Assembly: GCA_020348445.1 (NCBI GenBank)
Contig: CP070751.1
Span: forward strand, 4,588,960 to 4,652,959
Length of the DNA: 64,000 bases
Reading direction: 5' to 3'
Source: Thermoplasmata archaeon
Lineage (GTDB): Archaea; Thermoplasmatota; Thermoplasmata; GCA-020350865
Shown: positions 1 to 64,000 of the stretch, in pieces
How the letters are laid out: the number at the start of each line of letters is the position of its first letter
How positions within the stretch are numbered: the first letter of the stretch is position 1
Notes under the pieces: generated by a model
What the model saw: only the letters and a program-made list of their open reading frames with translations
The model's database searches: none
What the model was told of the DNA's origin: nothing
Translations under genes and position numbers: made by a program

Positions 1-7
1 ATAAAAC

Positions 8-979
8 CTACAAACTCCACCAACCCACATAATAGGTCAGTAAAAGTGCATTTCCCAGAACCAGAAGGAGGCTCAGGGATAGGATGGTCCAGTACACTCC
101 CTTAAATGTCATCTTCTTTAAAATCAAGGGGTATACAATGACCTGAGCCAAGGCAATGGGCCAAATTACCGTCACCAATTCCGTTGTTATAAGATAATTA
201 GTCAGGCCCATATAGATGATCAATAAATTCGCTATGGCTACAGATAGAGTTCCGAAAAAGAATGCAGTGTTTTTACCAAATCTCACGGCGAAAGTCATCT
301 CCCTTGCTTTCTTGTCGCTCTCGTAGTCTATTATGGTGGTGGGAATGTATATGGCGGCAACCCCGCTCATGGAGGTAAGACCCCATATCCATGGATATTC
401 CATAAAGGGTTTTACTACTATCCACCCTGCAATGGAACATAAAAGTCCACTTCCAAATGCATTGGTAATAACATCCAATCCCGCCCTGTTTTTCAACCTC
501 ACTGGCGGTGTGGAATAGGCAAGGGACAATATAATACAGAAAATCACCAAAAATCCGAATAATAATGAGACAAGAAATGAGAATACGAGCGCAAGGCTCA
601 TGAGTAGTAAGGAGGTCCATAAAACAGTTTTTGGCTTCAACAATCCCTGCGGCAATGGAAAAAGACCCTTTCTGCGACTCGTTGCGTCTATTTCACTATC
701 CCAGTAATCATTGTAAAGTAGAGTGAAACCTCCCAGAAACGGACCCAAGGCAAATAATCCGAAACCGAACAATAGGAACTCATTTACATTCGCGGATGTA
801 GAGGCCGTGCCTGTTAAAAGATCCAAGATGTATGTGGGAAATAATTTCTGGGTAGCAAAGACCCATGCCATGTAAAATGGTATTACAGAAACTCCCCAAA
901 ATATAGGCACCATGTGTTTCAGTAGATAGCGAAGAATTTTCATTGGTGATACTTCATATGACTTATCCTGAAGGAACAT
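8..979 (-). CDS. UbiA-family prenyltransferase
   Basis: Multi-TM protein with NDYWDSEID (NDxxDxxxD), YSTPPVRLK and IIDYESD Asp-rich motifs. Confidence 0.85.
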   Translation of the reverse strand: MFLQDKSYEVSPMKILRYLLKHMVPIFWGVSVIPFYMAWVFATQKLFPTYILDLLTGTASTSANVNEFLLFGFGLFALGPFLGGFTLLYNDYWDSEIDATSRRKGLFPLPQGLLKPKTVLWTSLLLMSLALVFSFLVSLLFGFLVIFCIILSLAYSTPPVRLKNRAGLDVITNAFGSGLLCSIAGWIVVKPFMEYPWIWGLTSMSGVAAIYIPTTIIDYESDKKAREMTFAVRFGKNTAFFFGTLSVAIANLLIIYMGLTNYLITTELVTVIWPIALAQVIVYPLILKKMTFKGVYWTILSLSLLLVLGNALLLTYYVGWWSL

Positions 980-998
980 ACCATCAGCTCAGGTGATG

Positions 999-2228
999 TT
1001 AAATGGATTTTGCCACGACATCTGCGATATCCATTACCTTCATTTTAAATTTTTCACCCTTTGCCTTGTACTCGTCCTTTTTTGCTTCCACACCAATGCT
1101 TATTTGAGCTTTACAGTTTGGACAGGAAGAAACAATTGTATTTGCCTCTAATTCTATCCCTTCGTCCACCTTTCTCGCCGTGATTTTTGTTGTCAATTCA
1201 TAATCAACAGCCTTTAAACCTCCCCCGCCACCACAGCATTCGCTGTTCATCCTGTTGTTTGGATAATCCAGTACCTCTTCAACTCCCGGAATGCTGTTGA
1301 GTATCCTTCGGGGCTCCTCAAAAATTCCCTTACCCTCAAGTTCTGAGATTCTACCCAGTTCACAAGGATCATGATATACTATGGGCAAGCTCTTCTTTTT
1401 AAAATCCTTGGAAAATTCCAGTTGGCCCTCCGTTATCATCCTGTCGATCATCTGAGTTGTGTGAAGGACCTCGAAGTTCGATTTACCAACATATTTCGAA
1501 TATTTTTTTAGGGCACGTAAACAACCAGGACATCCCGTTACCACAGTTCGTGCGCCTCTTTTTTCGAGTTGGCCAACATTATAGGTAGCAATTTCCTTGA
1601 AATTGTCAAATTGACCTGTCATCAGATTTATGGCACCGCAACACATCTCATCTGAACCTAGGGTAGTGAAATCAATCTTAGCTTTAGACATGATCTTTAA
1701 CATGTTCAACAACACTTGGTATTCGTAAAAGGATGTCATACAACCAGGAAAGAAAACAACCTCGGCCTTGGCAGGTAAATCGTAGTCGTCCTTGTACCAT
1801 TCATCTCTTTTGGCAGTGGGCTCCATGAAAGGATTCTTGAATTCCGGATTTTTGATATTCTCATACATGTCCTTTGCTGCAGTTGGAGGGCCATATCCGT
1901 TTTCCACCAGCCATTTTCTGGCATCCTCCCAAAACTCGTGGAACTTGATATCAACATGACATAAGGATTCACACCTACAGCACAAAGTACATGTGAACAG
2001 TTTTTGCATCCATTCATCAGTGATCTCGATTTTCCGACCAAGGAGTTTGTCCAAAAGACTCTTTGCAGAAAGTTGTTTCAGCCAATAAACTTTCCCCCTT
2101 GGAGTAAGGGATTCCCACCCTGTTTCCCTGTATACAGGACATATTGAACGACAGTAACCACACTGAAGACACGCGTATAAATCCTTTATGTTAGGTATCT
2201 TATTACCCATTACATCACTCCGCGGCAT
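999..2228 (-). CDS. (Fe-S)-binding CCG-domain protein (GlcF/HdrD-like)
   Basis: CLQCGYCRSICP and CTLCCRCESLC ferredoxin motifs, FFPGC, two CCG motifs, YHDPC; start may be ATG at 2210. Confidence 0.9.
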   Translation of the reverse strand: MPRSDVMGNKIPNIKDLYACLQCGYCRSICPVYRETGWESLTPRGKVYWLKQLSAKSLLDKLLGRKIEITDEWMQKLFTCTLCCRCESLCHVDIKFHEFWEDARKWLVENGYGPPTAAKDMYENIKNPEFKNPFMEPTAKRDEWYKDDYDLPAKAEVVFFPGCMTSFYEYQVLLNMLKIMSKAKIDFTTLGSDEMCCGAINLMTGQFDNFKEIATYNVGQLEKRGARTVVTGCPGCLRALKKYSKYVGKSNFEVLHTTQMIDRMITEGQLEFSKDFKKKSLPIVYHDPCELGRISELEGKGIFEEPRRILNSIPGVEEVLDYPNNRMNSECCGGGGGLKAVDYELTTKITARKVDEGIELEANTIVSSCPNCKAQISIGVEAKKDEYKAKGEKFKMKVMDIADVVAKSI

Positions 2229-3786
2229 GGGATTTTTCTTTCATTTTCAACTTTATCTTCATCCCAGGTAACCTTGCCATAGTTGCCATCATGTCCATAC
2301 CCATATTCATTCCAAATGCAGGAATGGGGATTCCAAATCGTGTCATGCCCTCAGTTAATTTTCCTGGATTGACAATATCATTTGGGTCCATTGCAGATTT
2401 TATATTTTTCATCACATCTGCACCGTGACCGTGCAATTTCTTGATATTTGCGGCAAAGAAAATACCTAATCCCACGGGCCGTCCCCCCAATTTAAAAGCC
2501 GCATCACCGATCTTTTTAGTAAATGACATGGTCATCATTGATCTGAGCTTCCTCTCATCTGTTAAGCAATAGGGCATGAAGGCCACTGTGTTTCTGTCTG
2601 AAATCATTCCAGTGACAGCAGCAGTAAGACCCATCTTTTTAATGATCCTTTGAGAGCGTTTTATCATTTCATGCAGTCTCGATACAGGGATTAGTGCCTC
2701 GCTCAACACAATGGTGGGGCCCAGTCTTTTTATCCGCATCTCAAAGAAGCGCTCTTCCCATTCGTGTTCTGAGAATTCTTTGCTCTGTTTTTCTCCATTG
2801 TGCCTTTGCATTATTCTGTCGCATATGGCCTCTTCAACATCCAATGAAGAGCTCGATCCTTCTAGAGCCAGATTCACCATTGCCGTAATCTCAGGGAGAT
2901 CCTTGCCCATATTTTTCAGGTAGATGAAGTGATTTTTGTCGAAGAATGATATGTGCAAAGGCAGAACATCTGAACGGGTAATTTCAAAAATTGCCTCACA
3001 CATGTCCTTTACACTTGGAAAGACATATGATACAGGGCGAATTTCTTCAGGAGAGGGATAGATTCTCAAAGTGATCCTTGTTATGATACCAAGGGTGCCC
3101 TCAGAACCTGCGAAAAAGGGGGTTAGATTGTCCATTCTAAGACTTGATTTTATTGAAGAGGTCCCAAAAGTAACAATTTCTCCTCTTGGCAGCACCATCT
3201 CCAGCGCCACAACCTGCCTATCCACACCCCCGTATTTGTACGATCCAACTCCAACCCCCCCAGTATTTATCCAGCCTCCAACTGTGGCTGCAGGGGCGCT
3301 GCTTGGATATGCACCGATGAGATATCCCTTTTTATGTAATTTATCTTTTAAATCATTCCAGGTGATTCCTGGCTCTACTGTAACAGTGAGGTTCTCTTCG
3401 TCGATTTTTATTATTTTGTTCATGGTGGTCATGTCCAAAAGGATTCCACCCAAAACAGGCACTGCTCCTCCCAAAGCCCATGATGCCCCTCCCCTGGGAA
3501 CCACAGGGATATCCTCTTTTATGGCAAGTTTTATTATCCTGGATACGTCAGATGCACTATTTGGCCTCACCACCACATCCGGTAGCATCTTGAATCCCAT
3601 TTCCATCATCTTAGGAAGAGGTGCGACATCATGGCTGTACAGCCGCCGCTCAATTACATCATCGCTGATATTTGACTCATCCACGATGCCTGCCAACAAT
3701 TCGTATAATTCGGAATGGGATTTTTTAGGGATCGTATCCCCGTTCTTTTTTTCTTCCCCTTTTTTGATTTCTGAATTTCCCTTCAT
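2215..3786 (-). CDS. FAD-binding oxidoreductase, GlcD/D-lactate dehydrogenase family
   Basis: PRGGA FAD loop, TVGGWINTGG, GSEGTLGIIT, DPNDIVNPGK. Confidence 0.9.
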   Translation of the reverse strand: MKGNSEIKKGEEKKNGDTIPKKSHSELYELLAGIVDESNISDDVIERRLYSHDVAPLPKMMEMGFKMLPDVVVRPNSASDVSRIIKLAIKEDIPVVPRGGASWALGGAVPVLGGILLDMTTMNKIIKIDEENLTVTVEPGITWNDLKDKLHKKGYLIGAYPSSAPAATVGGWINTGGVGVGSYKYGGVDRQVVALEMVLPRGEIVTFGTSSIKSSLRMDNLTPFFAGSEGTLGIITRITLRIYPSPEEIRPVSYVFPSVKDMCEAIFEITRSDVLPLHISFFDKNHFIYLKNMGKDLPEITAMVNLALEGSSSSLDVEEAICDRIMQRHNGEKQSKEFSEHEWEERFFEMRIKRLGPTIVLSEALIPVSRLHEMIKRSQRIIKKMGLTAAVTGMISDRNTVAFMPYCLTDERKLRSMMTMSFTKKIGDAAFKLGGRPVGLGIFFAANIKKLHGHGADVMKNIKSAMDPNDIVNPGKLTEGMTRFGIPIPAFGMNMGMDMMATMARLPGMKIKLKMKEKSHAAE

Positions 3787-3963
3787 AAATCGTCCTCAAA
3801 GCAATTTAATTCGAAATTGTGTATGTCTTTTTTAGCTAAGAAACGTTATAATAGTGAATATATATCCTTTGTGTTGTTACCGAAAGAGATTACACATTAT
3901 ATTTCATGGACTATCTAATATACTGAGCCAAGATTGAATAAATGAAAAGCTCGACGTTTAATC

Positions 3964-4392
3964 TCATTCTGTAGCGTTCCTTTTTTCCTCGATTTGCTGC
4001 TTCATCCAAGCTTCGAATTCTTTCCCCGTCTTCATCAGGCTATTCAGCTCATTAAGATCTTTTGGTTTGATCTTAACAACCCAACCCTCCTGATATGGAC
4101 TATCATTTATTAGGCTTGGCTCATCCTCTAGATCCTCGTTCACCTCTACTATCTCGCCAGAAATGGGGGAATACAACTTGCCTGTCCATTTTCCACTGCT
4201 TAGGGTACCCATGGGCTTTCCCTGCTGAACTTCATCACCCTCTTCAAGGGTTACAACTCTTTTGATGGTACCAGCCATTTTTTGTGTAAAGTCGGTTAGA
4301 CCCACCAGGACCATATCACCGTCTACCTTGGCATATGTATGCTCCACATGATAGTAGAGATCATCTGGCATTTCGTATTCATCAATTTTCAT
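3964..4392 (-). CDS. gcvH: GcvH-like lipoate-binding protein
   Basis: VGLTDFTQ, SSGKWTG lipoyl-Lys region, SPISGEIVEVN, INDSPYQEGW; GGAGG RBS; no gcvT/P nearby. Confidence 0.85.
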   Translation of the reverse strand: MKIDEYEMPDDLYYHVEHTYAKVDGDMVLVGLTDFTQKMAGTIKRVVTLEEGDEVQQGKPMGTLSSGKWTGKLYSPISGEIVEVNEDLEDEPSLINDSPYQEGWVVKIKPKDLNELNSLMKTGKEFEAWMKQQIEEKRNATE

Positions 4393-4628
4393 CTTCGTTC
4401 CTCCAATGAAATCTTGGTCAATTCATGCTTTATTTATCTTAACTGCATATCTTGGCAGTCAACCCCCCATGGCGAATGCCCAATATAATGTTTGCGATAT
4501 TCGTCAGGGTAATTGCTAAAAACAGCGTGGGATATATGAGATACCAGATATCTAGCTTCTTCTCGAAATATGCGTTTTGATGCCAAAAATACAGATTGGA
4601 GCAATTTCAACCAGATATATCATAAAGA

Positions 4629-5687
4629 TTATTCAACTGCGAGCTTCTGTAACTTTCTTACATATTTTTCAGCTCTGTCTGGGGTGGACAGCACATTTTC
4701 TATGAAATCCACTTCCCTTAAGGAGCTCAAACCATTCTCTTTTAGGGCCCCCTCGTATAACTTTCCGAGAAAATTTCCACTATATCTTTCATTCTTCAAG
4801 GCCTGGTGTATGACCCCAGCTGCTATCCTTCCACTTTTGATGGCATAATAAATACCCTCCCCGGTTCCTGGAAATACGAATCCACCCGCGTCACCCACAA
4901 GTAAAGTGCGATCATTTGCATGTGTGTGAATAGGGCCACCCATGGGAATGAGGTGTGCCTCCATTTTTTGTATGGACCCGCCTTCTATCTTTTCCTTTAC
5001 TAATTCATGCTTCATGAACTTATTTAAGACTGATTTTACATTCTTTTTAAACTCATTTGATGTACCTCCCACCCCTACCTTTATTGATGCCCTTTGCGGA
5101 CTGATCCAACCGTAGCCATATGGAATCGAATAGTATACCTCAAACCAATTACCAATTAATCTATCGATCTTTTCTTTCGGAAGTGAAATTACGAACTGGG
5201 CGGCAGTTGCTTTTGGATAAGGTTCAGAGGGGAAATCAAAGCATTTTTTATTGACAATGGAATTCACACCATCGGCTCCAACCACGAGTTTAGATTTGTA
5301 GGTTTCTTTTTCTCCGTGTACCTCTACAAAATCATCTTTTATTTTAAAATCCAGAATCCTTTCATGCTTTACTTCATTATTTAACCTATTTACAAGAAAT
5401 CGATCAAGTTTGTACCTACTGACAATAGCACCTTTGTTTGAAAAGTCGGATTCGACCATAAAACCAGTGGGGGAATATATCCTATAACCCTCAAGCCTTC
5501 TTTCAATAAGCTCCTCGGGAAGATCCATCTCAGAATGAATCCTGGGAGGAAGAACACCGGCACATGGTTTATCCCTTGGAAACTTTTCCTTATCTATGAT
5601 TACTATCTCATGATCCTCTTTTTCAAGACCATAAGCAACAGATGATCCTGCAGGTCCTGCTCCAACTATCGCAACATCGAATATCAA
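4629..5687 (-). CDS. Geranylgeranyl-reductase-family FAD oxidoreductase (possibly LipT-like)
   Basis: GAGPAG, DKPCAG, GADG, GDAGGFVFPGTGEGIYYA motifs; lies between gcvH-like and radical SAM genes. Confidence 0.8.
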   Translation of the reverse strand: MIFDVAIVGAGPAGSSVAYGLEKEDHEIVIIDKEKFPRDKPCAGVLPPRIHSEMDLPEELIERRLEGYRIYSPTGFMVESDFSNKGAIVSRYKLDRFLVNRLNNEVKHERILDFKIKDDFVEVHGEKETYKSKLVVGADGVNSIVNKKCFDFPSEPYPKATAAQFVISLPKEKIDRLIGNWFEVYYSIPYGYGWISPQRASIKVGVGGTSNEFKKNVKSVLNKFMKHELVKEKIEGGSIQKMEAHLIPMGGPIHTHANDRTLLVGDAGGFVFPGTGEGIYYAIKSGRIAAGVIHQALKNERYSGNFLGKLYEGALKENGLSSLREVDFIENVLSTPDRAEKYVRKLQKLAVE

Positions 5688-5812
5688 TTGTACATCACCG
5701 AACTGAAAGAAGGTAAGGGTAATTCGAATTTAAGGATTTTCTATCACCAAAGCAAATTATAAAATATTCAACACCATATCCTGCTCATCTTAGAAAAGTA
5801 TGGTGAAGGAAA

Positions 5813-6787
5813 TTGGATAAAATTTCAAAAACAATAAATAAATTACGCTCCCAGGATCTAGATGACCTGGTAGAACAGGCTTGGGAAATCAGAAATAGAA
5901 ATTTTCCACGGGTGCTTAATGTTTCAGTACCCAGTGCCAAGACTTATATTACTGATCACTACCAGAATAAACAGAATATCTTTGTGAATATCAGCATCAC
6001 AGGAAACATTTGCGAGTTAAATTGCGAGCATTGTAAAAGAAAACTTCTTCAATCCATGATCCCGGCAAAAACCCCTTTGGAACTTAAAGAGGTGGGAGAA
6101 TCCTTGGTAGAAAAAGGATGCCATGGAGTTCTTGTTTCCGGGGGTGCAATGTCCGATGGGATGGTTTCTCTTGACAATTACATTGATTCAATAAGATATC
6201 TAAAAGAAATCGGATTGCAGGTTATTGTTCATACAGGTCTTGTCAACCAGACTATTGCTTCCAAATTGAAAGAGGTGGGTGTCGATCAGGTTCTAATCGA
6301 TATTATCGGTGATAAGGAAACAATAAAAGATGTATATCATCTTGATAAGACTCCCGAGGATTTTGAAAAATCCCTGAGAATTTTGAAGGGCGTTGGTTTG
6401 GAGATAGCACCTCATATAGTAATAGGTCTTAATTACGGCAAGATCTCAGGGGAATACAATGCACTTCATCTAATATCTGAAGTGAGTCCAGAGGTGATAG
6501 TCCTTGTGGTAATATCACCCATGCATGGGACACCAATGCACGGTTTGAAAACACCTTCTCCAGATAATATCGCAAGAATTGCAGCCATTGCACGGATTAT
6601 CAATCCAAATACCAAGGTTACATCGGGCTGTGCTAGACCTCCAGGACCCCAAAAGATAGAAACCGAAAAGCTACTTATCAAAGCTGGTGTCAACTCCATG
6701 GCTTACCCTACAGATGAGGCCGTTGATTATGCACACAACCTTGGATTAAAGACGATTTTCAAGGAAGAATGCTGCTCTTTATTGTGA
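5813..6787 (+). CDS. Radical SAM protein of the archaeal LipS1/LipS2 lipoyl synthase type (motifs fit LipS1)
   Basis: CELNCEHC (Cx3Cx2C), SGCAR and C-terminal CC motif; context with GcvH-like gene. Confidence 0.7.
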   Translation: MDKISKTINKLRSQDLDDLVEQAWEIRNRNFPRVLNVSVPSAKTYITDHYQNKQNIFVNISITGNICELNCEHCKRKLLQSMIPAKTPLELKEVGESLVEKGCHGVLVSGGAMSDGMVSLDNYIDSIRYLKEIGLQVIVHTGLVNQTIASKLKEVGVDQVLIDIIGDKETIKDVYHLDKTPEDFEKSLRILKGVGLEIAPHIVIGLNYGKISGEYNALHLISEVSPEVIVLVVISPMHGTPMHGLKTPSPDNIARIAAIARIINPNTKVTSGCARPPGPQKIETEKLLIKAGVNSMAYPTDEAVDYAHNLGLKTIFKEECCSLL

Positions 6788-6964
6788 TTTATATTTATTA
6801 TTAAGGTCATGCAATATCACATATTACCCTTAATAAAGAGATAAATCAAGGGGAAAATCAAGCTCAATAATATATAAAATATTAGTACAGCAAAAGGTTA
6901 ATACTACATCAAAATAATCCCGGTCGAATCCTACAAGCCATTGTCGGGAAATGGTGACTGAAAG

Positions 6965-9604
6965 ATGATATTCGTTGAAGCATTGTTTGTATTCGTCATA
7001 ATTGCTCTTATATGGCTCCTTATCACTGCCCTTATTTTTAAAAAGCTCAACAAAGCCCGGATTAAAGGTGTGGTTCTTATTTTCCTAGCGTTTATCGCTG
7101 TTGCTATAATGATCTTAATTGTGGGCCATTTTTTAGAATATCACGAACAAAACGAATTCTGTGGTGAGTTTTGTCATGCAATGGAGCCTCAGTATAATAG
7201 TTATACTCAGCCTAAAAACAACTCATATATGGAGACACATTACAGAAAAAATGTTACATGTGCACAATGTCATACAGGACCAGGGTTCGCAGGACAGATA
7301 GATTCATATCTTGCTGTTCCCAATGAAATGTGGGGAGAGTACATTGCAGGATACGATCCCGATGATATGGGAGGCCATGTCCCATCAGAAAATTGCCTCA
7401 AAGGCTGCCATGAAGAGGCAGAGGTCGATTGGAAGTTCCAGGGGCCCATGCCCAGGGGTGAGGGTTATTTCGAAGTTGACGGAGAAGGCGGGTGGCTTCT
7501 TAGGGAGATATACCACCCTTACACCGAAAACGGCACCAACCTAAAAGAACTGAGGGAAATTGAGGTATGTCAGGACTGTCACGATGCCAGGGACAACAGT
7601 TTCGGCTTTACAGCCGAGGCCTGCCCCCTATGTCATGACGTGGAGCCTGAAGAGCTCGAGCATCATGGTGAATCCACGTGTGACATGGCAGTTTGCCATA
7701 GGGATGAAGCAGGTAATCCCGTTCAGCCCAAGCTTACCGGTCACAATACTGTTGAGGACCACTGCATGGTCTGTCACTCCAGAGATCATCCCGATGACGC
7801 ATTCGTGCCTTATGCAGATGTCATAACCAACTCAAAGGACGTAACCCTTGAAGTGAACAGTAGTTTTTGCAATGCCTGTCACCATGAAGTGTATGAGGAA
7901 GTACGCACCATAAATTCAAAACACTATACTGAAAATGATTGCAAAGACTGCCATCTCGAGCATAACACGAGGCCTGATTGCCTGCTCTGTCATGAGCAGG
8001 GGGGTGAATCGGGACCCGAGCATACTGTAACCTCCCCATTTAACGATTGTTCAGAATGCCATATTGAAGGGGGGCATAATCCAACCATAATTAGAATACA
8101 GGTCCAAAGACCTGACATGGACAGTCGTAACCTTTCAAAATACTTCTGTAACTCATGCCACAAAGAAGAAGTTTATGACAATTTCGTTTCCGGGACCCTT
8201 CACAGCAGGGAGGATTTTACAGAGAATTGTTTGGCATGTCACAATGAGCATGATGGAGCAGATGTTGATTGCCTTGAATGTCATAAAAGTGGTGGTTTTG
8301 GAGGACTGGCTGATACGCCAGAACATATTATCGCGACACCCTATGATCTTTGTTTGGATTGTCATACCCAAGGACATATACCCGATATGGTCAATTTCAC
8401 CTTCTATAAAGATACCTATGGTACACCAATTGAAGATGATTTCTGCGCGGACTGTCATGCTTCTCAGAAAGCGCAGCTGACAGATTATGGTGCAAATCAT
8501 GAATCCCAGGATTGTTATTCCTGTCATGAAACACACGCGGATGACGATGTTGATTGCCTCTCGTGTCACCGTGCAGGAGGTGTCGCCCCGGAACCTTCTC
8601 ATAACATAGAAAATCAGTATGAGGAGTGCCTTTCATGCCATGAGTCAGGTCATGCACCCTTAAATGTCACTTTTGGTGTTTCTTCCATAGGTAATGATTT
8701 TTGTGCTGATGCATCTTGTCATGGTGGCATAGATGGAATAGTCAATCAATTCCAGAATTATGGGAGTCGCCATCAGGAACTCTACCCCGGATGTACTGAT
8801 AATTGCCATAACTCCCATTCTGTGGATAAGACCTGCAAGGAAGTGTTATGTCATTCAAGCCGACCATCAGGACATGCAATCGATTATTCGGTGGATGAAT
8901 GCCTACAATGCCATGATTCAGCCCATGGACCTGCAAAGTTAGCATCAAGACCCGGTCATTCCCTATCCCAAAGAAACTATATGAGTTCCTATTTTACCCT
9001 TGACCCAAACAATATGACCAATTCATTTTCATGGACCGAGAGGGGTAATCATTCAGTATACAGTAATTGCTTTACCTGTCATTCTGACGCAGAGACCCCC
9101 ATATATCCTGCTGGTGCTCAAATCCTGATGAATGTCAACAGCACAAATTGTGCTGGAGGAAGTTGTCATTCCTGGATCAATCCCATAAGCACAGGTGTTC
9201 CCTATGACCTTTTTAACTCGGCAACTGAATGGGTGAATCACACAAAAATCTTCGATAATGCTACCTATGGAGGGTGTGCAGGGAAGTGCCATCAGAAGGA
9301 TGTAACCAATCCTGTGTACGACGGCTCAGGGCATGGGATTATCACCAGCTGCCTCACCGAAGACTGTCATGGTTCAGGATTTCCCGGCAATATTCATACT
9401 GATCATATGAACCACGTAGATGGTTTTACAGCAATTACTGGTGTAGGTTGTGAGGATGTTTGTCACGAGTTGGACCCACAATCAGAGGGGGCACCTATTA
9501 ACGGGGGATGCTACGATTGCCATAAAAGCGGTCACAATCCCAGTATAATGGATATCTCACCATGTTATAACTGTCACGCCAGTAACCAATCCAATCAAGA
9601 TTGA
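6965..9604 (+). CDS. Large membrane-anchored multihaem cytochrome c with NapC/NirT-like N-terminus
   Basis: Two N-terminal TM helices; counted 20 CxxCH + 5 Cx3CH + 5 Cx4CH motifs. Confidence 0.92.
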   Translation: MIFVEALFVFVIIALIWLLITALIFKKLNKARIKGVVLIFLAFIAVAIMILIVGHFLEYHEQNEFCGEFCHAMEPQYNSYTQPKNNSYMETHYRKNVTCAQCHTGPGFAGQIDSYLAVPNEMWGEYIAGYDPDDMGGHVPSENCLKGCHEEAEVDWKFQGPMPRGEGYFEVDGEGGWLLREIYHPYTENGTNLKELREIEVCQDCHDARDNSFGFTAEACPLCHDVEPEELEHHGESTCDMAVCHRDEAGNPVQPKLTGHNTVEDHCMVCHSRDHPDDAFVPYADVITNSKDVTLEVNSSFCNACHHEVYEEVRTINSKHYTENDCKDCHLEHNTRPDCLLCHEQGGESGPEHTVTSPFNDCSECHIEGGHNPTIIRIQVQRPDMDSRNLSKYFCNSCHKEEVYDNFVSGTLHSREDFTENCLACHNEHDGADVDCLECHKSGGFGGLADTPEHIIATPYDLCLDCHTQGHIPDMVNFTFYKDTYGTPIEDDFCADCHASQKAQLTDYGANHESQDCYSCHETHADDDVDCLSCHRAGGVAPEPSHNIENQYEECLSCHESGHAPLNVTFGVSSIGNDFCADASCHGGIDGIVNQFQNYGSRHQELYPGCTDNCHNSHSVDKTCKEVLCHSSRPSGHAIDYSVDECLQCHDSAHGPAKLASRPGHSLSQRNYMSSYFTLDPNNMTNSFSWTERGNHSVYSNCFTCHSDAETPIYPAGAQILMNVNSTNCAGGSCHSWINPISTGVPYDLFNSATEWVNHTKIFDNATYGGCAGKCHQKDVTNPVYDGSGHGIITSCLTEDCHGSGFPGNIHTDHMNHVDGFTAITGVGCEDVCHELDPQSEGAPINGGCYDCHKSGHNPSIMDISPCYNCHASNQSNQD

Positions 9605-9630
9605 ATTAAAGATATGAGTGTGAATTGATA

Positions 9631-10428
9631 ATGAGTTCAGAATCCGAAATCAGAAGGTACGGAAAAGTCGTTGTACTTGAGCACTGGCTGGGTATCCTTA
9701 TAATATTCTCTCTAATAATCACAGGATTGTTTCTGGTTAGGGATTGGTTTGTTCATGAATTTCACATATATGGTGCAGAAAATTATGTTCCCACCCCTGG
9801 TTTTGCAGATTCACTTCATCTCTATGCCGCTTTGGGAATTCTAATTCTAGGAGCAATACATCTGATAGCACACGGGGGCCAGAAGGAGAAACCGATTCTA
9901 CCGAAAAATAGTATGAAGGAACTCAAAGCGGGATTGTATTCTTTGATGTATCTTGTCTTCTTGACAAAAAAGCAGGAGAGAGGTAGCGGAGAGAAATATC
10001 TAAAGAGCCAAAGAATTATCTATGCATTTACAATTTATGTCCTGGGGCTTGCCGCGATTACTGGTTTTTTATACTCAATGGGCCTTCTTGGTGACCATAT
10101 GCAAATTGCACATGTCACGGCCGGTGTTCTTGTGATTCTTATCGCGGTGCATCGTACTGCTCTGATCATTAGAAAAAGGGATAAGATTGCCTTACGAAGC
10201 GTACTTGCCACAGGAACCATGCCTGAATGGTACGTCAAGAAGAATCATAGGGCATGGTACGAGGAGATTGTAGGAAGAAAAGCCTCTGACTTTAAAGATA
10301 TTGAAAAAACCAAACCCAAGGGCCAAAAACCTATTGAAGCTAAAGAAATAAAAGAAGCCCAGTGTGTATTTGAGGATGGACAAGACAAACAGGAGGTTAA
10401 TGATAAAAAACCTGCACCTCAGTCCTGA
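9631..10428 (+). CDS. Cytochrome b subunit (FdnI/HyaC-like, b/b6 domain)
   Basis: Four TM helices with His at haem-b ligand positions (EHW, LHL, IHL, AHV, VHR); directly follows the multihaem gene. Confidence 0.75.
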   Translation: MSSESEIRRYGKVVVLEHWLGILIIFSLIITGLFLVRDWFVHEFHIYGAENYVPTPGFADSLHLYAALGILILGAIHLIAHGGQKEKPILPKNSMKELKAGLYSLMYLVFLTKKQERGSGEKYLKSQRIIYAFTIYVLGLAAITGFLYSMGLLGDHMQIAHVTAGVLVILIAVHRTALIIRKRDKIALRSVLATGTMPEWYVKKNHRAWYEEIVGRKASDFKDIEKTKPKGQKPIEAKEIKEAQCVFEDGQDKQEVNDKKPAPQS

Positions 10429-10437
10429 ATATAATTC

Positions 10438-11577
10438 TTAGCTTCCACTACCATGTGGCTGCACTTCAAATATTACAAAGGTCATTATCCCAAGTAGGCA
10501 ATAGCATAATGCCAGTATTCCATTTGACAATTTAGGATCAGGAGCTTTTTCTGCCCTTTTCATTGCGAACTTGCTCCAGCCGAACAGCTTTTTAAAATAT
10601 TTGCTTCTCATAATTTGTGCTCTATTTATATACATTGGAGCTGCCCAGAACAATAGGACTATGAATGAGACATTATCTGCATTGGTCATCTCAAAGGCCT
10701 CGGGATTCCAAAGAGCGGGGAATCCTGTCCAGGCCTTATTCCAACCGTAGAACATACCAGCAACCCACATACCTATAGGAACTGAGGCAATGAAGAACAC
10801 CAGGAACGTCAATATTACCAGGAATATAAGCAAATCGGGTTTTGAAAACAATTTCTGATATAACGTTGTCTGTTCCCATGTATTTTTTTGCTTCAATATC
10901 CTGTATCCGAAGACCCCTGCTACTAATCCGGTTCCAAGGAAGAGAAATACTGACATAACCATGAGGGCGATATGAATCTTGAATATGGGAGATTCCAAAA
11001 CTGCCTGAACGTTTGCTGGTGGACCACCGCCCATTCCCCCCTCAAAATAATGAAAAGTTATCACCAATTCCCAGCTGTTGCCGGGATCATTCTCAGTGGT
11101 TAATCCCATGGGACCTTGTACTGGTAATAAGGAAGAATCTCCAGCTTCAATACATGTCACAACCACATCCCAGGTGTCGTTTACAGGTGGTCCTTCCATT
11201 GTCCCTTCCTTCATGATGGATATCTCACCACCACTACCACTGTCGCTTTGCGGCTCACCCATTCCATCGGCTGCCATAATGCTAAATTCATCAGGGTCTG
11301 AATCCGCTTCCTCATCGGTCCACGTTAAAACAAACACGATATCAAGAACCATGATACTGTCAAGCTCCAATTCTTGCTGTTCCACCAATTCGTCCAAGAG
11401 GTTTAGGGTTTTCTCCCATGATGACCCTTCATTTGTATCACCCGAATACTCAAGAACTCCTGTTTCAGATTCCGGCTCTCCCCCAGGGTGCCCTGGCTGG
11501 GCAACCGCACCAAAATTACCGATGGTGATCATGATTATTATGATGAATATCGTAATATAATTGATTACTTTCGCCAT
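10438..11577 (-). CDS. Membrane protein of unknown function with acidic extracellular domain
   Basis: Signal-like N-terminus, acidic beta-rich domain (LTWTDE), several C-terminal TM helices. Confidence 0.7.
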   Translation of the reverse strand: MAKVINYITIFIIIIMITIGNFGAVAQPGHPGGEPESETGVLEYSGDTNEGSSWEKTLNLLDELVEQQELELDSIMVLDIVFVLTWTDEEADSDPDEFSIMAADGMGEPQSDSGSGGEISIMKEGTMEGPPVNDTWDVVVTCIEAGDSSLLPVQGPMGLTTENDPGNSWELVITFHYFEGGMGGGPPANVQAVLESPIFKIHIALMVMSVFLFLGTGLVAGVFGYRILKQKNTWEQTTLYQKLFSKPDLLIFLVILTFLVFFIASVPIGMWVAGMFYGWNKAWTGFPALWNPEAFEMTNADNVSFIVLLFWAAPMYINRAQIMRSKYFKKLFGWSKFAMKRAEKAPDPKLSNGILALCYCLLGIMTFVIFEVQPHGSGS

Positions 11578-11703
11578 CCTATCATCGTAATTTGGAGTAA
11601 AGACAATATCTTATAAAAAACTTTCATTGCATTGAGCCTAAAAAACATAAAATATAAGTAAACATAGGGTATACTTTTGCAGTAACTTACAGGGGGGCCC
11701 ACA

Positions 11704-13119
11704 ATGAACTCTGAGTTGTATAATAAGATAATAGAGATTGTTGGTGAAGAATACGTCACTGATAGCGAATTTGAAAAGATATTCTACAGCAGGGATGTAT
11801 TTCCAATTTCACCTAAAATGCAGGAAGAACTAGGTGCTGCACCCGATATTATCGCAAGACCCACCACATCGGAACACGTGTCCCGGATTGTGAAGCTGGC
11901 TGCAGAATACATGATCCCCATCGTACCAAGGGGTGGCGCTAGCTGGTGGTTAGGAGGTTCGGTTCCATATAAGGGGGGCATTGTACTAGATCTCACAAGT
12001 ATGAACAATATAATCGAGGTGGATGAAGATAACATGACTGTGACAGCGGAGTGCGGAGTTACATGGAAGGAGGTGGAGGATATTCTAAAAAGGAAATCCT
12101 TTTTCCTTGGAACCCGGCCCGGAAGCGCAGCCTCAGCTACAGTTGGTGGATGGATCTCAACAGGAGGAGTGGGAATAGGCTCCTACAAATACGGCTCAGT
12201 AGGTGATCTTGTCAGGTCATTGGAGGTTGTTCTTCCAAATGGCGAGATAATAGAAACAGGTAATAAAAATCTGGCAAACAACGGCTCCGGGTACAACCTC
12301 AACTGGTTGTTTGTAGGGGCTGAAGGTACCCTGGGTATAATTACTAAAGCAACCCTCAAAATGATTCCAAAACCCGAAGAAGGCCCATTTCATGTTTCCT
12401 ATGCATTCCCTGACATTCATAGCTGTAGCGAAGCCATAAAAAAGATCGTAACAAGTAGGATCCTTCCCTATCATTTCGCTTTTGGTGACAAAAAGCATTT
12501 CGAACTTCTTGCGTCCATGGGCAGGCCCATGCCAAAAGGCGATATCGTTCTTTGCGTCGCACTTGAAGGTGAGAAAGGGATCATAGATTTCGGCATGCGT
12601 AAGCTTGATGAGTTGTTAATTTCAGCAGGTGGAGGAATCAAGTCCTGCGACGGTAAATCCCACGATGAATGCGAGGATTGCACAATAGAGTTTCGGGGAA
12701 GGGAGGTTGCCGTCTACCCGGTACCAGGTGAGATATTTGTTGGGTTAGAAAAGTTTTCTGAGGCAATGTTCAAGGTTTACAAGCTTATGGATGACATGAA
12801 ACTTAAAGCAGGTATCATAGGCAGCATGGTGGACAGAAGAACAGTGATGATCATGCCGTATTACCTTCAGGAAAAGGAGGAGGAATATGATTTCATGGAA
12901 TTTCACAAACAGCTAGGTGAGTTGGCTCTCTCAGTTGGCGGAAGAAGGGTGGGACTGGGATTGTACTTTTCATCAAATCTTTTACAGATTCATGATGAGG
13001 GGAGCGTTGCCATGATGCGTGCCATAAAAACTGGATTGGATCCTAAAAATATCCTCAATCCCGGAAAGACTGTTGGAGGTGTCGAACCTATAAAAAGTGA
13101 AAACAGTAAGAAAGGTTGA
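11704..13119 (+). CDS. FAD-binding oxidoreductase, GlcD family (paralogue 2)
   Basis: PRGGA, ATVGGWISTGG, GAEGTLGIIT, DPKNILNPGK. Confidence 0.9.
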   Translation: MNSELYNKIIEIVGEEYVTDSEFEKIFYSRDVFPISPKMQEELGAAPDIIARPTTSEHVSRIVKLAAEYMIPIVPRGGASWWLGGSVPYKGGIVLDLTSMNNIIEVDEDNMTVTAECGVTWKEVEDILKRKSFFLGTRPGSAASATVGGWISTGGVGIGSYKYGSVGDLVRSLEVVLPNGEIIETGNKNLANNGSGYNLNWLFVGAEGTLGIITKATLKMIPKPEEGPFHVSYAFPDIHSCSEAIKKIVTSRILPYHFAFGDKKHFELLASMGRPMPKGDIVLCVALEGEKGIIDFGMRKLDELLISAGGGIKSCDGKSHDECEDCTIEFRGREVAVYPVPGEIFVGLEKFSEAMFKVYKLMDDMKLKAGIIGSMVDRRTVMIMPYYLQEKEEEYDFMEFHKQLGELALSVGGRRVGLGLYFSSNLLQIHDEGSVAMMRAIKTGLDPKNILNPGKTVGGVEPIKSENSKKG

Positions 13120-13133
13120 GGGGGTGATGTTCT

Positions 13134-14288
13134 ATGGCAAAGATCCCCGATATGGAAGAGGATGTTTTGGCATGCATCCAATGCGGGTACTGCAACGCAG
13201 TCTGCCCCACTTACGAGGAATTCAAATGGGAATCAGCTTCTCCCAGGGGTAAGATTTATTTTCTAAAAAGATTCCTTTCATTGAACTTTCTTGAAAAACT
13301 AATAAAGAATGAGGAATACAAACGCGGATTCGTTAAAAGCCTGTACATCTGTGCTGGCTGCGGTGCCTGCAATAAGATATGTCCCGTGAGAATCGAATTG
13401 TCCCATCGATGGGAAGAGCTCAAAGAGTGGCTATATATAGAGGGATATGCCCCCATGGAAAAGCACAGACCATTAAGGGAAAGGATCGCAGCACACAGGA
13501 ATCCGTACAACGAACCTCTAGAAAAAAGGGCTCATTGGCTGCCTTCGGAGGTAAAGCTGGCAGATGATCCGAATATACTTTATTTCGTTGGCTGCACCGA
13601 ATCCTACAGGAGGCAGGAAATAGCCAAGGCCACTGCAAAAATATTAAAAAAGGCAGATGTTAGGTTCACGATATTGGGAACAAAGGAGCAGTGCTGCGGC
13701 TCCCCACTTCTTAGAACCGGACAATCCGATATCGTAAAAGAGGAACTCGTTCCTCAGAATATCGAGAATATAAAAAAGTCTGAGTGTGAAATCGTTGTCA
13801 CAGCATGTTCGGGTTGCTTTCAAACAATAACAAATGATTATCCTAGAATCCACGGCCCATTACCCTTTGAACTTCTTCACATCTCTCAATATTTAAAACG
13901 CCTACTTGATGAAGGTAAGATCGAATTCAAAAACAGTGTTAATAGAATCCTTACATACCACGATCCTTGCCATCTTGGGCGTCACGTTGGTGTTTTTGAG
14001 GAGCCCAGGAGGGTACTTGAGTCCATACCGGGTGTACACTTCGTCGAGATGCCAAGAAACAACATGAACTCACGATGCTGCGGAGCAGGTGGAGGATTTA
14101 AAATCGCATTTAATGATAAAGCGACGAGAATAGGATCAAAAAGGGTAAAAGAAGCCACTGAAACAGGTGCCGAGGGGATAATAACAACATGCCCTTTCTG
14201 CAAAACCAACCTGTTGCACGGATCAGAGGAGGTGGAAGGTGGGATAAAAACCATGGATCTGATGGAATTGGCACTTGAGGCTATATGA
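13134..14288 (+). CDS. (Fe-S)-binding CCG-domain protein (GlcF/HdrD-like, paralogue 2)
   Basis: CIQCGYCNAVCP, CAGCGACNKICP, QCCGSP, YHDPCHLGR, RCCGAGGG. Confidence 0.9.
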   Translation: MAKIPDMEEDVLACIQCGYCNAVCPTYEEFKWESASPRGKIYFLKRFLSLNFLEKLIKNEEYKRGFVKSLYICAGCGACNKICPVRIELSHRWEELKEWLYIEGYAPMEKHRPLRERIAAHRNPYNEPLEKRAHWLPSEVKLADDPNILYFVGCTESYRRQEIAKATAKILKKADVRFTILGTKEQCCGSPLLRTGQSDIVKEELVPQNIENIKKSECEIVVTACSGCFQTITNDYPRIHGPLPFELLHISQYLKRLLDEGKIEFKNSVNRILTYHDPCHLGRHVGVFEEPRRVLESIPGVHFVEMPRNNMNSRCCGAGGGFKIAFNDKATRIGSKRVKEATETGAEGIITTCPFCKTNLLHGSEEVEGGIKTMDLMELALEAI

Positions 14289-14431
14289 TCCTGTACAATA
14301 ATCCCGCCCAAAATTAAAAGATATGGGACACTACACATTATCTCCTATTAATAGAAGTTCACACCGTTAACTTTAAACATATCGATATCAATCCCCTCAA
14401 TATATCCATTAATTTGACGAGAGCTGTTAAT

Positions 14432-15745
14432 ATGACCAAAGAAAACGCAGATTATAATGCGGTTTTCAAAAAACTGACAAAGATCCTGGGCAATGAAAAT
14501 GTTAAAAAGCAACCAAAATCGCAGCAAGAAATATTGGTTAAACCAAAAACTACCGACGATGTCAGCAGGATAGTAAAGCTTGCAGTAAAGGGAAATATAC
14601 CTATATTCTCTAAAACCAAAACACGCAAAGCTCGTGAAAAAAGCAAAAATCTTTCAATAGTACTTAGCATAGAAGAAATGAACGGGGTTTTCGACATCGA
14701 TGATGAAAATCTGGCAGTTACCGTGGGTCCTGGTGTTAAGTGGATGGACCTGATTAAAATCCTGTCCAACAGGGAATTCTCAATAGGTGTCTATCCCTCA
14801 GTTGGAAAACCCACAGTGGGAGAGTGGGTCAATATCGGGGGCGCTGGCACTGGTTCATACAAGTTCGGACCGGCTGAGGATCAGGTAAGAACCATGGAGG
14901 TGGTTCTACCCGATGGTAAGATGATAAACACGGGATTTAAAAATGTCCTCGCCAATAGTTCAGGTTACAACCTAAATGGACTTTTCATTGGGGCAGATGG
15001 AACCCTGGGAGTAATAACCAAGGTCACATTGAAGATGTATCCAAAGCCCGAGGATGTTCGTTATTTATCCTATATATTCATTGGTATAAAGGATTTCGCA
15101 GATGCTATGAATGAATTGAAGAAATTGAAAACCACTCCTCTTAATATCTCATTCTTTGATCAAAACCATCCAAAATCCCTTTCTCTGGTAGGAAAAAAAA
15201 TCCCAGACCTTAATGGCACTGTAATTAATATCACACTTGCAGGTTTTAAATCCATCTTGGGACATGAGGAGAAAAACATCGAGGGGGTAATGCAAAAATT
15301 TAATGCAAAAAAAGTGGCGAGCAAAATCGCGCAGAAGCTGTGGGATGAACGATTCTTTGATGTTATTCCAAAGCCTAAAAAAATTGTACCAACCTTCTGC
15401 GAGACATTAATTCCCATATCAAGCCTACATGATATGATAAATGAAACGCATGCACTTCTTGTTAAAATGAATTTGAAAGGAGCCATAATTGGTACACTTG
15501 CTGATCGAAGTACCATCTCTTTTACACCATATTTTGTCACCGAAACAGTTTCCAAAAGTTCAAAGCTTAAAGCCACATTTATGGAGAAGATCGGGGATTT
15601 AGCACTAAACAAAGGTGGAAGACCTGTAAATTCAAGTATTTTCTTACTATCCGATTTCAAACGTGTCTACGGTGAGGGAATCAACACTATATTGGATATT
15701 AAATCAGCTATCGATCCACATGATATCATGAATCCTTATGGATAA
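14432..15745 (+). CDS. Divergent GlcD-family FAD oxidoreductase (paralogue 3)
   Basis: TVGEWVNIGG, GADGTLGVIT, DPHDIMNP kept; PRGG loop replaced by a basic stretch; ATG at 14432 preferred over TTG 14414. Confidence 0.8.
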   Translation: MTKENADYNAVFKKLTKILGNENVKKQPKSQQEILVKPKTTDDVSRIVKLAVKGNIPIFSKTKTRKAREKSKNLSIVLSIEEMNGVFDIDDENLAVTVGPGVKWMDLIKILSNREFSIGVYPSVGKPTVGEWVNIGGAGTGSYKFGPAEDQVRTMEVVLPDGKMINTGFKNVLANSSGYNLNGLFIGADGTLGVITKVTLKMYPKPEDVRYLSYIFIGIKDFADAMNELKKLKTTPLNISFFDQNHPKSLSLVGKKIPDLNGTVINITLAGFKSILGHEEKNIEGVMQKFNAKKVASKIAQKLWDERFFDVIPKPKKIVPTFCETLIPISSLHDMINETHALLVKMNLKGAIIGTLADRSTISFTPYFVTETVSKSSKLKATFMEKIGDLALNKGGRPVNSSIFLLSDFKRVYGEGINTILDIKSAIDPHDIMNPYG

Positions 15746-15818
15746 TCATAAGGGGATTGCTCTAAGGCTTCTATCTTCTTGGGGGAAAAAGTAGGCACAA
15801 ATTATTTGACGACGGTGT

Positions 15819-17528
15819 GTGGATATGAATAATCGTAGAATAGGATTTTTAAGTATTCAAAATAAACGCGGTATGAACCTTGGAAACTCAAATAAGAAAA
15901 GTTGCTTCAAAATATCGAAAAAAATCGTATCAATTTGGATTGTTTTTCTCTTGATTCTGATCATCGCAAACAGTGTAAATGCAAGATCCATAATCTTCTT
16001 TCATCATATCACCATGGTACAGGGCGATGATCCTTCAACCGAAGAAATCGAGCTCGAGTCAGAAATCTCTGTCTTGGAGAGATATGGTGTATACATTCCA
16101 TGGAATGAATCCATTGTTGAGGTTGCCCTCCCTTTCGGTGCAAAATCCTGGGACATAGATCATGTGGTATACCTATCTCCTGTGGATTATATTCCCGGAG
16201 AGTACAGCACCTTTTATAATCCCGAAAATCCTCCCTATAAACAATTTATCGACATGTCGGATATGGATTGTTGTTATGCGCACCGAGTTACATGGGGATT
16301 TCCTGAAGGGGCCGATAGGAGCAAAACAGAATCCATTTATGTGGGAACCGAAACAGAGTTTTCTCAGCATTTCAATGATACAAGATCAGATAACGTATGG
16401 AACTTTTCCGCATCTGGCTTGAAATTGAGGCCCGGAAATGCCTCTGGAAAGTACATTTCATTACCTCTATTAGTTCCTCAAGCAATGGGGATAAACATCA
16501 CAGGGATAAAGATGTCGTGGAATATAGCGATGTACGAGGAAAATGTCTCAATTTCCGTCTCAAACAATAATGGGACCGATTGGTTTGATATAAATGGACA
16601 AGAGGGAAAATTAGTGAATTTCTCAACCCAGGGAAAAGAACTTGTATGGAGAATCAACATGTCCCAGAACATCTACCAGAACAACACCCCTATTTTGGAG
16701 GATTTATGGGTAAATGCTACATATATTCCTATAATCACAAATATATACCTAAATCTCGCTTATAAACTCGAGCGCAATCCCGATACCAACAAATTTGATT
16801 TTACATTGGATTTGTATGATGATCATATAGATTATGTAAATCCCCATATCCTGATATTTATAAACGACGATCATATCCTAGAATCAAAAAATATTACCAT
16901 GGTATTTACAGAGGATATCGAGAATATGCCTGATAAGAACCGTTACAGCTTCGTTTCTGGAAGTTATATGCCCATAGTAGATATTTCTGTTCAAAAGGTG
17001 GAGAAGGAAGAGGAAAATGAGATTTCTAGGTCCATTTTACTGATATTGTTATTAATCGTTATTTTAATTGCAATGATTCTTTTGAGCAGGGCAAGATTGA
17101 AGGAATCAAAGAAACCATCAGAAGCTGAGGATGAGGAGCCTGCAGATTCTGAAGAGGAGTTGGAGGAACTCGAAAAGAAAAAAGCAAAATTGCTTAAGGC
17201 TATTAAGAAACTCGATAAAGATTTCGAAGAAGGCCTGATAGATGAGGATGTTTACAACGAACTTAGAAATGGCTACAAGTCAAAGGCAGCTGAGGTTATG
17301 AAACAGATTGATGTTGTGGCGGTGAGTGCACCTGGTGTCACGAAAACCCCCAAAATATCACCTGAGAGAGCATCACTTATGGAAAAAAAGGAAAAGATAC
17401 TCAAGAGCATTAAAAAGCTTGATAGCGATTATGAAGAGGGATTGCTCGATGAGGATGTTTATCAAGATCTGAGAAAAAGTTACAAAGAAAAAGCTGTAAA
17501 GTTGTTAAAGGAACTCGATGAGGAATAA
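15819..17528 (+). CDS. Membrane protein with duplicated C-terminal helical motif, upstream of ccmF
   Basis: N-terminal hydrophobic segment, extracellular domain, TM, two copies of IKKLDxDxEEGLxDEDVYxxLRxxYKxKA. Confidence 0.7.
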   Translation: MDMNNRRIGFLSIQNKRGMNLGNSNKKSCFKISKKIVSIWIVFLLILIIANSVNARSIIFFHHITMVQGDDPSTEEIELESEISVLERYGVYIPWNESIVEVALPFGAKSWDIDHVVYLSPVDYIPGEYSTFYNPENPPYKQFIDMSDMDCCYAHRVTWGFPEGADRSKTESIYVGTETEFSQHFNDTRSDNVWNFSASGLKLRPGNASGKYISLPLLVPQAMGINITGIKMSWNIAMYEENVSISVSNNNGTDWFDINGQEGKLVNFSTQGKELVWRINMSQNIYQNNTPILEDLWVNATYIPIITNIYLNLAYKLERNPDTNKFDFTLDLYDDHIDYVNPHILIFINDDHILESKNITMVFTEDIENMPDKNRYSFVSGSYMPIVDISVQKVEKEEENEISRSILLILLLIVILIAMILLSRARLKESKKPSEAEDEEPADSEEELEELEKKKAKLLKAIKKLDKDFEEGLIDEDVYNELRNGYKSKAAEVMKQIDVVAVSAPGVTKTPKISPERASLMEKKEKILKSIKKLDSDYEEGLLDEDVYQDLRKSYKEKAVKLLKELDEE

Positions 17529-17665
17529 AAAGTTTTACTTTTTAGTTTTGATAGGATTTGAATTTTAACATTTTTCCTATAATCTATTTTCGTTATTTTT
17601 ATTGCGAAAAATGTTGAAATCTAACAAATATTAATAAGGGTGATTTTGTTATACCCCCGTTTCGA

Positions 17666-20074
17666 ATGAATACGGGAACTTTAATCATCTATCTTGCATT
17701 TGCGTTTGCTATCTTCACATTGATACTGTGCCTAGTCGACCTAATATTCAAATGGCTGGAAAAAAAGCTCCCAGAAAAACTCCCTCTTTTCACCAAAATC
17801 TCATCAATTATTTCCTTTGCTTTCCTTACCATAGCGCTATTGCTCCTATACATATATTTCATCACTTCCAACATGGATATCAAGTATGTATGGGAATACT
17901 CTTCCACGCAGGCTCCATTGGAGTACAAGATAGCGGGTGTTTTAGCGGGTATGAAGGGCTCATTATTGTTCTGGATATGGTGTATGGGTTTTAGCCTGTT
18001 TGTCGAGGAGATAATCGATCTTAGGAAACCCAAGAACAAGGTGTTGATGAATTTAACCAGGGCCATTATGATGATAATAATTGCCATATTCCTTTACTTT
18101 TTAATTACCAGGGATCTATTTGCTGAGACACCAAAGAATTTTCTCGATGCCAGACCAGGCGGATATGGATTGAGTCCCCTTCTTCAAACCCCTCTTATGA
18201 TAGCCCATCCCCCCATCGTTTTTATTGCCTATGGCTTTATCGTCATTGCATTGGCCTCCTCCATGGCTTACCTCATTTGCAACGAAAAGGATTGGGTCAA
18301 ACTTTCCATGCCCTGGAGCAGATGGGCTTGGTTCTTTTTGACCCTTGGAATCGGAGTAGGCGGGTTGTGGGCCTATGTGGTTCTAGGTTGGGGAGGTTAC
18401 TGGGCCTGGGATCCTGTCGAGACATCATCGTTTCTACCTTGGATATTACTAACCGCGTTCTTGCATGCCCAAATCATGTTTAAAAGAAAAGGGGAATATA
18501 AATTTGCAGCACCGGCATTAGGGATATATACCTTTGTTTTGGTTATTTTTGCCACCTTCACCACAAGGGCAGGGGGAATATGGCAATCTGTCCATGCCTT
18601 TGGTCAGGCAGATGTTCAGGTGGGTGCCTATGATAGGTTCATCTCGGTTTTAAATGACGATACCGTGATCCTGGGATATTTCGTTCTTATGGTAGGCGTC
18701 GCGATTTTAGGAGCAATCCTTCTGATATGGGCTCTTGTGAAAAGAGGAGGAGACGAAGAACATTCTGAAGCCCCAGAGCGGGGATTTCTTGAGGAGGTCA
18801 TCAACGATAGAAGCCTTATGTTCATCACCCTTATCGTATTCACGATTAGTACTATCGTGACCCTGTTTCTTCTAATCATGGCAGTGGATGGATTGGATAG
18901 AACTGTATTTGACACGAGAGTGGGTTTCTTTGCCATGGTTGGGATCGTCGTTTTGGTAGTATGCCTTATCTGGAAGTACATCGGGATTTGGGCCACTGTC
19001 CTTTCAATCTTACTTACTTTGTGCATTACTGTGATTCTGTGGTTTCTATTCCCAGATTATGAAAATGTTGTTCTCACCGCACCTTTTCTTGCCCTTGCCC
19101 TGGGGGTCTCGGTATATAAGATCATCAAATCTATCAACAAAAAAAGCCTAAGGGGAAGTATTAACGGCATAGCCCCTCACCTGGTTCATCTAGGCGTGGT
19201 TCTTATACTCATAGGTTTCGTTGCCAGCAATTTCTCATCCACCGAGGAGAAGGTAACGCTTGATTTAAATGGATCTTCTCAGAAGGTTGGAAATTATGAA
19301 GTAAAATTGGTTGATGGGGAATATATTCAATATGACTCCATCTTCGCCACCATCGAGATATCGCAGGATGGTAATGTTATTGGGACTGCAAAGCCTGGTG
19401 GAGTGTATATTTACAAGTATCTGTTTAGCCTTGACTCAGAATATGAACAATATTTATCTGATGGTTATTTGGATTTCAACATGCATATGGCATTTCAAGA
19501 TCACAATCAATTTCTGTCCATGTTTGCATTTATTTACAACGTAGATACCAACAAATGGATAATTGAAGATTACATAAGTGAAAATAATCTTCGATTATAT
19601 CAGATAATAAATACAGGATCAGATATAGAAATATATACCAACCCGCAGTGGCGCAATGAGATAAGTGTCCATAGTACCCCTTTTGAGGATGTTTACCTTA
19701 TTTTCAATGGAGATCCCATTTCGAGCAGCACATTTACTCAGGTCGAATTTGAGGTGAAAGTTCTTCCCTTAATGAACTTCCTATGGATGGGAATGTGGCT
19801 TATGGCCATTGGAATATTCATGAGATTGATAGTCGATTATACAAGACCAAAAGTAAAAACCGAGTCCCGAGCCAAAAGAAGGGCAAGGATGCGGGGCGAA
19901 GAGGCAAGCGAAGAAGAGGGTGAGGAAGAGGAGGAAGAGAAGGACGAAGAAGAGGAGGGTGAAGAGGAGGAGGGTGAAGAGGATGAAGGCGAAGGAGAGG
20001 AGGGTGAAGAGGAGGAAAAAGGCATTGATTACTATGAGGACCTGATAGAAAAGGAACTTGAGGAGCTGGATTAG
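17666..20074 (+). CDS. ccmF: Cytochrome c biogenesis haem lyase CcmF
   Basis: WGGYWAWDPVETSSFLPW (WWD domain), HPP, HLG, SVHAF; multi-TM; Glu-rich tail. Confidence 0.92.
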   Translation: MNTGTLIIYLAFAFAIFTLILCLVDLIFKWLEKKLPEKLPLFTKISSIISFAFLTIALLLLYIYFITSNMDIKYVWEYSSTQAPLEYKIAGVLAGMKGSLLFWIWCMGFSLFVEEIIDLRKPKNKVLMNLTRAIMMIIIAIFLYFLITRDLFAETPKNFLDARPGGYGLSPLLQTPLMIAHPPIVFIAYGFIVIALASSMAYLICNEKDWVKLSMPWSRWAWFFLTLGIGVGGLWAYVVLGWGGYWAWDPVETSSFLPWILLTAFLHAQIMFKRKGEYKFAAPALGIYTFVLVIFATFTTRAGGIWQSVHAFGQADVQVGAYDRFISVLNDDTVILGYFVLMVGVAILGAILLIWALVKRGGDEEHSEAPERGFLEEVINDRSLMFITLIVFTISTIVTLFLLIMAVDGLDRTVFDTRVGFFAMVGIVVLVVCLIWKYIGIWATVLSILLTLCITVILWFLFPDYENVVLTAPFLALALGVSVYKIIKSINKKSLRGSINGIAPHLVHLGVVLILIGFVASNFSSTEEKVTLDLNGSSQKVGNYEVKLVDGEYIQYDSIFATIEISQDGNVIGTAKPGGVYIYKYLFSLDSEYEQYLSDGYLDFNMHMAFQDHNQFLSMFAFIYNVDTNKWIIEDYISENNLRLYQIINTGSDIEIYTNPQWRNEISVHSTPFEDVYLIFNGDPISSSTFTQVEFEVKVLPLMNFLWMGMWLMAIGIFMRLIVDYTRPKVKTESRAKRRARMRGEEASEEEGEEEEEEKDEEEEGEEEEGEEDEGEGEEGEEEEKGIDYYEDLIEKELEELD

Positions 20075-20255
20075 ATCCAAGACTTTTTCAATGAGGAAGA
20101 ACTTGTAAAATGTTTACAGATTGAACTGTTCTCGCCAATGAGAACCATTAAATTTCTCGATTATGTAAATATCGATGTGTTATATAACGAACCTCGACAA
20201 TAGTTTTAATAGGGTGCAGTGTATTAAGGGGCTTTAATTCAAATGGTGAGCGATT

Positions 20256-20774
20256 ATGTTTAAAAATCCATCAAGAAGGGAAAAATGTGACCTGGCAAGG
20301 AGGTGGGAGGGTCTTGATTTGGATCTTCTCCCTATTGATTCACTTGATGTTAGTATCCTTTGTATTCTGAGGGATAATTCAAGGGCCAGCAATGCAGAGA
20401 TAGCAAGGTTGTTGGATACAAGTGAGGCCACCATAAGGCGAAGGATCAAGGGCATGATAGACAAGGGTATAATCGCTGGTTTTTCTACCTACATCAACTA
20501 TGCTCTCATCGAGAATCCAGTAAAGGCGTATATCCATCTAAAGGTTAGGACTGAGCAGATGGAATCTGTTATTGAGAGCATTAAATCACATAACATGATG
20601 CTTGCATTATATCGCGTGACAGGTGAATACGACCTCTTATGCGTGACTCTCTTTTCATCCATGAATGGATTGCATGAATTTCTCGATTACTTCCTTGGAA
20701 TCGATGGGATAATCGAAACGAATGCCCAGATTGTCATGAAAGCCCACAAGGGTGTTCCATGGACAGGAATATGA
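20256..20774 (+). CDS. Lrp/AsnC-family transcriptional regulator
   Basis: NSRASNAEIARLLDTSEATIRRRI HTH; VTGEYDL effector domain. Confidence 0.9.
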   Translation: MFKNPSRREKCDLARRWEGLDLDLLPIDSLDVSILCILRDNSRASNAEIARLLDTSEATIRRRIKGMIDKGIIAGFSTYINYALIENPVKAYIHLKVRTEQMESVIESIKSHNMMLALYRVTGEYDLLCVTLFSSMNGLHEFLDYFLGIDGIIETNAQIVMKAHKGVPWTGI

Positions 20775-20845
20775 GCCCAATGGCTGCCCAAGATCGGATC
20801 TACTAAATAGTTATAAAGAAATAAAAAAAGGAGAAAGAAAGAAGT

Positions 20846-23092
20846 TTATACTTCTTCTTCTAATTCTTCTTCCATTGGTGGTTCTGCTGGTGGCTCCTCT
20901 GGTGGAAGTGATGGTTTACTCCCGCCTTTTTTAAGCATCATAACAAAGAGAAGCACTATCACTACAATCAAGACGATAATTATTATAAGATACATGGTTG
21001 TTTCTGCTTCTTCTTTGACTTCTTTTTCTACTGTTTGTGGTTCTTTTACTGTTGAGTCCCACGGAGCAGGATCCTCGGTGTCCGCGACTCCGTCTCCATC
21101 GTCATCTGTGTCCTTGTTGTCACCTGTGTTATCCCCATCAGTGTCCACCCACTCTGAGGGATTAGTTGGGAATGCATCGTCGGTATCAAGGACTCCGTCG
21201 TTGTCGTCATCTGTATCTGTTGAGTCGGGCTTATAATCCTTATCAGTGTCAAGGGGTGTGTCGTCTGGATCCTTTGGGTCTGCTCCTTCAGTTCCCTCGA
21301 CTGTATCGTTGTAGCCATCATTGTCATCATCATCATCAGAGGTATCTGCTGTTCCATCACCGTCGAAATCTGGTGCCAGTGTGAAGTCCTGAGTGGTTAC
21401 AGCCGCTGCAGAAATGACTACACCTGTAGTTTCCTTTTCAATTGTCCCCAGTTTAAATGCTGATACTGTATAGGTCCCAGGTTCCATAATCAGTGTGTAA
21501 TTTCCATCAGAATCAGTCTTTGTTCCATGTCCATTTATGGAAATGAAAACATCTGCAATACCAACATCAGATTCATCTGTTACTTTTCCTTTGAGTATCC
21601 CTACGCTTAGTTCCTCAATTATCTCCGTAAAATTGCCTTTTGCAGCATTTAATAGGGCAATGCCGTAGGCAGGGTTATGAGCTCCATGGGAGGCATGTTC
21701 TGCAAGCTCCATATCATATTCAGCCTGCTCGAATAGTTCGTCTAGGTGATCGGTCCAGGTTCCATTTCCCTCTGCAATATCCTTTATACCTCTTTGTATT
21801 ACAACATCATCCTCTTCAATACCGTCAATAATGTGATAAAGAGCCTCGACCTCTTCAGTTAGCGTTTCATGTCTTTCCTGAGCCGCTTCTACTACATGCT
21901 CCCATTCCTCATAAAGTTCAAGATATTCAGTTTCCCATTTGGTCCAGTTTACTGTGTCGTCTACATCTGGGATGGCATATACAACCTCACCGTCCTCAAC
22001 TACAACCTGGCCGTTGTCGAATTCCGGATATCCTTTAAATATCTCTGAGTGGCATTGTAAACAGGCTTGAATTGATGCTGTGAAGCTGTGGCCTTGCCGC
22101 TCATATATCGTGCCTCGTAAACCGCGGGGTGAGCTCCACATATGGCATTCAACACAGGATACTTCATCCATATATGGGTAGTCATCGCGATCAACAGACG
22201 GAGTATCAGCTAGATCCTCGGTTCTCATTGTCTCATGATGACCGCCGTTATGACATGCGTCACAAGAGTCTTCTACTTCCCATCTCAATTGATATTCATG
22301 AGTGTTTGCGGGATCGGGGTGAGGATCATGGCAGTCTCCGCATGTTATGCCTCTGAAATCTTCTTTTGAAATCTGATTTTCAGGCTTAGATTGATCGGCA
22401 CGATCAATTGAACTGTCATATTGAGATGGTGATTTACACCTTGCACAGCGTTTGTTCATTCCATCATCCCAGGATGGATCATTTTCGTAAGGGGCATGCA
22501 TGGATTGGGTCCAACCCCCAATTGTTTCATTTCCCCACTGGCGGTATCCAGAATGGCATCCTGCTTCATCTGTTCCGGCGCATGCCTCGGCATATCTATC
22601 GGGGCCGAGATTGATATCGCTTGCCGATGCAGAACTCTTGTGGGCACTTCCAGGCCCATGGCAATTCTCGCAGCCTATTTTAAGTAGTGGAAGATTGTAG
22701 GGATCATCCCAGGGCAATTCTGGATCAAAACCCCCGATATCTGTCTGGTTGAAACCAACAACGTGACATTCTCCACAATCACCAATTAAATCGGTGGTAC
22801 CATTTTCATAATGACCTCCTACCCTAATCATAGTATATTTGTTCAAATATTCGCCATGGTAGGTCCAGTCTTTAGCAAAATCGATTCCGTGCAAAGTTGC
22901 AGACCAGTTTTGATATTCTTGTGTAGAGGATCCATGTCTGCAGCTATTGCATTCCTCAGAGCCAACGTACGTTTCTCCTGCTCTCGTGCCATGGTCGCCA
23001 GGTCCTTCTGTTTCGTCTGCTGTGGCAACCAATGCGATCACCACAACTAGTACAAAAAATCCGAATATTAACAAGGCGTTTCGTGTGTTCAT
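20846..23092 (-). CDS. Surface-anchored multihaem cytochrome c (c552/NrfA-like fold elements) with beta-sandwich and DxDxDG Ca-binding repeats
   Basis: Signal peptide; 6 CxxCH plus CNSCRH, Cx7CH and CARCK; SHGAHNPAY helical tail; TSP3-like repeats; C-terminal TM. Confidence 0.8.
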   Translation of the reverse strand: MNTRNALLIFGFFVLVVVIALVATADETEGPGDHGTRAGETYVGSEECNSCRHGSSTQEYQNWSATLHGIDFAKDWTYHGEYLNKYTMIRVGGHYENGTTDLIGDCGECHVVGFNQTDIGGFDPELPWDDPYNLPLLKIGCENCHGPGSAHKSSASASDINLGPDRYAEACAGTDEAGCHSGYRQWGNETIGGWTQSMHAPYENDPSWDDGMNKRCARCKSPSQYDSSIDRADQSKPENQISKEDFRGITCGDCHDPHPDPANTHEYQLRWEVEDSCDACHNGGHHETMRTEDLADTPSVDRDDYPYMDEVSCVECHMWSSPRGLRGTIYERQGHSFTASIQACLQCHSEIFKGYPEFDNGQVVVEDGEVVYAIPDVDDTVNWTKWETEYLELYEEWEHVVEAAQERHETLTEEVEALYHIIDGIEEDDVVIQRGIKDIAEGNGTWTDHLDELFEQAEYDMELAEHASHGAHNPAYGIALLNAAKGNFTEIIEELSVGILKGKVTDESDVGIADVFISINGHGTKTDSDGNYTLIMEPGTYTVSAFKLGTIEKETTGVVISAAAVTTQDFTLAPDFDGDGTADTSDDDDDNDGYNDTVEGTEGADPKDPDDTPLDTDKDYKPDSTDTDDDNDGVLDTDDAFPTNPSEWVDTDGDNTGDNKDTDDDGDGVADTEDPAPWDSTVKEPQTVEKEVKEEAETTMYLIIIIVLIVVIVLLFVMMLKKGGSKPSLPPEEPPAEPPMEEELEEEV

Positions 23093-23416
23093 GATGATTC
23101 CCCATCTTTACCCATGAATGTTTGGAAAGAGGTATCAAGGTGACGATATATAAACGTTATTGTTATGTTTTTGAATATGTATAAAAAGTTTTTCGTAATA
23201 ATAGAATCTATATTTGACTTGATTATAATGTTTTTCGCAAATATATTTACGATATTTTATAATTTACTATGAATTCATTATTTAACGCGCTTGATATTCA
23301 GAGATAAAGAATATATAACTTATTCGTCGAGAACCTGATTGATTTCGGGTTAGAAAACTATAAATCTGACGAATCCTATACACGACTCTGGACGTAATCG
23401 ATAAGGGGGAAAAAAG

Positions 23417-23902
23417 ATGACAAAAGATAAGGATTTAAGACCCATGACATACCCAGAATTAGGAGCCTTGCTCCATGGGATTCTTTTTGCGTACGAGAAG
23501 GTTGTTGCGGAATTGTATGAAGGGAAACATAAGATATTGTTTCCATATATTATGGAAGATCTCACAAAGGTTCTGAGCACACAAGATATGAAAATAGTGG
23601 ACCCCAATTTCTCTTTTGAAGAGAACGTTAAAGGCATTACAGCATATCTTTCGAATGATGAGCTGCTAAAAGGAGTGTCCTTAAAAAAGGACGATCAGGA
23701 TAAATATACCTTTGAAATTGAGGAGTGCTCACTTGCCGTGTCCGGCGTTCATGATATCCTTAAATTACACGGAGGCACTTGCCCCTTTGCCTTGGCTGTG
23801 GCAGCAGCTCTTACCAGTGTCCTTTCCGGGGGCCGTTATGTAGATTTAGCTGAATCTGAATATTCAGATAAGGGATCCAAGACCGTGTTAATGATAAAAT
23901 GA
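23417..23902 (+). CDS. Hypothetical protein, possibly V4R-like ligand-binding domain
   Basis: Clean ORF; ECSL...H...TCPFA Cys/His pattern; immediately upstream of Lrp gene. Confidence 0.55.
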   Translation: MTKDKDLRPMTYPELGALLHGILFAYEKVVAELYEGKHKILFPYIMEDLTKVLSTQDMKIVDPNFSFEENVKGITAYLSNDELLKGVSLKKDDQDKYTFEIEECSLAVSGVHDILKLHGGTCPFALAVAAALTSVLSGGRYVDLAESEYSDKGSKTVLMIK

Positions 23903-23924
23903 GATTAACCAGGGGTAGATTGAG

Positions 23925-24488
23925 ATGAAAAAGAAGAACATAAAAAACAAAGGAAAGAAAAAGAAATCAGAGAAAAAAGCCACTGAAGCACCGAGGACTG
24001 AAAAAAATGTTCAAGAATTGTTCTCGGAACTACTATATCAACCCCCAATTGACAATACTGATATGAAATTATTACAGCTTCTTCAAAAGAACGCGAGAAT
24101 GACAAACATAGAACTTGCAGAAAAATTGAATATGAGCGAAGCAACTGTAAGAAGGAGAATCAACAACCTTTTTGACAGGGGATTCATCAGGGGATTCTCA
24201 GCTCTTCTTGATTATAAGAAGATGGGAAATGCCGTGAAAGCCAATGTACTTGCCAAGGTTGATAAGGATAAATTAGAAGAGGTGGCAAATTCTCTAAAGA
24301 AACATAGAAATGCACACATGATATGTCAGGTTATTGGAAGCTATAATCTCTATTGCGAGCTGATTTTTAACAACATGATAGAGCTGCAGGATTTCACTGA
24401 CAAGTTAGCCAATAACGAATATGTGAATAGCATGGAATACTATATTATAACAAAATCGTTTAAAGCATGTCCGTGGTCTGGAATTTAA
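23925..24488 (+). CDS. Lrp/AsnC-family transcriptional regulator
   Basis: NARMTNIELAEKLNMSEATVRRRI HTH; ends KACPWSGI like the paralogue at 20256 (KGVPWTGI). Confidence 0.9.
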   Translation: MKKKNIKNKGKKKKSEKKATEAPRTEKNVQELFSELLYQPPIDNTDMKLLQLLQKNARMTNIELAEKLNMSEATVRRRINNLFDRGFIRGFSALLDYKKMGNAVKANVLAKVDKDKLEEVANSLKKHRNAHMICQVIGSYNLYCELIFNNMIELQDFTDKLANNEYVNSMEYYIITKSFKACPWSGI

Positions 24489-24597
24489 GGACTAATATTA
24501 GAGCTAGTATAATACTATCAGAAATTTATATTTGATTAATTATTATTGGATCAATTCTCTATTCCTCGAATTGGAGGTTTCAATGGGAGCAGTATCC

Positions 24598-25597
24598 TGT
24601 AAAGTAAACAGACATCGGTAACATTCTTTTTCATTTTAACCCGTTAGGGTCTGAGGAATCGGGATGGGATGCTTAGACCCCGAAACGAGGCGATTAATGG
24701 TAAACGCAGTCAGAAATGGACATAAGGTAGGAGAAGTTGCAGAGATATTCGATGTTAGTAGGAAAACCGTATGGAAATGGTGTAAACGGACTATGAAGGT
24801 GGGTAGACCAGTCTACAAGGATCTACCAAAACGTCCGCATACAATTCATAAAAGGGTAACAGAAGCCGCAGAAGTAGCTATAATAGTTCTACGGGAGGCG
24901 TTCAACTGGGGTACACAGCGAATTAAGCTCAATCTTGAACGCCCTCCCTCATATATTCGTACCCTGCTGGAAAGTACTACAGGGAAAGAATGGAAACCTA
25001 TTATATTGAGCAGACAGGCCATTAACAATGTCTTGAAGAAGCATGATATAAACGGTAGTCCTTACAAGAGCAAGAGGGACTGGAACTATTTTAGAGCTTC
25101 GAGACCTGACGAACTCTGGCAGATCGATATCAGGGGACCGATAAGGATAGGTAAAATAAGAGGTTATGTCCTTGTCATACTGGATGACTATTCCAGATAT
25201 CTGATCTGGTGTAAATTCTATGAGAGGATTACCACCAAGGTGGTTCTCTCTGCGTTGTCTTACCTGGCTGTAACAAGGAAGAGAAAGCCACAAAAGATAC
25301 TTGTGGATAATGGAACCCAATTTAAGATATCTTTTGAGAATGGCTGTAAAGATATGGAAATCGAGGTCGAACACACCCCTCCCTATTACCCCCAATGCAA
25401 GGGTAAGGTAGAACGGGTAATTCGGACCTTTAATGAGGAATTCCTCAGGGTTTGCAGTGTATTTGATAACTCCCATGCCCTGATGCCTGAGTTCCAGGCA
25501 TGGTATAATGATTCTCGTTACCATATGGGCATATCTGATTTTCCAAATGAACTATATAACAACCATTTCGATGTTACCTATGTCCCTTGACATTACA
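24598..25597 (+). mobile_element. IS481-family insertion sequence, 1000 bp
   Basis: TGT...ACA ends; 27-bp terminal inverted repeats 24598-24624 and 25571-25597 matching 22/27; transposase stop inside right IR. Confidence 0.9.
24664..25590 (+). CDS. IS481-family DDE transposase
   Basis: N-terminal HTH; RPDELWQID, ILVDNGTQF, KGKVERVIRTFNEE integrase core. Confidence 0.92.
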   Translation: MGCLDPETRRLMVNAVRNGHKVGEVAEIFDVSRKTVWKWCKRTMKVGRPVYKDLPKRPHTIHKRVTEAAEVAIIVLREAFNWGTQRIKLNLERPPSYIRTLLESTTGKEWKPIILSRQAINNVLKKHDINGSPYKSKRDWNYFRASRPDELWQIDIRGPIRIGKIRGYVLVILDDYSRYLIWCKFYERITTKVVLSALSYLAVTRKRKPQKILVDNGTQFKISFENGCKDMEIEVEHTPPYYPQCKGKVERVIRTFNEEFLRVCSVFDNSHALMPEFQAWYNDSRYHMGISDFPNELYNNHFDVTYVP

Positions 25598-25667
25598 GAA
25601 TGCAAAAGGTTAAATACTTGTCCAAAAAAAATCCAATATTCTTAATTATGGCCCACTACATTATATA

Positions 25668-27377
25668 TTGGGTACTATGGTAAAAGAAATTGATTGCCGC
25701 ATGATGTTACTATGGGCATTCTGCTTTCTTATTCTTCTTTCCAACATAGATTTTGATGATGCAGCTATCCATATATGTGATGATAAGATCGAGGCAGATG
25801 GCCTTCGGGAATCTTACCCCCCTCTTTTGGTCCGTACCACCCGCTCTCCAGGTCCTGATCTCACACTGGACCCCCCAGTTGTAATAACAGATGATAGCGA
25901 GAACATCACATTTTCAATCCAGGAACCCAATGAGGGGGAAACAGTTTTGATAAATTCCACTGTTACAAATAATGGTGATGAAAATGCCACGGCATTAGTT
26001 GAGTTCTACGACGGACATCCTGATGAAGAGGATCTCATAGGCTCGGATACGGTCTTCGTAGAGCCTGGATTGTCCATTCCCGTTTCAACACAATGGAACA
26101 CCTCCGGTGAGGACGAGGATCATATCATCTATGTCGTGGTGGACCCTGAAGATGTGGTAAACGAAACCGATGAGAGCAACAACATCGTCCAAAAGGGTAT
26201 CATAGTGAATCAGGTGCCTCTTGCAGACGCTGGGGACGACCTTTTAGCCTTTGTTGATCATCCGGTATTGTTGGATGGAAGCGGCTCGTGGGACTCATCC
26301 TCGGACATTGATGTTCTGAATTACACCTGGGAATTCGGTGACGGGACAACAGGATACGGAGAGATCGTTGAGCACACATACCTTGAAGACGGTACGTTCA
26401 CTGTCACATTAGCGGTTAGGGATAACGGCCTGGCCCTAGGTTTGGATATGATAACCATCGAGGTTCGTCATCTCCCCATCCAAATCACACTGGCTGAGAA
26501 CCTGAAGCCTTTAAGTTGCCGCCCAGGACAGGAGGTGGAGATTTCTGGCAGCATTGAAATCGAATTCTCTCCTGCAATCCCAGATATCGAAATACCCCTC
26601 CTGACGGTGAAGATAGAAATACCGGAAACCGGAAGCAACTGGTCCACGCAATCGGATGTGAATGGAAATTATAGGGTCTATATAACGGCTCCAAATAGCA
26701 CAGGGACCTACACCGTGGAAGCTTCCATCACCTATGGACCGATTTATAGGTCAACTTCAAAAGTTCTTGCGGTCTCGGAGGGAAAAAGTGCTTCCTTCTT
26801 CACAGTGGAATCTGGTTTTATAGTCATAGTCCTGGCCGCAATGGCCGTTTTAGGAATCATATATGGCGGATCTGAGCTGGGAAGGTATAGTATTCTCCTT
26901 ATCATATTCGTTCCACTCTACACACGGATTAAAAAGGACAAGGTTCTGGATCATTTTCACAGAGGCAGGCTCTTCAATTACATAGAACTTCATCCCGGTG
27001 TCACGTTCACGGAACTGAAGAAGAAATTCTCCTTTAAAAACGGCAATCTGGTGTATCATTTAAATTTCCTGGAGAAAACGGAATTCATAAAATCCTTTAA
27101 AGAGGGAAGGCACAGGCGGTTCTATCTCAAGGGTGATTTCTCGAGGACTGAGGATTTCTCAATATATGTCAATGATATCCAAAAAAAGATCATTTCCGTG
27201 ATAGAGCAGAATCCGGGCGTCACCCAAAGCAGGATCGCGGCTATCCTAGGAACCTCCCGGCAGAAGATAAGCTATAATATCAATACTCTGGATTATGCAG
27301 GCCTTATCCACAGCGTCAGGGAGGGAAGCCGCAAGATAAGGTATTACCCGGTGGAGGCCGAGGGGAAAGCAACGTGA
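25668..27377 (+). CDS. Membrane-spanning regulator: CARDB + PKD domains, TM, C-terminal winged HTH domains
   Basis: VDPEDVVNETDESNN (CARDB), YTWEFGDGTTG (PKD), TM, RGRLFNYIELHPG...LVYHL wHTH. Confidence 0.8.
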   Translation: MGTMVKEIDCRMMLLWAFCFLILLSNIDFDDAAIHICDDKIEADGLRESYPPLLVRTTRSPGPDLTLDPPVVITDDSENITFSIQEPNEGETVLINSTVTNNGDENATALVEFYDGHPDEEDLIGSDTVFVEPGLSIPVSTQWNTSGEDEDHIIYVVVDPEDVVNETDESNNIVQKGIIVNQVPLADAGDDLLAFVDHPVLLDGSGSWDSSSDIDVLNYTWEFGDGTTGYGEIVEHTYLEDGTFTVTLAVRDNGLALGLDMITIEVRHLPIQITLAENLKPLSCRPGQEVEISGSIEIEFSPAIPDIEIPLLTVKIEIPETGSNWSTQSDVNGNYRVYITAPNSTGTYTVEASITYGPIYRSTSKVLAVSEGKSASFFTVESGFIVIVLAAMAVLGIIYGGSELGRYSILLIIFVPLYTRIKKDKVLDHFHRGRLFNYIELHPGVTFTELKKKFSFKNGNLVYHLNFLEKTEFIKSFKEGRHRRFYLKGDFSRTEDFSIYVNDIQKKIISVIEQNPGVTQSRIAAILGTSRQKISYNINTLDYAGLIHSVREGSRKIRYYPVEAEGKAT

Positions 27378-27639
27378 GGAACTTGAGATTGAGATTAAAG
27401 ATCAATGGAAATAATGATCATTCTCCCCCTAAGGATTTGAATATGTCTTGGCCATGCAGCGGGATTGGTATTGTAATTTCTTATTATCGAGCTCATATTC
27501 AATTCACAATATACTGACGAAAAATTTTAAATAGTTGTCAAAGTGAGTTCCAATATTCTTATTAATGTACCTAACCAATGAAATATGCGTACAACACAGA
27601 TAGATCTAATCCGAATTAGAAGGTAGGAGATGATATAAT

Positions 27640-28305
27640 ATGAATGAAAACAAAAGGAAAATTAAGCCAGGCCTAAAAAGTCTGGGTAGTGGGCACAGGA
27701 CACTGGGAAAAACCATTGGAATAATTGTTTTGATTACCGCTGCTCTGCTGATGGTATCCGGAAGTTCCATTGCCATGTTTATCGAAGTGCAGAGCTGGGA
27801 GACCGACATGGGTGAGTGGACAAAGGATTACGACCTGCCGGAGGATCCGAATCTTATGGGAGAAGCAAGTGCAGGTAAACTCGTTTACTGGCACATTGAA
27901 AGGACAGACAAAATTGCCTATAAGGGCAAGTGGTGCCTGGAGCTTGCAATAGACGGCAGGCAGGACGACGGCACCGTGTGGATGGAGAAAATTGTCCCAG
28001 CAAATCCAAAGGCACCAGTCACCGTTGTATTCATCGATTTCTATGTGTACAGCAAATGGAAATCGGCCGCTAACCAATGGAAGGTCCTAGCCTACGCGGG
28101 TGTAGAGGATCCCGATAGGGAGAACGACTTCACAATAGTGGGCTATACCGAACCAGGAGTGGGCTGGTTCCGATACAGGCTTGTTGAAAGAATCTGGACC
28201 CACGGAAGTGATGATATCTACGTGGCCTTCGGCATTTCAGTGCTCTGGGAAAGCTACCGCGAATATCATTTCGACCACGTGATTGTGCGCACAACAGGAA
28301 TTTAG
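27640..28305 (+). CDS. Secreted/anchored hypothetical protein
   Basis: Basic N-terminus + hydrophobic segment, Trp-rich beta-type domain; coherent ORF. Confidence 0.6.
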   Translation: MNENKRKIKPGLKSLGSGHRTLGKTIGIIVLITAALLMVSGSSIAMFIEVQSWETDMGEWTKDYDLPEDPNLMGEASAGKLVYWHIERTDKIAYKGKWCLELAIDGRQDDGTVWMEKIVPANPKAPVTVVFIDFYVYSKWKSAANQWKVLAYAGVEDPDRENDFTIVGYTEPGVGWFRYRLVERIWTHGSDDIYVAFGISVLWESYREYHFDHVIVRTTGI

Positions 28306-28346
28306 AGAGGATTAACGCCCTAAAAAAACCTTAAGGAGGGATAAAA

Positions 28347-31160
28347 ATCGTAGAAGATGAAGAAGAACTATCTGAAGATCTAGAATCTGAGGAGGAAGAG
28401 GTGGAATGGGGAGAGAACGAAGAGGATCTTGGGGAGGAGCCTGAAGAAATTGAGGAATGGGAAGGCTCTGAAGAAGAAATTGAGGAGGAACCAAGACGAA
28501 TGGAAATGGAAGAAAAGGAAAAAGGTTCCAAATTCCCAACAATGCTGGTGCTCGCCATTCTACTAGGCGCGATTGCCGGTGCAATAGCAGGCCTTGCAGC
28601 TTCTTCCCTATTTCAGGACGAGGACGAAGACACCCCATTTACCTATGCAGATGATAAGGTGGGTATCGGGACAGATGATCCTGTTACTGCGCTGGATGTG
28701 GATGGAGTGATCACTGCCGAAGGAGGGAATTCTGATGAGTGGAACACCGCCTACAGCTGGGGGGATCATTCCACAGCAGGATACCTTACGGACTACACAG
28801 AGACTGATCCTGTGTATGGAGGAAGTGCAGCTTCGGAAATCTCAAGCGGAGATATCACCAACTGGGACACAGCATATGCTTGGGGTAATCATTCCACAGC
28901 AGGATACATGACTGATTATACAGAAACTGACCCATTGTACGGAGGAAGTGTAGCATCGGGGATCTCAACAGGAGATATCACCAAATGGGATATGGCCTAT
29001 GGATGGGGTGATCATTCAGATGAGGGATATCTTACAAGCTATTCAGAGACCGATCCAGTTTATGCTTGGAGTGTAGCAGCAGGGATCACAAACGGCGATA
29101 TCACCGACTGGGATACAGCTTATGGTTGGGGTGACCACTCATCAGTAGGATATCTTACGAGCTATACAGAGTCAGATCCAGTATATGGTGTGAGTGTGGC
29201 TTCGGGAATCACAAGCGGGAACATTATCAACTGGGATACGGCCTATGGCTGGGGGGATCATTCTTTAGCTGGTTACTTGGTTAGCGAAAGTGACCCGCAA
29301 GTTGGGGTGAACGCACTCAATTATACATCCAAATGGAACGGCAATGAGCTTGTAACCGGTACGATATACGATAACGGCAATATAGGAATCGGGACAACTA
29401 ATCCAGAGGCAAAATTGGATGTGGAAGTCAGTTCTCTTGGAGCCGCAACCATAGGTTCCAGCGGTAATTCAGCTACCGGGGATTATGCAATCGCCATGGG
29501 ATACAATACAAGTGCCAGCGGGGATTATTCAACTGCAGTGGGGCGGTTCTCGACCGCAAGTGGGAGTACTTCAACCTCGATAGGATATGAATCAACCGCT
29601 AGCGGAGGAGGTTCAACTGCGATTGGTATGTGGGCAACCGCCAGCGGGGAGTATTCAACCGCGATTGGATTGAGGGCAACTGCCTATGGGTGGTATTCAA
29701 CCTCCATCGGGAGAGGAACAAACGCCAGCGGATTATATTCTACCGCCAGAGGTTACAATACCATTGCCGGCGGATGGGGCTCAACCGCCATGGGGTGGGA
29801 AACGACCGCCTTCGGTGATTATTCAACCACCATGGGACATAATACAAATGCCAGTGGAATTGGATCAACTGCCATGGGGAATGGTACAACTGCCAGCGGA
29901 GATTCTTCAACCGCCATGGGTTACAATACAAACGCCAGCGGGGTTAGATCAACTGCGATGGGGCAGAAAACGACCGCTATAGGCTGGTATTCTACCTCGA
30001 TGGGGGCTGTTACAACCGCCAGTGGTTTAACCTCAACCGCCATGGGATATGGAACAACCGCCAGTGCACCCTATTCAATTGCTATGGGATTAAGCACAAT
30101 TGCTAGTGGATACGCCTCAACCTCCATGGGAAGAGATACAATAGCCTTTGGGAGTTATTCAACCGCCATCGGGAAAGGGACGAATGCCAGTGGGTATGCC
30201 TCAGCTGCAATGGGGCGTGATACAACCGCCTTTGGGGATTCTTCGATTGCAATGGGTTACAATACAAATGCCATAGAAGATTTTTCAACTGCAATGGGAT
30301 GGGGGACAACCGCCAGTGAACAAGCCTCAACTGCAATGGGTGATGGAACAAACGCCAGTGGATTTGCTTCAACCGCAATGGGGAGTGGGACACTAGCCAG
30401 CGGATGGATTTCAACTGCAATGGGTGCTGGTGCAGTCGCCAGCGGGGAATCTTCAACTGCTATGGGGTATTATACAAATGCCAGTGGAATCAGATCAACG
30501 GCCATGGGGATAATAACAACCGCCAGCGGTGGGGGCTCAACCGCAATGGGAGGTGGTACAATTGCCAGCGGATTATATTCAACAGCCATGGGGGTATCTA
30601 CAATCGCCAGCGGGGATTATTCAACTGCCATGGGTGATGGAACAACCGCTATCGGGAATTGGTCAACAGCCATGGGGTGGGGAACGACGGCCAGCGGGCG
30701 TTACTCAACCGCAATGGGGCGATGGACAACAGCCAGCGGAAATTGGTCAACCGCCATGGGAGAATTATCAACCGCAAGCGGGAGTATTTCAACAGCCATG
30801 GGCTCGTTTTCAACCGCCAGCGGAATGAGTTCAACTGCTATGGGGCGGTTTACAACAGCCAGTGGGAATTACTCAACAGCAATGGGCCACTCGATAAATG
30901 CCAGTGGAAATTACAGTTTCGGAATTGGTTTGGATTCCACTCAAAGTACAATAACCCAGGACAACACAATGGCCATCATGGGCGGCAATATCGGCATCGG
31001 AACTCTAACCCCACAAAGAAGCCTTCATGTCAATGACACAATGCGACTCGAACCAAGAACCTCGGCACCATCAAACCCAATGGAAGGGGATATATATTAC
31101 GATGGAGTCTTACACTCGCTCATGGTCTATGATGGAACAGTATGGCAGGCTTGCTTCTAA
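28347..31160 (+). CDS. Membrane-anchored fibre/adhesin-like protein with 41-aa repeats and about 35 Hep/Hag (YadA-head-like) 14-aa repeats
   Basis: Acidic N-terminus, TM, WDTAYGWGDHS repeats, GIGT motifs, ASGxxSTAMGxxTT repeats; frame open from 28335, RBS at 28334-28340 points to ATC 28347 (ORF track start 28401). Confidence 0.8.
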   Translation: MVEDEEELSEDLESEEEEVEWGENEEDLGEEPEEIEEWEGSEEEIEEEPRRMEMEEKEKGSKFPTMLVLAILLGAIAGAIAGLAASSLFQDEDEDTPFTYADDKVGIGTDDPVTALDVDGVITAEGGNSDEWNTAYSWGDHSTAGYLTDYTETDPVYGGSAASEISSGDITNWDTAYAWGNHSTAGYMTDYTETDPLYGGSVASGISTGDITKWDMAYGWGDHSDEGYLTSYSETDPVYAWSVAAGITNGDITDWDTAYGWGDHSSVGYLTSYTESDPVYGVSVASGITSGNIINWDTAYGWGDHSLAGYLVSESDPQVGVNALNYTSKWNGNELVTGTIYDNGNIGIGTTNPEAKLDVEVSSLGAATIGSSGNSATGDYAIAMGYNTSASGDYSTAVGRFSTASGSTSTSIGYESTASGGGSTAIGMWATASGEYSTAIGLRATAYGWYSTSIGRGTNASGLYSTARGYNTIAGGWGSTAMGWETTAFGDYSTTMGHNTNASGIGSTAMGNGTTASGDSSTAMGYNTNASGVRSTAMGQKTTAIGWYSTSMGAVTTASGLTSTAMGYGTTASAPYSIAMGLSTIASGYASTSMGRDTIAFGSYSTAIGKGTNASGYASAAMGRDTTAFGDSSIAMGYNTNAIEDFSTAMGWGTTASEQASTAMGDGTNASGFASTAMGSGTLASGWISTAMGAGAVASGESSTAMGYYTNASGIRSTAMGIITTASGGGSTAMGGGTIASGLYSTAMGVSTIASGDYSTAMGDGTTAIGNWSTAMGWGTTASGRYSTAMGRWTTASGNWSTAMGELSTASGSISTAMGSFSTASGMSSTAMGRFTTASGNYSTAMGHSINASGNYSFGIGLDSTQSTITQDNTMAIMGGNIGIGTLTPQRSLHVNDTMRLEPRTSAPSNPMEGDIYYDGVLHSLMVYDGTVWQACF
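28740..29300 (+). repeat. Tandem 123-bp (41-aa) coding repeat, four full copies plus a partial
   Basis: WxTAYxWGDHS...GYLTxYxExDPVY units read directly in the translation. Confidence 0.85.
29470..30940 (+). repeat. Tandem 42-bp (14-aa) coding repeat, about 35 copies
   Basis: TCAACCGCCATGGG-like core recurring every 42 nt. Confidence 0.9.
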
Positions 31161-31228
31161 ATAAATCTCCCCCTTTCTCTCTTTTTTTTATTTTTATAAT
31201 TAACATATTTTGTAGGCTGATTATTTAA

Positions 31229-31515
31229 TAACGCTCATAATTCGTATACAATCTGCGGGAGTTAACGCTCACATTTCGTATACGAAGTAACGCTCACAGT
31301 TCGTAAAGGATTTGGGGGTCAACTCTCATATTTCGTAAATGGTTTTTCAGTTATAACGCTCATATTTTGTATACGAACTGTGGGAGTTGGTGAATCTGAA
31401 CATGGTGAAGATTTTTGGTGCACTGGCTCCGCCCTTGAAAATCCCGGAAAATTAGTGCTTTGTGGCCGCGCAGGGGGGGTATTACGATCCGTGGGAGGTG
31501 GGGGTGGTTTTGGTT
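31229..31515. repeat. Composite intergenic repeat copy 1 (TAACGCTC units plus C/D/E tail)
   Basis: Five TAACGCTC-type units of 34/25/32/34 nt then GCACTGGCT, ATCCCGG, GCGCAGGGGG, GTGGGAGGTGGGG; same order at 35501. Confidence 0.85.
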
Positions 31516-31673
31516 GCAGAGGCAGAGCGGTCACCTCATAAAAGTAATACGAATACGCATTAATAATTTTGGGGGATTAAACGGGTGGAAATCCTTTGTA
31601 AAGAACTGGACCTTTTAAACTAAAAGATTCTTAATTATATATGAGAAAAAAAACAAAATATATTTTCTTATCT

Positions 31674-32918
31674 CTATGATTTAGATATCATTTCTATAAG
31701 ATCTTTTGGAGTTAAAACCTCAACTTCTTCAGTTTGTACAGGAACCCGGGAGATCAATGCTTTTTTACAAATGAACTTTTCAGTATTTGTAATGAATTTA
31801 CTAACATCGCTTTTTTTTACCTTTTTTCTCCATTTGACCTCTCCAATAAATATCGGTTTTCTTCGCTTTGTAATAATGATGTCTATATCAAAATCTTTTG
31901 TCATATGGTATCTGAATGTACCATCAAGAAGTTCAGCCATAAGTTCGCCTAAGAAAAATTGAATGTGAATCGGTGCGCGCTCATCAAACACTTCTTTGAT
32001 TAAGGATGGTTTGTCAGCTTCTATATCATATTTCTCATCAAGGTAATAATAGAGCTCCATGATCTTCGATTTAACTGAATAATAATTTCCCCGCTTTTCA
32101 TAAAGCGGTATTCTTTCTATGAGATCCATATTCTCCATAATCCTTACATATGGCCTCACCAAAGAGGGATTATTAGCTTTTATTAGCTTCTTTGAAAATA
32201 GCTGGTCGCTAACCTTTTTCAATGTGTTTTTTCCATTGGCAATTGATCTTAGAACACCCTCATATACCTCAGATAAAAACCTGTCTTCTGCTAGGAATGT
32301 TTCCCCAATAAGAGCGGGAATCGCGTTTTTTGAAAATTCCATAACGTTCAATATTGTTTTTTCAGGAGTTTTATCTATATAACGTAATGCCCAAGGATCT
32401 CGGAGGTATGGCGATAGTGCAAGAGCATCCTCATGGCTAATTTCTTTTGAAAGAGAAGTAAAAATGTCACTGGGCGAAAGCACTGAAAGCTTAATCTCAG
32501 ATAAAAGTCCCAGAAGAGGGGACTTTTTTGAGGTAATTTCCTTTGCAACATGCATGGATGAACCAAGGAGTATGAGTTTTCCGTTAGGATAGCACATTTG
32601 AAGAGAATCAACAAAATCGTCAGGAAGTCTTTGGAACTCGTCTACTACGACTACCTTATCATTCTTTAGTTCATTGATCACCATTTCAGTAACCTGACTG
32701 TAATCGTCTGTTCTTTTTAGGGGTTCACCTGTAATAAGTGCACCGCCCCCTCTTTTCACAAGTATATAAACATCATGTTTGATGAAGTTCCTAACAAGAT
32801 ATGTCTTTCCAACTTTTCTCCTGCCGTATATCAACATCCAGCCCTTCGATTTCTTTACATTCTTCACTTCCTTACGAGGAACCGTGATTAGGGTAACCAT
32901 GGTTACGGGAATGGCCAT
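31674..32918 (-). CDS. Archaeal AAA-type ATPase with C-terminal PD-(D/E)xK-like domain
   Basis: GRRKVGKT Walker A, VVVVDEFQ Walker B, DIDII...IGEVKW. Confidence 0.85.
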   Translation of the reverse strand: MAIPVTMVTLITVPRKEVKNVKKSKGWMLIYGRRKVGKTYLVRNFIKHDVYILVKRGGGALITGEPLKRTDDYSQVTEMVINELKNDKVVVVDEFQRLPDDFVDSLQMCYPNGKLILLGSSMHVAKEITSKKSPLLGLLSEIKLSVLSPSDIFTSLSKEISHEDALALSPYLRDPWALRYIDKTPEKTILNVMEFSKNAIPALIGETFLAEDRFLSEVYEGVLRSIANGKNTLKKVSDQLFSKKLIKANNPSLVRPYVRIMENMDLIERIPLYEKRGNYYSVKSKIMELYYYLDEKYDIEADKPSLIKEVFDERAPIHIQFFLGELMAELLDGTFRYHMTKDFDIDIIITKRRKPIFIGEVKWRKKVKKSDVSKFITNTEKFICKKALISRVPVQTEEVEVLTPKDLIEMISKS

Positions 32919-32963
32919 TCCCCTATAAATAGGTTACTGTATCAAATCATGATTTTAGTGGTC

Positions 32964-33390
32964 TAGCACTCGTATTTCGTATGCCATTTTCGTGCGATAT
33001 CTCACGGATTTGGCACATGGAATTCATAATCCAACGCTCATATCTCGTATACCATCTGTGCGAGTTAACGCTCGTAATTGGTATACAATGTAACGCTCGC
33101 AGTTGGTAAAGGATTTGGGTGTCAACGCTCATATTTGGTATACCATTTGCGGGAGTTGGGAGGGGAAGTGAAATTAGTGGGCTTTGAGGTACTGGCTATC
33201 TTCATATTAAGTCAGGAAAAAGGCGGTTTTGGTGGCACACAGATGGGGTATGTGAGTTGATTTTGAAGGGAGTTACTGCCAATCGTGGGAAGTGGATTCG
33301 GTTGAGCGACCCAGAAAGGGGTATGTGTGTCGGAAATCTGGGGATTAGTGCCAGATTCGTGAGATGGGGGTGGTTTTTGGGCCCGGGAAA
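32964..33390. repeat. Composite intergenic repeat copy 2
   Basis: Same 34/25/32-nt unit series; GGGGTATGTG and GATTCGTGAGATGGGG modules. Confidence 0.8.
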
Positions 33391-33563
33391 GGGGGGTGAG
33401 GGAACTGCGTGGAAGAGTTGACAGTGTACAAGGTGGGTTGGTTAAGTTAAAAAAGGTGGAGGAAAAAGGTATAGGCTCTGAGAAAAAAATAGGTTCAGAC
33501 CCCCGATTAAATCTAAATATTCCCATCCAATTTCTAATAAAATAGAAAAAAAAGATAAAGGTT

Positions 33564-34508
33564 TTAGGTCGGGTCTATCACTCTTATGGTATCGCTTCCC
33601 TCGAAGGGCATCCCGCAGAATAACTCTCCCGAAATTGTCACTGTATGTTCTCCTGGCCCATAGAGAATCTCGATATCAGAGCGGTCGAACTTAAGGAGTC
33701 GCTCCAATACACCATTACCGTTTTCATCGACACAGTAGGAATCCTCTGACTTCGCCCAGCCGTACTTCGGATCCCGCACAGGTGAGATGGCTCCATCCCA
33801 TAGGATTGTGTTCGCGTTAATCTGGTTGCACTGGTACTCCTCCGGCAGCTCAACCGTCGCGATAATCCACCGGCCCTTGCTCTTCATGTTGATTGTGTTC
33901 GGATCGCTGCCAGGCTTGATGTCCACAATTGCCTCCAAGGGACAAGGTATGTCGTACTCAACGATATATCCCGGAATCCCATACATATTGTTGTAGCTTG
34001 GAACATCGTTCCATGCGCCCAGAGGTGAACCGCCGATTTGGCGTCCATCCAGGTGAATAGCATCTTCTCCTGGAGGTGCATTGTTTGGCTCATTTGTCAT
34101 CCAGTTGGTATAAACAAAAGGCTCACCAGTCACCCATTCCCACCCACCATCAGGCTCGGGACTCCCAGGAGGTTGAAATCCACCTATCCAATAGCCAAGT
34201 CCACCCGGGATAATTGCTTGCGGAAATGTGGTCACGATAAAGTCTTGTTCTTGTTGTGATGTGATGGTGACAAGATGTCCTTGGTAACCCATGAAGATTA
34301 GACTTTCTGCAGCAACTTTGGCATCTTGCCAGATTATACCCCCTGGTACAGATACCGCCTCGTAGTAGTGACAGTTTGCAGGATTCTGGACTGGACTAGA
34401 TATGGGAGAGGCCTGACTACTTGCCGCAACCACAGTAAATAAGCCCATGCCAATGAGTATTGCCACAACAATTATTACACTGTTTTTATGTATTCTCTTC
34501 ATTTCCAT
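33564..34508 (-). CDS. Secreted C-type lectin-like domain protein
   Basis: Signal peptide; GHLVTITS, YWIGG, WEWVTGEP..YTNW...EPNN, WND motifs. Confidence 0.8.
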   Translation of the reverse strand: MEMKRIHKNSVIIVVAILIGMGLFTVVAASSQASPISSPVQNPANCHYYEAVSVPGGIIWQDAKVAAESLIFMGYQGHLVTITSQQEQDFIVTTFPQAIIPGGLGYWIGGFQPPGSPEPDGGWEWVTGEPFVYTNWMTNEPNNAPPGEDAIHLDGRQIGGSPLGAWNDVPSYNNMYGIPGYIVEYDIPCPLEAIVDIKPGSDPNTINMKSKGRWIIATVELPEEYQCNQINANTILWDGAISPVRDPKYGWAKSEDSYCVDENGNGVLERLLKFDRSDIEILYGPGEHTVTISGELFCGMPFEGSDTIRVIDPT

Positions 34509-34699
34509 TCACCTCCTCCCTTTCTTAGGGTCTATCGGTATTTCTATCATCGCGCCCCACCTCGGTGCTATCCTCCCCATTTTTGTTTCATAAAGCCCCC
34601 TCGCCGCTCTTCCCTCTGTTTTTTCCTCTGAGGGATAGTAGTTGATGTACTTATAATCATTTATAATTTTGGTTTAATCAATTTAAAGTTTCAATTTTT

Positions 34700-34785
34700 C
34701 CGCGCTTGGTTTTTGAGCGCGCAAAAAGGGGCGTGTCGGTGGAGGAATGGGCAGTCAGGGAAACGGTGGAGGTGGGGGTTGAGGT
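34700..34785. repeat. Composite repeat copy 3 (module A only)
   Basis: GCGCGCAAAAAGGGGCGTGTCGGTGG at 34717-34742. Confidence 0.9.
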
Positions 34786-34865
34786 GAGATGGGTCCGGAT
34801 TTTGAAAAAATAAGGAAAAAGTATAAAAGCAAGGATACTCCTTAATATCTCTGGAAGTGACCGTT

Positions 34866-35090
34866 ATGGAAGGCAAGTTTACTGCTGTGTTTGAAAAGGA
34901 TGGGGAATGGTGGATTGGATACGTTGAAGAATTACCTGGAGCAAATACCCAGGGCAAGACATTAGATGAGGCTCGTGAGAATCTAAAGGAAGCCGTAGCT
35001 TTAGTTATAGAAGCAAATATAGAACTAACAAAACAAGAAATTGAGGGAAAGGAAGTCATTAGAGAGGAGCTATCGGTGGCTACTCAATGA
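34866..35090 (+). CDS. hicB: HicB-family antitoxin
   Basis: ELPGANTQGKTLDEARENLKEA motif; ATGA overlap with next gene. Confidence 0.88.
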   Translation: MEGKFTAVFEKDGEWWIGYVEELPGANTQGKTLDEARENLKEAVALVIEANIELTKQEIEGKEVIREELSVATQ

Positions 35091-35272
35091 AGCGGCGAGT
35101 CTTAATAAAGCATCTTAAAAAAAATAGGTGCAAATTTTTGCGTGAAGGTAAAAAACATACAATATATTTTAATCCAAAATTGAGAAAGGTATCAACGATT
35201 CCGCGGCATACAGAAATATCTGATAAACTTGCCAGAAAGATTTGTAAGGATCTTGGTGTGCCTCCTCTGTAA
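35087..35272 (+). CDS. hicA: HicA-family toxin
   Basis: Small basic protein, REGKKH and IPRH motifs. Confidence 0.88.
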   Translation: MKRRVLIKHLKKNRCKFLREGKKHTIYFNPKLRKVSTIPRHTEISDKLARKICKDLGVPPL

Positions 35273-35389
35273 TTTTTATTATAGCAATGTCCCAAGATAC
35301 TAAAAAAAATCCTTTATGGATATATATCATATTTTTTAAGAGGAAAATTCCATCTGCCACATATTCAATTTATTTTACGGTGGAAGGAG

Positions 35390-35815
35390 CGGTTTTTCGG
35401 GCGCGCAAAAAGGGGCGTGTCGGTGGAGGAATGGGCAGTCAGGGAAACGGTGGAGGAGGGTTACGAGTAGGGTTGGATTTTTGGGTAATAGATCAGGCAA
35501 TAACGCTCGTATTTGGTATACCATCTGTGCGAGTTAACGCTCACGATTGGTATACAATGTAACGCTCGCAGTTGGGAAAGGATTTGGGGGTCAACTCCCG
35601 TATTTGGGAAATGGTTTTCGGGATCTAGCGCTCATATTTGGTATACCATATGCAGGAGTTGTGGGATCAGGACCTGAAGATGGATTTTGGTGCACTGGCT
35701 CTGCCCCTGAAAATCCCGGAAAATTGTGCATTTTAAACCGCGCAGAGGGGGTATGTGCGTTGGAAATTGGAAGGATTTTACCAATCGTGAGAGGTGGGGG
35801 TGGTTTTTGGGGTTA
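35390..35815. repeat. Composite repeat copy 4 (most complete: A, five B units, C, D, E)
   Basis: Module A at 35401, TAACGCTC units from 35501, tail homologous to copy 1. Confidence 0.9.
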
Positions 35816-36036
35816 GAGGCCAGAACCTATGTGAAGACATAAAAGGTATTAATAAAATCTTGTGTTAAAAAAAATGTGAAAATCACAAAACACATTAACA
35901 ATAGAGATATTTTTTACCTTTACCATGAAATTGTTTATATATGTCATTTTGAATCCTGGTTATTAATATATAGAATTGAATCTGAATTAATATTAAACAT
36001 ACAATAATTACCACAGTCAAAATTATTGGTATTGTT

Positions 36037-37710
36037 ATGGAATCAGAAAACATAATAGCTCAAGAGAAACCCGAACAATTAGTAGTGGTTGAACCGGGTG
36101 TGGGCACTCAAGAACAGATGATGAAGGACCCAAAATGGAATGGTATTCCACCGGTAGGTAACCGACCAATTGATGATAAATGGAAATTTCTATTGATGAT
36201 ATTAGCCATATTTATCGTAAAGATAATAATTTGGGGTATCTATAGATATTCTACCGGTACACTGGACATCTTTACCAATCCAGATTCCGGTCGGGAGAAT
36301 ACATATTGGGCCGGAATTGTTGCAAAGCCAGTTTTGCAACTGGCACCGGTCTTTGTTCTATGGATATATCTTTTTGGTGAGAAAGGCTTACCGTTTCGGC
36401 TAACTAGAAAACACTTGTTTTCCTCAATCATATTCGGTTGTATTCTCGGTTTTGTATATTACTTTGTGGCAACAGGTGTCATGATCGGAGTTTTCGAAAC
36501 AACTGGTCAGGGAACGGACTTTCATTTTGTTGCCGGTTGGGACGATGCAGGTTGGATGCTGATTATCGCCATGATGTTCTCATATATGATCGCAACAGGT
36601 CCCACGGAAGAGATATTTTCCAGAGGTGTACTCCAAGACCAGACTGCACGGGCATTTTCGTTGAAATTTGCCATCATGTTTTCAGCCGTACTATTCGCGG
36701 CCGGACATCTACCTATCTCAATTTTGGTCTATCATTTAAGCTTCATGACAATTGTCTGGTACATGATCATCTTGTTTGTAATGGGTTGTTTCTTTTCAAT
36801 TTTATACCAATGGTCACGTAATATCGTATTTCCAGCGATCATTCACGGCCTTTGGGACTGGTACTTATCATTATATGCATTACGTGGTGCATACTCACCA
36901 ACATTTCTGGAAGATTATAATGTAAATTTTGGTATAGTTGATTTTGTCAGTACATTAATCACTTTATCGATCATGCTGCCATTATTCTATATTGTATATC
37001 TAGTCTGGTGGAAACATGATGAGCCATTAAAGGAGGGACCACTAGCAAGTATCGTAAAACGTATCGAGAAGATCAAGTATACACACCAGATTCGAAATTA
37101 TGACAGGGGTTGGTGGCCCAAGGGCAATCCGATTTTAGTCACTGCAGCAATTGTAGGTCTCTTTTGTCTAGCAAGTATACCCGTTGCAGCTTTGATCGGA
37201 ACTGATGATCCTTCTAAGTTTGCAGATAGAGTAATGGGTGGAGAGGAAAAAACTGTGATTGTATATGATAATGGAACATTATCTGATTCTGGAACACTTG
37301 ATGAGAACAGTGGAACTGAAGTTCCCATTGAGTTTTATGATAAATATATTATAAGCATAAATCTAAGTCTAACCTGGACAGACGAATCTTCATCGTTCTT
37401 TCAAGGTACCAATGAACCCGATCATTTTACGATCCAGTTAATTGACCCTGAAGGTGAAGTTCTGGGAGAAGATGAGGGTGATTCGGGGACTTTGGCGATA
37501 TTATGGTCACAATCCGATTCTGAGGAAATATTGTATAATGGGACTTTTACTGTTAATGTTGAATTGGGCACAGCTGGAGACGATTTTGGGCCGTTTGGTT
37601 TACGCTCGAATGAAGACACTTCTAATGATTATTCTTTGAATATAGAATTTAATAGTTATTCCCTCCAGAAAGGCTCAGGCGATGAGGCCGATGTCCGCTG
37701 GCGCTCATAA
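36037..37710 (+). CDS. CPBP/Abi-family intramembrane metalloprotease fused to acidic extracellular domain
   Basis: GPTEEIFSRG, FAAGH, HGLWD motifs; C-terminal LTWTDE domain. Confidence 0.85.
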   Translation: MESENIIAQEKPEQLVVVEPGVGTQEQMMKDPKWNGIPPVGNRPIDDKWKFLLMILAIFIVKIIIWGIYRYSTGTLDIFTNPDSGRENTYWAGIVAKPVLQLAPVFVLWIYLFGEKGLPFRLTRKHLFSSIIFGCILGFVYYFVATGVMIGVFETTGQGTDFHFVAGWDDAGWMLIIAMMFSYMIATGPTEEIFSRGVLQDQTARAFSLKFAIMFSAVLFAAGHLPISILVYHLSFMTIVWYMIILFVMGCFFSILYQWSRNIVFPAIIHGLWDWYLSLYALRGAYSPTFLEDYNVNFGIVDFVSTLITLSIMLPLFYIVYLVWWKHDEPLKEGPLASIVKRIEKIKYTHQIRNYDRGWWPKGNPILVTAAIVGLFCLASIPVAALIGTDDPSKFADRVMGGEEKTVIVYDNGTLSDSGTLDENSGTEVPIEFYDKYIISINLSLTWTDESSSFFQGTNEPDHFTIQLIDPEGEVLGEDEGDSGTLAILWSQSDSEEILYNGTFTVNVELGTAGDDFGPFGLRSNEDTSNDYSLNIEFNSYSLQKGSGDEADVRWRS

Positions 37711-37749
37711 CCCGAACCCACAACACAAAACTTGGGGTGGTGTATGTTT

Positions 37750-38035
37750 CAATCTATCTCACGGATTTGACACGCCATCTGCGGGGGTTAACGCTCGGAT
37801 TTGGCATGCCAACTGCGGGAGTTGAGAGTATTTGAAGTTTGAGACATTTTAGTACACTGGCTAGGTCCCTTTAATCCCGGGAAATATGCTGTTTTTCAGC
37901 CGCGCAGAGGGGGTGGGTGTGGTTGAAAACTGTTGGGTTTTACCAATCGTGAGTGGTGGGGGGGGTTTTGCTTGGCAAAAGGGGCAGGTAGCGAATCTAG
38001 GGAAGATCTGGTAGGTGATGTTGGGGTGGGGGTGG
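37750..38035. repeat. Composite repeat copy 5 (B, C, D, E, F)
   Basis: GGCATGCC unit, TAATCCCGGGA, GCGCAGAGGGGG, GCTTGGCAAAAGGGGCAGGTAGCGAATCTAGGGAAG also at about 48913. Confidence 0.85.
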
Positions 38036-38404
38036 ATTTGACAGCCTTACAGGCGGTAAAAGGGGTGGAAGCTTTGTGAAATAAAAGGTAAGAATTGAAG
38101 TGAGGTGAGAAAATATACATGTCGGTCTTGGTACTCCTCCAGTTTTAAATCAAGATAAAAAAAATATAATTAAAAGTTAAAAATATATTCAATTTATTAC
38201 ATTAAAATATTACCATTTCGAAAGAAATAAATATCCAGAACTCATTTGCGATTTCGATTGGAGGGAGACTAAGGAGTAGGTGGAATAAGATAAGCGAGGA
38301 CTTGAATTTATGAAAGTCATGAACTAGGGTTGACGGTCTCTTTATCTTTTTTCACAGTTCCTTTGATCCAATCTGTAGAAGGAATAGACGGGGGGAGATA
38401 GAAT

Positions 38405-40891
38405 ATGAGGAAGAAAATAACAATAGGAGTAGTATTGGCACTGGTTGCCATGGTTTTTGCAACTGTGCCTAAGTGTGCTAGCGGAGAATTTATCGGAAAT
38501 GTAAAAATAAATGCGGATGGTACTATAACACCAGCCGAGGCACCAATATCCCGAAACGGAGAAATATATACAGTGACCGGTGATATTACCGACGGGACAA
38601 TATTTATCTATAGGGCCGGAATAACATTGGATGGTAACGGTTTTACTGTCTCCGGTCCTCCGTCCGGGTCTTATCCTGTGTGTATCTATGTGTTCGGCTC
38701 CCTTGGTGCAAACGATGTTACTATTACGAATTTCAACCTCGTGGGGGGCCACCAGGGTGTATTTTTAGCCGGATCAAGTGGCAGTACAATAGTGGACAAC
38801 ACAATTAACTCGGTAAGCCACTATGGAGTATATATAGCCGGATCTGACAGCAATACGGTATCAGGAAATACTATCCAGGCTAGTGCTGTGATCGGTATCC
38901 ATATGGATACTGGTGCGGGGAATACCATAACCGGTAACACGGTTTCAACAAGCGGGAGTTATGGCATTTCGTTATATGGCGGTACAAACAACCAAGTAAC
39001 CCAAAATTCGGTTACATTGAGCGGTTGGGCCGGCATATACGTCGGGGAACAGTCCAGCGGCAATACAATCAATGGGAATACTGTTACGGACAATACTGGG
39101 AGAGGAATCTTCATAGGATCCACCGGAGGTAATACGGTGAGCGGGAACACGGTTTCGGGCAGCCATTTCGGTATCTACTTGTCCTGGTCCAGCGGCAACA
39201 CAGTAAGTGGTAACACAATTACAAACAGTGGAACTGGTATCTTTCTAGGCGCCTCCAGTAATAATAATATTAACGGAAATATTATTTCCAGTATTATTGC
39301 CAGTGGTAAATATGCTATCACTTTGGACGGGGGTAGCAATAGTAATATAGTTAGCGGCAACACAATAACGAACCAATTCTGGGGTATCACGATCGGTCAT
39401 TCCATAAATAATGTTGTCAATTATAATCCAATTTCAATTTGTGCTCGAGGCATTATACTAAGTTATGCTGATAACAATGAAATCAGTGAAAACACCCTTT
39501 CGAATTGTGGAGAGAGTATTTACTTAGGGACGTCCAGCATTAATGATGTTAGCAGAAATATTATTTGCGGCGGTAATTATGCCATCAAAGTGGAATGGTT
39601 CAGTAATAATAACATAGTTAGTGATAACTCAGTAACGGCTAACTTAGGAGGTATTTCAGTCGGTCATTCCGTAAATAATGTTGTCAATTATAACACAGTT
39701 TCAAATTGTGGAACTGGTATTGGTCTAGGAAATGCTGAAAACAATGAAATCAGTGAGAACACCCTTTCGGATTGTGGAAAGGGAATCTACGCAGGCTCCT
39801 CCCCTAATAATTATGTCAGCGGAAATGTTATTTCCAGCGGTAATTATGCTCTCACTTTGGACTGGGGCAGCAATAGCAACATAGTTAGTGGCAACTTGAT
39901 AACAGCCTATCTCTTCGGTATCGGGGTCGGCCGTTCCACAAATAATGTTGTCAATGACAACCAAGTATCAAATTGTGGATGGGGTATTTCACTTGGCAAT
40001 GCTGAAAATAATGAAATCAGCGAGAACTCGGTTTCGAGTTGCTCGAATGGAATCCACGTAAGTTCCTCAGTTGACAATATTATCTGTTGGAACATGGTCT
40101 CGGGGGGAACTTATGGAATTGTTCTAGTTGGGAATAGTAACAGCAACAAACTTTTTGAAAACACCGTCTCGAGTAATAATTACGGTGTACATCTGCATCT
40201 GTCCAATGTCAACTTGATTTTCCATAATAGTTTTATCGAAAACGCAATACAGTTTAACAACATTGAATCGACAAATACTTGGGATAATGGCTATCCATCT
40301 GGTGGCAACTATTGGAGCGATTACACAGGTATCGATGAGATGAGCGGCCCAAACCAAGACATCCCGGGGAGTGACGAAATAGGAGATACACCATATATCA
40401 TCGACCCCGATAATCAAGACAACTATCCTCTCATAGATCCTTGGGGACCTAAATATATGATAATAGAAGTTATCTACGAAATTGAAGAAATCATAGAAGA
40501 AAATCCAAACACACCCCTCGCAGATAAGATGGAGGATGCGCTGGCCAAGGTGTACACCGCCCTTGAGGAGCTCACGAAATCACCACCCGACAATCAGGCG
40601 GCAATGGGAAATATCGAAGGCGCAGTGGGAGATATAGAAGCAGCAGTGAATGACGGACTTCTCGATAAAGATAAGGGTATAGAACTCATGGATAAGCTCA
40701 TAGAAGTTGCAAGACAGTTGGCAGTGGAAGCAATCGAAGAGGCTATTGAGCAGGGAGGAGATCCAGATAAGATTCAGGAGGCGCAACAGTTACTGGCTGA
40801 AGGTGACCTGCTAAGAGAGGCAGGACAATACAAAGATGCTGTTGCCAAATATAAGGATGCACTTGCAAAGGCAGAAGGCGCTATATCCTGA
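38405..40891 (+). CDS. Secreted NosD/right-handed parallel beta-helix protein with helical C-terminal domain
   Basis: Signal peptide, 22-aa N/S/I-rich repeats, WDNGYPSGGNYWSDY...DNYPL cap. Confidence 0.85.
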   Translation: MRKKITIGVVLALVAMVFATVPKCASGEFIGNVKINADGTITPAEAPISRNGEIYTVTGDITDGTIFIYRAGITLDGNGFTVSGPPSGSYPVCIYVFGSLGANDVTITNFNLVGGHQGVFLAGSSGSTIVDNTINSVSHYGVYIAGSDSNTVSGNTIQASAVIGIHMDTGAGNTITGNTVSTSGSYGISLYGGTNNQVTQNSVTLSGWAGIYVGEQSSGNTINGNTVTDNTGRGIFIGSTGGNTVSGNTVSGSHFGIYLSWSSGNTVSGNTITNSGTGIFLGASSNNNINGNIISSIIASGKYAITLDGGSNSNIVSGNTITNQFWGITIGHSINNVVNYNPISICARGIILSYADNNEISENTLSNCGESIYLGTSSINDVSRNIICGGNYAIKVEWFSNNNIVSDNSVTANLGGISVGHSVNNVVNYNTVSNCGTGIGLGNAENNEISENTLSDCGKGIYAGSSPNNYVSGNVISSGNYALTLDWGSNSNIVSGNLITAYLFGIGVGRSTNNVVNDNQVSNCGWGISLGNAENNEISENSVSSCSNGIHVSSSVDNIICWNMVSGGTYGIVLVGNSNSNKLFENTVSSNNYGVHLHLSNVNLIFHNSFIENAIQFNNIESTNTWDNGYPSGGNYWSDYTGIDEMSGPNQDIPGSDEIGDTPYIIDPDNQDNYPLIDPWGPKYMIIEVIYEIEEIIEENPNTPLADKMEDALAKVYTALEELTKSPPDNQAAMGNIEGAVGDIEAAVNDGLLDKDKGIELMDKLIEVARQLAVEAIEEAIEQGGDPDKIQEAQQLLAEGDLLREAGQYKDAVAKYKDALAKAEGAIS

Positions 40892-41029
40892 AAATTGTAA
40901 TTGATTTGGTCGGAAACATTGGCACCTTAATTGTGGAATAAAAGACCAAGTGATTAAGAACATCACTTCAATCCTCTCTTTTATTTATTTTTCTATTTTT
41001 ATACTATTAAGATTTAAATCTAATTTTCT

Positions 41030-41690
41030 TTCTATCTCACGGATTTAGCATGCCAATGCACATCAGTTGAATCATCAATTAGAAGCTGTGCATCTATATG
41101 TAAATCATCTAAGTATAGTGTCATATCAATACAATAATTCACATGCCATCTGCGGGAGTTGTTGGATTATGCTTTGGAGCTAGATTCTGATGCACTGGCT
41201 GAGCCCTTTTAATCCCGGGATTTGGGGACTTTTCTGGATGCGCAGGTGGGGTATGTGTGATGGAATTTGATGGGTTTTTGCCAGATTCGTGAGGTGGGGT
41301 GGATTTTGGGGTTTGTTGGGCGCGCAAAAAGGGGCGTGTCGGTGGATTGGGAGGTCAGGGGAAACGGTGGATGTGGGTTACGGGAATGGTTGGATTCTCA
41401 GATAGTTGAGCAGGCTTTATCTCACGGATTTGAATTCCGTTTTCCTGGGGTTACCCCTCGGATTCCGGATCCACAGTGCACGTTAGTTCAGGTAACAATT
41501 ACATTCGTGCACGTGAGTTTAAATTACCTGTGGATTTTCGGGCTTACCCCCCGGATTTCGGATCCGGTTTGAGGGGGTTAGCACTCGAATTTCGGATAGG
41601 GCCAGTGGATTTAGCTGTGTGTTTTCTTGGAGGATTTTTACGGGATTCGTGAGGTGGGTGGGGTTTTGCTTGGCAAAAGGGGTGGAAGAA
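41030..41690. repeat. Composite repeat copy 6 (about two tandem diverged cycles)
   Basis: B-C-D-E then module A at 41320, then diverged B units with GGATCC cores, E and partial F. Confidence 0.85.
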
Positions 41691-41918
41691 GTGCTTCCCC
41701 AATTAAAAAGTGAAAATCAGGAGAATGAAATTGTTTTTTAAAATGGGATAAAAAGGGCAAAGCTTTTTGGGAAATATGGAATGGTTTTGTCAGACCTCAA
41801 TTATCAATAAATCAGTAACCAAAAATCTTTAAAATAACAAATAGTATAATGTTGGAAGGTATCCTGATAATATTGTGTAACGAAGAATCATAACAATCTA
41901 AAGAGGGAGTTTGATAAA

Positions 41919-44900
41919 ATGATAAAGTTTACATCCACTATTATTGCCATGACACTCATTGTCACTGGAGTAGTAATAATAACTCCAAAGTTGACTCAAC
42001 AAACAACTGCATATACACCCCATGGCCCTATCTCCATTGATGGTGATACAGATTTCGCTACCCAAGCTTCAAACGAGGGATGGCCAGGAGATGGAACCGC
42101 GGGAAATCCATATATCATTGAGAACTATGAAATCAATTCAACATTTATAGGAATACATATAGTAAATGTGAATGTTCATTTTAAAATTAGAAATTGCTAT
42201 TTTCATGAATGTGATCCAGATGCCATCGCGTTTAGAAATACACTCAACGGGGTCATTGAAAATAATTTGTTAGTAAATAATAACGAAGGAATGCAAATCT
42301 GGCAGAGTGGGTATATCACCATCTCAAATAACAGTATATCACAACACTCATCGGTGGGTATATGGGTTCCTGATTGCAGTAGTGTTATAATATACAACAA
42401 CAGTGTGAATACCTCCCACTGGGGAATTGCAGTGGCAACCAGTGATCTTTGCACCATATCATACAATAAAATTTATTCAAATAGACAATATGGTATATGT
42501 CTAATTGGTAGTGCAAATCAAAATACGATCATGTATAATTATATCTCAAATAACACCGAGTATGGTATCATTTTAGAGGATTCCGATATTAACATCGTTC
42601 ATCATAATGATTTAATTGATAACAATGGGGCTAATGATTCTTATGATCCTGCCCATATACAAGCTTATGACAATCGTTCTACCAATGAGTGGGATGATGG
42701 CTATCCCTCAGGAGGAAATTACTGGTCTGATTACGATGGAACCGATCTTAACAGCTCACCAACCCAGGATGTCCCACCACCCGATGGTATGGGGGATACT
42801 CCCTATATAATTGATGGCAACAGCAGGGATAACTACCCATTGATGGAACCTGTTTTTCAATCAACACCATCGAAACCACAGAATCTCCAAGCATTAACTG
42901 GTAATTCCTTTGTAAATCTAACTTGGGAAGATCCGATCCTGGATGGTGGTTCATCAATCATCGGATACAATATCTATAAAAACGACACAACAGGTGTTCA
43001 TGCATTTGTCCCCTATGATCAAATGTGGTTCAATGATACGGGTTTGGCAAACGGAATAACCTATACTTACAATATTTCTGCAGTAAACATTAATGGTGAA
43101 GGGGCAAATGCAACAATAAGTGCGACTCCAAGCACAATACCCTCAGCTGTGGTAAACCTCCAGGTTGATGAGGGGTACGGCTATGTGAATCTCTCATGGA
43201 ATCCTCCAGGATCTGATGGCGGTTCTGCAATAATTGAGTATAGGATCTATCGAAACGGAACAACTGGACCTTATGATATAGTATCTGCGGATCAACCATG
43301 GTATAATGATACAAGTGTAAGTGAGGGAGTTAGTTACATATATAATGTAACTGCCAAAAACAATAATGGTGAAGGATCTAATTCAACAATTGTGGGAGCA
43401 CCTCTGGTTCCCACAATTCCATCAACGCCATTGAATCCCCAGACAGATTCAGGTAATGGCTATGTAAACCTCACCTGGGAAAAACCTTCATCAGACGGCG
43501 GTTCAGCCATAACGGGATACAATATATATAGGAACGGTACAACTGGAGTATATGTTTCTGTCCCGATAGGCAATTTGTGGTATAATGATACAAATGTCAC
43601 CAATAATGTGACTTACGCATACAATGTTTCTGCAGTAAATGGAGTCGGGGAAGGACCTCATACAACAGATATCCCTGGGACACCATTTGTTCCCACTATT
43701 CCCACTGCTCCGGTTAATGTCCAAGCAGATATAGGAAATGGATATGTAAATCTCACTTGGGATATTCCTTTGAATGATGGCAATTCCACCATCACTGGAT
43801 ACTACATTTATCGAAATGGTACAATAGGACCTTTTTCTTTTGTTCCTGCAAGCCATCGATGGTATGAAGACACTGATGTGACAAATGAAATCACCTACAC
43901 CTACAATGTTTCTGCGGTCAATGGAATAGGCGAAGGACCGAAGTCTCCTAATATTTTGGCTACTCCGCTCAACTTAACAGTTCCTTCGGAACCCAAAAAT
44001 CCATATGTAGATTTTGGCAATGGTTTTGTGAACCTTACTTGGGTTATTCCTGATGATGATGGGAACTCTCCAATTACAATTTACAATATTTATCGGCATG
44101 ATATCTCGGGCATCTATGAAACTGTTTCAGGTGATCAGTTATGGTTCAATGATTCCAATGTCATCAATGGGATAACCTACTCTTACCAGGTTTCTGCTGT
44201 AAACAGCATTGACGAGGGGGATAAATCAACTGGAATTGATGCCACGCCCAGAACCACTGTATCTCCACCTCAAAACTTTCAGATCGAAATTCATGATGAC
44301 TTTTTGAATTTCTCATGGGATGTTCCTTTGGACGATGGGGGCTCACCGATAACAGGTTATAATATATACCGCAACGACACCTCAGAAGTCTATGGTTCTG
44401 TTGCAGCTAATCAGTTGTGGTTCATTGATGATGTCGTTGTTCCTGGTATCAATTATACTTATTATGTTTCTGTTATCAATGATGTCGGGGAGGGCCCTCT
44501 TTCTACTGGAAAAAAAGCAAAAGCTGGTGCAGCTCCTTCAGCACCTACTGATCTTGCGGTAACATATGGAGATTTGTACGTTAATCTTACCTGGACTGCA
44601 CCGGAATTTGAAGGTGGTTATCCAATCACGAATTATGTTATATACAGAGGTGAAACCAAAGGGGAAGAAACATACCTTATAGACATTGAGAATATTCTCT
44701 TCTATAATGACACAACTGTGCTTAATGGAGTTACATATTATTACAGTGTGAGTTCCAAGAACCATATCGGGGAGGGTGATTCATCTGAAACAGTAAATGC
44801 CACACCTGGGAAAACTAAGACTTTGATAAACCAGCCACCCACATGCTCGATCTCAACTCCTTCTTCGGGCTCCATAGTAAAAGGTACAATTGAGATAACT

Positions 44901-45368
44901 GGATTGGCTTCGGATAATGATGGAACCGTCCAGAAGGTACAAATAAGTATCGATAACGACGATTGGATTGAGGTTGAAGGGACCACTTCTTGGAGCTATA
45001 ATTTGGATACAACTTTCCTCTCAAATGGCGAGCATACCATATCTGTTAGGGCTTATGATGGAACAGATTATTCTCCTGAAGCCGCAATTAGTGTTCAGAT
45101 AGAAAATCCATCATCAGATTCCACTGAAAAATCGATGTTTGAAGAATCATGGTTCTGGATTCTTATCGTATTGGTTATTATCTTTCTCGTGTTCCTCTTT
45201 TTGTTAACAAGAATGAAGAGACCCATAGAAGAGATAGAGAAAGAAGGACCTGTTCCTTCCGAAGATGGAGTCATGCAGGAAGAGGAGTCACCTCCTCCTG
45301 AAGAGGAGGATTTGGTTTCGCCTGTGGATGAAGAAGATGAAAATACGGTTTATGAAGAAGGTTCTTGA
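41919..45368 (+). CDS. Surface protein: beta-helix (NosD-like) + multiple fibronectin type III domains + Ig-like domain + TM anchor
   Basis: GGNYWSDY cap; repeated VNLTW..P..DGGS.I.GYNIY....YNVSAVN..GEG; C-terminal TM and acidic tail. Confidence 0.9.
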   Translation: MIKFTSTIIAMTLIVTGVVIITPKLTQQTTAYTPHGPISIDGDTDFATQASNEGWPGDGTAGNPYIIENYEINSTFIGIHIVNVNVHFKIRNCYFHECDPDAIAFRNTLNGVIENNLLVNNNEGMQIWQSGYITISNNSISQHSSVGIWVPDCSSVIIYNNSVNTSHWGIAVATSDLCTISYNKIYSNRQYGICLIGSANQNTIMYNYISNNTEYGIILEDSDINIVHHNDLIDNNGANDSYDPAHIQAYDNRSTNEWDDGYPSGGNYWSDYDGTDLNSSPTQDVPPPDGMGDTPYIIDGNSRDNYPLMEPVFQSTPSKPQNLQALTGNSFVNLTWEDPILDGGSSIIGYNIYKNDTTGVHAFVPYDQMWFNDTGLANGITYTYNISAVNINGEGANATISATPSTIPSAVVNLQVDEGYGYVNLSWNPPGSDGGSAIIEYRIYRNGTTGPYDIVSADQPWYNDTSVSEGVSYIYNVTAKNNNGEGSNSTIVGAPLVPTIPSTPLNPQTDSGNGYVNLTWEKPSSDGGSAITGYNIYRNGTTGVYVSVPIGNLWYNDTNVTNNVTYAYNVSAVNGVGEGPHTTDIPGTPFVPTIPTAPVNVQADIGNGYVNLTWDIPLNDGNSTITGYYIYRNGTIGPFSFVPASHRWYEDTDVTNEITYTYNVSAVNGIGEGPKSPNILATPLNLTVPSEPKNPYVDFGNGFVNLTWVIPDDDGNSPITIYNIYRHDISGIYETVSGDQLWFNDSNVINGITYSYQVSAVNSIDEGDKSTGIDATPRTTVSPPQNFQIEIHDDFLNFSWDVPLDDGGSPITGYNIYRNDTSEVYGSVAANQLWFIDDVVVPGINYTYYVSVINDVGEGPLSTGKKAKAGAAPSAPTDLAVTYGDLYVNLTWTAPEFEGGYPITNYVIYRGETKGEETYLIDIENILFYNDTTVLNGVTYYYSVSSKNHIGEGDSSETVNATPGKTKTLINQPPTCSISTPSSGSIVKGTIEITGLASDNDGTVQKVQISIDNDDWIEVEGTTSWSYNLDTTFLSNGEHTISVRAYDGTDYSPEAAISVQIENPSSDSTEKSMFEESWFWILIVLVIIFLVFLFLLTRMKRPIEEIEKEGPVPSEDGVMQEEESPPPEEEDLVSPVDEEDENTVYEEGS

Positions 45369-45411
45369 TGATCATCCGCCAAATTCCCTTGGATAATTTG
45401 GGATTATGGCT

Positions 45412-45480
45412 TTGGTTTTTGAGCGCGCAAAAAGGGGCGTGTCGGTGGATTGGGAGGTTAGGGGAAACGGTGGAGGTTAG
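45412..45480. repeat. Composite repeat copy 7 (module A)
   Basis: Exact 26-mer core at 45423-45448. Confidence 0.9.
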
Positions 45481-45524
45481 GCTTGGGGTGAATTACGGAG
45501 GAGTAAAAGACAAAAGAAAAAAAG

Positions 45525-46031
45525 TTAATACCTTTCCCCTTTCCTATCAAGTAAACGTATCTTCTCTCTCACAGAACTCGTGAAATCTTCATCGATCTGC
45601 GAAAGTGCCTTTTGAGATTTCTCATAGAATATAATCGTGTTATCAAATAATTCCTGAAGTTTTTCTGATTTGGGAATTTTTCTTATATAATATTGAAGGT
45701 CTATCCTCGCCTCAAATGCGTGTTCCAAAAGTTGAACATCTGTTTCATCATAATATTCTTTTAATGCATATCGCATAAATGTTATTGAGCAAGAGTGTAT
45801 CTCGCTTTTCACACCCAATTCCATCATAACTGCATATAATGAATAATACATGGAATAATAGCATGCAGACATGGCCCATGAAGGACTTTTATTATGCAAG
45901 GTGCGCATAACGTCAGCCGATTCCTTAGCCTTGGCCATATAAGCTTTTGCCAAGTTATTATTTGGAGAAACCAACGAGATCCCCCGCTCTTTTTTAAGGC
46001 ACCATTGTATCTTTCGCTCATCCTCGTTCAT
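45525..46031 (-). CDS. HEPN-domain protein
   Basis: ACYYSMYYSLYAV...KSEIH...RIDLQY pattern; overlaps end of MNT gene. Confidence 0.8.
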   Translation of the reverse strand: MNEDERKIQWCLKKERGISLVSPNNNLAKAYMAKAKESADVMRTLHNKSPSWAMSACYYSMYYSLYAVMMELGVKSEIHSCSITFMRYALKEYYDETDVQLLEHAFEARIDLQYYIRKIPKSEKLQELFDNTIIFYEKSQKALSQIDEDFTSSVREKIRLLDRKGERY

Positions 46032-46620
46032 GAAAAACCTCCAATACTATTTTAACAAATATATCCGAGCCAACTAGCACTATGTGTTTTCTCATTACCT
46101 CTGTGATGAGAAAATCTCCACTTTTAAGGGCCTCTCTAAATTCCTCCTCAGTGTACTCCTTCACACTGGCTTTGATCTTATAGAACTTTTGGACATCGGA
46201 TAGGTCAGCATCAAAGGGTGAAAGGGCCAGAACATCCACATCTGAATTCTTCTTTTGGGTTCCATCTGCATAGCTGCCAAAGATAATTACTAATGGGCTT
46301 CTACTTTTTATTATTTCATCGATTAAATCCCTACCAAGTCCAGATTCCTCTCTAAAACGGACAGCTTTTTCCTCCTCTACCATGGAAAGGATATGCATCA
46401 GTGCAGGATTTGAAAGATTCAATCTATAAACCTTATTTCTCCCCTCTGTCTTCGATCTCAGAATATTTTCTTTTTCAAGGCGCAAAAGAACATTTGAAAC
46501 AGTCTTCTGGTTCATATTTAATTCCCTAGCTGCTTCTCTACCGTATATCTCATTTTGATAGTCACCAACGAACAAGGAAAACACCTTGAATATATTTTCA
46601 TTGAGCATAACATTACTCAT
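46018..46620 (-). CDS. HTH-fused minimal nucleotidyltransferase (MNT)
   Basis: N-terminal wHTH; FGSYADG...SDVDVL motif. Confidence 0.85.
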   Translation of the reverse strand: MSNVMLNENIFKVFSLFVGDYQNEIYGREAARELNMNQKTVSNVLLRLEKENILRSKTEGRNKVYRLNLSNPALMHILSMVEEEKAVRFREESGLGRDLIDEIIKSRSPLVIIFGSYADGTQKKNSDVDVLALSPFDADLSDVQKFYKIKASVKEYTEEEFREALKSGDFLITEVMRKHIVLVGSDIFVKIVLEVFHERG

Positions 46621-46654
46621 ATGAGTAAGGAGTTACTTAAATGTATTGGTAGCT

Positions 46655-46845
46655 ATTATCTCTCATATTTGGCATGCCATCTGCGGGAGTTGGGTGATCT
46701 AGGATTGATGTTGGAATCTTGTGCACTGGCTAAGACCTATTAATCCCGGGATTTTGGGGGATTTTACGCAGAGCAGAGGGGGTATGTGTGGTGGTTTTGA
46801 TGAGGGTTAGTGCCATCTGTGGGAGGTGGGGTGGGTTTTGGGCGC
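46655..46845. repeat. Composite repeat copy 8 (B, C, D, E)
   Basis: ATATTTGGCATGCCATCTGCGGGAGTT, GCACTGGCT, TAATCCCGGGA, GCAGAGGGGGTATGTG. Confidence 0.85.
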
Positions 46846-47052
46846 TCTGTGAAGCTTTGTGAATTCTTTTTATCCGTGTAACCGAGAAAAAAGACTATAT
46901 AAAAAGGGGGTCAGGGGGATTTCTCCCCCTGGACGTTTATCAATAATTTTTAAACGGGATTAAAAGATTGTAATCCCTTGTAAGATGGTGTTCCCAGGGG
47001 AAGCCCACGCAATATATTTAAGGTGATAGATTATTTATTTTATGGAGCAACT

Positions 47053-47490
47053 ATGACTCAAAAGCCAGGGCCAGGTCCCAGAAAAATCAGTAAAAAAGAA
47101 TACCAAGAACAGATCAAGGCTATGATAGTAATAGGTATTTATTTATCAAGCCTGGCTGCATTTATATTCTTTCTATTTCTGATAAAGTTCGAGGGATTTG
47201 AAGATCCATTAACCCTATCAATTGTAATGGGCATTTTATTAATAGGTATGATGGTTTTATATTGGAGTAGGAGAGAGCTGTCGGGAAAGACCATGTCAAA
47301 AAGGGAAGACGTAGTTTTTTTCTTAGGTCTCCTTATTGTTTTTACATTATTACTTACACCTTTAATCTATAAACCAATATTTGGCCAATTTGGATATCTA
47401 ATCTGTTTCTCAGGCGCATTTTTAATAGTACTTGGAATATCAGCAGTATCTTTATTGATTGCGAGAATTATTGGATATGCGCTGGAGTAA
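47053..47490 (+). CDS. Hypothetical four-TM membrane protein
   Basis: Four hydrophobic segments; ATG 47053 preferred over GTG 47023. Confidence 0.65.
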   Translation: MTQKPGPGPRKISKKEYQEQIKAMIVIGIYLSSLAAFIFFLFLIKFEGFEDPLTLSIVMGILLIGMMVLYWSRRELSGKTMSKREDVVFFLGLLIVFTLLLTPLIYKPIFGQFGYLICFSGAFLIVLGISAVSLLIARIIGYALE

Positions 47491-47564
47491 ACGGATAATT
47501 AAGTTTGAAATGGTACAGGTTGGTTACGAGAAGGATTTGATTCTTATGATTGATTAGAGAATAA

Positions 47565-47765
47565 GGCTCATATTTTGTACACTATCTGTGCGAGTTAGCG
47601 CTCATATTTTGGATAGAGCCATTGGTTCGAACTGACGATACTTGTTAGGGGTTTATACGATCTGTGAGAGGTGGGGACAGTTTTTTGGGGCGCGCAAAAA
47701 GGGGCGTGTCGGTGGAGGAATGGACAGCAAGGGGAAACGGTGGAGGTTGGTTACGGGTGTGGTTG
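47565..47765. repeat. Composite repeat copy 9 (B, E, A)
   Basis: GAGTTAGCGCTCATATT unit, GTGAGAGGTGGGG, exact module A core at 47690. Confidence 0.85.
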
Positions 47766-47821
47766 ATATATAGTTAAGATTCCTAGGAGAATGTGGATGC
47801 ACTATGAGGAAGGAAAAAGTA

Positions 47822-48172
47822 TTAATTTTGGGATTGGTTTGTTTGTTTATATTTTTTACATTGCTTAATTAATTCTCCTTGGAAGATATTAAATTCCTTA
47901 TTAAGCCTATACCCCTTAATTTTTACAGGATGGCCTGGTCCGTATTGGATGTCTTCGTGTAATGAGATTTCTGATCCCTTATAAATTTCCCCATTTGAGT
48001 AAAGCTCTATTATCATATGATATCTTCCACTCTTATCAATTTTAAACGCTTCCAATTCATCAGAAGATATCTTAATTTTATAACCTATCGCTGTAAGGGT
48101 GGAAATTACGATCTTTTTATTAATATGATATTTCGGGCTTTTAAGTAGTTTTTTGAAGGTGGTTTTTACCAT
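47822..48172 (-). CDS. Hypothetical basic protein
   Basis: 116-aa ATG-started ORF between two repeat copies; no motif recognised. Confidence 0.5.
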   Translation of the reverse strand: MVKTTFKKLLKSPKYHINKKIVISTLTAIGYKIKISSDELEAFKIDKSGRYHMIIELYSNGEIYKGSEISLHEDIQYGPGHPVKIKGYRLNKEFNIFQGELIKQCKKYKQTNQSQN

Positions 48173-48596
48173 ATTTTAAATCCCCTGTTCAATGATGATG
48201 TACCAAACAATATTTTTTAAATCTATCGTCTCTCCTTAGCGATTAGTTTCCACCAAATCCTCAACCTTATCTTGGTTGAATATATCAACCTTATGATGCT
48301 TAAATCTATGGCCTTCGCAATTCCCGACCTAGAACCAAATTTTGGTATTGTCTGACCATTGAAAGCTGGTATTGGGAGAGGGTTTTATATTGGAACATAA
48401 AAGCTTTCGTGGGTTTTTCACCAACCGCAAACTGAATTCAGACCACCGACCGTATATTTAACGGGTTTTAGCTTTACCAACCGCATAATTAATATGGATC
48501 TACCGGATCGCCTGCCGTATATTTAATGGCGCCAGAGGGATTGTAAATCTAGTTTTTAGGTAGGGTTTTTAATTTTGCGGTCGGTGGGTTGATTGT

Positions 48597-48985
48597 GAGC
48601 GCGCAAATTCGGGTGTGTCGGTGGAGGAATGGACAGCCAGGGAAACGGTGGAGGGGGGTTACGAATGTGGTTAGACTTTTGGATAATTGAGCAGGGAATA
48701 ACGCTCATATTTGGCATGCCATCTGCGGGAGTTAACGCTCATATCTTGTATACAATGTAACGCTCACAGTTGGTAAAGGATTTGGGTGTCAACGCTCATA
48801 TTTGGTATACCATCTGTGGGAGTTAGCGCTCATATTTCGTATAGAGCCAGTGGGTTGAGCTGATGATATTTTTTAGGTTTTGTACGATCCGTGAGAGGCG
48901 GGGGCGGTTTTTGCTTGGCAAAAGGGGCACGTAGCGAATCTAGGGAAGATTCGGTAGGTGATGTAGGGGTGGGGGCGGTTTTTTG
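48597..48985. repeat. Composite repeat copy 10 (A variant, B x5, E, F)
   Basis: GCGCGCAAATTCGGGTGTGTCGGTGG, unit series as in copies 2 and 4, module F as in copy 5. Confidence 0.88.
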
Positions 48986-49092
48986 GTCTCTGCGGGGGTT
49001 TGGGAATTCTTTCTGTCCGATCAGCCGACAAGGGAAGTCATAAAAAAAAAGTTGGCCTATGTTAATCGGGAATGGAGTTGTGAGCAATCCTC

Positions 49093-49440
49093 TTACACTT
49101 CCTTGAACACAATTTCATTGGTCGTAAAGAAGTCTTTTACAAAATTGACAGCTTCATCCACAGAAAAATGTTTACACGTGTAGATATCGACACTCAGGAA
49201 TTTAAAATTCTCCCACGCATAAATATGACTTCCGGACTCGATCCAATGAACATAACCATACAAACCGGCATGTGTTACGCCTATCGTTCTTCTGATAAAA
49301 GGTTCGATATCTATGGTCATTTTCAGCGCTTTTCCCAGTTCAAGTAAGAACCGCGAGATATCTTCTTCATCTAATTCCATTTCGTACTTTGCTTCTATTA
49401 TCAATCTCTGTCTAATAATCCTTGGTTCCAGGTTTTTCAT
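49093..49440 (-). CDS. S-adenosylmethionine decarboxylase-like protein
   Basis: HWIESGSHIYAW (E-S cleavage site region) and SVDIYTCK motif. Confidence 0.7.
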   Translation of the reverse strand: MKNLEPRIIRQRLIIEAKYEMELDEEDISRFLLELGKALKMTIDIEPFIRRTIGVTHAGLYGYVHWIESGSHIYAWENFKFLSVDIYTCKHFSVDEAVNFVKDFFTTNEIVFKEV

Positions 49441-49573
49441 GGGCAGAAATCGTTTACTGAAGTATATTATACTTTGTTTCTACGGGATTAAAAGGGCAGA
49501 GCCCTTTGTGAGATAAAGATAAATCTTTAAAAAATCGAAATTGTTAAATCTGGACATTATTATTACACACTAT

Positions 49574-51523
49574 ATGAATAGGAAGATAGTCGCAGTTTGG
49601 ATTACTGTGATAATGATGGTAAGCACTATTGTTATTATTGTTGAGATTGCACCTAGGATTGAGGCTCCGACAACATGGTATGTCGATGATAGTAATCCCG
49701 GACCTGGAGATGGATCACCGGGCAATCCCTTTAAAACTATTCAGGCTGGTGTGGATAATGCTACTCCTGGGGATACGGTTTATGTTTTTAATGGGACATA
49801 TTATGAGAATCTGGTGGTGAATAAGACGATAAATCTGACTGGGGAAGACAGACATAACACCATAATTGATGGTGGGGGAAATGGGGATGTTGTTTATATA
49901 AATGTAAGTTGGGTGAATATTACAGGATTCACTGTTACTAACGGAGGATGCGGTATTATTCTTGACTCGTCATCGAACAATAATATAACGCACAACAATA
50001 TTTCATCAAATACCGCCCATGGCTTCTACCTCCCGTCATTTTCAAACAACAACATCATAATTGACAATAATTTTTTGAATAATGGGAAAGGCATCTATGT
50101 TTCCATGGGTATCTATCTTTCTACATCATCAGATAATAATATAATAGCGAATAACAATTTTTCATCAAATTACGGCGGTATCCTGATTGATTCATCATCG
50201 AATACCAACATAACTAACAACAATGTTTTAAATAATGAATATGGCATCGTTATTGACTCATCAGAAAACAACATAATTATGGAGAACAACATTTCATTCA
50301 ATAAGTGGTATGGTATCGAGTTTAGCTTTTCATCGAATAATAGCATAATAAATAATAGTGTGACAAACAATGATCATGGCATCTACCTCTATACATCATC
50401 AAACAACATCTTAATAGGTAATAATGTTTCATCGAATGGTGAAGACGGTATCTACCTTTACTTATCATCTAGCAGCAACATAATTGTCACTAACATTGCT
50501 TCAAACAGTTTATTCGGTATCTATATCTCCTCATCATCAAATAACAACACAGTGATGGGTAACAATATATCAAAAAACTTTTACGGTATCTTTCTTCATT
50601 CGTCGTCTAACAATAATGTGACAAATAACCTCGTCAATTTGAATAACGGTATAGGCCTCTTGCTTGATGGGTCATCATATAACAATATCATAGGTAACAC
50701 TTTCTCCTCAAACAAAATTTATGGCATTTATTTAGTAGATTCGAGTAATAATAATACATTCCATCATAATAACATTATAAACAATGTAAACCAGACGATT
50801 TTAGAGAACACCACATGTTTCGATACCAAGTGGGATGATGGTAACGGTAAAGGTAACTACTGGAGTGACTACAAAGGTGTAGACGATGGTAGCAATGGAA
50901 GAACAGCGGGAGATGGTGTTGGTGATACTGAGATTCCACATCCATATACTGATCAGGGGGATGGGTATTACCAATTAGATAATTATCCACTCATAGATAC
51001 TGTTGGGGATTTTATTTTGCTATACGAAGGATGGAACCTCATCTCTATTCCAATGATTCAATCAAATAAAAATCTTGGTATTGTTCTATCCTCCATTACC
51101 GACTTCTATAACTCAGTTCAATGGTATAACACATCCGACACGAATGACCCCTGGAAACACAACCACACTGGAAAACCACAATATTTAAACGATTTAAACA
51201 GCCTCGATAATATTTTAGGTTTCTGGATATACATAACTGAGCCCGATGGGGTTTTATTTGAATACTCCGGCACCCAACCAACCCAAAACCAAACCATTAC
51301 CCTCCACCCAGGTTGGAACATGGTAGGCTATCCATCCCTTTCAAACCACAATCGAACAGTTGGAATGAACAACCTCACATTCGGGGATCATGTGGATGCA
51401 ATCTGGACCTATGATTCTGGAACGCTAAAATGGGAAAAGATGGGTGAATCAGATTATTTTAAGATAGGCAGGGGATATTACATTCATGCCAAGACCAAAT
51501 GTGAGTGGGAAGTTCCTTTGTGA
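49574..51523 (+). CDS. Secreted NosD/beta-helix protein with C-terminal L..GWN domains
   Basis: Signal peptide, PFKTIQAGVDNA, 22-aa repeats, GNYWSDY, LYEGWNLISIP and LHPGWNMVGYP; ATG 49574. Confidence 0.85.
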   Translation: MNRKIVAVWITVIMMVSTIVIIVEIAPRIEAPTTWYVDDSNPGPGDGSPGNPFKTIQAGVDNATPGDTVYVFNGTYYENLVVNKTINLTGEDRHNTIIDGGGNGDVVYINVSWVNITGFTVTNGGCGIILDSSSNNNITHNNISSNTAHGFYLPSFSNNNIIIDNNFLNNGKGIYVSMGIYLSTSSDNNIIANNNFSSNYGGILIDSSSNTNITNNNVLNNEYGIVIDSSENNIIMENNISFNKWYGIEFSFSSNNSIINNSVTNNDHGIYLYTSSNNILIGNNVSSNGEDGIYLYLSSSSNIIVTNIASNSLFGIYISSSSNNNTVMGNNISKNFYGIFLHSSSNNNVTNNLVNLNNGIGLLLDGSSYNNIIGNTFSSNKIYGIYLVDSSNNNTFHHNNIINNVNQTILENTTCFDTKWDDGNGKGNYWSDYKGVDDGSNGRTAGDGVGDTEIPHPYTDQGDGYYQLDNYPLIDTVGDFILLYEGWNLISIPMIQSNKNLGIVLSSITDFYNSVQWYNTSDTNDPWKHNHTGKPQYLNDLNSLDNILGFWIYITEPDGVLFEYSGTQPTQNQTITLHPGWNMVGYPSLSNHNRTVGMNNLTFGDHVDAIWTYDSGTLKWEKMGESDYFKIGRGYYIHAKTKCEWEVPL

Positions 51524-51524
51524 G
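51474..51524 (+). repeat. Left copy of 51-bp direct repeat flanking the tRNA array
   Basis: 46/51 identical to 54758-54808; is the 3' end of the NosD gene. Confidence 0.9.
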
Positions 51525-51611
51525 ACTTTTAGGATTAAATAAAATAAATCAAAGATGGAATAAGAAAACTATTTCATTACAATAGTATTCAATAATAATT
51601 ATAATAAAGAG

Positions 51612-51772
51612 CGGTGACGGCAGGATTCGAACCTGCATGCCCCCGAAGGGACCTGGATATTTGTGGCAAAGACTCCATTCCATCGAATGCATTCGATTCT
51701 GGTGAGCCATAGCATTCTGTTGAATACCATAAGCATTCAAATCCAGTGCGTTTGCCATTTCGCTACGTCACC
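51612..51772 (-). tRNA. tRNA-Ser(TGA) with 77-nt intron at 37/38
   Basis: GGTGACG/CGTCACC acceptor, G73, CTGGA-TTTGAA|A-TCCAG, long variable arm, TTCGAAT; BHB imperfect. Confidence 0.7.
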
Positions 51773-51777
51773 AAATG

Positions 51778-51850
51778 CGCTCCCGATGAGATTCGAACTC
51801 ACGTTGCCTGGTCGAAAGCCAGCCATGCTTGACCTCTACATTACGGGAGC
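51778..51850 (-). tRNA. tRNA-Glu(TTC)
   Basis: GCTCCCG/CGGGAGC acceptor, loop CTTTCGA, TTCGAAT. Confidence 0.85.
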
Positions 51851-51857
51851 ATTATAG

Positions 51858-51931
51858 AGATGGGGGTGAGACTTGCACTCACAATCATCTGATCTGCAGT
51901 CAGAGGCATTCTCTATTTCTGCCAACCCATC
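51858..51931 (-). tRNA. tRNA-Cys(GCA), atypical D and T loops
   Basis: TCTGA-CTGCAGA-TCAGA, U73; T-loop TGCAAGT, D-loop lacks GG. Confidence 0.75.
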
Positions 51932-51934
51932 ATC

Positions 51935-52011
51935 TGGTAGGTGTGCCGGGATTTGAACCTGGAATAACCACCTTGTAAGGGTAGCTGCATTACCTGCAAT
52001 GCTTCACACCC
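51935..52011 (-). tRNA. tRNA-Val(TAC), CCA encoded
   Basis: Loop CTTACAA, TTCAAAT, A73-CCA. Confidence 0.8.
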
Positions 52012-52405
52012 CCCACGATCTCACATGTTCTGCGTAAGGGTGAGAAAGTATCAGCTCAAGGTTCTGCTCCGCAATGAGCACGATCCATAGGAAAAAGAGG
52101 ATTAAAGCCTCGATGTCCTGTTTTGGATGTAATTCTTCCTTTGTAAGTTGAGCCTTGATTTCCCTGAGCTTCTTTTTGTTTCTATGATATCCTATCTTCG
52201 TTTCGGCATGGATTTTGAAGTGGCACCCTCTGCACTTAATCACTGTGTTTTCCAGTGTGTCCAGTCCACCTCTTTTCTTTGGGATCTTGTGATGAATCGT
52301 CAGGTTCTGAGTTATTCCACATTCCGTGCATTGATTGTAATCAAGGACAAGCCTCATTCTCTTAAGAAGAGGCCTTGGTAGTTCCTCTTTCATGTTGTAC
52401 TTCAT
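52004..52405 (-). CDS. HNH endonuclease within tRNA array
   Basis: CxxC...IHHKIP...GG...N....CxxCH..IH; GGTGA RBS before ATG 52405; stop overlaps tRNA-Val 5' end. Confidence 0.85.
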   Translation of the reverse strand: MKYNMKEELPRPLLKRMRLVLDYNQCTECGITQNLTIHHKIPKKRGGLDTLENTVIKCRGCHFKIHAETKIGYHRNKKKLREIKAQLTKEELHPKQDIEALILFFLWIVLIAEQNLELILSHPYAEHVRSWGV

Positions 52406-52429
52406 TTTTTTCACCCTTTCATCTGGGAG

Positions 52430-52503
52430 TGGAATCGGGTGGATTCGAACCACCAGCCTTCTCCTTGCAAGGGAGATGCTCTTTCCAGTTGAGCTACGAT
52501 CCC
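52430..52503 (-). tRNA. tRNA-Ala(TGC)
   Basis: Canonical cloverleaf, G3:U70, loop CTTGCAA. Confidence 0.93.
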
Positions 52504-52507
52504 ATGA

Positions 52508-52675
52508 TGGTGCAGGAGGTAGGATTCGAACCTACGATGTTAGCCCTATGGCGACAGATTTCCCAGAGCAAGTCTTTGAGTTTACTCACCTAAGTTTGCT
52601 CACCTTTAAGTTTGAGCCTCAGAAGAGCGTACCCTTCTTAGTCTGCCCTCTTCGACCATGCTCAAGCACTCCTGC
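52508..52675 (-). tRNA. tRNA-Leu, anticodon AAG as written, 76-nt intron at 37/38, CCA encoded
   Basis: Archaeal Leu-type D arm and variable arm, A73; GCAGA-CTAAGA|A-TCTGT; 7+7 nt BHB geometry. Confidence 0.75.
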
Positions 52676-52683
52676 GTATGAGG

Positions 52684-52755
52684 TGCAAGATACGGGAGTC
52701 GAACCCGTCTCACCTGCTTGGAGGGCAGGTATGTCGCCTCCAACACCTATCTTGC
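52684..52755 (-). tRNA. tRNA-Gly(TCC) with C33
   Basis: CCTGC-CCTCCAA-GCAGG, TTCGACT, perfect acceptor. Confidence 0.8.
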
Positions 52756-52763
52756 ATATGATA

Positions 52764-52835
52764 TGCGCCCGGAGAGCTTCGAACCCTCTTTTCCTCGCTG
52801 GCTACGAGGTAGTCTACCCATTGACTTACGAGCGC
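52764..52835 (-). tRNA. tRNA-Gly(GCC) with A33
   Basis: CCTCG-TAGCCAG-CGAGG; T-loop TTCGAAG; identity less certain. Confidence 0.65.
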
Positions 52836-52850
52836 AGAAGAAAGACCAAA

Positions 52851-52948
52851 TAGGCGTGGGGGGATTCGAACCCCCAATCTCCCCTTTATCAGAAGGGTGC
52901 GTTGACGGCTCATAAGACCGTTGCGATGCCAGGTTACGCCACACGCCT
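52851..52948 (-). tRNA. tRNA-Ile(GAT) with 24-nt insertion forming a second TAT anticodon-like arm
   Basis: AGGCGTG/CACGCCT acceptor, CCCTT-CTGATAA-AGGGG, insert 52903-52926. Confidence 0.75.
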
Positions 52949-52955
52949 ATTCTGA

Positions 52956-53055
52956 TAGTGCCGGGAGGATCCGGCCCTCCATTACCAAGTTTCTTTTAAG
53001 GTCTGTAAACATTCCAAAATCAAAGCCTGGAGTGTTACCATTACACTACGGCACT
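52956..53055 (-). tRNA. tRNA-Gln(TTG) with 29-nt intron at 37/38
   Basis: A1:U72, CCAGG-CTTTGA|A-CTTGG, BHB helix CTTT/AAAG; abnormal T-loop GCCGGAT. Confidence 0.75.
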
Positions 53056-53111
53056 GAAGAAGAAAGATAGAACTAGGACATAGAAGAAGACAAAAGAGAA
53101 TCTTTTTTCCC

Positions 53112-53214
53112 ACCATATCCTAATAAAATCCTTCTTACAGCAAATGGTCTATCTGACCGACAGCTGCGGATGAGAGGAGCACCGAGCTCCGCGTCTCACC
53201 TAATAGGATATGGT
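53112..53214 (-). ncRNA. Candidate structured RNA (multibranch) downstream of internal promoter
   Basis: 11-bp closing stem 53112-53122/53204-53214 with two inner hairpins; strand inferred from TATA at 53244-53252. Confidence 0.5.
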
Positions 53215-53243
53215 ACATTAGCTTCCCCGTATGTAAGAAGTTA

Positions 53244-53252
53244 TATTTATAA
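53244..53252 (-). promoter_or_regulatory. Putative TATA box for third tRNA sub-operon
   Basis: TTATAAATA on minus strand about 30 nt before the structured RNA. Confidence 0.45.
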
Positions 53253-53290
53253 TTTGCAGTTGATTTTGGATTTTTTTATTTCTAATAAAA

Positions 53291-53364
53291 TGGAGAGGAT
53301 GGGATTCGAACCCATGACGACCGGTTCTTCAAACCGGCGAACTCCCATGCTGTTCTACCTCTCC
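53291..53364 (-). tRNA. tRNA-Phe(GAA)
   Basis: Fully paired cloverleaf, loop TTGAAGA. Confidence 0.92.
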
Positions 53365-53369
53365 ATGAA

Positions 53370-53441
53370 TCTGCCCCGGGAGATTCGAACTCCCTCATCA
53401 TGGTCTACAGCCATGCATGCTACCATTGACATCAGGGGCAG
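53370..53441 (-). tRNA. tRNA-Tyr(GTA), archaeal type
   Basis: C1:G72, A73, short variable loop, loop CTGTAGA. Confidence 0.88.
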
Positions 53442-53448
53442 TAAAAAA

Positions 53449-53573
53449 TGAGCCTGGAGGGATTCGAACCCCCGATCTTTCGGATTTCTTCCATTAGAGC
53501 TAAATTCGGATCAGCATAGTAAGTTCTAATGCTAAGAGTCCGCTGCTCTAATTCCTAGCTGAGCTACAGGCCC
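53449..53573 (-). tRNA. tRNA-Lys(CTT) with 47-nt intron at 37/38
   Basis: GCGGA-CTCTTA|A-TCCG; BHB with 7-bp intron stem CATTAGA/TCTAATG. Confidence 0.88.
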
Positions 53574-53577
53574 ATAA

Positions 53578-53653
53578 TGGCGGTAGGGGCCGGACTTGCA
53601 CCGACGTTGGCCTGATTAACAGTCAGGAACCATAGCTTCTCGGCCACCCTACC
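53578..53653 (-). tRNA. tRNA-Asn(GTT), atypical D and T loops, CCA encoded
   Basis: CCTGA-CTGTTAA-TCAGG, G73-CCA; T-loop TGCAAGT, D-loop lacks GG. Confidence 0.8.
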
Positions 53654-53672
53654 AAATCGAATTAGTAAAAAA

Positions 53673-53769
53673 TGGGAAGTGCAGGATTTGAACCTACATC
53701 CAGTGGAATCTTTATTTCTTTAAAAAAACACCCAAACCACCGAGTCTATCCAGGTTAGCCTAACTCCCC
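53673..53769 (-). tRNA. tRNA-Pro(TGG) with 23-nt intron at 37/38
   Basis: GGTGG-TTTGGG|T-CCACT, AT-rich intron hairpin, TTCAAAT. Confidence 0.8.
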
Positions 53770-53789
53770 AAAACAAGTAAGAAAATACC

Positions 53790-53869
53790 TGACACTAATC
53801 CAACACGTTTCGAATCCAAGCCCTATGGCCTAAAGGGCTTATTTGGTTTATATGTTGATGTTTGTGTCA
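53790..53869 (-). ncRNA. Candidate rod-like hairpin RNA downstream of internal promoter
   Basis: Nested stems TGACAC/GTGTCA, CAACA/TGTTG, AAGCCCT/AGGGCTT. Confidence 0.5.
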
Positions 53870-53894
53870 TAAGCGCAGTGTATGTTAGTTTTGT

Positions 53895-53902
53895 TATATA
53901 AA
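53895..53902 (-). promoter_or_regulatory. Putative TATA box for second tRNA sub-operon
   Basis: TTTATATA preceded by A-rich BRE-like run; predicted start about 53871. Confidence 0.5.
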
Positions 53903-54025
53903 ATTTTTTAAGAACCAGCAAGGAAATTCGAAAGTCAGAAACATAGCCTCCGCTAACCCCATTGTCCGATTTATATTTTTGATACATCATGTGTATCTGT
54001 GGGCCTTAATTAGGGCGAATGAAAG

Positions 54026-54158
54026 CGCCCACCGAGGGACTCGAACCCCCACAAACCAGATATCTCCAGAGCGATAATAACGGATATAGAAGTATCACCT
54101 TCCGTAGTTTCACCTTCCTTTCAGGAATCTGGTGCACTATCCATTATACTAGGTGGGC
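54026..54158 (-). tRNA. tRNA-Arg(CCT) with 60-nt intron at 37/38
   Basis: CCAGA-TTCCTG|A-TCTGG, BHB helix TTCC/GGAG, A20 in D-loop, G73. Confidence 0.85.
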
Positions 54159-54165
54159 ATATGAG

Positions 54166-54240
54166 CGGTCAGGAGGGGATTTGAACCCCTATCAAAGGAG
54201 TGACAGTCCAGTATGCTAACCTGTTTTACACCACCTGACC
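54166..54240 (-). tRNA. tRNA-Asp(GTC)
   Basis: Loop CTGTCAC, G73, TTCAAAT; anticodon stem only 3 bp. Confidence 0.75.
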
Positions 54241-54246
54241 ATTAGA

Positions 54247-54315
54247 TGGGTTGGATAGGATTTGCACCCATGTTGGCGGTTTTGGAGACCGACGTATTCT
54301 GGCATTGCTCAACCC
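54247..54315 (-). tRNA. tRNA-Trp(CCA) with reduced D-arm
   Basis: CGGT-CTCCAAA-ACCG; T-loop TGCAAAT; only about 69 nt. Confidence 0.6.
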
Positions 54316-54322
54316 ATGAGGA

Positions 54323-54393
54323 TGGGAAAAGTAGGAATCGAACCCACAATAAGAGAGTCACAGTCTCCCGGTTTACCATTAACCTATTTCCCC
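54323..54393 (-). tRNA. tRNA-His(GTG), atypical acceptor end
   Basis: GGAGA-CTGTGAC-TCTCT, GGTT/AACC D-stem, TTCGATT; A73 rather than C73. Confidence 0.75.
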
Positions 54394-54442
54394 TTCACGA
54401 ATCTTTTAAAATAATCTGATGAGCTTCCTTTTTTTAAGTAGA

Positions 54443-54514
54443 TAACGAGAGGGGAATCGAACCCACCAACATCGGGTCATGGGCCCGACGGTTTTCCAAT
54501 TAGCCTATCTCGAT
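54443..54514 (-). tRNA. tRNA-Met(CAT), initiator-like
   Basis: A1:U72, three G:C pairs TCGGG/CCCGA, loop CCCATGA (C33); irregular T-stem. Confidence 0.75.
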
Positions 54515-54532
54515 ATGCAGAACTTAAAAAGA

Positions 54533-54607
54533 AGCCACCGGCGGGAATCGAACCTGCGTGGTCTTTCTTACAAGGAAAGTGCAAAAGCCAACATTTGCTA
54601 CGGTGGC
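54533..54607 (-). tRNA. tRNA-Thr(TGT)
   Basis: GCCACCG/CGGTGGC, U73, CTTTC-CTTGTAA-GAAAG. Confidence 0.9.
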
Positions 54608-54619
54608 AGAAAGTTCGAG

Positions 54620-54686
54620 CTACATCAGAAAATTATTGCGAGTGCGTGGCCTTCGTCTATGCCACTTTCTCGTATCTGTGATGTAG
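54620..54686 (-). ncRNA. Candidate rod-like hairpin RNA at head of tRNA array
   Basis: Nested stems CTACATCA/TGATGTAG, CGAG/CTCG, GTGGC/GCCAC. Confidence 0.5.
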
Positions 54687-54732
54687 TTATTCATGTTACC
54701 ACCGAATTAAGCATCGGTTATGTAAGATATGG

Positions 54733-54748
54733 TATTTAAATTTACCGA
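54733..54748 (-). promoter_or_regulatory. Putative BRE/TATA promoter of the tRNA array
   Basis: Minus strand TCGGTAAA-TTTAAATA upstream of first tRNA. Confidence 0.6.
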
Positions 54749-54757
54749 AAGGTAAAA

Positions 54758-54808
54758 GATATTACATCCACGCCAAGACAAAATATGAGTGGGAAGTTCC
54801 ATTGTGAG
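54758..54808 (+). pseudogene. Orphan 3' end (about 16 codons + stop) of a NosD-gene paralogue; right copy of the 51-bp repeat
   Basis: Encodes YYIHAKTKYEWEVPL* versus YYIHAKTKCEWEVPL* at 51474; 4 of 5 differences synonymous. Confidence 0.8.
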
Positions 54809-54861
54809 TTTTTTAGAAAAAACCAACAGTTCCCCATCCAATCCAATCTCTTAGTCGTCAT

Positions 54862-55005
54862 TGGGCGCGCAAAAAGGGGCTTGTCGGTGGATTGGGAGGT
54901 CAGGGGAAACGGTGGAGATGGGTTACGGGTAGGGTTGGATTTTTTGGTGATTGATCAGGCAATAACGCTCGTATTTCGTATACAATCTGCGGGTGTTAAC
55001 GCTCT
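54862..55005. repeat. Composite repeat copy 11 (A plus B units)
   Basis: Module A variant at 54865, TAACGCTC units from 54963. Confidence 0.88.
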
Positions 55006-55059
55006 TATCCTGTCAATAATATATTGTAATTGAAAGAATGAGGGAAATATTATAATGAA

Positions 55060-57528
55060 TCACTGGTGATTCTGAAATATCCCCTTCGTCTCTTCTAAAT
55101 CCCGAAATAAATCAATACTTTCTCTAGCAATAATTGGACTATTACCAATTAATTGGCGAGCTTTTGCCAACTCGTTCAATCGTTTCTTTCCTTCAGCTTT
55201 TTTTAACGTATTGATTAAATTACCCTTATTTCTTTCTTCGTTAAAGAATTCTAAAAGAGTCTTAGAATAATATAAGTAGGTTTCCAATTCTTCCCTTTTT
55301 ACTGATTTAATATCGTCCCTTTCAAAATCCTCTTCCATCTTTATCCCGCATCCTAAACCACAATCAGTTCTGTTCAATAAATCAAGAAGTGATTTCCAAT
55401 TATCCTTTAATTTTAATTTCCTTTGTAACATTAAGATATCATGAAGTAATTGTGTTTCGTCGAGGGATTTCGGTAATGGCATGATTTTCTGGTCCGCATT
55501 TTCGTGTTTATATGCTCCCGACACATCTTGACTTTTATATGATTTAAATATAGCTTCTAATTTTTTTTCCAAATCTTTTTTTACCAATTCAAATGTTACT
55601 GTTGAGAGTGTTTTAGGTTCCTTTTCAATAAGTTCATATGAATCCCTACACTTTCGAATATAATCTCGAGCCAAACCACCGGACATACAATAATTTAAAG
55701 CTGAAAATGGAATTGGTGTGCCAATCACTCTCCTTTTTAATAGGTTTTTCGCTTCCTCAAAATTCAGATAATTTACCTCAATTATTTCGTTAAAAGAACT
55801 GTCAAACGTATCACGAAACGGTAACCCTCGTTGTTCAAACCGGGTAGCTGCACTCTCCGATACCGAAATCAAATAGTAGCAATTATATAAGTGAAATAAA
55901 GCCTTGATATCATTTAAGAAATTCTCCGCTTTTTCAGGTGGTGAGATCTTATCCATCTCATCAATTCCAATAATCACCTTGTATTTATTTTGTGTTAATA
56001 ATGTAATGAAATTTCTGTAATCGTCGATAATGTCGGGCACACTTCTTTGATTTACTGAATATGAAATAGCCTTGTGTTCACCTATATCAACCCCCATTGG
56101 CAATTTAAGTGAACCAGACCAGCCAGAAGTATAAGATAGTTGATATTTTATATTGTCGATATTTTCAATAGCTTTATCCATAATTTCATTTCCAACCTTT
56201 GTTCTCATTGAAGATTTTTTGATATAATAATATGTTAGAATAAATAACACAAGATAAGGAATAGAAATAAAATAGATCCAAGATGGTATCTGTAATAATT
56301 CAAAGCTAATAATATCACCACTAAGATATGTAGATGTAAGTAAAACGGCCGTTAAAGTTAATGTTATTAACATGAAAACTCTCATAGTTGTTTGGGTCAA
56401 TGGATAATAGCGAGTGTGTATTTGTAGATCTCTTCGCAATTCGGATGGAATTTCAACTTCTCCTATAAGCTCTTGAAAATGATGAAATATTTTTTCACGA
56501 GTTTGTTTGGCAAGTTTACGTATTTCAATTGGTGATTTTAGATATTCTAATAGGAGAGCTTTTTGGCAAATCTTTTTAAATATATGCAAAATAAAATCAC
56601 GGGCATCATAATCAATAGGTGCTGAAGTCATCAGTCTTAACACTTTATTATCCAGGTCTTCGACATCCTTTGCAACATCTCCTTTGCATATCTTTCTTAT
56701 CAGAGTTGATTTACCAGATCCACGAGGCCCTGATATCCCGATTGCTGCGCCTTCCATTCCGTCAATTTTCTTTTCAAGTTGAGATATAGATTCTCTTGGG
56801 GTTATATATTTAGGATTGAAAACTTCTGTTAATTTGTCAGTTTTTCTACTTTCCATGGTCACTTCATAGGAGGGTTCGGATAAATCATCAATTATTATTC
56901 TTATTTCTGGTTTTATTCCTTCATTTATGATTTCTTTTCTGGTTCCATCAACATTTTCACTTATTATATCTATTTTCAGTTCGCGTCTCATATCTTCTTG
57001 GAATTGTTCTTTTTCACGGACATACTTCTTTCTAAATAATTGATTTGCTATAAGAAATTGAATTACTATGATAATATATATGCCAAAAATTACAAAACCA
57101 GGATATCTAATGAACCATTCGATCGTTGGAGAAAAGCCAGAAAGAATCGTTGATAAAAGAAAACCTGTTATAAATATTATTCCTGCAATTATTATTGCTG
57201 TTTTTAATAGATCAAATAGAAATATAAAACTGGAATGAGGAGGTTTTACGTTTAATAATTCTGCCTTTCTTTCTGACAATAATTTTTTATTCACAATATA
57301 CTTTCTATAATAACTATCACAAGCTTCTGTAAATACATCTTTCCTATTTTCAATACTTAAATCAAAACTTTCTTGTGAAAAATCACCTTTTTCCACCCCT
57401 CTCTTTATCGCCTCACTGATTTCAGGTTCTCTGAGAGCTTCATTTTTAAAAATTTCCCACTCTTGTGAGGTCATTTGTGGTATTTGACCATCCTTCCTAC
57501 CCTTTTTTATAATTTCAGGACCTGGCAT
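55060..57528 (-). CDS. Membrane-associated KAP-like P-loop NTPase
   Basis: GISGPRGSGKST Walker A, TM pair inserted before VIIGIDEMDK Walker B; GGGTGA RBS before ATG 57528. Confidence 0.75.
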   Translation of the reverse strand: MPGPEIIKKGRKDGQIPQMTSQEWEIFKNEALREPEISEAIKRGVEKGDFSQESFDLSIENRKDVFTEACDSYYRKYIVNKKLLSERKAELLNVKPPHSSFIFLFDLLKTAIIIAGIIFITGFLLSTILSGFSPTIEWFIRYPGFVIFGIYIIIVIQFLIANQLFRKKYVREKEQFQEDMRRELKIDIISENVDGTRKEIINEGIKPEIRIIIDDLSEPSYEVTMESRKTDKLTEVFNPKYITPRESISQLEKKIDGMEGAAIGISGPRGSGKSTLIRKICKGDVAKDVEDLDNKVLRLMTSAPIDYDARDFILHIFKKICQKALLLEYLKSPIEIRKLAKQTREKIFHHFQELIGEVEIPSELRRDLQIHTRYYPLTQTTMRVFMLITLTLTAVLLTSTYLSGDIISFELLQIPSWIYFISIPYLVLFILTYYYIKKSSMRTKVGNEIMDKAIENIDNIKYQLSYTSGWSGSLKLPMGVDIGEHKAISYSVNQRSVPDIIDDYRNFITLLTQNKYKVIIGIDEMDKISPPEKAENFLNDIKALFHLYNCYYLISVSESAATRFEQRGLPFRDTFDSSFNEIIEVNYLNFEEAKNLLKRRVIGTPIPFSALNYCMSGGLARDYIRKCRDSYELIEKEPKTLSTVTFELVKKDLEKKLEAIFKSYKSQDVSGAYKHENADQKIMPLPKSLDETQLLHDILMLQRKLKLKDNWKSLLDLLNRTDCGLGCGIKMEEDFERDDIKSVKREELETYLYYSKTLLEFFNEERNKGNLINTLKKAEGKKRLNELAKARQLIGNSPIIARESIDLFRDLEETKGIFQNHQ

Positions 57529-58039
57529 TTTTCTCACCCTTCCTAAATCTTGATAATTTATTATTACCCAAGCCAGGATGTAAGATCAACATCCTATCGT
57601 TTCTAATTTTATACTTAATCCTTCCTTACCTACAGGGATATCCAATGTCTTCCTTACACCCTATCAACCCGATAGAGCATTAATATAATATTATAAAAGT
57701 ATATCGTTCATTTTAAGAAATACTAGGTGTTTGAATAATAGTGTTTTATAATAGGCTGTACTCCCCTCTCCTCACAAACTCCACAGCCTCCTCATCCCTG
57801 AGCATCTGCTGCCTGATCTTATGCTTGACATGGCTATTATCTGGACGGAGGTCTGGGGCCTATCAGGGGAGGTGTACAGCTCCTTGGGGTGAACTGGAGA
57901 GGTGGGTTACGAGACTGGTATATGTGTGTTAGGGATTAGAGGAGGTGACTTTTTGGGAAAGGATTTTTATCTCTGTATAATCGAAGCCTTTTAATATCTA
58001 TAACTCATTTAATATTCTACTGAAAAGGGAGGGTATAAC

Positions 58040-59620
58040 ATGAGTTACTGCACAAATTGTGGAACAAAATTAACTGAGGATTGGGATTTTTGCAGCGAGT
58101 GCGGTGAAAAAATAGCTAAATCAATAGTACACCCGCCACCACCTCCACCCCCACCCCATTCCAATCTCGAGGATGAAGGAGTCCAGAGCAGAGAAAAATC
58201 CACAATACCTGTTGCTTTACCAACTCCACCTCCTCCACCCCCTCCACAGCTACAACCAATTCAACCAACTCAACCCCCTCAATACCAACCCCAATACCAA
58301 TATCCCATGGTAGCCCCAGTTGCAGAAAGGCAAAAGTCAAGAGGACCGATATATGCAATTGTAGCAATAGTTGTAGCAATTGTGGTCTTATTTGCTTTCA
58401 TGAACCTAATAGGGCCAGGAATTAATTATAATCCTTTTTCGGAGGATACTGAAAATAAAGATAGAGACGGGGATGGATACAACAACGATATAGATGCTTT
58501 TCCGGACGATCCCAATGAATGGGAAGATACAGATGGTGACGGTATCGGTAACAATGCCGATACCGACGATGACAATGACGGTTTTTCAGATAGCGAAGAT
58601 ATTTTCCCTTTAAAGGACGTAGGAATCCAAATTAAATTAACTGGTTTTGAAATTGTTGATCCAATTGATTTCTGGGATTCTTATGGTGAAGTTTATTTCC
58701 ATGTATATATAAATGATAGATTCGAGGGAAAAATCGATAATGACGGTGCCACATGGTCTGCATTGCAGGGAAGTTACTACACAATCGATGTATTTTTACC
58801 TTATAATGTTAATGATAATCAAGCAAACACGAAAATAAATATACAGATGTGGGATGATGATTTATTTGATGACGACCTTGTAGATATTGATGGACTTGAT
58901 GAGACTCATGGTTTAACAGTCACATATGATCTATCAAGTGGTCAATGGACTGGCGATGACGATGATGGATACACAGATGGAAGTGATGATGGTACACAGA
59001 ATTCAGATGATGACGATGGCATATTATCATACAGTATTGAAAATTATGATGTAACCTACAATAAAGTTTTTAATTGGATGTATAGTAATAAAGACTTTGA
59101 ATTATCGGTGAATATTCCTCCAGACCTTTATGCATATTATAGTTCACTCCCAAGAACCAGTGATGAGGCATCTTATGTCACATCTGATGATGAGGTTGTT
59201 TCTGAGATAGCCACACTACTTCTTCAAAAAGCTGATGATGAAGGTTACGATTATTATGGGACTGTAAATTTTGTATTAAGATTTGTTCAGAGTATCGAGT
59301 ACACTGCTGATAATGTAAGCACTGGAATGAATGAATATTGGAGATATTCAGTAGAAACTTTGGTAGATGAAAATGGAGATTGTGAAGACACTTCCATCTT
59401 ATTCGCCTCGTTAATGGAAGCTATGGATTATGATGCGGTATTACTTTTACCAACAGGTCATGCGGCAGTTGGAATTTATGGAACAAGTTATAATGGATGG
59501 CGTGTAGAATATCAAGGTAAGGAATATTTCTACTGTGAAACCACAGCTGAGGGATGGGAAATGGGAGAAATGCCTGAAGAATATGAGAATGAAGAAGTGG
59601 ATGTTATTCAAGTCGAGTAG
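58040..59620 (+). CDS. Zinc-ribbon/Pro-rich membrane protein with DxDxDG repeats and transglutaminase-like Cys protease domain
   Basis: CTNCG...CSECG, poly-Pro, TM, TSP3-like repeats, GDCED...GHAAVG...YCETT. Confidence 0.8.
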   Translation: MSYCTNCGTKLTEDWDFCSECGEKIAKSIVHPPPPPPPPHSNLEDEGVQSREKSTIPVALPTPPPPPPPQLQPIQPTQPPQYQPQYQYPMVAPVAERQKSRGPIYAIVAIVVAIVVLFAFMNLIGPGINYNPFSEDTENKDRDGDGYNNDIDAFPDDPNEWEDTDGDGIGNNADTDDDNDGFSDSEDIFPLKDVGIQIKLTGFEIVDPIDFWDSYGEVYFHVYINDRFEGKIDNDGATWSALQGSYYTIDVFLPYNVNDNQANTKINIQMWDDDLFDDDLVDIDGLDETHGLTVTYDLSSGQWTGDDDDGYTDGSDDGTQNSDDDDGILSYSIENYDVTYNKVFNWMYSNKDFELSVNIPPDLYAYYSSLPRTSDEASYVTSDDEVVSEIATLLLQKADDEGYDYYGTVNFVLRFVQSIEYTADNVSTGMNEYWRYSVETLVDENGDCEDTSILFASLMEAMDYDAVLLLPTGHAAVGIYGTSYNGWRVEYQGKEYFYCETTAEGWEMGEMPEEYENEEVDVIQVE

Positions 59621-59691
59621 TAGGTTTTTTCTACTGTTCCCTATTGGGGTTTACAGAGAAATGAGATTTGTAACAGATAACTTGGTTTATA

Positions 59692-59760
59692 AGGCGCGCA
59701 AAAAGGGGCGTGTCGGTGGAGGAATAGGCAGTCAGGGAAACTGTGGAGGTGGGTTTCGAG
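59692..59760. repeat. Composite repeat copy 12 (module A)
   Basis: Exact 26-mer core at 59694-59719. Confidence 0.9.
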
Positions 59761-59951
59761 AGTGTTTGATGTGCAGCCTCGATTTATTTTTTATAACAAT
59801 ATAACTTTCGTTTATCTATAGTTATTTAGGGAGAAAACTTTTAAGCTATCTACCAAAACTTATTTATACAAACATGATAATGCAAAAAATACCCTTATAT
59901 TGGATAATGGTCCATATCTGAAAAAACAGTGTTGAGAAAGGGTTTGATAAT

Positions 59952-62900
59952 ATGAAAAAGAGTGCATCAATCTTGTTTATCATAATGCTAACAACAAGTA
60001 GTATGGTTTTTACGATATCATTCACGCCATCAACGGTAAGTGCATACCAATCCCACTCTCCCATATACATCAGAGGAGATGCCGATTTTTCCGATGGCGA
60101 TGATGATGGAGTAATTAATCCAGGTGCAGCAGGAACCGAAAATGATCCGTATATTATCGAAGGATGGGAAATAGATGCAAGCACAGCAAATGGCATTGAG
60201 ATAGACCAGACAGATGTATATTTTATAATAAGAAATTGCTATATTCATGATGGCTATCCAAATTCTAATGATGGTATTTTGTTAATTGAAGTAGGAAATG
60301 GCACGATAGAAAACACGGAAATTGAAAATAACGACAGAGGAATATTTGTTTGGGATGGAAGCCATGATAATGTAATATCCAATAACAGTATTTACTTAAG
60401 TAATTTTCAGGGCATTCTTATCGATTTAAGTTCAAACAATCTAATATTCAACAACAGCATCTACGATAATGATGATGAGGGGATTTTCCTTGATGAAAGT
60501 CCAAATAACATCATATCACACAATGTTATTTCAAATAATCGAGAAGGAATAGTTCCCAATCACCTTTCACCTGGGATAATCATTCAGAATAACAGTATCT
60601 TTTCAAACACTGCAAGTGGCATATTGCTTGCCGGGACCTCCAATCATACAATATCCAACAATGGCATCTATTTAAACAACGCATGGGGCATATATATTGA
60701 CTCAAGTCCAAATAATCTCATATTCAATAACAGTATCTATTTGAATAACGCTGCGGGTATAACTTTATGGCCTGCTTCTGACAACATCATATCCAATAAC
60801 AATATCTCATATAATACTGGAGGTATAGTTCTACTTCTTGGATCAAGCAATAACAACATTTCGTACAACAATATCAGCTATAACACGGATCATGGGATCA
60901 GTGACTCCGAAGGTTCAGATAATAAATATATTAACAATTATATAGATACGAACAGTGGATTTGGTATAAGGATATCTTATACTTTATATAACAATTTGAT
61001 AGATAATGTCTTTTACAATAACGGAATTGTAGTACGGGGGGGTCAACGCCTCAATTGGAATTCACATACAATTTTAAACAATACCGCCAATGATAGGCCA
61101 ATTTATTACTACAAAGATGTTAATGGAGTAATAGCCCCAAAGGAAGCAATAGAGGTCATATTTGCCAATTGTACTAATTGTACTTTCCAAGGAATAAATT
61201 CATCACATACTGATGTAGGAGTAGAAGCGGGATATTCAGTTAACATCACGATATCCAACAATAATTTCCTAAACAATAAATGGGGATTATTTCTTCGATC
61301 AAGTAAATTTAATACTGTCTCCAACAACACCCTCAATTTTAATGTTAGGGGCATATATGGTTATGGAATCCATAACTCCAATATATCCCACAATAATTTT
61401 TATTCAAATAGTGATGACGGTATGCATCTTTACGTAGGCAGGTACAATTGGATCTTTAACAATACTATTTCAAAAAGCACACGTGGAATAAATATCTGGG
61501 GATCATCGTTTGACAATCTATTCTATCACAATAATATGATAGACAATACAGACCAGGCATGGGACTGGACAAATAACGCAAACCAATGGGATATCGGTTA
61601 TCCGGGTGGTGGCAATTATTGGTCGGATTTCGATAATTCCAGCGATGGAGCCTACGATGATTATCAGGGAGCGAATCAGGATGTGAGCGGAAGTGACGGT
61701 ATCGTGGATAACGGTACAATAGGTGGTGGAGGGGTAAATCCATATGTAATAGATGCTGATTCCCAGGATAATTACCCCCTTATAGAACCTGCATTTTTAA
61801 CACCCCCGGAAGTAATACTGAACCTTCAGGCAACAACCGGGGATTCCATTGTAAACCTTACCTGGGACCCTCCTTCATGGGACGGCGGTTCCAACATAAC
61901 CGGGTACAATATATACAAAAACGGAACTGCAGTTGTCTACGTATTTGTTCCAGTAAATCAGACATGGTTTGAGGATCCGGGCCTGATAAATGGTGTGACC
62001 TATATTTATCATGTTTCGGCAGTCAACGGCATAGGTGAAGGATTGATGTCAGCTGTAAGTGCAACTCCAAGCACCATACCTTCAGCACCCGGGAATCTCA
62101 AGGTGGAGGAGGGATACGGTTATGTAAATATCTCCTGGGACCCGCCAGGATCCGATGGAGGTTCAGAGTTAATCGAATATTTAGTCTATCGAAACGGGAC
62201 AAATGGTTCTTATGATATCGCTTCGGCAGATCAGCTCTGGTATAACGATACAAATGTAAGCGACGGTATAACCTATACTTATAATATCAGTTGTACAAAC
62301 AAAAATGGCGAAGGTGCAAATTCCACGATTGAAGGAACACCGCTTGTTCCAACAATCCCATCAGAACCCAAAAATCCCTTTACAGATTCCGGTAATGGCT
62401 TTGTTAATCTATCCTGGAAAATACCGATATTTGATGGCGGATCTAATATCATGGGTTACAATATCTATAAAAATGGCTCAGCAGGGGTATATATCTTTAT
62501 TCCTGCGGGTCAGTTGTGGTTCAACGATACAAATGTGATAAATGAACTGATCTATATGTACAATGTTACTTGCGTAAACGGTGTGGGAGAAGGACCGCAT
62601 TCCATTGATGTTGTCGGAACTCCATCTGCACAAACAATACCATCAGCGCCTCGGAACCTCACCTATGAAGAAGGAGATGGAGGGATAAATCTTACCTGGG
62701 ATACTCCCTCATTTGATGGAAACACCTCCATAATCGGGTACAACATCTATCGTAATGGAACTGAAATGCCCTTGGATTTTGTTCCTGCAAATCATTTGTG
62801 GTTCAATGATACAGGATTGATAAATGGAATGACTTACACCTATAATGTTTCTGCAGTAAACGGCAAAGGAGAAGGACCAAATGCCACAATTTCGGCAATT

Positions 62901-64000
62901 CCCGGAACATTTCCTTCAGAACCCGAGAGCCTGCAGGTTGAGGAGGGTTACGGTTATGTGAATATCTCCTGGGCCCCACCAAAATCGGATGGGGGCTTTT
63001 CAATATTTGAATTTAACATTTATCGTAATGGAACCGTCGGACTGTATGCAAATGTCTCAGCAGGACAACTTTGGTTCAATGATACCAGTGTAATAAATGG
63101 TACCACCTATACCTACAATATCACGGCAATAAATGCAATCGGGGAGGGTCCTAATTCAGATAATATCATGGGAACATCCCTTATACAGACAGTTCCCTTA
63201 AAGCCGCAGGACCCACAGACCGCAAACGGAGATGGGTACGTCAATCTGACATGGAACCGACCGCAGGTTGATGGCGGATCTCCAATAATTGAATATAATA
63301 TCTATCGAAACGGAACCATTGGAATCTATGTTACAGTAAATGCAAATCAGTTATGGTTCAATGACACAAATGTTCTCAATGATTTGATCTACACATACAA
63401 CATCACAGCAATGAACATTATTGGAGAGAGCTTGCATTCAATCGATGTTATAGGAACGCCTTTTGTTCCGACCGTGCCATCGACTCCACAGAACCTTCAA
63501 ATAGATGAGGGAGACGAATACATAAATCTAACTTGGGAAATTCCTACAAGCGATGGTAATTCACCAATTTTAGGATATTATGTTTACCGAAACGGAACTT
63601 CTGGTTATTATGACATTATACCTCCAGATCAATTGTGGTACCTTGATTTAAATGTTGTCAATGGAATCACCTACATATACAATATCTCAGCATTCAATGC
63701 AATTGGAGAAAGCATAAGATCTTCTGATATAACTGCCACACCAAGGTCTTTATCATCACAACCCCAAGACCTTCAAATTGTACTCGGTGATGGTTACCTA
63801 AATCTCACCTGGAATGTTCCCTTTGATGACGGCGGCTCACCGATAACAGGTTATAATATATACCGCAACGACACCTCAGAAGTCTATGGTTATGTTACTG
63901 CGAATCAGTTGTGGTTCATTGATGATGTCGTTGTCCCTGGTATCAATTATACTTATTATGTTTCTGTTATCAATGATGTCGGGGAGGGCCCTCTTTCTAC
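59952..64000 (+). CDS. Surface protein, beta-helix + many FN3 domains, runs off window end (paralogue of 41919)
   Basis: ATG 59952 MKKSASILFII signal peptide; reads as beta-helix then FN3 sequence to 64000; absent from ORF track, consistent with no stop in window. Confidence 0.88.
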   Translation, partial: MKKSASILFIIMLTTSSMVFTISFTPSTVSAYQSHSPIYIRGDADFSDGDDDGVINPGAAGTENDPYIIEGWEIDASTANGIEIDQTDVYFIIRNCYIHDGYPNSNDGILLIEVGNGTIENTEIENNDRGIFVWDGSHDNVISNNSIYLSNFQGILIDLSSNNLIFNNSIYDNDDEGIFLDESPNNIISHNVISNNREGIVPNHLSPGIIIQNNSIFSNTASGILLAGTSNHTISNNGIYLNNAWGIYIDSSPNNLIFNNSIYLNNAAGITLWPASDNIISNNNISYNTGGIVLLLGSSNNNISYNNISYNTDHGISDSEGSDNKYINNYIDTNSGFGIRISYTLYNNLIDNVFYNNGIVVRGGQRLNWNSHTILNNTANDRPIYYYKDVNGVIAPKEAIEVIFANCTNCTFQGINSSHTDVGVEAGYSVNITISNNNFLNNKWGLFLRSSKFNTVSNNTLNFNVRGIYGYGIHNSNISHNNFYSNSDDGMHLYVGRYNWIFNNTISKSTRGINIWGSSFDNLFYHNNMIDNTDQAWDWTNNANQWDIGYPGGGNYWSDFDNSSDGAYDDYQGANQDVSGSDGIVDNGTIGGGGVNPYVIDADSQDNYPLIEPAFLTPPEVILNLQATTGDSIVNLTWDPPSWDGGSNITGYNIYKNGTAVVYVFVPVNQTWFEDPGLINGVTYIYHVSAVNGIGEGLMSAVSATPSTIPSAPGNLKVEEGYGYVNISWDPPGSDGGSELIEYLVYRNGTNGSYDIASADQLWYNDTNVSDGITYTYNISCTNKNGEGANSTIEGTPLVPTIPSEPKNPFTDSGNGFVNLSWKIPIFDGGSNIMGYNIYKNGSAGVYIFIPAGQLWFNDTNVINELIYMYNVTCVNGVGEGPHSIDVVGTPSAQTIPSAPRNLTYEEGDGGINLTWDTPSFDGNTSIIGYNIYRNGTEMPLDFVPANHLWFNDTGLINGMTYTYNVSAVNGKGEGPNATISAIPGTFPSEPESLQVEEGYGYVNISWAPPKSDGGFSIFEFNIYRNGTVGLYANVSAGQLWFNDTSVINGTTYTYNITAINAIGEGPNSDNIMGTSLIQTVPLKPQDPQTANGDGYVNLTWNRPQVDGGSPIIEYNIYRNGTIGIYVTVNANQLWFNDTNVLNDLIYTYNITAMNIIGESLHSIDVIGTPFVPTVPSTPQNLQIDEGDEYINLTWEIPTSDGNSPILGYYVYRNGTSGYYDIIPPDQLWYLDLNVVNGITYIYNISAFNAIGESIRSSDITATPRSLSSQPQDLQIVLGDGYLNLTWNVPFDDGGSPITGYNIYRNDTSEVYGYVTANQLWFIDDVVVPGINYTYYVSVINDVGEGPLS

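Follow-up and report, generated by a model that had tools for sequence, protein, structure and literature searches.

The locus between 31.2 and 59.8 kb of the 64,000-nt stretch of a Thermoplasmata MAG analyzed here (hereafter, the window) looks like an undescribed gene-shuffling platform. On balance, we lean toward the view that the region belongs to a flexible island of the chromosome, with polar boundary repeats marking the sites where cassettes loop out and reinsert. Under this scenario, the repeat modules would act as cassette boundaries where recombination happens: two copies in the same direction would recombine, releasing the intervening gene or genes as a predicted circle with one hybrid copy, and this circle, or a linear piece from a relative, could re-enter at any other repeat copy. 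Cassettes would retain their polarity while their order and neighbors change, and because both entry and exit would use direct repeats, the repeats would always point the same way, however the genes are oriented.

A polar mosaic repeat family and its cargo

Repeat intervals were delineated by merging the blastn matches of the window spacers against the whole MAG. This procedure yielded 12 intervals on the window contig, all on the plus strand and none before 31.2 kb, which bears out the earlier note as to twelve spacers that carry one mosaic family in a single orientation regardless of gene direction and are absent from 1-31 kb. The genes of the array are divided between the strands (about nine on the plus and about eight on the minus strand), and after 5 of the 12 repeat copies the next gene is on the minus strand, with its 3' end facing the repeat. 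The copies are spaced 0.7-6 kb apart, with genes enclosed. As previously listed, the 26-mer GCGCGCAAAAAGGGGCGTGTCGGTGG is found exactly at 34717, 35401, 41320, 45423, 47690 and 59694 in a scan of the window, with one mismatch at 54865 and with four mismatches at 48599 (contig position 4637558 in the genome scan); all copies are on the plus strand, against an expected count of 0.00 (100 shuffles).

The family consists of module A (~90 nt, its 26-nt core being invariant), B units, which are dyads of 34 nt, and blocks D, E, F and X (Table 1). Alignment of 21 long copies gives the order A, B units, D, E, A/F, in agreement with the mosaic read from the letters alone. The B units, several per intergenic spacer, abut one another and are imperfect dyads in which mismatches are conserved and compensatory changes are present. 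The ~85-nt insert of the double composite is located exactly at the center of a B unit.

A model search of the MAG identified 21 copies of A, all on the plus strand and confined to two contigs. In 19 of 19 aligned copies, two blocks are invariant, namely the 26-nt core and a second block; both end in CGGTGGA, ~30 nt apart, and the 10-13 nt between them as well as the 3' part of the module vary. The left edge is sharp, with unrelated upstream sequences, and there are two alternative 3' ends. The two copies flanking hicBA (34714 and 35401) are identical over the first 56 nt and only loosely alike beyond. Module A is G-rich and non-palindromic and, folded as ssDNA on both strands, gives no significant structure (-1.9 to -4.8 kcal/mol; z from -0.44 to 0.23); one B-unit copy folded in the same manner was no better than shuffled sequences (z -0.13). 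Neither terminal inverted repeats (TIR) nor target-site duplications (TSD) around A or the composites were seen by eye in the flank listing and the alignment of A copies. Variants of A are well mixed between the two arrays (see below): neighboring copies are not more alike than distant ones, and the best partner often lies in the other array. This disfavors tandem duplication as a route to the local amplification that the earlier note offered as an alternative.

Pfam searches and a tRNA search confirmed all the cargo assignments made from the sequence: HicB/HicA, HEPN with nucleotidyltransferase (MNT), AAA_14/DUF234 ATPase, KAP NTPase, surface proteins of the NosD/beta-helix/fn3 type and the tRNA array, to which a lectin and a CAAX protease can be added. 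The cassettes are 0.7-5 kb long and include 800-1300-aa surface proteins and the 3-kb tRNA array; many are directed opposite to the repeats, so that they need their own promoters. The tRNA array, which includes intron-bearing tRNAs, is a spare tRNA set and accessory cargo, its tRNAs being 52-65% identical to those with the same anticodon elsewhere in the MAG. Three cassette proteins searched in the sister genomes gave best matches of 25-47% aa identity, compared with 62-87% for the neighboring core genes, and most of the window cassette proteins have no paralogue in the MAG itself (G000). High-identity copies of the window cassettes in other contexts were not found; these cassettes are unique to this genome. 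Synteny with sister genomes G001 and G003 spans 9-24.5 kb of the window and ends, in the comparison with G001, at 24488, at an IS element. Judged from these comparisons, the window cargo is accessory and non-syntenic, with no close orthologues in the sister species.

Table 1. Repeat copies, cargo units and the IS element located in the window (positions counted from its first letter)
Feature	Position	Merged blastn interval	Strand	Basis
IS element: rve DDE transposase with HTH, ORF 24664-25590	24598..25597		+	Pfam rve 2.7e-16
Composite copy 1: five B units, D, E	31229..31530	31200-31540	+	
Composite copy 2: B units, D-like, doubled E	32960..33470	32950-33470	+	
A module left of hicBA	34714..34800	34690-34800	+	
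hicB-hicA cassette between two A modules	34857..35272		+	Pfam HicB-like, HicA_toxin
Fullest composite: A, linker, five B units, D, E	35398..35815	35380-35820	+	
Composite: two B units, D, E, F	37750..38110	37740-38120	+	
Double composite: B unit with ~85-nt insert, D, E, A, variant B units, X, E, F	41030..41700	41020-41700	+	
A module downstream of fn3/NosD gene (stop 45368)	45420..45500	45400-45500	+	
Composite B, D, E; begins 35 bp from minus-strand MNT gene start	46655..46850	46650-46860	+	
Composite B, X, E, A	47555..47770	47507-47770	+	
Composite: A (variant 26-mer), four B units, X, E, F	48596..49010	48580-49020	+	
tRNA array, one cargo unit between repeat copies	51612..54607		-	
A module, linker, two B units	54862..55010	54850-55013	+	
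Distant 13th family member: C-rich then G-rich module, end = GGTGGGTTACGAG	57746..57960		+	
A module between Zn-ribbon gene (stop 59620) and NosD/fn3 gene (start 59952)	59691..59775	59670-59770	+	

Distribution of the repeats and movement of cassettes

The repeat family is represented on 10 of the 353 contigs of the MAG, on a single strand within each contig, and the two largest contain 13 and 12 intervals. Among relatives, it was found in each of the 4 sister genomes and in none of the 56 other Thermoplasmata genomes searched. The single-strand rule also applies to the sister genomes, where all 16 loci fetched that contain a match obey it, including 11 with at least two copies, and the core motif was detected in the archaeal genomes of the species collection nowhere besides sister genome G004. 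As far as these searches reach, the family is confined to the genus. The scan of the genome and relatives that the earlier note had called for did not return the pattern named there as incompatible with cassettes, in which copies would occur all over the genome, in either orientation and among core genes, and the modules between them would be syntenic. Module A itself was found in 3 of the 5 genomes of the genus; it was not found in G002, although cassettes are common to G002 too. The fullest composite of the window has a 91% identical copy in G003 (locus C113), whereas the core DNA of these species is ~70% identical, and the distant family member has 78-94% identical copies in the arrays of G001, G002 and G003. 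Given that gene-composite adjacencies are partly conserved between species at core-like divergence, a part of the repeat family is old and stationary, which speaks against our preferred explanation.

A second A array is present on another contig, joined to the window contig through one IS and sharing its polarity; together, the two arrays of A form one system. Window positions 24598-24695 are repeated with 100% identity in the last 98 bp of contig c2273153, as are positions 25499-25597 in the first 99 bp of contig c2549252. Two entries and two exits meet at the IS node, which makes an error in the join at 24.6-25.6 kb possible; this possibility counts against the explanation that we favor. The IS is an ordinary element outside the repeat array, but its rve-family transposase corrects the statement of the earlier note that the window contains no recombinase.

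Identity between the small cassettes of this linked sister array and their copies in other species is 83-92%, compared with 68-76% for core genes and DNA. Four cassettes (2340358-2340984, 2342003-2342753, 2342915-2343617 and 2344789-2345841) show 89-92% nucleotide identity to counterparts in G003 and G002, and at one G003 locus (C337) two of these four are swapped in order, with a different cassette between them and the polarity kept. The shuffling proposed from the sequence gains partial, comparative support from polarity, from accessory cargo and from this reordering between species, which is shown in the linked sister array only. In both genomes, the homology of the shared cassettes breaks off ~15 nt short of the repeat module, and the modules beside a shared cassette differ (A in G000, B or D/E-like in G003), so that homologous or illegitimate exchange fits as well as a dedicated site.

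Alternative explanations

A special case of the flexible-island explanation, which we hold possible but tentative, is a dedicated site-specific system, in which a putative enzyme acting on the invariant core of the non-palindromic, polar A would excise and integrate cassettes, much like IntI at attC although the site is of another type; the joint reading that such a system moves toxin-antitoxin, defense, surface-protein and tRNA-array cargo between species of one Thermoplasmata genus is equally tentative. The two invariant blocks among varying intervening and 3' parts, the sharp left edge and the strict polarity are consistent with a recombination site; the identity of the hicBA flanks over 56 nt followed by divergence is attL/attR-like, and the copies with alternative 3' ends resemble hybrid sites. 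Against this, profile searches of the MAG, including those for the linked tyrosine recombinase or HUH nuclease suggested in the earlier note, revealed no tyrosine, serine or HUH recombinases on array contigs: PF00589 has two partial matches (1864225 and 2412539), on small contigs with a tRNA gene and no array, and the 5 Y1_Tnp copies and 1 Resolvase copy are likewise off the array contigs. Given that the MAG is 82% complete, a recombinase could be unassembled. The AAA_14 ATPases are enriched near composites (4 of 8 within 4 kb), but this geometry is not conserved in G001, and the limited spread of A within the genus, together with the cassettes shared by G002, where A was not detected, also argues against a dedicated site.

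Unlikely, in our assessment, is a non-autonomous mobile family, MITE- or REP/BIME-like, that inserted into an already variable island, the cassette appearance being a by-product. The BIME-like mosaic and modular make-up, the sharp edges of A, the composite that is far more conserved between species than core DNA, and the dyad B units with their compensatory changes and central insert all suit such a family; the lack of visible TIR or target duplications and the restriction to 10 contigs rather than genome-wide dispersal do not, one orientation per contig is unexpected from transposition unless this is strand-coupled, and the IS200/IS605-type Y1 genes lie off the array contigs, with the B-unit matches on their contigs being non-significant (E 0.58 and 9.3). 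Quite improbable is the possibility that the modules control expression in cis, as terminators, as operator arrays for dimeric regulators, or as promoters and leaders, and that they spread by duplication along with the large family of NosD/fn3 surface-protein genes and have no recombination role. This would account for the T5 runs beside GC-rich palindromes at the E/A junction on both strands, for several minus-strand genes that begin 20-60 bp from the end of the 34-bp B dyads, for a separate 220-nt leader that recurs upstream of NosD genes at 85-87% identity, and for the membrane-anchored proteins with tandem winged-helix tails near composites (4 of ~28), although the latter enrichment is weak. 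However, the orientation ignores gene direction, down to the minus-strand 3' ends noted above, composites are antisense to large genes on other contigs, the minus-strand T5 is missing in 6 of 20 A copies, and the fold of the composite RNA is not significant (z -0.6 and -1.0), with no Rfam match.

An assembly or binning artefact, with collapsed repeats or mis-joined contigs such that the array is not one contiguous locus, is very improbable. The MAG consists of 353 contigs joined by 100 N, the IS node is ambiguous, and the end of the window coincides with that of a contig and falls within a repetitive gene. However, the same family and polarity rule recur in four independently assembled genomes and the GC content of the array contigs is like that of the rest of the MAG; furthermore, the 31-60 kb segment is not a collapse because the repeat copies differ from one another (60-94% identity) and are set in unique sequence. 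The interpretation as a true integron or CALIN (an attC cluster without an integrase) can hardly be maintained: the layout of co-oriented repeats with one- or two-gene cassettes and toxin-antitoxin cargo fits, but A has no ssDNA fold on either strand (z 0.23, -0.13, -0.01 and -0.44), the B units are 34 nt long, several per spacer, the one copy folded as ssDNA being no better than shuffles, and no tyrosine recombinase is encoded on the array contigs.

Comparison with known systems

The stockpiling and reshuffling of single-gene cassettes is, to our knowledge, well understood for one device alone, the integron, which relies on a single integrase family and on attC sites that are folded. Such a site, ~55-140 nt long, has the form of an imperfect inverted repeat (R''-L''...L'-R') and, as ssDNA, folds with extrahelical bases; the tyrosine recombinase IntI, which an integron requires and a CALIN does not, heads the integron array, and the cassettes of both are short, promoterless and separated by co-oriented sites. 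The archaeal genus studied here shows an integron-like outcome with a non-folding repeat and no integrase on array contigs. Should there be a dedicated enzyme, the recombination system would be new and might serve as a tool, and if the site-specific reading is true, an integron-like function would have been reached with unrelated parts. Under either the site-specific or the homologous reading, the locus offers concrete, testable junctions.

The closest analogues are integron/CALIN arrays and the Neisseria NIME arrays. Archaea, too, have been reported to contain integrons and CALINs (Ghaly et al. 2022, PMC9668308). Sedentary chromosomal integrons and CALINs share with the present arrays the co-oriented repeats, the one- or two-gene cassettes with toxin-antitoxin and accessory cargo, some cassettes inverted relative to the repeats, and cassettes common to several species in altered order. 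In contrast, the boundary repeat here is not an attC, A being G-rich and non-palindromic with no fold, and no IntI is linked; the spacers are often long multi-module mosaics, and large surface-protein genes and a whole tRNA array serve as cassettes. NIME arrays, composed of dRS3 and RS repeats, are based on inverted repeats of 20 bp and in part occupy conserved positions; they have been proposed to favor the exchange of the genes beside them, through either homologous or site-specific recombination (Bentley et al. 2007, PMC1797815). Like these, the present repeats form genus-specific, non-coding mosaic intergenic arrays concentrated beside surface-protein genes, and the homology of shared cassettes stops ~15 nt from the module edge, as expected if exchange ends at the arrays; this is a likeness of kind, not membership by sequence. 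Unlike in NIMEs, for which no polarity rule is stated (PMC1797815), co-orientation is strict here and whole cassettes are delimited and reordered. The modules share no sequence with NIMEs and contain no dRS3 motif, and the host is an archaeon. If plain homologous recombination is at work, the repeats would be the archaeal counterpart of NIME arrays and would show how sediment archaea vary their surface and defense genes.

REPs are dispersed genome-wide, with alternating orientation within BIMEs, and REPINs go with RAYT transposases. The enterobacterial elements are, like ours, extragenic mosaics of short imperfect palindromes and other motifs, the B units being imperfect dyads; the copies here are polar and located in few islands (10 of 353 contigs), with Y1 (HUH) genes on other contigs. 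We rejected membership in the REPIN-RAYT class given that the family is not genome-wide and no Y1 gene is found on array contigs. MITEs possess TIR with TSD and occur in either orientation; here no TIR or TSD was seen by eye and each contig has a single orientation, so this class was rejected too. CRISPR arrays consist of identical short repeats with a regular period of 55-75 nt and unique spacers; such an array was rejected because the copies are 0.7-6 kb apart with genes inside, the B units abut and Rfam gives no CRISPR match. In marine bacteria, tRNA genes or integrons with known integrases usually serve as the anchor of additive flexible genomic islands. Such islands resemble the present locus in that strain-specific cassettes with envelope and defense cargo are gathered beside conserved flanks, whereas the anchor here is a private repeat family.

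Make-up and distribution of the repeat family

The twelve repeat-bearing spacers reported in the earlier note, and the lack of repeats in the first 31 kb of the window, were both recovered when the spacers were compared with the whole assembly by blastn (12 merged intervals on the window contig, from 31200 to 59770, all on the plus strand; zero repeat intervals in the first 31 kb). Of the 26-mer described there, the invariant core of the A module, six copies are exact and a seventh differs by one mismatch; all lie on the plus strand, against 0.00 occurrences expected in shuffles, and the variant at 48599 was recovered in the genome scan. The proposed mosaic structure is visible in the alignment of 21 long copies, where the modules follow the order A, linker, B units, D, E and then either a second A or F. 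The A module is about 90 nt long and its linker short, the B units are 34 nt long and number up to five per copy (periods 34, 25, 32, 34), the D block of about 90 nt holds a AATCCCGGGATT-type palindrome and is replaced in some copies by the X block, and the G-rich E block has T5 at its end. GC skew in the window tracks gene direction.

The host assembly is a fragmented MAG (353 contigs joined by 100 N, 82% complete), with the window forming the final 64 kb of a 115-kb contig. A genome-wide scatter of copies, the scenario that the earlier note had set against its own proposal, was not what we found: the family is limited to 10 MAG contigs, two large ones with 13 and 12 repeat intervals and the others with 1-3 each, and within each contig all copies lie on one strand. 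The one-strand rule is kept on 16/16 fetched sister-genome loci that gave a match, and on sister contigs with several matches all pieces are on the same strand relative to the plus polarity of the MAG. Searches recovered the family in all four same-genus genomes (the genus sample comprising five genomes) and in 0 of 56 further Thermoplasmata genomes. A model of A built from sequence alone found 21 copies in the MAG, all plus and confined to two contigs; in the sister genomes it found three copies sharing one orientation on a 4-kb contig of G004, and a single one in G003. Across a 185,579-species collection, the A core motif occurred in no archaeal genome besides G004, and the remaining eight matches are single matches in GC-rich bacteria. 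A metagenome scan for the A core gave one match, which lacks a blastn match to the MAG and looks like unrelated GC-rich sequence.

The A module has a sharp left edge, between GGG and CGCGCAAA, upstream of which the sequence is unrelated. Its two invariant blocks each end in CGGTGGA and are spaced by a variable 10-13 nt; the module is rich in G and poor in C, and neither of its strands folds as single-stranded DNA. Each B unit is an imperfect dyad in which three positions are always unpaired; compensatory changes (pair 2-33, AT in 16 and TA in 13; pair 16-19, TA in 32 and CG in 14) occur among copies that are related and not independent, so that p-values on B units are overstated. The B units may form single-strand hairpins: as RNA, their plus strand, which is G+T-rich, folds somewhat better than the minus strand (-7.9 vs -5.8 kcal/mol; 38/54 units), and with DNA parameters the one copy folded did so no better than shuffles. 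A structured RNA formed by A or by the composite, that is, a multi-module copy, was rejected (composite fold z -0.6 on the plus and -1.0 on the minus strand), and the repeat modules had no Rfam match, whether at the gathering threshold or with E values up to 1. The E/A junction carries GC-rich palindromes flanked by T5 runs on both strands, the minus-strand run being absent in 6/20 A copies; to judge from these motifs, they could act as transcript ends from either side.

An insert of about 85-90 nt with an internal GTGCAC-type hairpin, found in the window and in G003 (see table), splits a B unit precisely at the centre of its palindrome, with ATGCCA or ATAC repeated on both sides; copies in G001 are 85-94% identical. 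This insert could be a tiny element targeting the B dyad.

Positions of features in the window, elsewhere in the MAG (G000) and in sister-genome loci
Feature	Sequence	Positions	Remark
IS	window	24598-25597	
rve DDE transposase	window	24664-25590	within the IS
Winged-helix exported proteins	window	25668-27377	
Winged-helix exported proteins	G000	3022537-3026118, 1392440-1393903	
YadA-head-type repeat protein	window	28401-31160	919 aa
NosD leader	window	38144-38364	
NosD leader	G000	2326913-2327132, 2339022-2339341	
NosD leader	locus L015	7807-8105	
B-centre insert	window	41056-41140	
B-centre insert	locus L014 (G003:C92)	about 7420-7510	
174-nt stretch	window	48424-48597	
174-nt stretch	locus L068 (G003:C302)	1405-1578	
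tRNA array	window	51612-54607	
PD-(D/E)XK proteins	G000	1324880-1325848, 1321467-1322231	locus L060

Cargo and its reordering in the sister array

The kinds of genes that the earlier note had placed between the repeat copies were confirmed; the genes identified there are hicBA, HEPN with nucleotidyltransferase, an AAA_14/DUF234 ATPase, a KAP NTPase, a C-type lectin protein, a CAAX protease, four NosD/beta-helix/fn3 surface proteins, and the tRNA array with intron-bearing tRNAs. The window cargo is accessory. The window is collinear with G001 and G003 between 9 and 24.5 kb (64-79% nucleotide identity), and no collinearity with the sister genomes was found beyond the IS on its right-hand side. 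For most of the cassette proteins of the window, the MAG encodes no paralogue, and three cassette proteins searched in the sister genomes have best matches that reach just 25-47% amino acid identity. The anticodons of the tRNA array are duplicated elsewhere in the MAG (Ala-UGC, Phe-GAA, Pro-UGG, Met-CAU), and the array tRNAs are only 52-65% identical to these same-anticodon tRNAs, so that the tRNA cargo also looks foreign. Among the matches listed from the four sister genomes, none was to the array. Together, these findings suggest a foreign tRNA set, possibly derived from a virus or plasmid. A putative 'empty site' for the hicBA or lectin cassette in G002 was rejected, as the lectin-like piece there lies in a different, core context.

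Four small cassettes of the sister array (a second A-module array, on contig c2273153) recur in G003 and G002 at 89-92% nucleotide identity, with a weaker G002 copy at 83%, against 68-76% for the core DNA of the same genomes; the three annotated ones encode a MaoC dehydratase, a MazE-like pair and a NYN nuclease. On G003 contig C337, two of the shared cassettes are found in swapped order relative to the sister array, with polarity unchanged, a different nucleotidyltransferase-type cassette between them and G003-flavoured G-rich modules as boundaries. On G003 contig C92, a third shared cassette has other neighbours. In both genomes its homology ends some 15 nt short of the repeat module that follows, an A in the MAG and a B array in G003. 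No second context was found for the window cassettes, and the hicBA flanks, two enclosing A copies identical over 56 nt and divergent beyond, are the sole local sign of shuffling within the window; mobility, as read from these sequence comparisons, is thus apparent for the sister array only. The hicBA pair is also the sole neighbouring A pair that stands out in similarity: local duplication or att-like pairs were rejected as a rule (mean identity of neighbours 0.747 vs 0.758 for all pairs, permutation p 0.86), and the closest partner of an A copy is often in the other array. Both results speak for mixing over the whole island rather than for growth through local tandem duplications.

Several observations concern individual genes. 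In the 919-aa protein, about 40 copies of a YadA-head-type repeat with a period of 42 nt make up nearly the whole length; in archaea, such repeats are unusual. An AT-rich leader of 220-300 nt precedes NosD-family genes (identity 85-87% within the MAG and 67% in G003) and thereby forms a repeated module of its own, associated with the NosD family. The 174-nt stretch with two TATATTTAA-type boxes, 85% identical between the window and G003, lies upstream of a minus-strand small cassette in both species and is probably the promoter region of that cassette.

Proposed recombination at the modules and related systems

Given that the repeat polarity ignores gene direction, that the cargo is accessory and that reordering in the sister array preserved polarity, the best explanation, which we hold with moderate confidence, is that the modules are cassette boundaries used for recombination. 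Excision of circles and their insertion at direct repeats would make polarity independent of gene direction. Regulatory elements are disfavoured because they follow genes, whereas the polarity of the repeats ignores gene direction, and so are transposing MITEs, which insert in either orientation, whereas the repeat copies keep one polarity. Recombination at cassette boundaries may be site-specific at A or homologous between repeats: the first reading is favoured by the invariant core of A and by the flanks of hicBA, the second by the lack of a detected enzyme and by the flank modules that differ between species.

No tyrosine, Y1 HUH or serine recombinase was found on the array contigs of this 82% complete MAG. 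For tyrosine recombinases it gave just two fragmentary matches, both on small contigs with a tRNA gene, and elsewhere it encodes five Y1 HUH proteins and a single serine recombinase; a link to the IS200/IS605 Y1 genes was rejected, the B-like matches on Y1 contigs being not significant. AAA_14 ATPases are enriched near composites (4/8 strong copies within 4 kb), and an AAA_14/DUF4143 ATPase has a repeat match on each side in three MAG loci; the window encodes an AAA_14 ATPase at 31674-32918. PD-(D/E)XK proteins are encoded beside two composites, with a distance of 20-280 bp between the gene start and the B end in each case, and one of these adjacencies is kept in G003:C92. Because this geometry is not kept in G001 and G002, the AAA_14/DUF4143 ATPase was rejected as the enzyme or the core of an autonomous element, and both AAA_14 ATPases, as frequent cargo, and PD-(D/E)XK proteins are counted with the cargo. 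Exported proteins (CARDB/PKD, NosD, PepSY) that end in a pair of winged-helix domains, HTH_HVO_0163_N and MarR, are also encoded near composites; these membrane regulators were rejected as B-unit binders in view of their weak enrichment (4 of about 28 in the MAG within 8 kb of composites).

Integrons and CALINs have been reported in Archaea (PMC9668308); the present arrays resemble them in layout, but their repeats fail the defining attC fold and IntI was not found. Their closest functional counterpart is the NIME arrays of Neisseria, genus-specific mosaic intergenic repeats that adjoin surface-protein genes and for which a role in promoting the exchange of the genes beside them has been proposed (PMC1797815); the present system differs from these arrays in strict co-orientation, whole-cassette reordering and its archaeal host. 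In the literature, we found no archaeal or Thermoplasmata description of such a repeat-bounded system.

The IS at 24.6 kb and the link between the two arrays

The statement that the window contains no recombinase was wrong in letter, since an IS with an rve DDE transposase is present at 24.6 kb; this IS looks like a bystander. Its position coincides exactly with the end of synteny with the sister species, and a copy 83% identical to it is found in G002:C76. The second-array contig ends with the first 98 bp of the IS, and contig c2549252 starts with its last 99 bp, in both cases with 100% identity and in the same orientation. Since the IS ends are the termini of two other contigs, the assembled join may be one of two possible paths, and the contig may be mis-joined at the IS. 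The genes on the left of the IS are immediately followed in G001 by orthologues of c2549252, which implies one of two layouts: two IS copies flank the island, or the second array continues across the IS into the window array and the join at 24.6 kb is wrong. The two arrays share polarity under both layouts. The second-array contig is chromosomal, being anchored by collinearity with G001 at 154-167 kb.

What the first reader, a model, noticed from the sequence alone, without database searches (positions are those of the whole stretch)
51612..54748. Compact archaeal tRNA array with one tRNA for every amino acid
21 tRNA genes in about 3 kb, all on the minus strand: Thr, Met, His, Trp, Asp, Arg, Pro, Asn, Lys, Tyr, Phe, Gln, Ile, Gly x2, Leu, Ala, Val, Cys, Glu, Ser. 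That is all 20 amino acids with only Gly doubled (seen). Identity elements are archaeal (Tyr C1:G72 with short variable loop, Gln A1:U72, BHB introns), so the donor was an archaeon or archaeal virus (inference). Large tRNA arrays are known from phages and some integrative elements, but archaeal chromosomal tRNAs are normally dispersed. A non-redundant, intron-rich full set in an accessory region suggests a portable tRNA-replacement module, e.g. against tRNA-cleaving toxins or defence nucleases (inference).
Basis: partly seen in the sequence, partly recalled or inferred. Interest (0 to 1): 0.9.

Follow-up and report, generated by a model that had tools for sequence, protein, structure and literature searches.

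The report
Mobile spare tRNA set in archaeon
A 3.2-kb cassette carrying one tRNA gene for each of the 20 amino acids plus a small HNH nuclease gene sits in a variable island of an archaeal chromosome; the same cassette, kept intact by selection, occurs at other places in related genomes, so it is a portable spare tRNA set of a kind known from bacteria, phages and two other archaeal classes.

Summary
Rfam accepts 19. ARAGORN accepts 20 of 21 after intron removal. Trp is weak.

The host has its own dispersed, intron-rich tRNA for all 20 amino acids. The array copies are only 53-82% identical to them, so the array is supernumerary.

The same array plus its internal HNH gene occurs on at least seven other metagenome or MAG contigs (85-91% identical; six independent versions), at different loci. 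One of those insertion sites is empty in this genome. Four congeneric genomes lack the array.

Across seven versions, tRNA stems vary 5-6 times less than spacers or HNH third codon positions. 35 base pairs show compensatory changes. The tRNAs are therefore under selection, not pseudogenes. HNH third codon positions are more alike than those of chromosomal flank genes, which points to horizontal exchange.

No integrase, virus genes or IMG/VR match were found.

The function is inferred: a backup tRNA set, possibly against tRNA-targeting nucleases. Circumstantial support is U33 variation in 7 of 20 tRNAs and toxin or defence-candidate neighbours.

It is a new member of the known "tRNA array unit" kind. 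This scan has not noted the array on other DNA.

The parts
54733..54740 (-). TATA-box-like element 1 (TTTAAATA). Start of the conserved module is at about 54751.
   Evidence: Read from the sequence. Conserved in all six arrays that cover it. Homology between arrays begins 10-20 nt upstream of it.
54608..54715 (-). Conserved non-tRNA leader 1 (two hairpins) in front of Thr
   Evidence: Diversity 0.133 against 0.293 for spacers. Consensus fold -24 kcal/mol. No Rfam family.
54533..54607 (-). tRNA-Thr (UGU)
   Evidence: Rfam 46.3 bits; ARAGORN; 2 compensatory pairs
54443..54514 (-). tRNA-Met (CAU), initiator type. C33. U2.U71 mismatch in this copy only.
   Evidence: Rfam 34.6 bits. A1:U72 and GGG/CCC in the anticodon stem. 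The other five arrays have G2:C71.
54323..54393 (-). tRNA-His (GUG) with A at -1 and A73 (no G-1:C73)
   Evidence: Rfam 66.4 bits. Most conserved protein-free element (diversity 0.026). Host His has G-1:C73. No Thg1 in the genome.
54247..54315 (-). Probable tRNA-Trp (CCA), non-canonical (G8, T-loop UGCAAAU, no GG in the D-loop)
   Evidence: Rfam 24.5 bits, below cut-off. Not called by ARAGORN. Conserved in 6 arrays (diversity 0.08) with 2 compensatory pairs.
54166..54240 (-). tRNA-Asp (GUC)
   Evidence: Rfam 55.6 bits; 6 compensatory pairs against L025
54026..54158 (-). tRNA-Arg (CCU) with 60-nt intron at 37/38 (54062-54121)
   Evidence: Rfam 43.2 bits. Bulge-helix-bulge: central helix 4/4, outer 4/4, inner 3/4.
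53895..53903 (-). TATA-box-like element 2
   Evidence: Sequence; conserved across arrays
53770..53885 (-). Conserved non-tRNA leader 2
   Evidence: Diversity 0.114; consensus fold -25 kcal/mol
53673..53769 (-). tRNA-Pro (UGG) with 23-nt intron at 37/38 (53708-53730)
   Evidence: Rfam 34.1 bits. ARAGORN. Bulge-helix-bulge 3/4, 4/4, 4/4.
53581..53653 (-). tRNA-Asn (GUU). T-loop UGCAAGU, no GG in the D-loop.
   Evidence: Rfam 51.4 bits
53449..53573 (-). tRNA-Lys (CUU) with 47-nt intron at 37/38 (53486-53532)
   Evidence: Rfam 42.2 bits. Bulge-helix-bulge 3/4, 4/4, 4/4. 82% identical to host Lys(CUU).
53370..53441 (-). tRNA-Tyr (GUA), C1:G72
   Evidence: Rfam 39.2 bits
53291..53364 (-). tRNA-Phe (GAA)
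   Evidence: Rfam 62.6 bits
53243..53252 (-). TATA-box-like element 3
   Evidence: Sequence; conserved
53056..53228 (-). Conserved non-tRNA leader 3 (about 170 nt, several hairpins)
   Evidence: Diversity 0.102; consensus fold -55 kcal/mol; no Rfam family
52956..53055 (-). tRNA-Gln (UUG), A1:U72, 29-nt intron at 37/38 (52991-53019), odd T-loop
   Evidence: Rfam 45.2 bits. Bulge-helix-bulge central helix 4/4. The 5' half is deleted in L025.
52851..52948 (-). tRNA-Ile with two anticodon-arm-like hairpins (UAU and GAU)
   Evidence: Rfam 56 bits, read as GAU with a D-loop insert. Both hairpins are conserved and carry covarying pairs; a D-stem C:G to U:A change favours the UAU reading. No clean bulge-helix-bulge.
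52764..52835 (-). tRNA-Gly (GCC), A33
   Evidence: Rfam 45.5 bits; position 33 is A, C or U among arrays
52684..52755 (-). tRNA-Gly (UCC), C33, A8
   Evidence: Rfam 45.2 bits; 4 compensatory pairs
52511..52675 (-). tRNA-Leu (AAG; UAG in L024), long variable arm, A73, 76-nt intron at 37/38 (52560-52635)
   Evidence: ARAGORN on the spliced form. Cloverleaf fit. Bulge-helix-bulge 3/4, 4/4, 4/4. Missed by Rfam.
52430..52503 (-). tRNA-Ala (UGC), G3:U70
   Evidence: Rfam 71.2 bits
52004..52405 (-). HNH endonuclease ORF (133 aa from the ATG). Its stop codon lies inside the Val acceptor stem.
   Evidence: Pfam PF01844 E=1.9e-9. 11 homologue clusters at 65-94% identity, and every one whose DNA could be read lies inside the same array. 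Codon-position diversity 0.164/0.097/0.360.
51938..52011 (-). tRNA-Val (UAC), A8
   Evidence: Rfam 47.4 bits
51858..51931 (-). tRNA-Cys (GCA), U73. T-loop UGCAAGU, no GG in the D-loop.
   Evidence: Rfam 46.1 bits
51778..51850 (-). tRNA-Glu (UUC)
   Evidence: Rfam 55.9 bits
51612..51772 (-). tRNA-Ser (UGA), long variable arm, G73, 77-nt intron at 37/38 (51659-51735)
   Evidence: Rfam 49 bits. Relaxed splice motif, central helix 2/4. Intron diversity 0.047.
51524..51611 (-). AT- and T-rich trailer. The module ends at 51524 in the L022 comparison.
   Evidence: Homology with L022 stops at 51524, one base after the stop codon of the flanking gene.
54740..54807 (+). Orphan 3' end of a NosD/beta-helix surface-protein gene (ends ...YYIHAKTKYEWEVPL*). 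It forms a direct repeat with 51456-51523.
   Evidence: 77-nt repeat, 81% identical. Translation. The same C-terminal module ends many paralogues in the genome.
49541..51523 (+). Flanking NosD/beta-helix surface-protein gene (660 aa), convergent with the array
   Evidence: Pfam NosD 9.4e-46
54862..54940 (-). Copy of a C-rich ~75-nt intergenic repeat (core GCCCCTTTTTGCGCGCCC) just upstream of the array
   Evidence: 17 co-oriented copies, confined to two islands of the genome. A copy also follows the array in L027, and one fills the empty site at G000 2342751-2342868.

Best explanation
SHOWN: this is a self-contained, supernumerary tRNA array unit. It holds 21 archaeal-type tRNA genes, one per amino acid with Gly twice, plus one HNH endonuclease gene. 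The genes lie behind three TATA-like elements, each followed by a conserved leader. The array sits in a hypervariable chromosomal island rich in surface-protein, toxin-antitoxin and defence-candidate genes. The same 3.2-kb module occurs in related archaea at different loci. Between some lineages it is less diverged than the chromosome, so it moves horizontally as a unit. Its tRNAs and its HNH gene are under purifying selection.

INFERRED: the tRNAs are transcribed as three polycistronic precursors, trimmed by RNase P and RNase Z, spliced by the host endonuclease at bulge-helix-bulge motifs, and charged by host synthetases. Their identity elements fit archaeal rules, except for His. The set then serves as a sequence-divergent spare pool, mostly cognate to the most used codon of each family. 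This pool would keep translation going when the housekeeping tRNAs, which need up to three splicing events, are limiting or are being cleaved by RNase toxins, defence nucleases or viruses.

How the cassette moves is not known. The linked HNH nuclease (homing-type break and repair) and recombination at the flanking repeats are the candidates.
For: Real and supernumerary: searches confirm the tRNA genes. The host has its own genes for all 20 amino acids outside the array, including Cys, His, Trp, Asn and Glu(UUC).

Not recent host duplicates: 53-82% identity to host cognates, whereas host isoacceptors are 77-88% alike.

Conserved module elsewhere: HNH homologues at 65-94% identity lie in the same array on L018-L028, with 17-19 Rfam tRNAs each on the five contigs scanned.

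Selection: diversity is 0.060 in stems, 0.095 in loops and 0.090 in introns, against 0.293 in spacers and 0.360 at HNH third positions. Of 437 pairs, 337 are invariant and paired, 35 show compensatory changes and 35 show one-sided changes that keep a pair. 96% of cells are paired. Anticodon positions 35 and 36 never change.

Mobility: the array in L022 lies between sequences that adjoin in G000 at 2342868|2342751. The flanks of L018 and L024 map to other points of the same G000 island. There is no array in four congeners, one of them a closed genome. HNH third-position identity to L022, L024 and L025 is 0.69, 0.64 and 0.63, against 0.40-0.52, 0.49 and 0.44-0.57 for chromosomal flank genes.

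Backup or anti-nuclease idea: array anticodons match the most used codon in most families. U33, normally invariant, varies in 7 of 20 tRNAs (18 of 130 cells), while all host tRNAs examined but one have U33. This recalls the anticodon-loop changes of phage tRNAs proposed to evade anticodon nucleases (PMC10264068). Neighbours include HEPN+MNT, a KAP NTPase, an AAA_14 ATPase (PADLOC candidate PDC-S01), a NYN RNase, and weak BrnT-like and DUF4258 matches paired with MazE-like genes. A bacterial L-array is induced under translational stress and aids survival (PMC8421152).
Against: No expression, processing or charging data exist. The set cannot decode all codons on its own. It has no elongator Met. 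Arg CCU, Lys CUU and Leu AAG read one or few codons.

tRNA-His lacks G-1:C73, and no Thg1 was found to add it. In this genome's copy the initiator has a U2.U71 mismatch where the other arrays have G:C. Trp is below Rfam's cut-off.

U33 variation could reflect relaxed constraint on rarely used tRNAs rather than evasion. The defence-type neighbours differ from locus to locus and several matches are weak. Islands of this sort collect such genes anyway. No recombinase, target-site duplication or terminal repeat defines the cassette.
Confidence: 0.55

Rival explanations
1. Plain dosage or codon-supply booster. The array only raises the supply of tRNAs for the commonest codons, giving faster or more efficient translation. 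This is the classical view of tRNA arrays. No link to tRNA damage or defence is involved.
For: Array anticodons are cognate to the most used codon for Thr, Pro, Ala, Ser, Gly, Leu (CUU), Ile (AUA), Glu and Gln. Most array genes lack introns (15 of 21), whereas host genes carry up to three. Tran et al. (PMC4758250) found that arrays favour redundancy of core isoacceptors.
Against: Lys CUU, Arg CCU and Val UAC are not the top codons. Four congeners do without the array, one of them a closed genome. Many array tRNAs carry features expected to lower, not raise, translational efficiency: non-U33, G55 T-loops without G18G19, and His without G-1.
Confidence: 0.2
2. Old chromosomal cluster of this lineage, inherited vertically. 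It has been shuffled passively by rearrangement of a hypervariable island and lost in some species. It is not a mobile unit.
For: All array-bearing contigs have flanks related to this genome (65-92% nucleotide identity). Three of four map to the same G000 island at 2.31-2.35 Mb. Lys and Glu are 76-82% identical to host tRNAs. For the closest relative, L018, HNH and flank genes are equally diverged (0.84 against 0.85).
Against: For L022, L024 and L025 the array's third codon positions are clearly less diverged than chromosomal genes on the same contigs. In G000 the array sits in a different island (4.64 Mb) from the one that is occupied elsewhere and empty here. It is absent from four congeneric species.
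Confidence: 0.1
3. Selfish cargo or relic of a virus or plasmid. The HNH homing endonuclease drives the spread of the block and the tRNAs served the former element, as in T4/T5-like phages. There is little benefit to the present host.
For: An HNH gene is embedded in every copy. Free-standing homing endonucleases in phage tRNA regions are established (own knowledge). Two haloarchaeal arrays were flagged as proviral (PMC6333295).
Against: No capsid, terminase, integrase or replication genes lie next to any of the five contexts. IMG/VR gave no hit for the HNH protein or for a 37-mer of tRNA-His. Strong purifying selection on 21 tRNAs in chromosomal copies is hard to explain without use in the cell.
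Confidence: 0.1
4. Decaying, non-functional tRNA pseudogene array.
For: Trp is below the Rfam cut-off. This copy's initiator has a U.U mismatch. His lacks G-1. Several tRNAs have non-canonical U33, U8 or T-loops. L025 has lost half of Gln and L018 has lost Gly(GCC).
Against: tRNA stems are 5-6 times less variable than spacers or HNH third positions. There are 35 compensatory pairs, and anticodons are invariant across seven versions.
Confidence: 0.03

Closest known systems
Archaeal tRNA gene clusters of Halobacteria and Methanobacteria (Morgado & Vicente 2019, PMC6333295), e.g. Haloarcula vallismortis (25 tRNAs in 3.6 kb, all 20 isotypes)
   Same: Dense cluster of archaeal-type tRNAs (7 per kb), redundant with the dispersed host set. 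All 20 isotypes are present. HNH endonuclease and toxin-antitoxin genes are in the neighbourhood, and there is evidence of horizontal transfer.
   Different: That survey found clusters only in Halobacteria and Methanobacteria, plus bacterial-type ones in Methanosarcina. Here the host has 41.5% G+C and intron-rich dispersed tRNAs. Earlier notes of this scan call it Thermoplasmata; I did not verify that. Six of the 21 genes have introns (0-2 per cluster there). The HNH gene lies inside the array. There is no sign of a plasmid or provirus. Sequence relationship to those clusters was not tested.
Bacterial tRNA array units / L-arrays (Tran et al. 2015, PMC4758250; Santamaria-Gomez et al. 2021, PMC8421152)
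   Same: Meets the definition of at least 20 tRNA genes at 2 or more per kb. Supernumerary, horizontally disseminated, and mostly one gene per isotype. The proposed role is an auxiliary tRNA pool.
   Different: Archaeal identity elements and bulge-helix-bulge introns. Three TATA-type promoter elements with conserved leaders. Expression and stress induction are unknown here.
Phage tRNA clusters with free-standing homing endonucleases (T4/T5-like phages; own knowledge), and phage tRNAs that evade tRNA-targeting defences (PMC10264068, PMC11464382, PMC11555353)
   Same: tRNA block with an embedded small nuclease gene. The tRNAs differ from the host's, and anticodon loops vary at positions flanking an unchanged anticodon.
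   Different: Chromosomal, with no viral genes around it and no match in IMG/VR. No nuclease target or resistance has been tested.

Membership tests
tRNA array unit (Tran et al. 2015) | At least 20 tRNA genes in one region | tested here: met
   21 genes. 19 reach the Rfam gathering score. 20 are called by ARAGORN after intron removal.
tRNA array unit (Tran et al. 2015) | Density of at least 2 tRNA genes per kb | tested here: met
   21 genes in 2996 bp (51612-54607), which is 7.0 per kb.
L-array (Santamaria-Gomez et al. 2021) | Supernumerary to a housekeeping tRNA set | tested here: met
   The host has genes for all 20 amino acids outside the array.
L-array (Santamaria-Gomez et al. 2021) | Disseminated by horizontal transfer | tested here: met
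   Different loci, and one insertion site empty in G000. HNH third-position identity is above that of chromosomal flank genes in 3 of 4 comparisons. Absent from four congeners.
L-array (Santamaria-Gomez et al. 2021) | Silent in normal growth, induced under translational stress | not testable with these tools
   No expression data are available.
Archaeal tRNA gene cluster (Morgado & Vicente 2019) | At least 10 archaeal-type tRNA genes at 2 or more per kb | tested here: met
   Tyr C1:G72, Gln and initiator A1:U72, and bulge-helix-bulge introns at 37/38.
Provirus or virus-borne tRNA cluster | Lies within a viral genome (capsid, terminase or integrase genes nearby, or a match to viral contigs) | tested here: not met
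   Pfam and PHROGs on the flanks of five contexts show none. No PF00589 integrase lies near either island. IMG/VR scans were negative.
Integrative element with att duplication | Site-specific recombinase plus flanking direct repeats that derive from the target | tested here: inconclusive
   A 77-nt, 81% identical direct repeat (the 3' end of a surface-protein gene) brackets the array here and in L018. It is absent in L022, L024 and L025. The repeat is a module shared by dozens of paralogues. No recombinase was found.
Free-standing HNH homing endonuclease | HNH catalytic motif | tested here: met
   PF01844 E=1.9e-9. Weak PDB matches to the HNH regions of IscB, McrA and a group II maturase.
Free-standing HNH homing endonuclease | Cleaves the endonuclease-free allele and spreads by repair | not testable with these tools
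   Every array version carries the gene, so no HNH-free array is available for comparison. A biochemical test is needed.

The most novel reading that the evidence does not exclude
The cassette is a mobile 'translation insurance' module shaped by an arms race with tRNA-cutting nucleases. On this reading its tRNAs keep their anticodons and synthetase identity elements. They vary exactly where anticodon nucleases and other tRNases read their targets. Examples are U33 toggling among U, C and A in a third of the tRNAs, G55 T-loops paired with GG-less D-loops in Trp, Asn and Cys, and a His without G-1. Cells or elements that carry the cassette would survive tRNA-directed toxins or defence. The cassette would hop between repeat-punctuated cassette islands by HNH-initiated repair or by repeat recombination. 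This would be the first such system in Archaea.
Probability: 0.2. Interest if true: 0.85.

Novelty: new member of a known kind. Interest (0 to 1): 0.58.

Why it matters
What tRNA arrays are for is still debated: dosage, stress reserve or counter-defence. Archaeal examples are few and come from only two classes.

This case offers seven naturally diverged versions of one array. Together they show clear purifying selection, compensatory evolution, movement between loci, and an unusual pattern of change at the normally invariant U33.

That gives concrete candidates to test: which host or neighbouring RNases cut host tRNAs but not array tRNAs, and whether U33C/A tRNAs are decoded.

It also shows that tRNAs with bulge-helix-bulge introns travel as a block. 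This bears on how tRNA introns and tRNA-targeting mobile elements spread in archaea.

Tried and rejected
1. att-site reading of the 77-nt direct repeat. It is the conserved 3' end of a large paralogous surface-protein family and is missing at three other insertion sites. I do not accept it as an att site, though it is not excluded.
2. Provirus or plasmid. No hallmark genes or integrase were found.
3. Looking for the array in public collections. Back-translated HNH peptides found nothing in genome contigs or viral contigs. An exact 37-mer of tRNA-His found nothing in viral, genome or metagenome contigs. The contigs that carry the array came only through the protein search, so those collections evidently do not hold them.
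4. DNA search of 400 genomes of the same class found only single-tRNA matches at 77-86% identity (only two candidates were scored per genome).
5. A relaxed genome-wide cloverleaf scan was too noisy to use.
6. A free-gap alignment of array tRNAs against unspliced host genes inflated identities. I replaced it with spliced-against-spliced alignment.
7. Removing either Ile hairpin as an intron gave no acceptable bulge-helix-bulge.
8. Naming the host. 'Thermoplasmata' rests on earlier unchecked notes.
9. I could not run tRNAscan-SE or SPLITS.

Full report
**Observation**

ARAGORN without introns finds 13 tRNA genes, all between 51777 and 54607 on the minus strand. Rfam's tRNA model reaches its gathering score for 19 genes there. 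With introns allowed, ARAGORN and my own cloverleaf fit add Leu at 52511-52675. Trp (54247-54315) scores 24.5 bits, below the 29-bit cut-off.

Twenty-one genes in 2996 bp is 7.0 per kb. The rest of the 5.16-Mb single-contig genome has roughly one tRNA gene per 110 kb.

Six genes (Arg, Pro, Lys, Gln, Leu, Ser) have introns at 37/38. At those exact positions the bulge-helix-bulge geometry is well formed. The central helix pairs 4/4 for Arg and Gln and 3/4 for Pro, Lys and Leu, with 4/4 outer helices. Ser is relaxed at 2/4. I derived the geometry rule on a host pre-tRNA-Asp.

An ORF between Ala and Val (52004-52405) is an HNH endonuclease (PF01844, E=1.9e-9).

**Is the array the cell's only tRNA set?**

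No. Outside the array the genome has tRNA genes for all 20 amino acids, most with one to three introns, some at non-canonical positions. The four isotypes first missing from my survey were then found:
- His at 797552-797755
- Trp at 4784168-4784382
- Asn at 4350263-4350356
- Cys at about 5002829, with a T-arm intron

Glu(UUC) lies at about 668240-668389 with two introns.

Spliced array tRNAs are only 53-82% identical to the host's cognate tRNAs (median about 65%; Lys 82%, Glu 76%). Host isoacceptors of one amino acid are typically 77-88% alike. The array is therefore supernumerary and is not a recent duplication of host genes.

**Type of tRNA**

The identity elements are archaeal and largely intact:
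- Tyr C1:G72 with a short variable loop
- Gln A1:U72
- Ala G3:U70
- Cys U73
- Ser G73 and Leu A73, each with a long variable arm
- Asp and Asn G73

The Met gene is an initiator (A1:U72, three G:C pairs at the base of the anticodon stem). There is no elongator Met.

Oddities:
- His has A at -1 and A73. The host's own tRNA-His has an encoded G-1 opposite C73. No Thg1 homologue is detectable in the genome.
- Trp, Asn and Cys share a UGCAAxU T-loop (G at 55) together with D-loops that lack GG.
- Met and Gly(UCC) have C33 and Gly(GCC) has A33.
- Val and Gly(UCC) have A8.
- Ile has two 5-bp/7-nt hairpins presenting UAU and GAU. Both are conserved with covarying pairs. One compensatory D-stem change favours the UAU reading. 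No clean splice motif removes either hairpin.

**The same array elsewhere**

The HNH protein has 11 homologue clusters at 65-94% identity in metagenomes and MAGs. Every contig I could fetch carries the same tRNA array around it:
- L018-L021 (JGI)
- L022 and L023 (NCBI GCA_964347255.1 and GCA_012974965.1)
- L024 and L025 (JGI)
- L026 (ENA)
- L027 and L028 (JGI)

Rfam finds 17-19 tRNAs on each of the five contigs scanned (L018, L022-L025), and L026-L028 match the array by BLAST. The versions are 85-91% identical to window 51524-54751.

Among seven distinct versions, mean pairwise diversity is as follows:

| Region | Diversity |
|---|---|
| tRNA stems | 0.060 |
| tRNA loops | 0.095 |
| Introns | 0.090 |
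| Three non-tRNA leaders | 0.10-0.13 |
| Inter-gene spacers | 0.293 |
| HNH codon positions 1 / 2 / 3 | 0.164 / 0.097 / 0.360 |
| Beyond the module | about 0.48 |

Of 437 cloverleaf pairs, 337 are invariant and paired. 35 show changes on both sides that keep the pair. 35 show one-sided wobble-compatible changes. 22 have a mismatch in some version and 8 are always mismatched. Overall 2690 of 2803 cells are standard pairs. Anticodons are unchanged in all versions, except Leu AAG/UAG.

This is the signature of functional RNAs and a functional protein gene, not of pseudogenes.

Individual versions have lesions. This genome's initiator has U2.U71 where the others have G:C. L018 lacks Gly(GCC). L025 lacks the 5' half of Gln.

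**Mobility**

In L022 the array lies between two stretches that adjoin in this genome at 2342868|2342751. This genome therefore holds the empty site, filled only by a 117-bp C-rich repeat. The flanks of L018 map to G000 2345838 and 2345864, with 18 kb of different content between them. A flank of L024 maps to G000 2318067-2324052. In this genome the array sits 2.3 Mb away, in another island.

The four other species of the genus show neither the array nor an orthologue of this island. One of them is a closed 3.2-Mb genome. 400 sampled genomes of the class show only single-tRNA matches.

A divergence test supports horizontal exchange:

| Comparison with this genome | HNH third-position identity | Chromosomal genes on the same contig |
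|---|---|---|
| L022 | 0.69 | 0.40-0.52 (TrkH, TrkA, MscS, radical SAM, GGR) |
| L024 | 0.64 | 0.49 |
| L025 | 0.63 | 0.44-0.57 |
| L018 (close relative) | 0.84 | 0.85 |

How the cassette moves is open. No tyrosine integrase lies near either island. No viral or plasmid genes flank any of five contexts. IMG/VR has no match.

Homology between versions starts 10-20 nt before the first TATA-like box (about 54751). It ends between 51601 and 51524, in the T-rich trailer.

Here and in L018 the module is bracketed by a 77-nt, 81% identical direct repeat. One copy is the 3' end of a NosD-type surface-protein gene and the other is an orphan copy of such an end. This end is shared by dozens of paralogues and is absent at the other sites. 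It may mark recombination between paralogues rather than an att site.

A C-rich ~75-nt repeat (core GCCCCTTTTTGCGCGCCC) occurs 17 times, all co-oriented with the array, and only in the two islands. One copy lies just upstream of the array here. One follows the array in L027, and one fills the empty site. The HNH gene is the only protein always linked to the array. It is one of only two HNH genes in the genome.

**Architecture**

Three TATA-like boxes (54733-54740, 53895-53903, 53243-53252) are each followed about 10-12 nt later by a shared (C)TTACATA(A/C)C or CTAACATAC motif. After that comes a conserved, foldable 110-170-nt non-tRNA leader. The boxes head three groups:
- Thr to Arg
- Pro to Phe
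- Gln to Ser, with HNH inside

Within groups the spacers are 3-14 nt, apart from 76 nt between Met and His (and longer gaps around HNH), which fits polycistronic precursors. That these boxes are promoters is an inference.

**Function**

The array anticodons are mostly cognate to the most used codon of their family: ACA, CCA, GCA, UCA, GGA, CUU, AUA, GAA and CAA. But Lys CUU, Arg CCU and Leu AAG read few codons and elongator Met is missing. The set can supplement the host set but cannot replace it.

Position 33 is the most variable anticodon-loop position across versions. It varies in 7 of 20 tRNAs, and 18 of 130 cells are not U. Positions 35 and 36 never vary. All host tRNAs examined but one have U33. 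Anticodon-loop changes around a fixed anticodon are what van den Berg et al. proposed for phage tRNAs that escape anticodon nucleases (PMC10264068).

The neighbours are typical of defence and toxin islands:
- HEPN+MNT
- KAP NTPase
- AAA_14 ATPases (PADLOC candidate PDC-S01)
- a NYN RNase
- weak BrnT-like and DUF4258 matches paired with MazE-like genes

These points make a backup or counter-nuclease role the most attractive reading, but they are circumstantial. A plain supply role or relaxed constraint cannot be excluded.

**Comparison with what is known**

The region meets the published definition of a tRNA array unit: at least 20 genes at 2 or more per kb (PMC4758250). It behaves like the horizontally spread, supernumerary L-arrays of bacteria (PMC8421152).

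In Archaea, clusters of 10-29 archaeal-type tRNAs have been described in Halobacteria and Methanobacteria. One of them has all 20 isotypes, and HNH and toxin-antitoxin genes lie nearby (PMC6333295). That survey found none in other archaeal groups.

This case adds another lineage and an intron-rich array with an internal HNH gene. It also provides a comparative series that demonstrates selection and movement. It is a new member of a known kind, with some unusual tRNAs.

**Caveats**

- The host's class name (Thermoplasmata) comes from earlier unchecked notes of this scan.
- My host tRNA census is hand-built and may miss genes.
- The HGT test rests on one 134-codon gene.
- Nothing here shows expression.

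Noticed in passing
window 34714, 35399, 41317, 45420, 47688, 48596, 54862, 59692 (minus strand); also G000 2313755-2354154: A C-rich ~75-nt intergenic repeat (core GCCCCTTTTTGCGCGCCC) occurs 17 times, always co-oriented. It is confined to two accessory islands and separates gene 'cassettes' (surface proteins, toxin-antitoxin pairs, the tRNA array). It could be a recombination or regulatory site. No enzyme is linked to it.
   Followed up: partly
L018:8120-8335 (after array tRNA-Asp), L024 after array tRNA-Lys; G000 4743630-4743716 (behind host tRNA-Thr CGU): A ~105-nt hairpin-rich element is inserted at the 3' end of array tRNAs in two other array versions. Each insertion duplicates the tRNA's last ~15 nt. 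One related copy (84% identical) sits right behind a host tRNA-Thr. It looks like the tRNA-end-riding element family that earlier notes of this scan described.
   Followed up: partly
window 54608-54715, 53770-53885, 53056-53228 (minus strand): Three conserved, structured non-tRNA RNAs (110-170 nt) follow the three TATA-like boxes. They are about as conserved as tRNA loops across seven arrays. They have no Rfam family. Their role (processing leader or small RNA) is unknown.
   Followed up: partly
G000 797552-797755 (tRNA-His) and 4029909-4030156 (tRNA-Arg UCG): Two host tRNA genes carry long introns that share a similar internal sequence with several GC-rich hairpins. This suggests a repeated or mobile intron module.
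   Followed up: no
G000 223989, 1131963, 3896745, 3899331, 3899737: There are five intron-less tRNA-Gln genes. One is of bacterial type (U1:A72, G73) and one has C33. Several are preceded by repeated copies of their own 5' end at spacings of about 95 nt and more. The same pattern is seen upstream of tRNA-Ala at 368700 (spacing ~72 nt). These may be integration scars or small repeat arrays.
   Followed up: no
G000 1864505 (Leu UAA), 1942925 (Arg CCU), 4743739 (Thr CGU); integrase fragments at 1864225-1864380 and 2412539-2412649: Some intron-less dispersed tRNAs look bacterial in sequence style. Two tRNA genes have tyrosine-integrase fragments beside them, probably remnants of integrated elements.
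   Followed up: no
window 24664-25590 (+): There is an IS-type transposase (rve integrase core plus HTH) about 10 kb before the first C-rich repeat of the island.
   Followed up: no

Follow-up and report, generated by a model that had tools for sequence, protein, structure and literature searches.

An archaeal tRNA-Ile gene with UAU and GAU anticodon arms, tentatively read as an unspliced five-arm tRNA

The tRNA array in the window (the whole stretch of 64,000 nucleotides that was analysed) includes a 98-nt tRNA-Ile gene, 52948→52851 on the minus strand, that has two consecutive anticodon-type arms, one with UAU and one with GAU. We read this gene tentatively, at a probability of about 40%, as an unspliced five-arm tRNA-Ile that would present UAU in the anticodon position, as do the two-armed tRNA-Ile genes of certain phages. 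What is observed is how the gene is built, that it is conserved, that three of its helices show compensatory changes, that it has no proper splice motif and that phages have a counterpart. From this we infer an RNA that is left unspliced and decodes with UAU, and some function for the GAU arm.

Positions within the tRNA are given as indices (tRNA idx = 52949 − window position), and the features are collected in Table 1. The acceptor 5′ strand AGGCGUG is followed by UG, GCGU (10–13) and then AACCUGGCAU. Two D-stem registers can be drawn, GCG(10–12)/CGC(24–26), here register A, and GCGT(10–13)/ACGC(47–50), register B. A sequence-only reading of this DNA had described the insert at 52903–52926, its TAT hairpin and the GAU arm, all of which were recovered. 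Its two alternative drawings are both valid, and the two registers and two arms that they require are kept in all four variants available.

In the alignment to the Rfam tRNA model, which scores 56 bits, the GAU arm is the anticodon arm and the D-loop takes up an insertion of ~30 nt. The GAU cloverleaf in this alignment has a 4-bp D-stem GCGT/ACGC, A26, a 5-nt variable loop, A37 and A73, and is canonical only when 24–33 nt of the D-loop are ignored or removed. Deletion of idx 23–46 gives GCGU-AACCUGGCA-ACGC and restores a normal GAU tRNA. ARAGORN run without introns does not call the gene. With introns allowed (-i), it reports Ile(tat) for the window gene and Glu(ttc) for the diverged variant V described below; the Ile(tat) call was discarded as support, the anticodon having been placed inside 52% of shuffled inserts. 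A scan of 16–31-nt deletions with ARAGORN was uninformative, as 505 deletions were accepted. Rfam and ARAGORN thus give opposite anticodons for one gene, and standard annotation does not cover this architecture.

Table 1. Features of the tRNA-Ile gene, positions changed in variant V, and array intron genes with three of four central pairs.
Feature	Index	Window positions	Strand	Details
Whole tRNA-Ile	1–98	52851..52948	-	Acceptor AGGCGTG/CACGCCT, discriminator A; Rfam RF00005, 56 bits
D-stem 5′ strand GCGT	10–13	52936..52939	-	Common to both registers
Register A D-stem 3′ strand CGC	24–26	52923..52925	-	Followed by A27 as position 26
Arm 1, ACGGT/CTTATGA/GCCGT	28–44	52905..52921	-	UAU at 52914-52912, loop positions 3–5
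Linker CAACGCA	45–51	52898..52904	-	Invariant in the four variants
ACGC in linker	47–50	52899-52902	-	Register B D-stem 3′ strand; A51 as second position 26
Arm 2, CCCTT/CTGATAA/AGGGG	52–68	52881..52897	-	GAU at 52890-52888; anticodon arm in the Rfam alignment
AGATT (5 nt) and T arm GGGGG/TTCGAAT/CCCCC	69–90	52859..52880	-	As in the Rfam alignment
24-nt insert	23–46	52903..52926	-	Candidate intron under the rival reading, frame i=22/j=46
Two tandem 24-nt modules	24–47 and 48–71	52878..52925	-	Each CGCA + 17-nt arm + 3 nt
V change	11 and 25			C→U and G→A; C-G → U-A in the register A D-stem
V change	33 and 38			C→U and G→A; UAU-loop positions 32 and 37; possible C-G → U-A hairpin extension
V change	55 and 65			U→G and G→C; U·G → G-C in the arm 2 stem
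V change	64			A→G; U56-A64 → U·G in arm 2
V change	63			A→U; arm 2 loop position 38
V change	21			C→A; D-loop
Lys intron gene		53449-53573		CUCU/GAAG, 3/4
Leu intron gene		52508-52675		CUAA/UGGG, 3/4
Pro intron gene		53673-53769		UUUG/AAAG, 3/4

The gene lies in an array of ~21 tightly packed tRNA genes on the minus strand (51612–54607), one tRNA gene per amino acid, together with a small HNH endonuclease gene. The genome, a single contig of 5.16 Mb, has many tRNA introns with bulge-helix-bulge (BHB) motifs and encodes EndA, TiaS and its own intron-free tRNA-Ile(GAU). A host CAU tRNA with an Ile-like body is probably tRNA-Ile2(CAU). The sole CAU tRNA of the array (54441–54515) has the loop CCCAUGA, in which C33 replaces U33 and G37 replaces A37; this loop ends in ...AUGA, as does the UAU loop of the Ile gene.

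The HNH endonuclease (133 aa; 52004–52405, minus strand) is encoded between tRNA-Ala and tRNA-Val. It has 11 close relatives in public data at 65–94% identity, two of which, with their DNA examined, occupy the same place in the same array. The protein diverges much faster than the surrounding tRNAs and spacers. When locus L024 (1000–1230) was compared with the window (54742–54830), similarity was found to begin sharply at the promoter-proximal end of the array (...CTTTCGGTAAATTTAAATACC), with none upstream. The array is therefore set in different surroundings in L024 and in the window, like a mobile cassette.

Four variants of the gene were compared, namely that of the window, L024:2916–3013, L025:384–481 and V, which comes from public DNA contigs of runs X1 and X3. 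The proposal that other arrays be searched for the same insert was borne out, since the three further array variants keep it. The scan of public metagenomes and genomes returned the array only as L024 and L025. Compared with the window, the Ile gene of L024 has one G-C → G·U change in the T stem and that of L025 one changed base in the variable loop. As the whole arrays, spacers and introns included, are ~94% identical to that of the window, these two say little on selection. V is ~91% identical to the window over 52851–53902, with no indels in the insert, and its Ile gene has nine changed positions among the differences listed (Table 1). All informative covariation comes from V, which is one diverged sequence reconstructed from tabulated differences. 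Among public runs, none of RNA was listed for the array, and the four that were compared with it consist of DNA contigs.

The X1/X3 array is a mosaic. Identity to the window is 97.6% over 51856–52680 and falls to the value given above over the segment with the Ile gene, and 170 nt that include two tRNA-Gly genes (52682–52836) are swapped for ~197 nt that cannot be aligned. This points to recombination or cassette exchange within the array.

The array was not found in 60 relatives, among them four genomes of the same genus, or in 400 genomes sampled across the phylum, and the remaining HNH-like loci have no array. Exact scans of IMG/VR with the T-arm/acceptor and with the insert gave no match, a 16-mer scan of the same collection gave 35 chance matches and no tRNA, and a scan with the HNH protein gave one locus, which is unrelated.

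Eight of the nine listed changes in V fall in helices of the five-arm fold or at positions 32 and 37 of the UAU loop. The stem of arm 1 is invariant across the four variants, and its loop is altered only in V, at 32 (C>U) and 37 (G>A). UAU, whose conservation among homologues had been raised as a check on the second arm, is the same in all four, as is the whole of U33-U34-A35-U36. In the four-sequence alignment, the fold that combines register A with arms 1 and 2 is 100% paired and shows three double changes; covariation equal to that observed was reached in 8 of 500 shuffles. On the same alignment the BHB fold loses the C21-G40 pair in V and has covariation at arm 2 alone, and register B has none, its C11-G49 pair merely becoming U·G in V. 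We estimate the probability of two extra double changes by chance at about 0.5–4%, allowing for the choice among candidate helices. Since all exon changes keep the structure, the gene is under selection and is no decaying pseudogene. Covariation, the sole direct evidence of selection, favours register A.

Calculated fold energies agree in their order between the window and the variant. Register A with the hairpin is the most stable fold in both (−33.7 kcal/mol in the window, −35.0 in the variant), followed by register B with the hairpin (−32.4 and −33.3 kcal/mol), which lies 1.3–1.7 kcal/mol above the best fold. The BHB folds (−30.8 and −26.4 kcal/mol in frame 23/45; −26.3 and −22.9 kcal/mol in frame 22/46) are above the hairpin folds by 3–7 kcal/mol in the window and by 9–12 kcal/mol in the variant. 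Hence the drawing of the gene as Ile(UAU) with a long extra arm, one of the two proposed in the sequence-only reading, has gained the compensatory change C11-G25 → U11-A25, the most stable fold and a match among phage genes.

The likelihood of a second arm arising by accident was assessed with 200,000 composition-preserving shuffles of the 24-nt insert. A 5-bp stem with a 7-nt loop was obtained in 9.7% of the shuffled inserts, such a hairpin with U33 (U at loop position 2) in 2.0%, and a U33 hairpin with an Ile-type anticodon in 0.1%. When the Ile-type hairpin was also to be preceded by CGC+N, and thus able to take over the D-stem, the share was 0.001%. The two tandem 24-nt modules are identical at 13 of 24 positions in an ungapped alignment (p=0.0027 by shuffling) and at 14 of 24 in the variant. 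With shuffle rates of 1e-3 to 1e-5 and this identity between the modules, the resemblance of arm 1 to an anticodon arm is to be ascribed to descent or design and not to accident. The stems of arms 1 and 2 differ at 7 of 10 positions, and pairing is perfect in both.

Each repeat comprises an anticodon arm preceded by position 26 and by the 3′ strand of a D-stem. The insert probably originated when 24 nt were duplicated within the gene or when two tRNA-Ile genes fused. No further copy of it was found in the 5.16-Mb genome at up to 5–7 mismatches, and its first 16 nt resemble no other D-strand/anticodon arm among the tRNAs genome-wide. Under a pure five-arm reading, ACGC at 47–50 is a coincidence of 0.4–3% unless it is a relic or selected. 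Under a pure intron reading, CGC together with the UAU arm is a far larger coincidence than ACGC, or else a relic. One duplication would account for both relics.

The splice motif was judged against the introns of the host, which have four of four central pairs, a 5-bp anticodon stem on one side and 1–5 bp on the other. The sequence-only reading had found a 4-bp TGGC/GTCA pairing at the insert and no other helix. That pairing is present; it is not the only one, as a better helix is formed by UGGC(18–21) and GCCG(40–43) with 3-nt bulges AUC and UCA. The outer geometry is then the D-stem, four unpaired bases and this helix. In frames 23/45 and 23/48 the central helix has 4/4 pairs in the window, with flanks 'xxxx' and 'x||xx', and 3/4 in V; in frame 22/46 it has 3/4 in the window, and no frame exceeds 3/4 in V. 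The motifs hBHBh′, HBh′ and hBH call for a central helix of 4 bp, 3-nt bulges and one or more flanking helices of at least 2 bp. None of them is formed at the boundaries of the insert, where there is no inner helix and no contiguous outer helix. By the published classification, a BHB without a flanking helix on either side is 'not BHB-like'. A BHB with the UAU hairpin as its inner helix was checked by hand and fails, CATC and CAAC being unpaired. No BHB that would remove the GAU arm is conserved between the window and the variant, and alternative splicing into two tRNAs is therefore unsupported.

A D-loop intron is found elsewhere in the host. The gene for tRNA-Ser(GCU) at C1:5072067–5072172 (locus L044), which ARAGORN does not call, has a 22-nt D-loop intron with Ha at idx 17–20. 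Its motif has a 4/4 central helix CCGG/CUGG, bulges UAA and AUA and a 5-bp inner helix, and the minimum-energy fold is the BHB. The other introns of the array are at the canonical position in the anticodon loop beside the anticodon, with 3/4 or 4/4 central helices, and are flanked by the anticodon stem and often also by 5–6-bp inner helices. Three of the six canonical array introns have 3/4 central pairs (Table 1), offset by the 5–6-bp inner helices, and the host introns have 4/4.

The host EndA is one two-domain protein of 362 aa (C1 ~548,040–549,128, minus strand; locus L021:1459–2547) that is closest to 5x89, an artificial beta-alpha fusion of M. kandleri EndA. No gaps are needed to align the catalytic domain of the host enzyme with that of M. 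jannaschii (1a79), and the domain is without the ~10-aa insert of 3p1z_B and 2cv8_A. Hence the host enzyme lacks the ~10-residue specific loop (L1/L2/L3), of Crenarchaea type, that the enzymes of A. pernix and Sulfolobus have. This loop is what lets EndA cut relaxed motifs, and loop-less enzymes process relaxed D-loop introns poorly (PMC5829648). The drawing of the gene with a D-arm intron, the other of the two proposed earlier, therefore holds as a fold and is weaker than had been thought, since a hBHBh′, HBh′ or hBH motif is missing and the EndA is strict. Judged from the motif and the enzyme, splicing of the Ile insert is possible, if poorly supported.

A pattern scan of IMG/VR for UUAURA...CUGAUAA...GUUCRAWUC returned 44 stretches, of which eight are clear tRNAs representing six distinct genes (L088, L093=L114, L102=L115, L106, L119 and L126). 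ARAGORN without introns calls all six as Ile(tat), with lengths of 89–94 nt. In the Rfam alignment of L126, too, the anticodon is UAU, and the GAU hairpin is treated as an insert in the variable region. The layout of the phage genes is a D-arm, N26, a UAU arm (YUUAURA), 2–3 nt, a 4-bp stem with a CUGAUAA loop, ~5 nt and the T arm.

The archaeal gene has the same order, with the UAU arm first and the CUGAUAA arm second, and its UAU arm likewise follows directly on the D-stem (GCG/CGC) and N26 (A27). The CUGAUAA loop and the order of arm 2 are shared with L093, L119 and L126, and a 3-bp D-stem with four of the six (L088, L106, L119 and L126). The archaeal gene differs in its longer linker (7 nt versus 2–3 nt) and longer arm 2 stem (5 bp versus 4 bp). 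Moreover, its linker completes a second, GAU cloverleaf through ACGC+A, whereas ACGC, and with it register B, is missing in the four phage genes inspected by eye (L093, L106, L119 and L126). Unlike the six phage genes, it is missed by ARAGORN without introns and assigned to GAU by Rfam, and it belongs to an archaeal host and to an array whose other introns are of the BHB type. Sequence similarity between the archaeal and phage genes is limited to the loops and, in L126, the arm 2 stem.

No description of a tRNA-Ile(UAU) with a GAU-loop extra arm was found in the published literature. The allo-tRNA(UAU) of Mukai et al. 2017 was considered as a precedent and set aside, no GAU arm being described for it. 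Among archaeal D-arm insertions, M. kandleri tRNA-Glu(UUC) has a D-loop intron with an HBh′ motif (PMC5829648), and D-arm insertions are found in Asgard tRNAs (bioRxiv 10.64898/2026.10.13.758758). Like such genes, the Ile gene has 24 extra nt in the D-loop of a cloverleaf that is canonical elsewhere, its D-loop bases can form a 4-bp helix with the 3′ portion of the insert, and the genome encodes an EndA. It differs from them in that the insert has no flanking helix, in that the central helix is lost in the variant, and in that the insert copies a D-stem strand and an anticodon arm for the same amino acid. A tRNA-Ile(UAU) occurs in Mycoplasma mobile, Nanoarchaeum equitans and Korarchaeum, which lack TilS/TiaS (PMC3575796). 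An encoded UAU would provide the same route to AUA without lysidine or agmatidine, but those tRNAs have four arms, whereas here the host has TiaS and UAU shares its RNA with a GAU arm.

According to the five-arm reading, a single RNA with five arms would have been built by the 24-nt duplication or by the fusion of two tRNA-Ile genes. With the 3-bp D-stem GCG/CGC and A26 as its support, the UAU arm would occupy the anticodon position and read AUA without TiaS or agmatidine. The GAU arm (CUGAUAA) would take the place of a long variable arm and may be a handle for isoleucyl-tRNA synthetase. A GAU-type anticodon loop is the main identity element for this enzyme.

This reading is favoured by the non-random arm with its own D-stem strand, by the covariation at 11/25, by the retention of UAU and by the energetics. 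The absence of a proper splice motif combined with a strict EndA also argues for it, as does the phage precedent, which comes from organisms unable to splice BHB introns. It is weakened by the best Rfam alignment, which is a GAU cloverleaf at 56 bits, by the 7-nt linker and the lack of an ARAGORN call without introns, and by ACGC, which occupies the very place of the D-stem strand in the GAU cloverleaf. D-loop introns of such a size are common in archaea, and one is at the same position in a host tRNA, which likewise counts against it. So does G37, present in three of the four variants, since G37 is unusual for a tRNA that reads a codon starting with A; G37 is also found in phage L126 and in the array's own tRNA-Met. 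Further points against are that the covariation comes from one diverged sequence and that the array would be left with no reader of AUU/AUC.

The main rival, only somewhat less probable than the five-arm reading, is that the gene is instead a tRNA-Ile(GAU) with a 22–25-nt non-canonical D-loop intron, cut by EndA at a degenerate BHB and joined by ligase, in which case the UAU hairpin would be merely the inner stem-loop of the intron and perhaps a relic of duplication. The canonical GAU cloverleaf with its 56 bits agrees with this, and GAU is the anticodon expected in an array with one gene per amino acid; the linker is long for a spacer between two arms, the 4/4 TGGC/GCCG helix with 3-nt bulges is placed inside the D-stem, and EndA is encoded in the genome. 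The host tRNA-Ser(GCU) has its 22-nt intron in the same D-loop geometry, and three more introns of the array have just 3/4 central pairs. The length is also typical, archaeal D-arm introns having a median of 22–23 nt, and just a third of them have a canonical motif (bioRxiv 10.64898/2026.10.13.758758). However, the flanking helix is missing on both sides, C21→A breaks the central helix in the variant, the BHB folds are less stable than the hairpin folds in both sequences and the host EndA is without the broad-specificity loop. A coincidence of 1e-3 to 1e-5 would be needed as well, or a duplication that happened to be spliceable, and the 11/25 double change would be left to chance, at an estimated probability of about 6%.

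The tandem modules would also be expected of an unspliced chimera, produced by deletion between UAU and GAU tRNA-Ile genes or by duplication, that is inert or works through GAU only with a tolerated hairpin; the small energy difference between register B with the hairpin and the best fold is in line with this. We consider it unlikely, since every change in the variants keeps the structure, with compensatory pairs in arm 2 and register A, since positions 32 and 37 have changed but UAU and U33 have not, and since stems that differ at 7 of 10 positions and still pair perfectly are not expected of a dead relic. Retention of both D-stem 3′ strands in the four variants, the nearly iso-energetic folds of the two registers and the lack of register B in the four phage genes inspected, which makes it special here, could be reconciled with a bistable tRNA. 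In such a molecule the D-stem would slide between CGC (24–26) and ACGC (47–50) and present UAU or GAU, so that the tRNA might be charged via the GAU form and read AUA via the UAU form, or one gene might serve AUU, AUC and AUA without agmatidine, as would suit an array with one gene per amino acid. Given that register B shows no covariation and that ACGC may be a relic of duplication, this is very unlikely, and we know of no decoding tRNA that swaps anticodon arms.

Compared with the published literature, the gene is one of two things, a D-loop intervening sequence of a new archaeal type or a two-armed tRNA-Ile of undescribed design, the first from an archaeon. If the RNA is unspliced, as the five-arm reading has it, this would be the first archaeal example known to us with two anticodon arms for one amino acid, and its new aspects relative to the phage genes would be that the host is an archaeon, that the gene lies in an array and that two D-stem registers are available. 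It would then be a test case for a GAU arm as a handle for isoleucyl-tRNA synthetase and for a mobile tRNA array that provides TiaS-independent decoding of AUA. The bypass of agmatidine through UAU, proposed in the sequence-only reading, would serve the array and not fill a gap in the host, where TiaS and a probable tRNA-Ile2(CAU) are already present. The gene is also a warning for the annotation of archaeal tRNAs that not every 'D-loop intron' is an intron.
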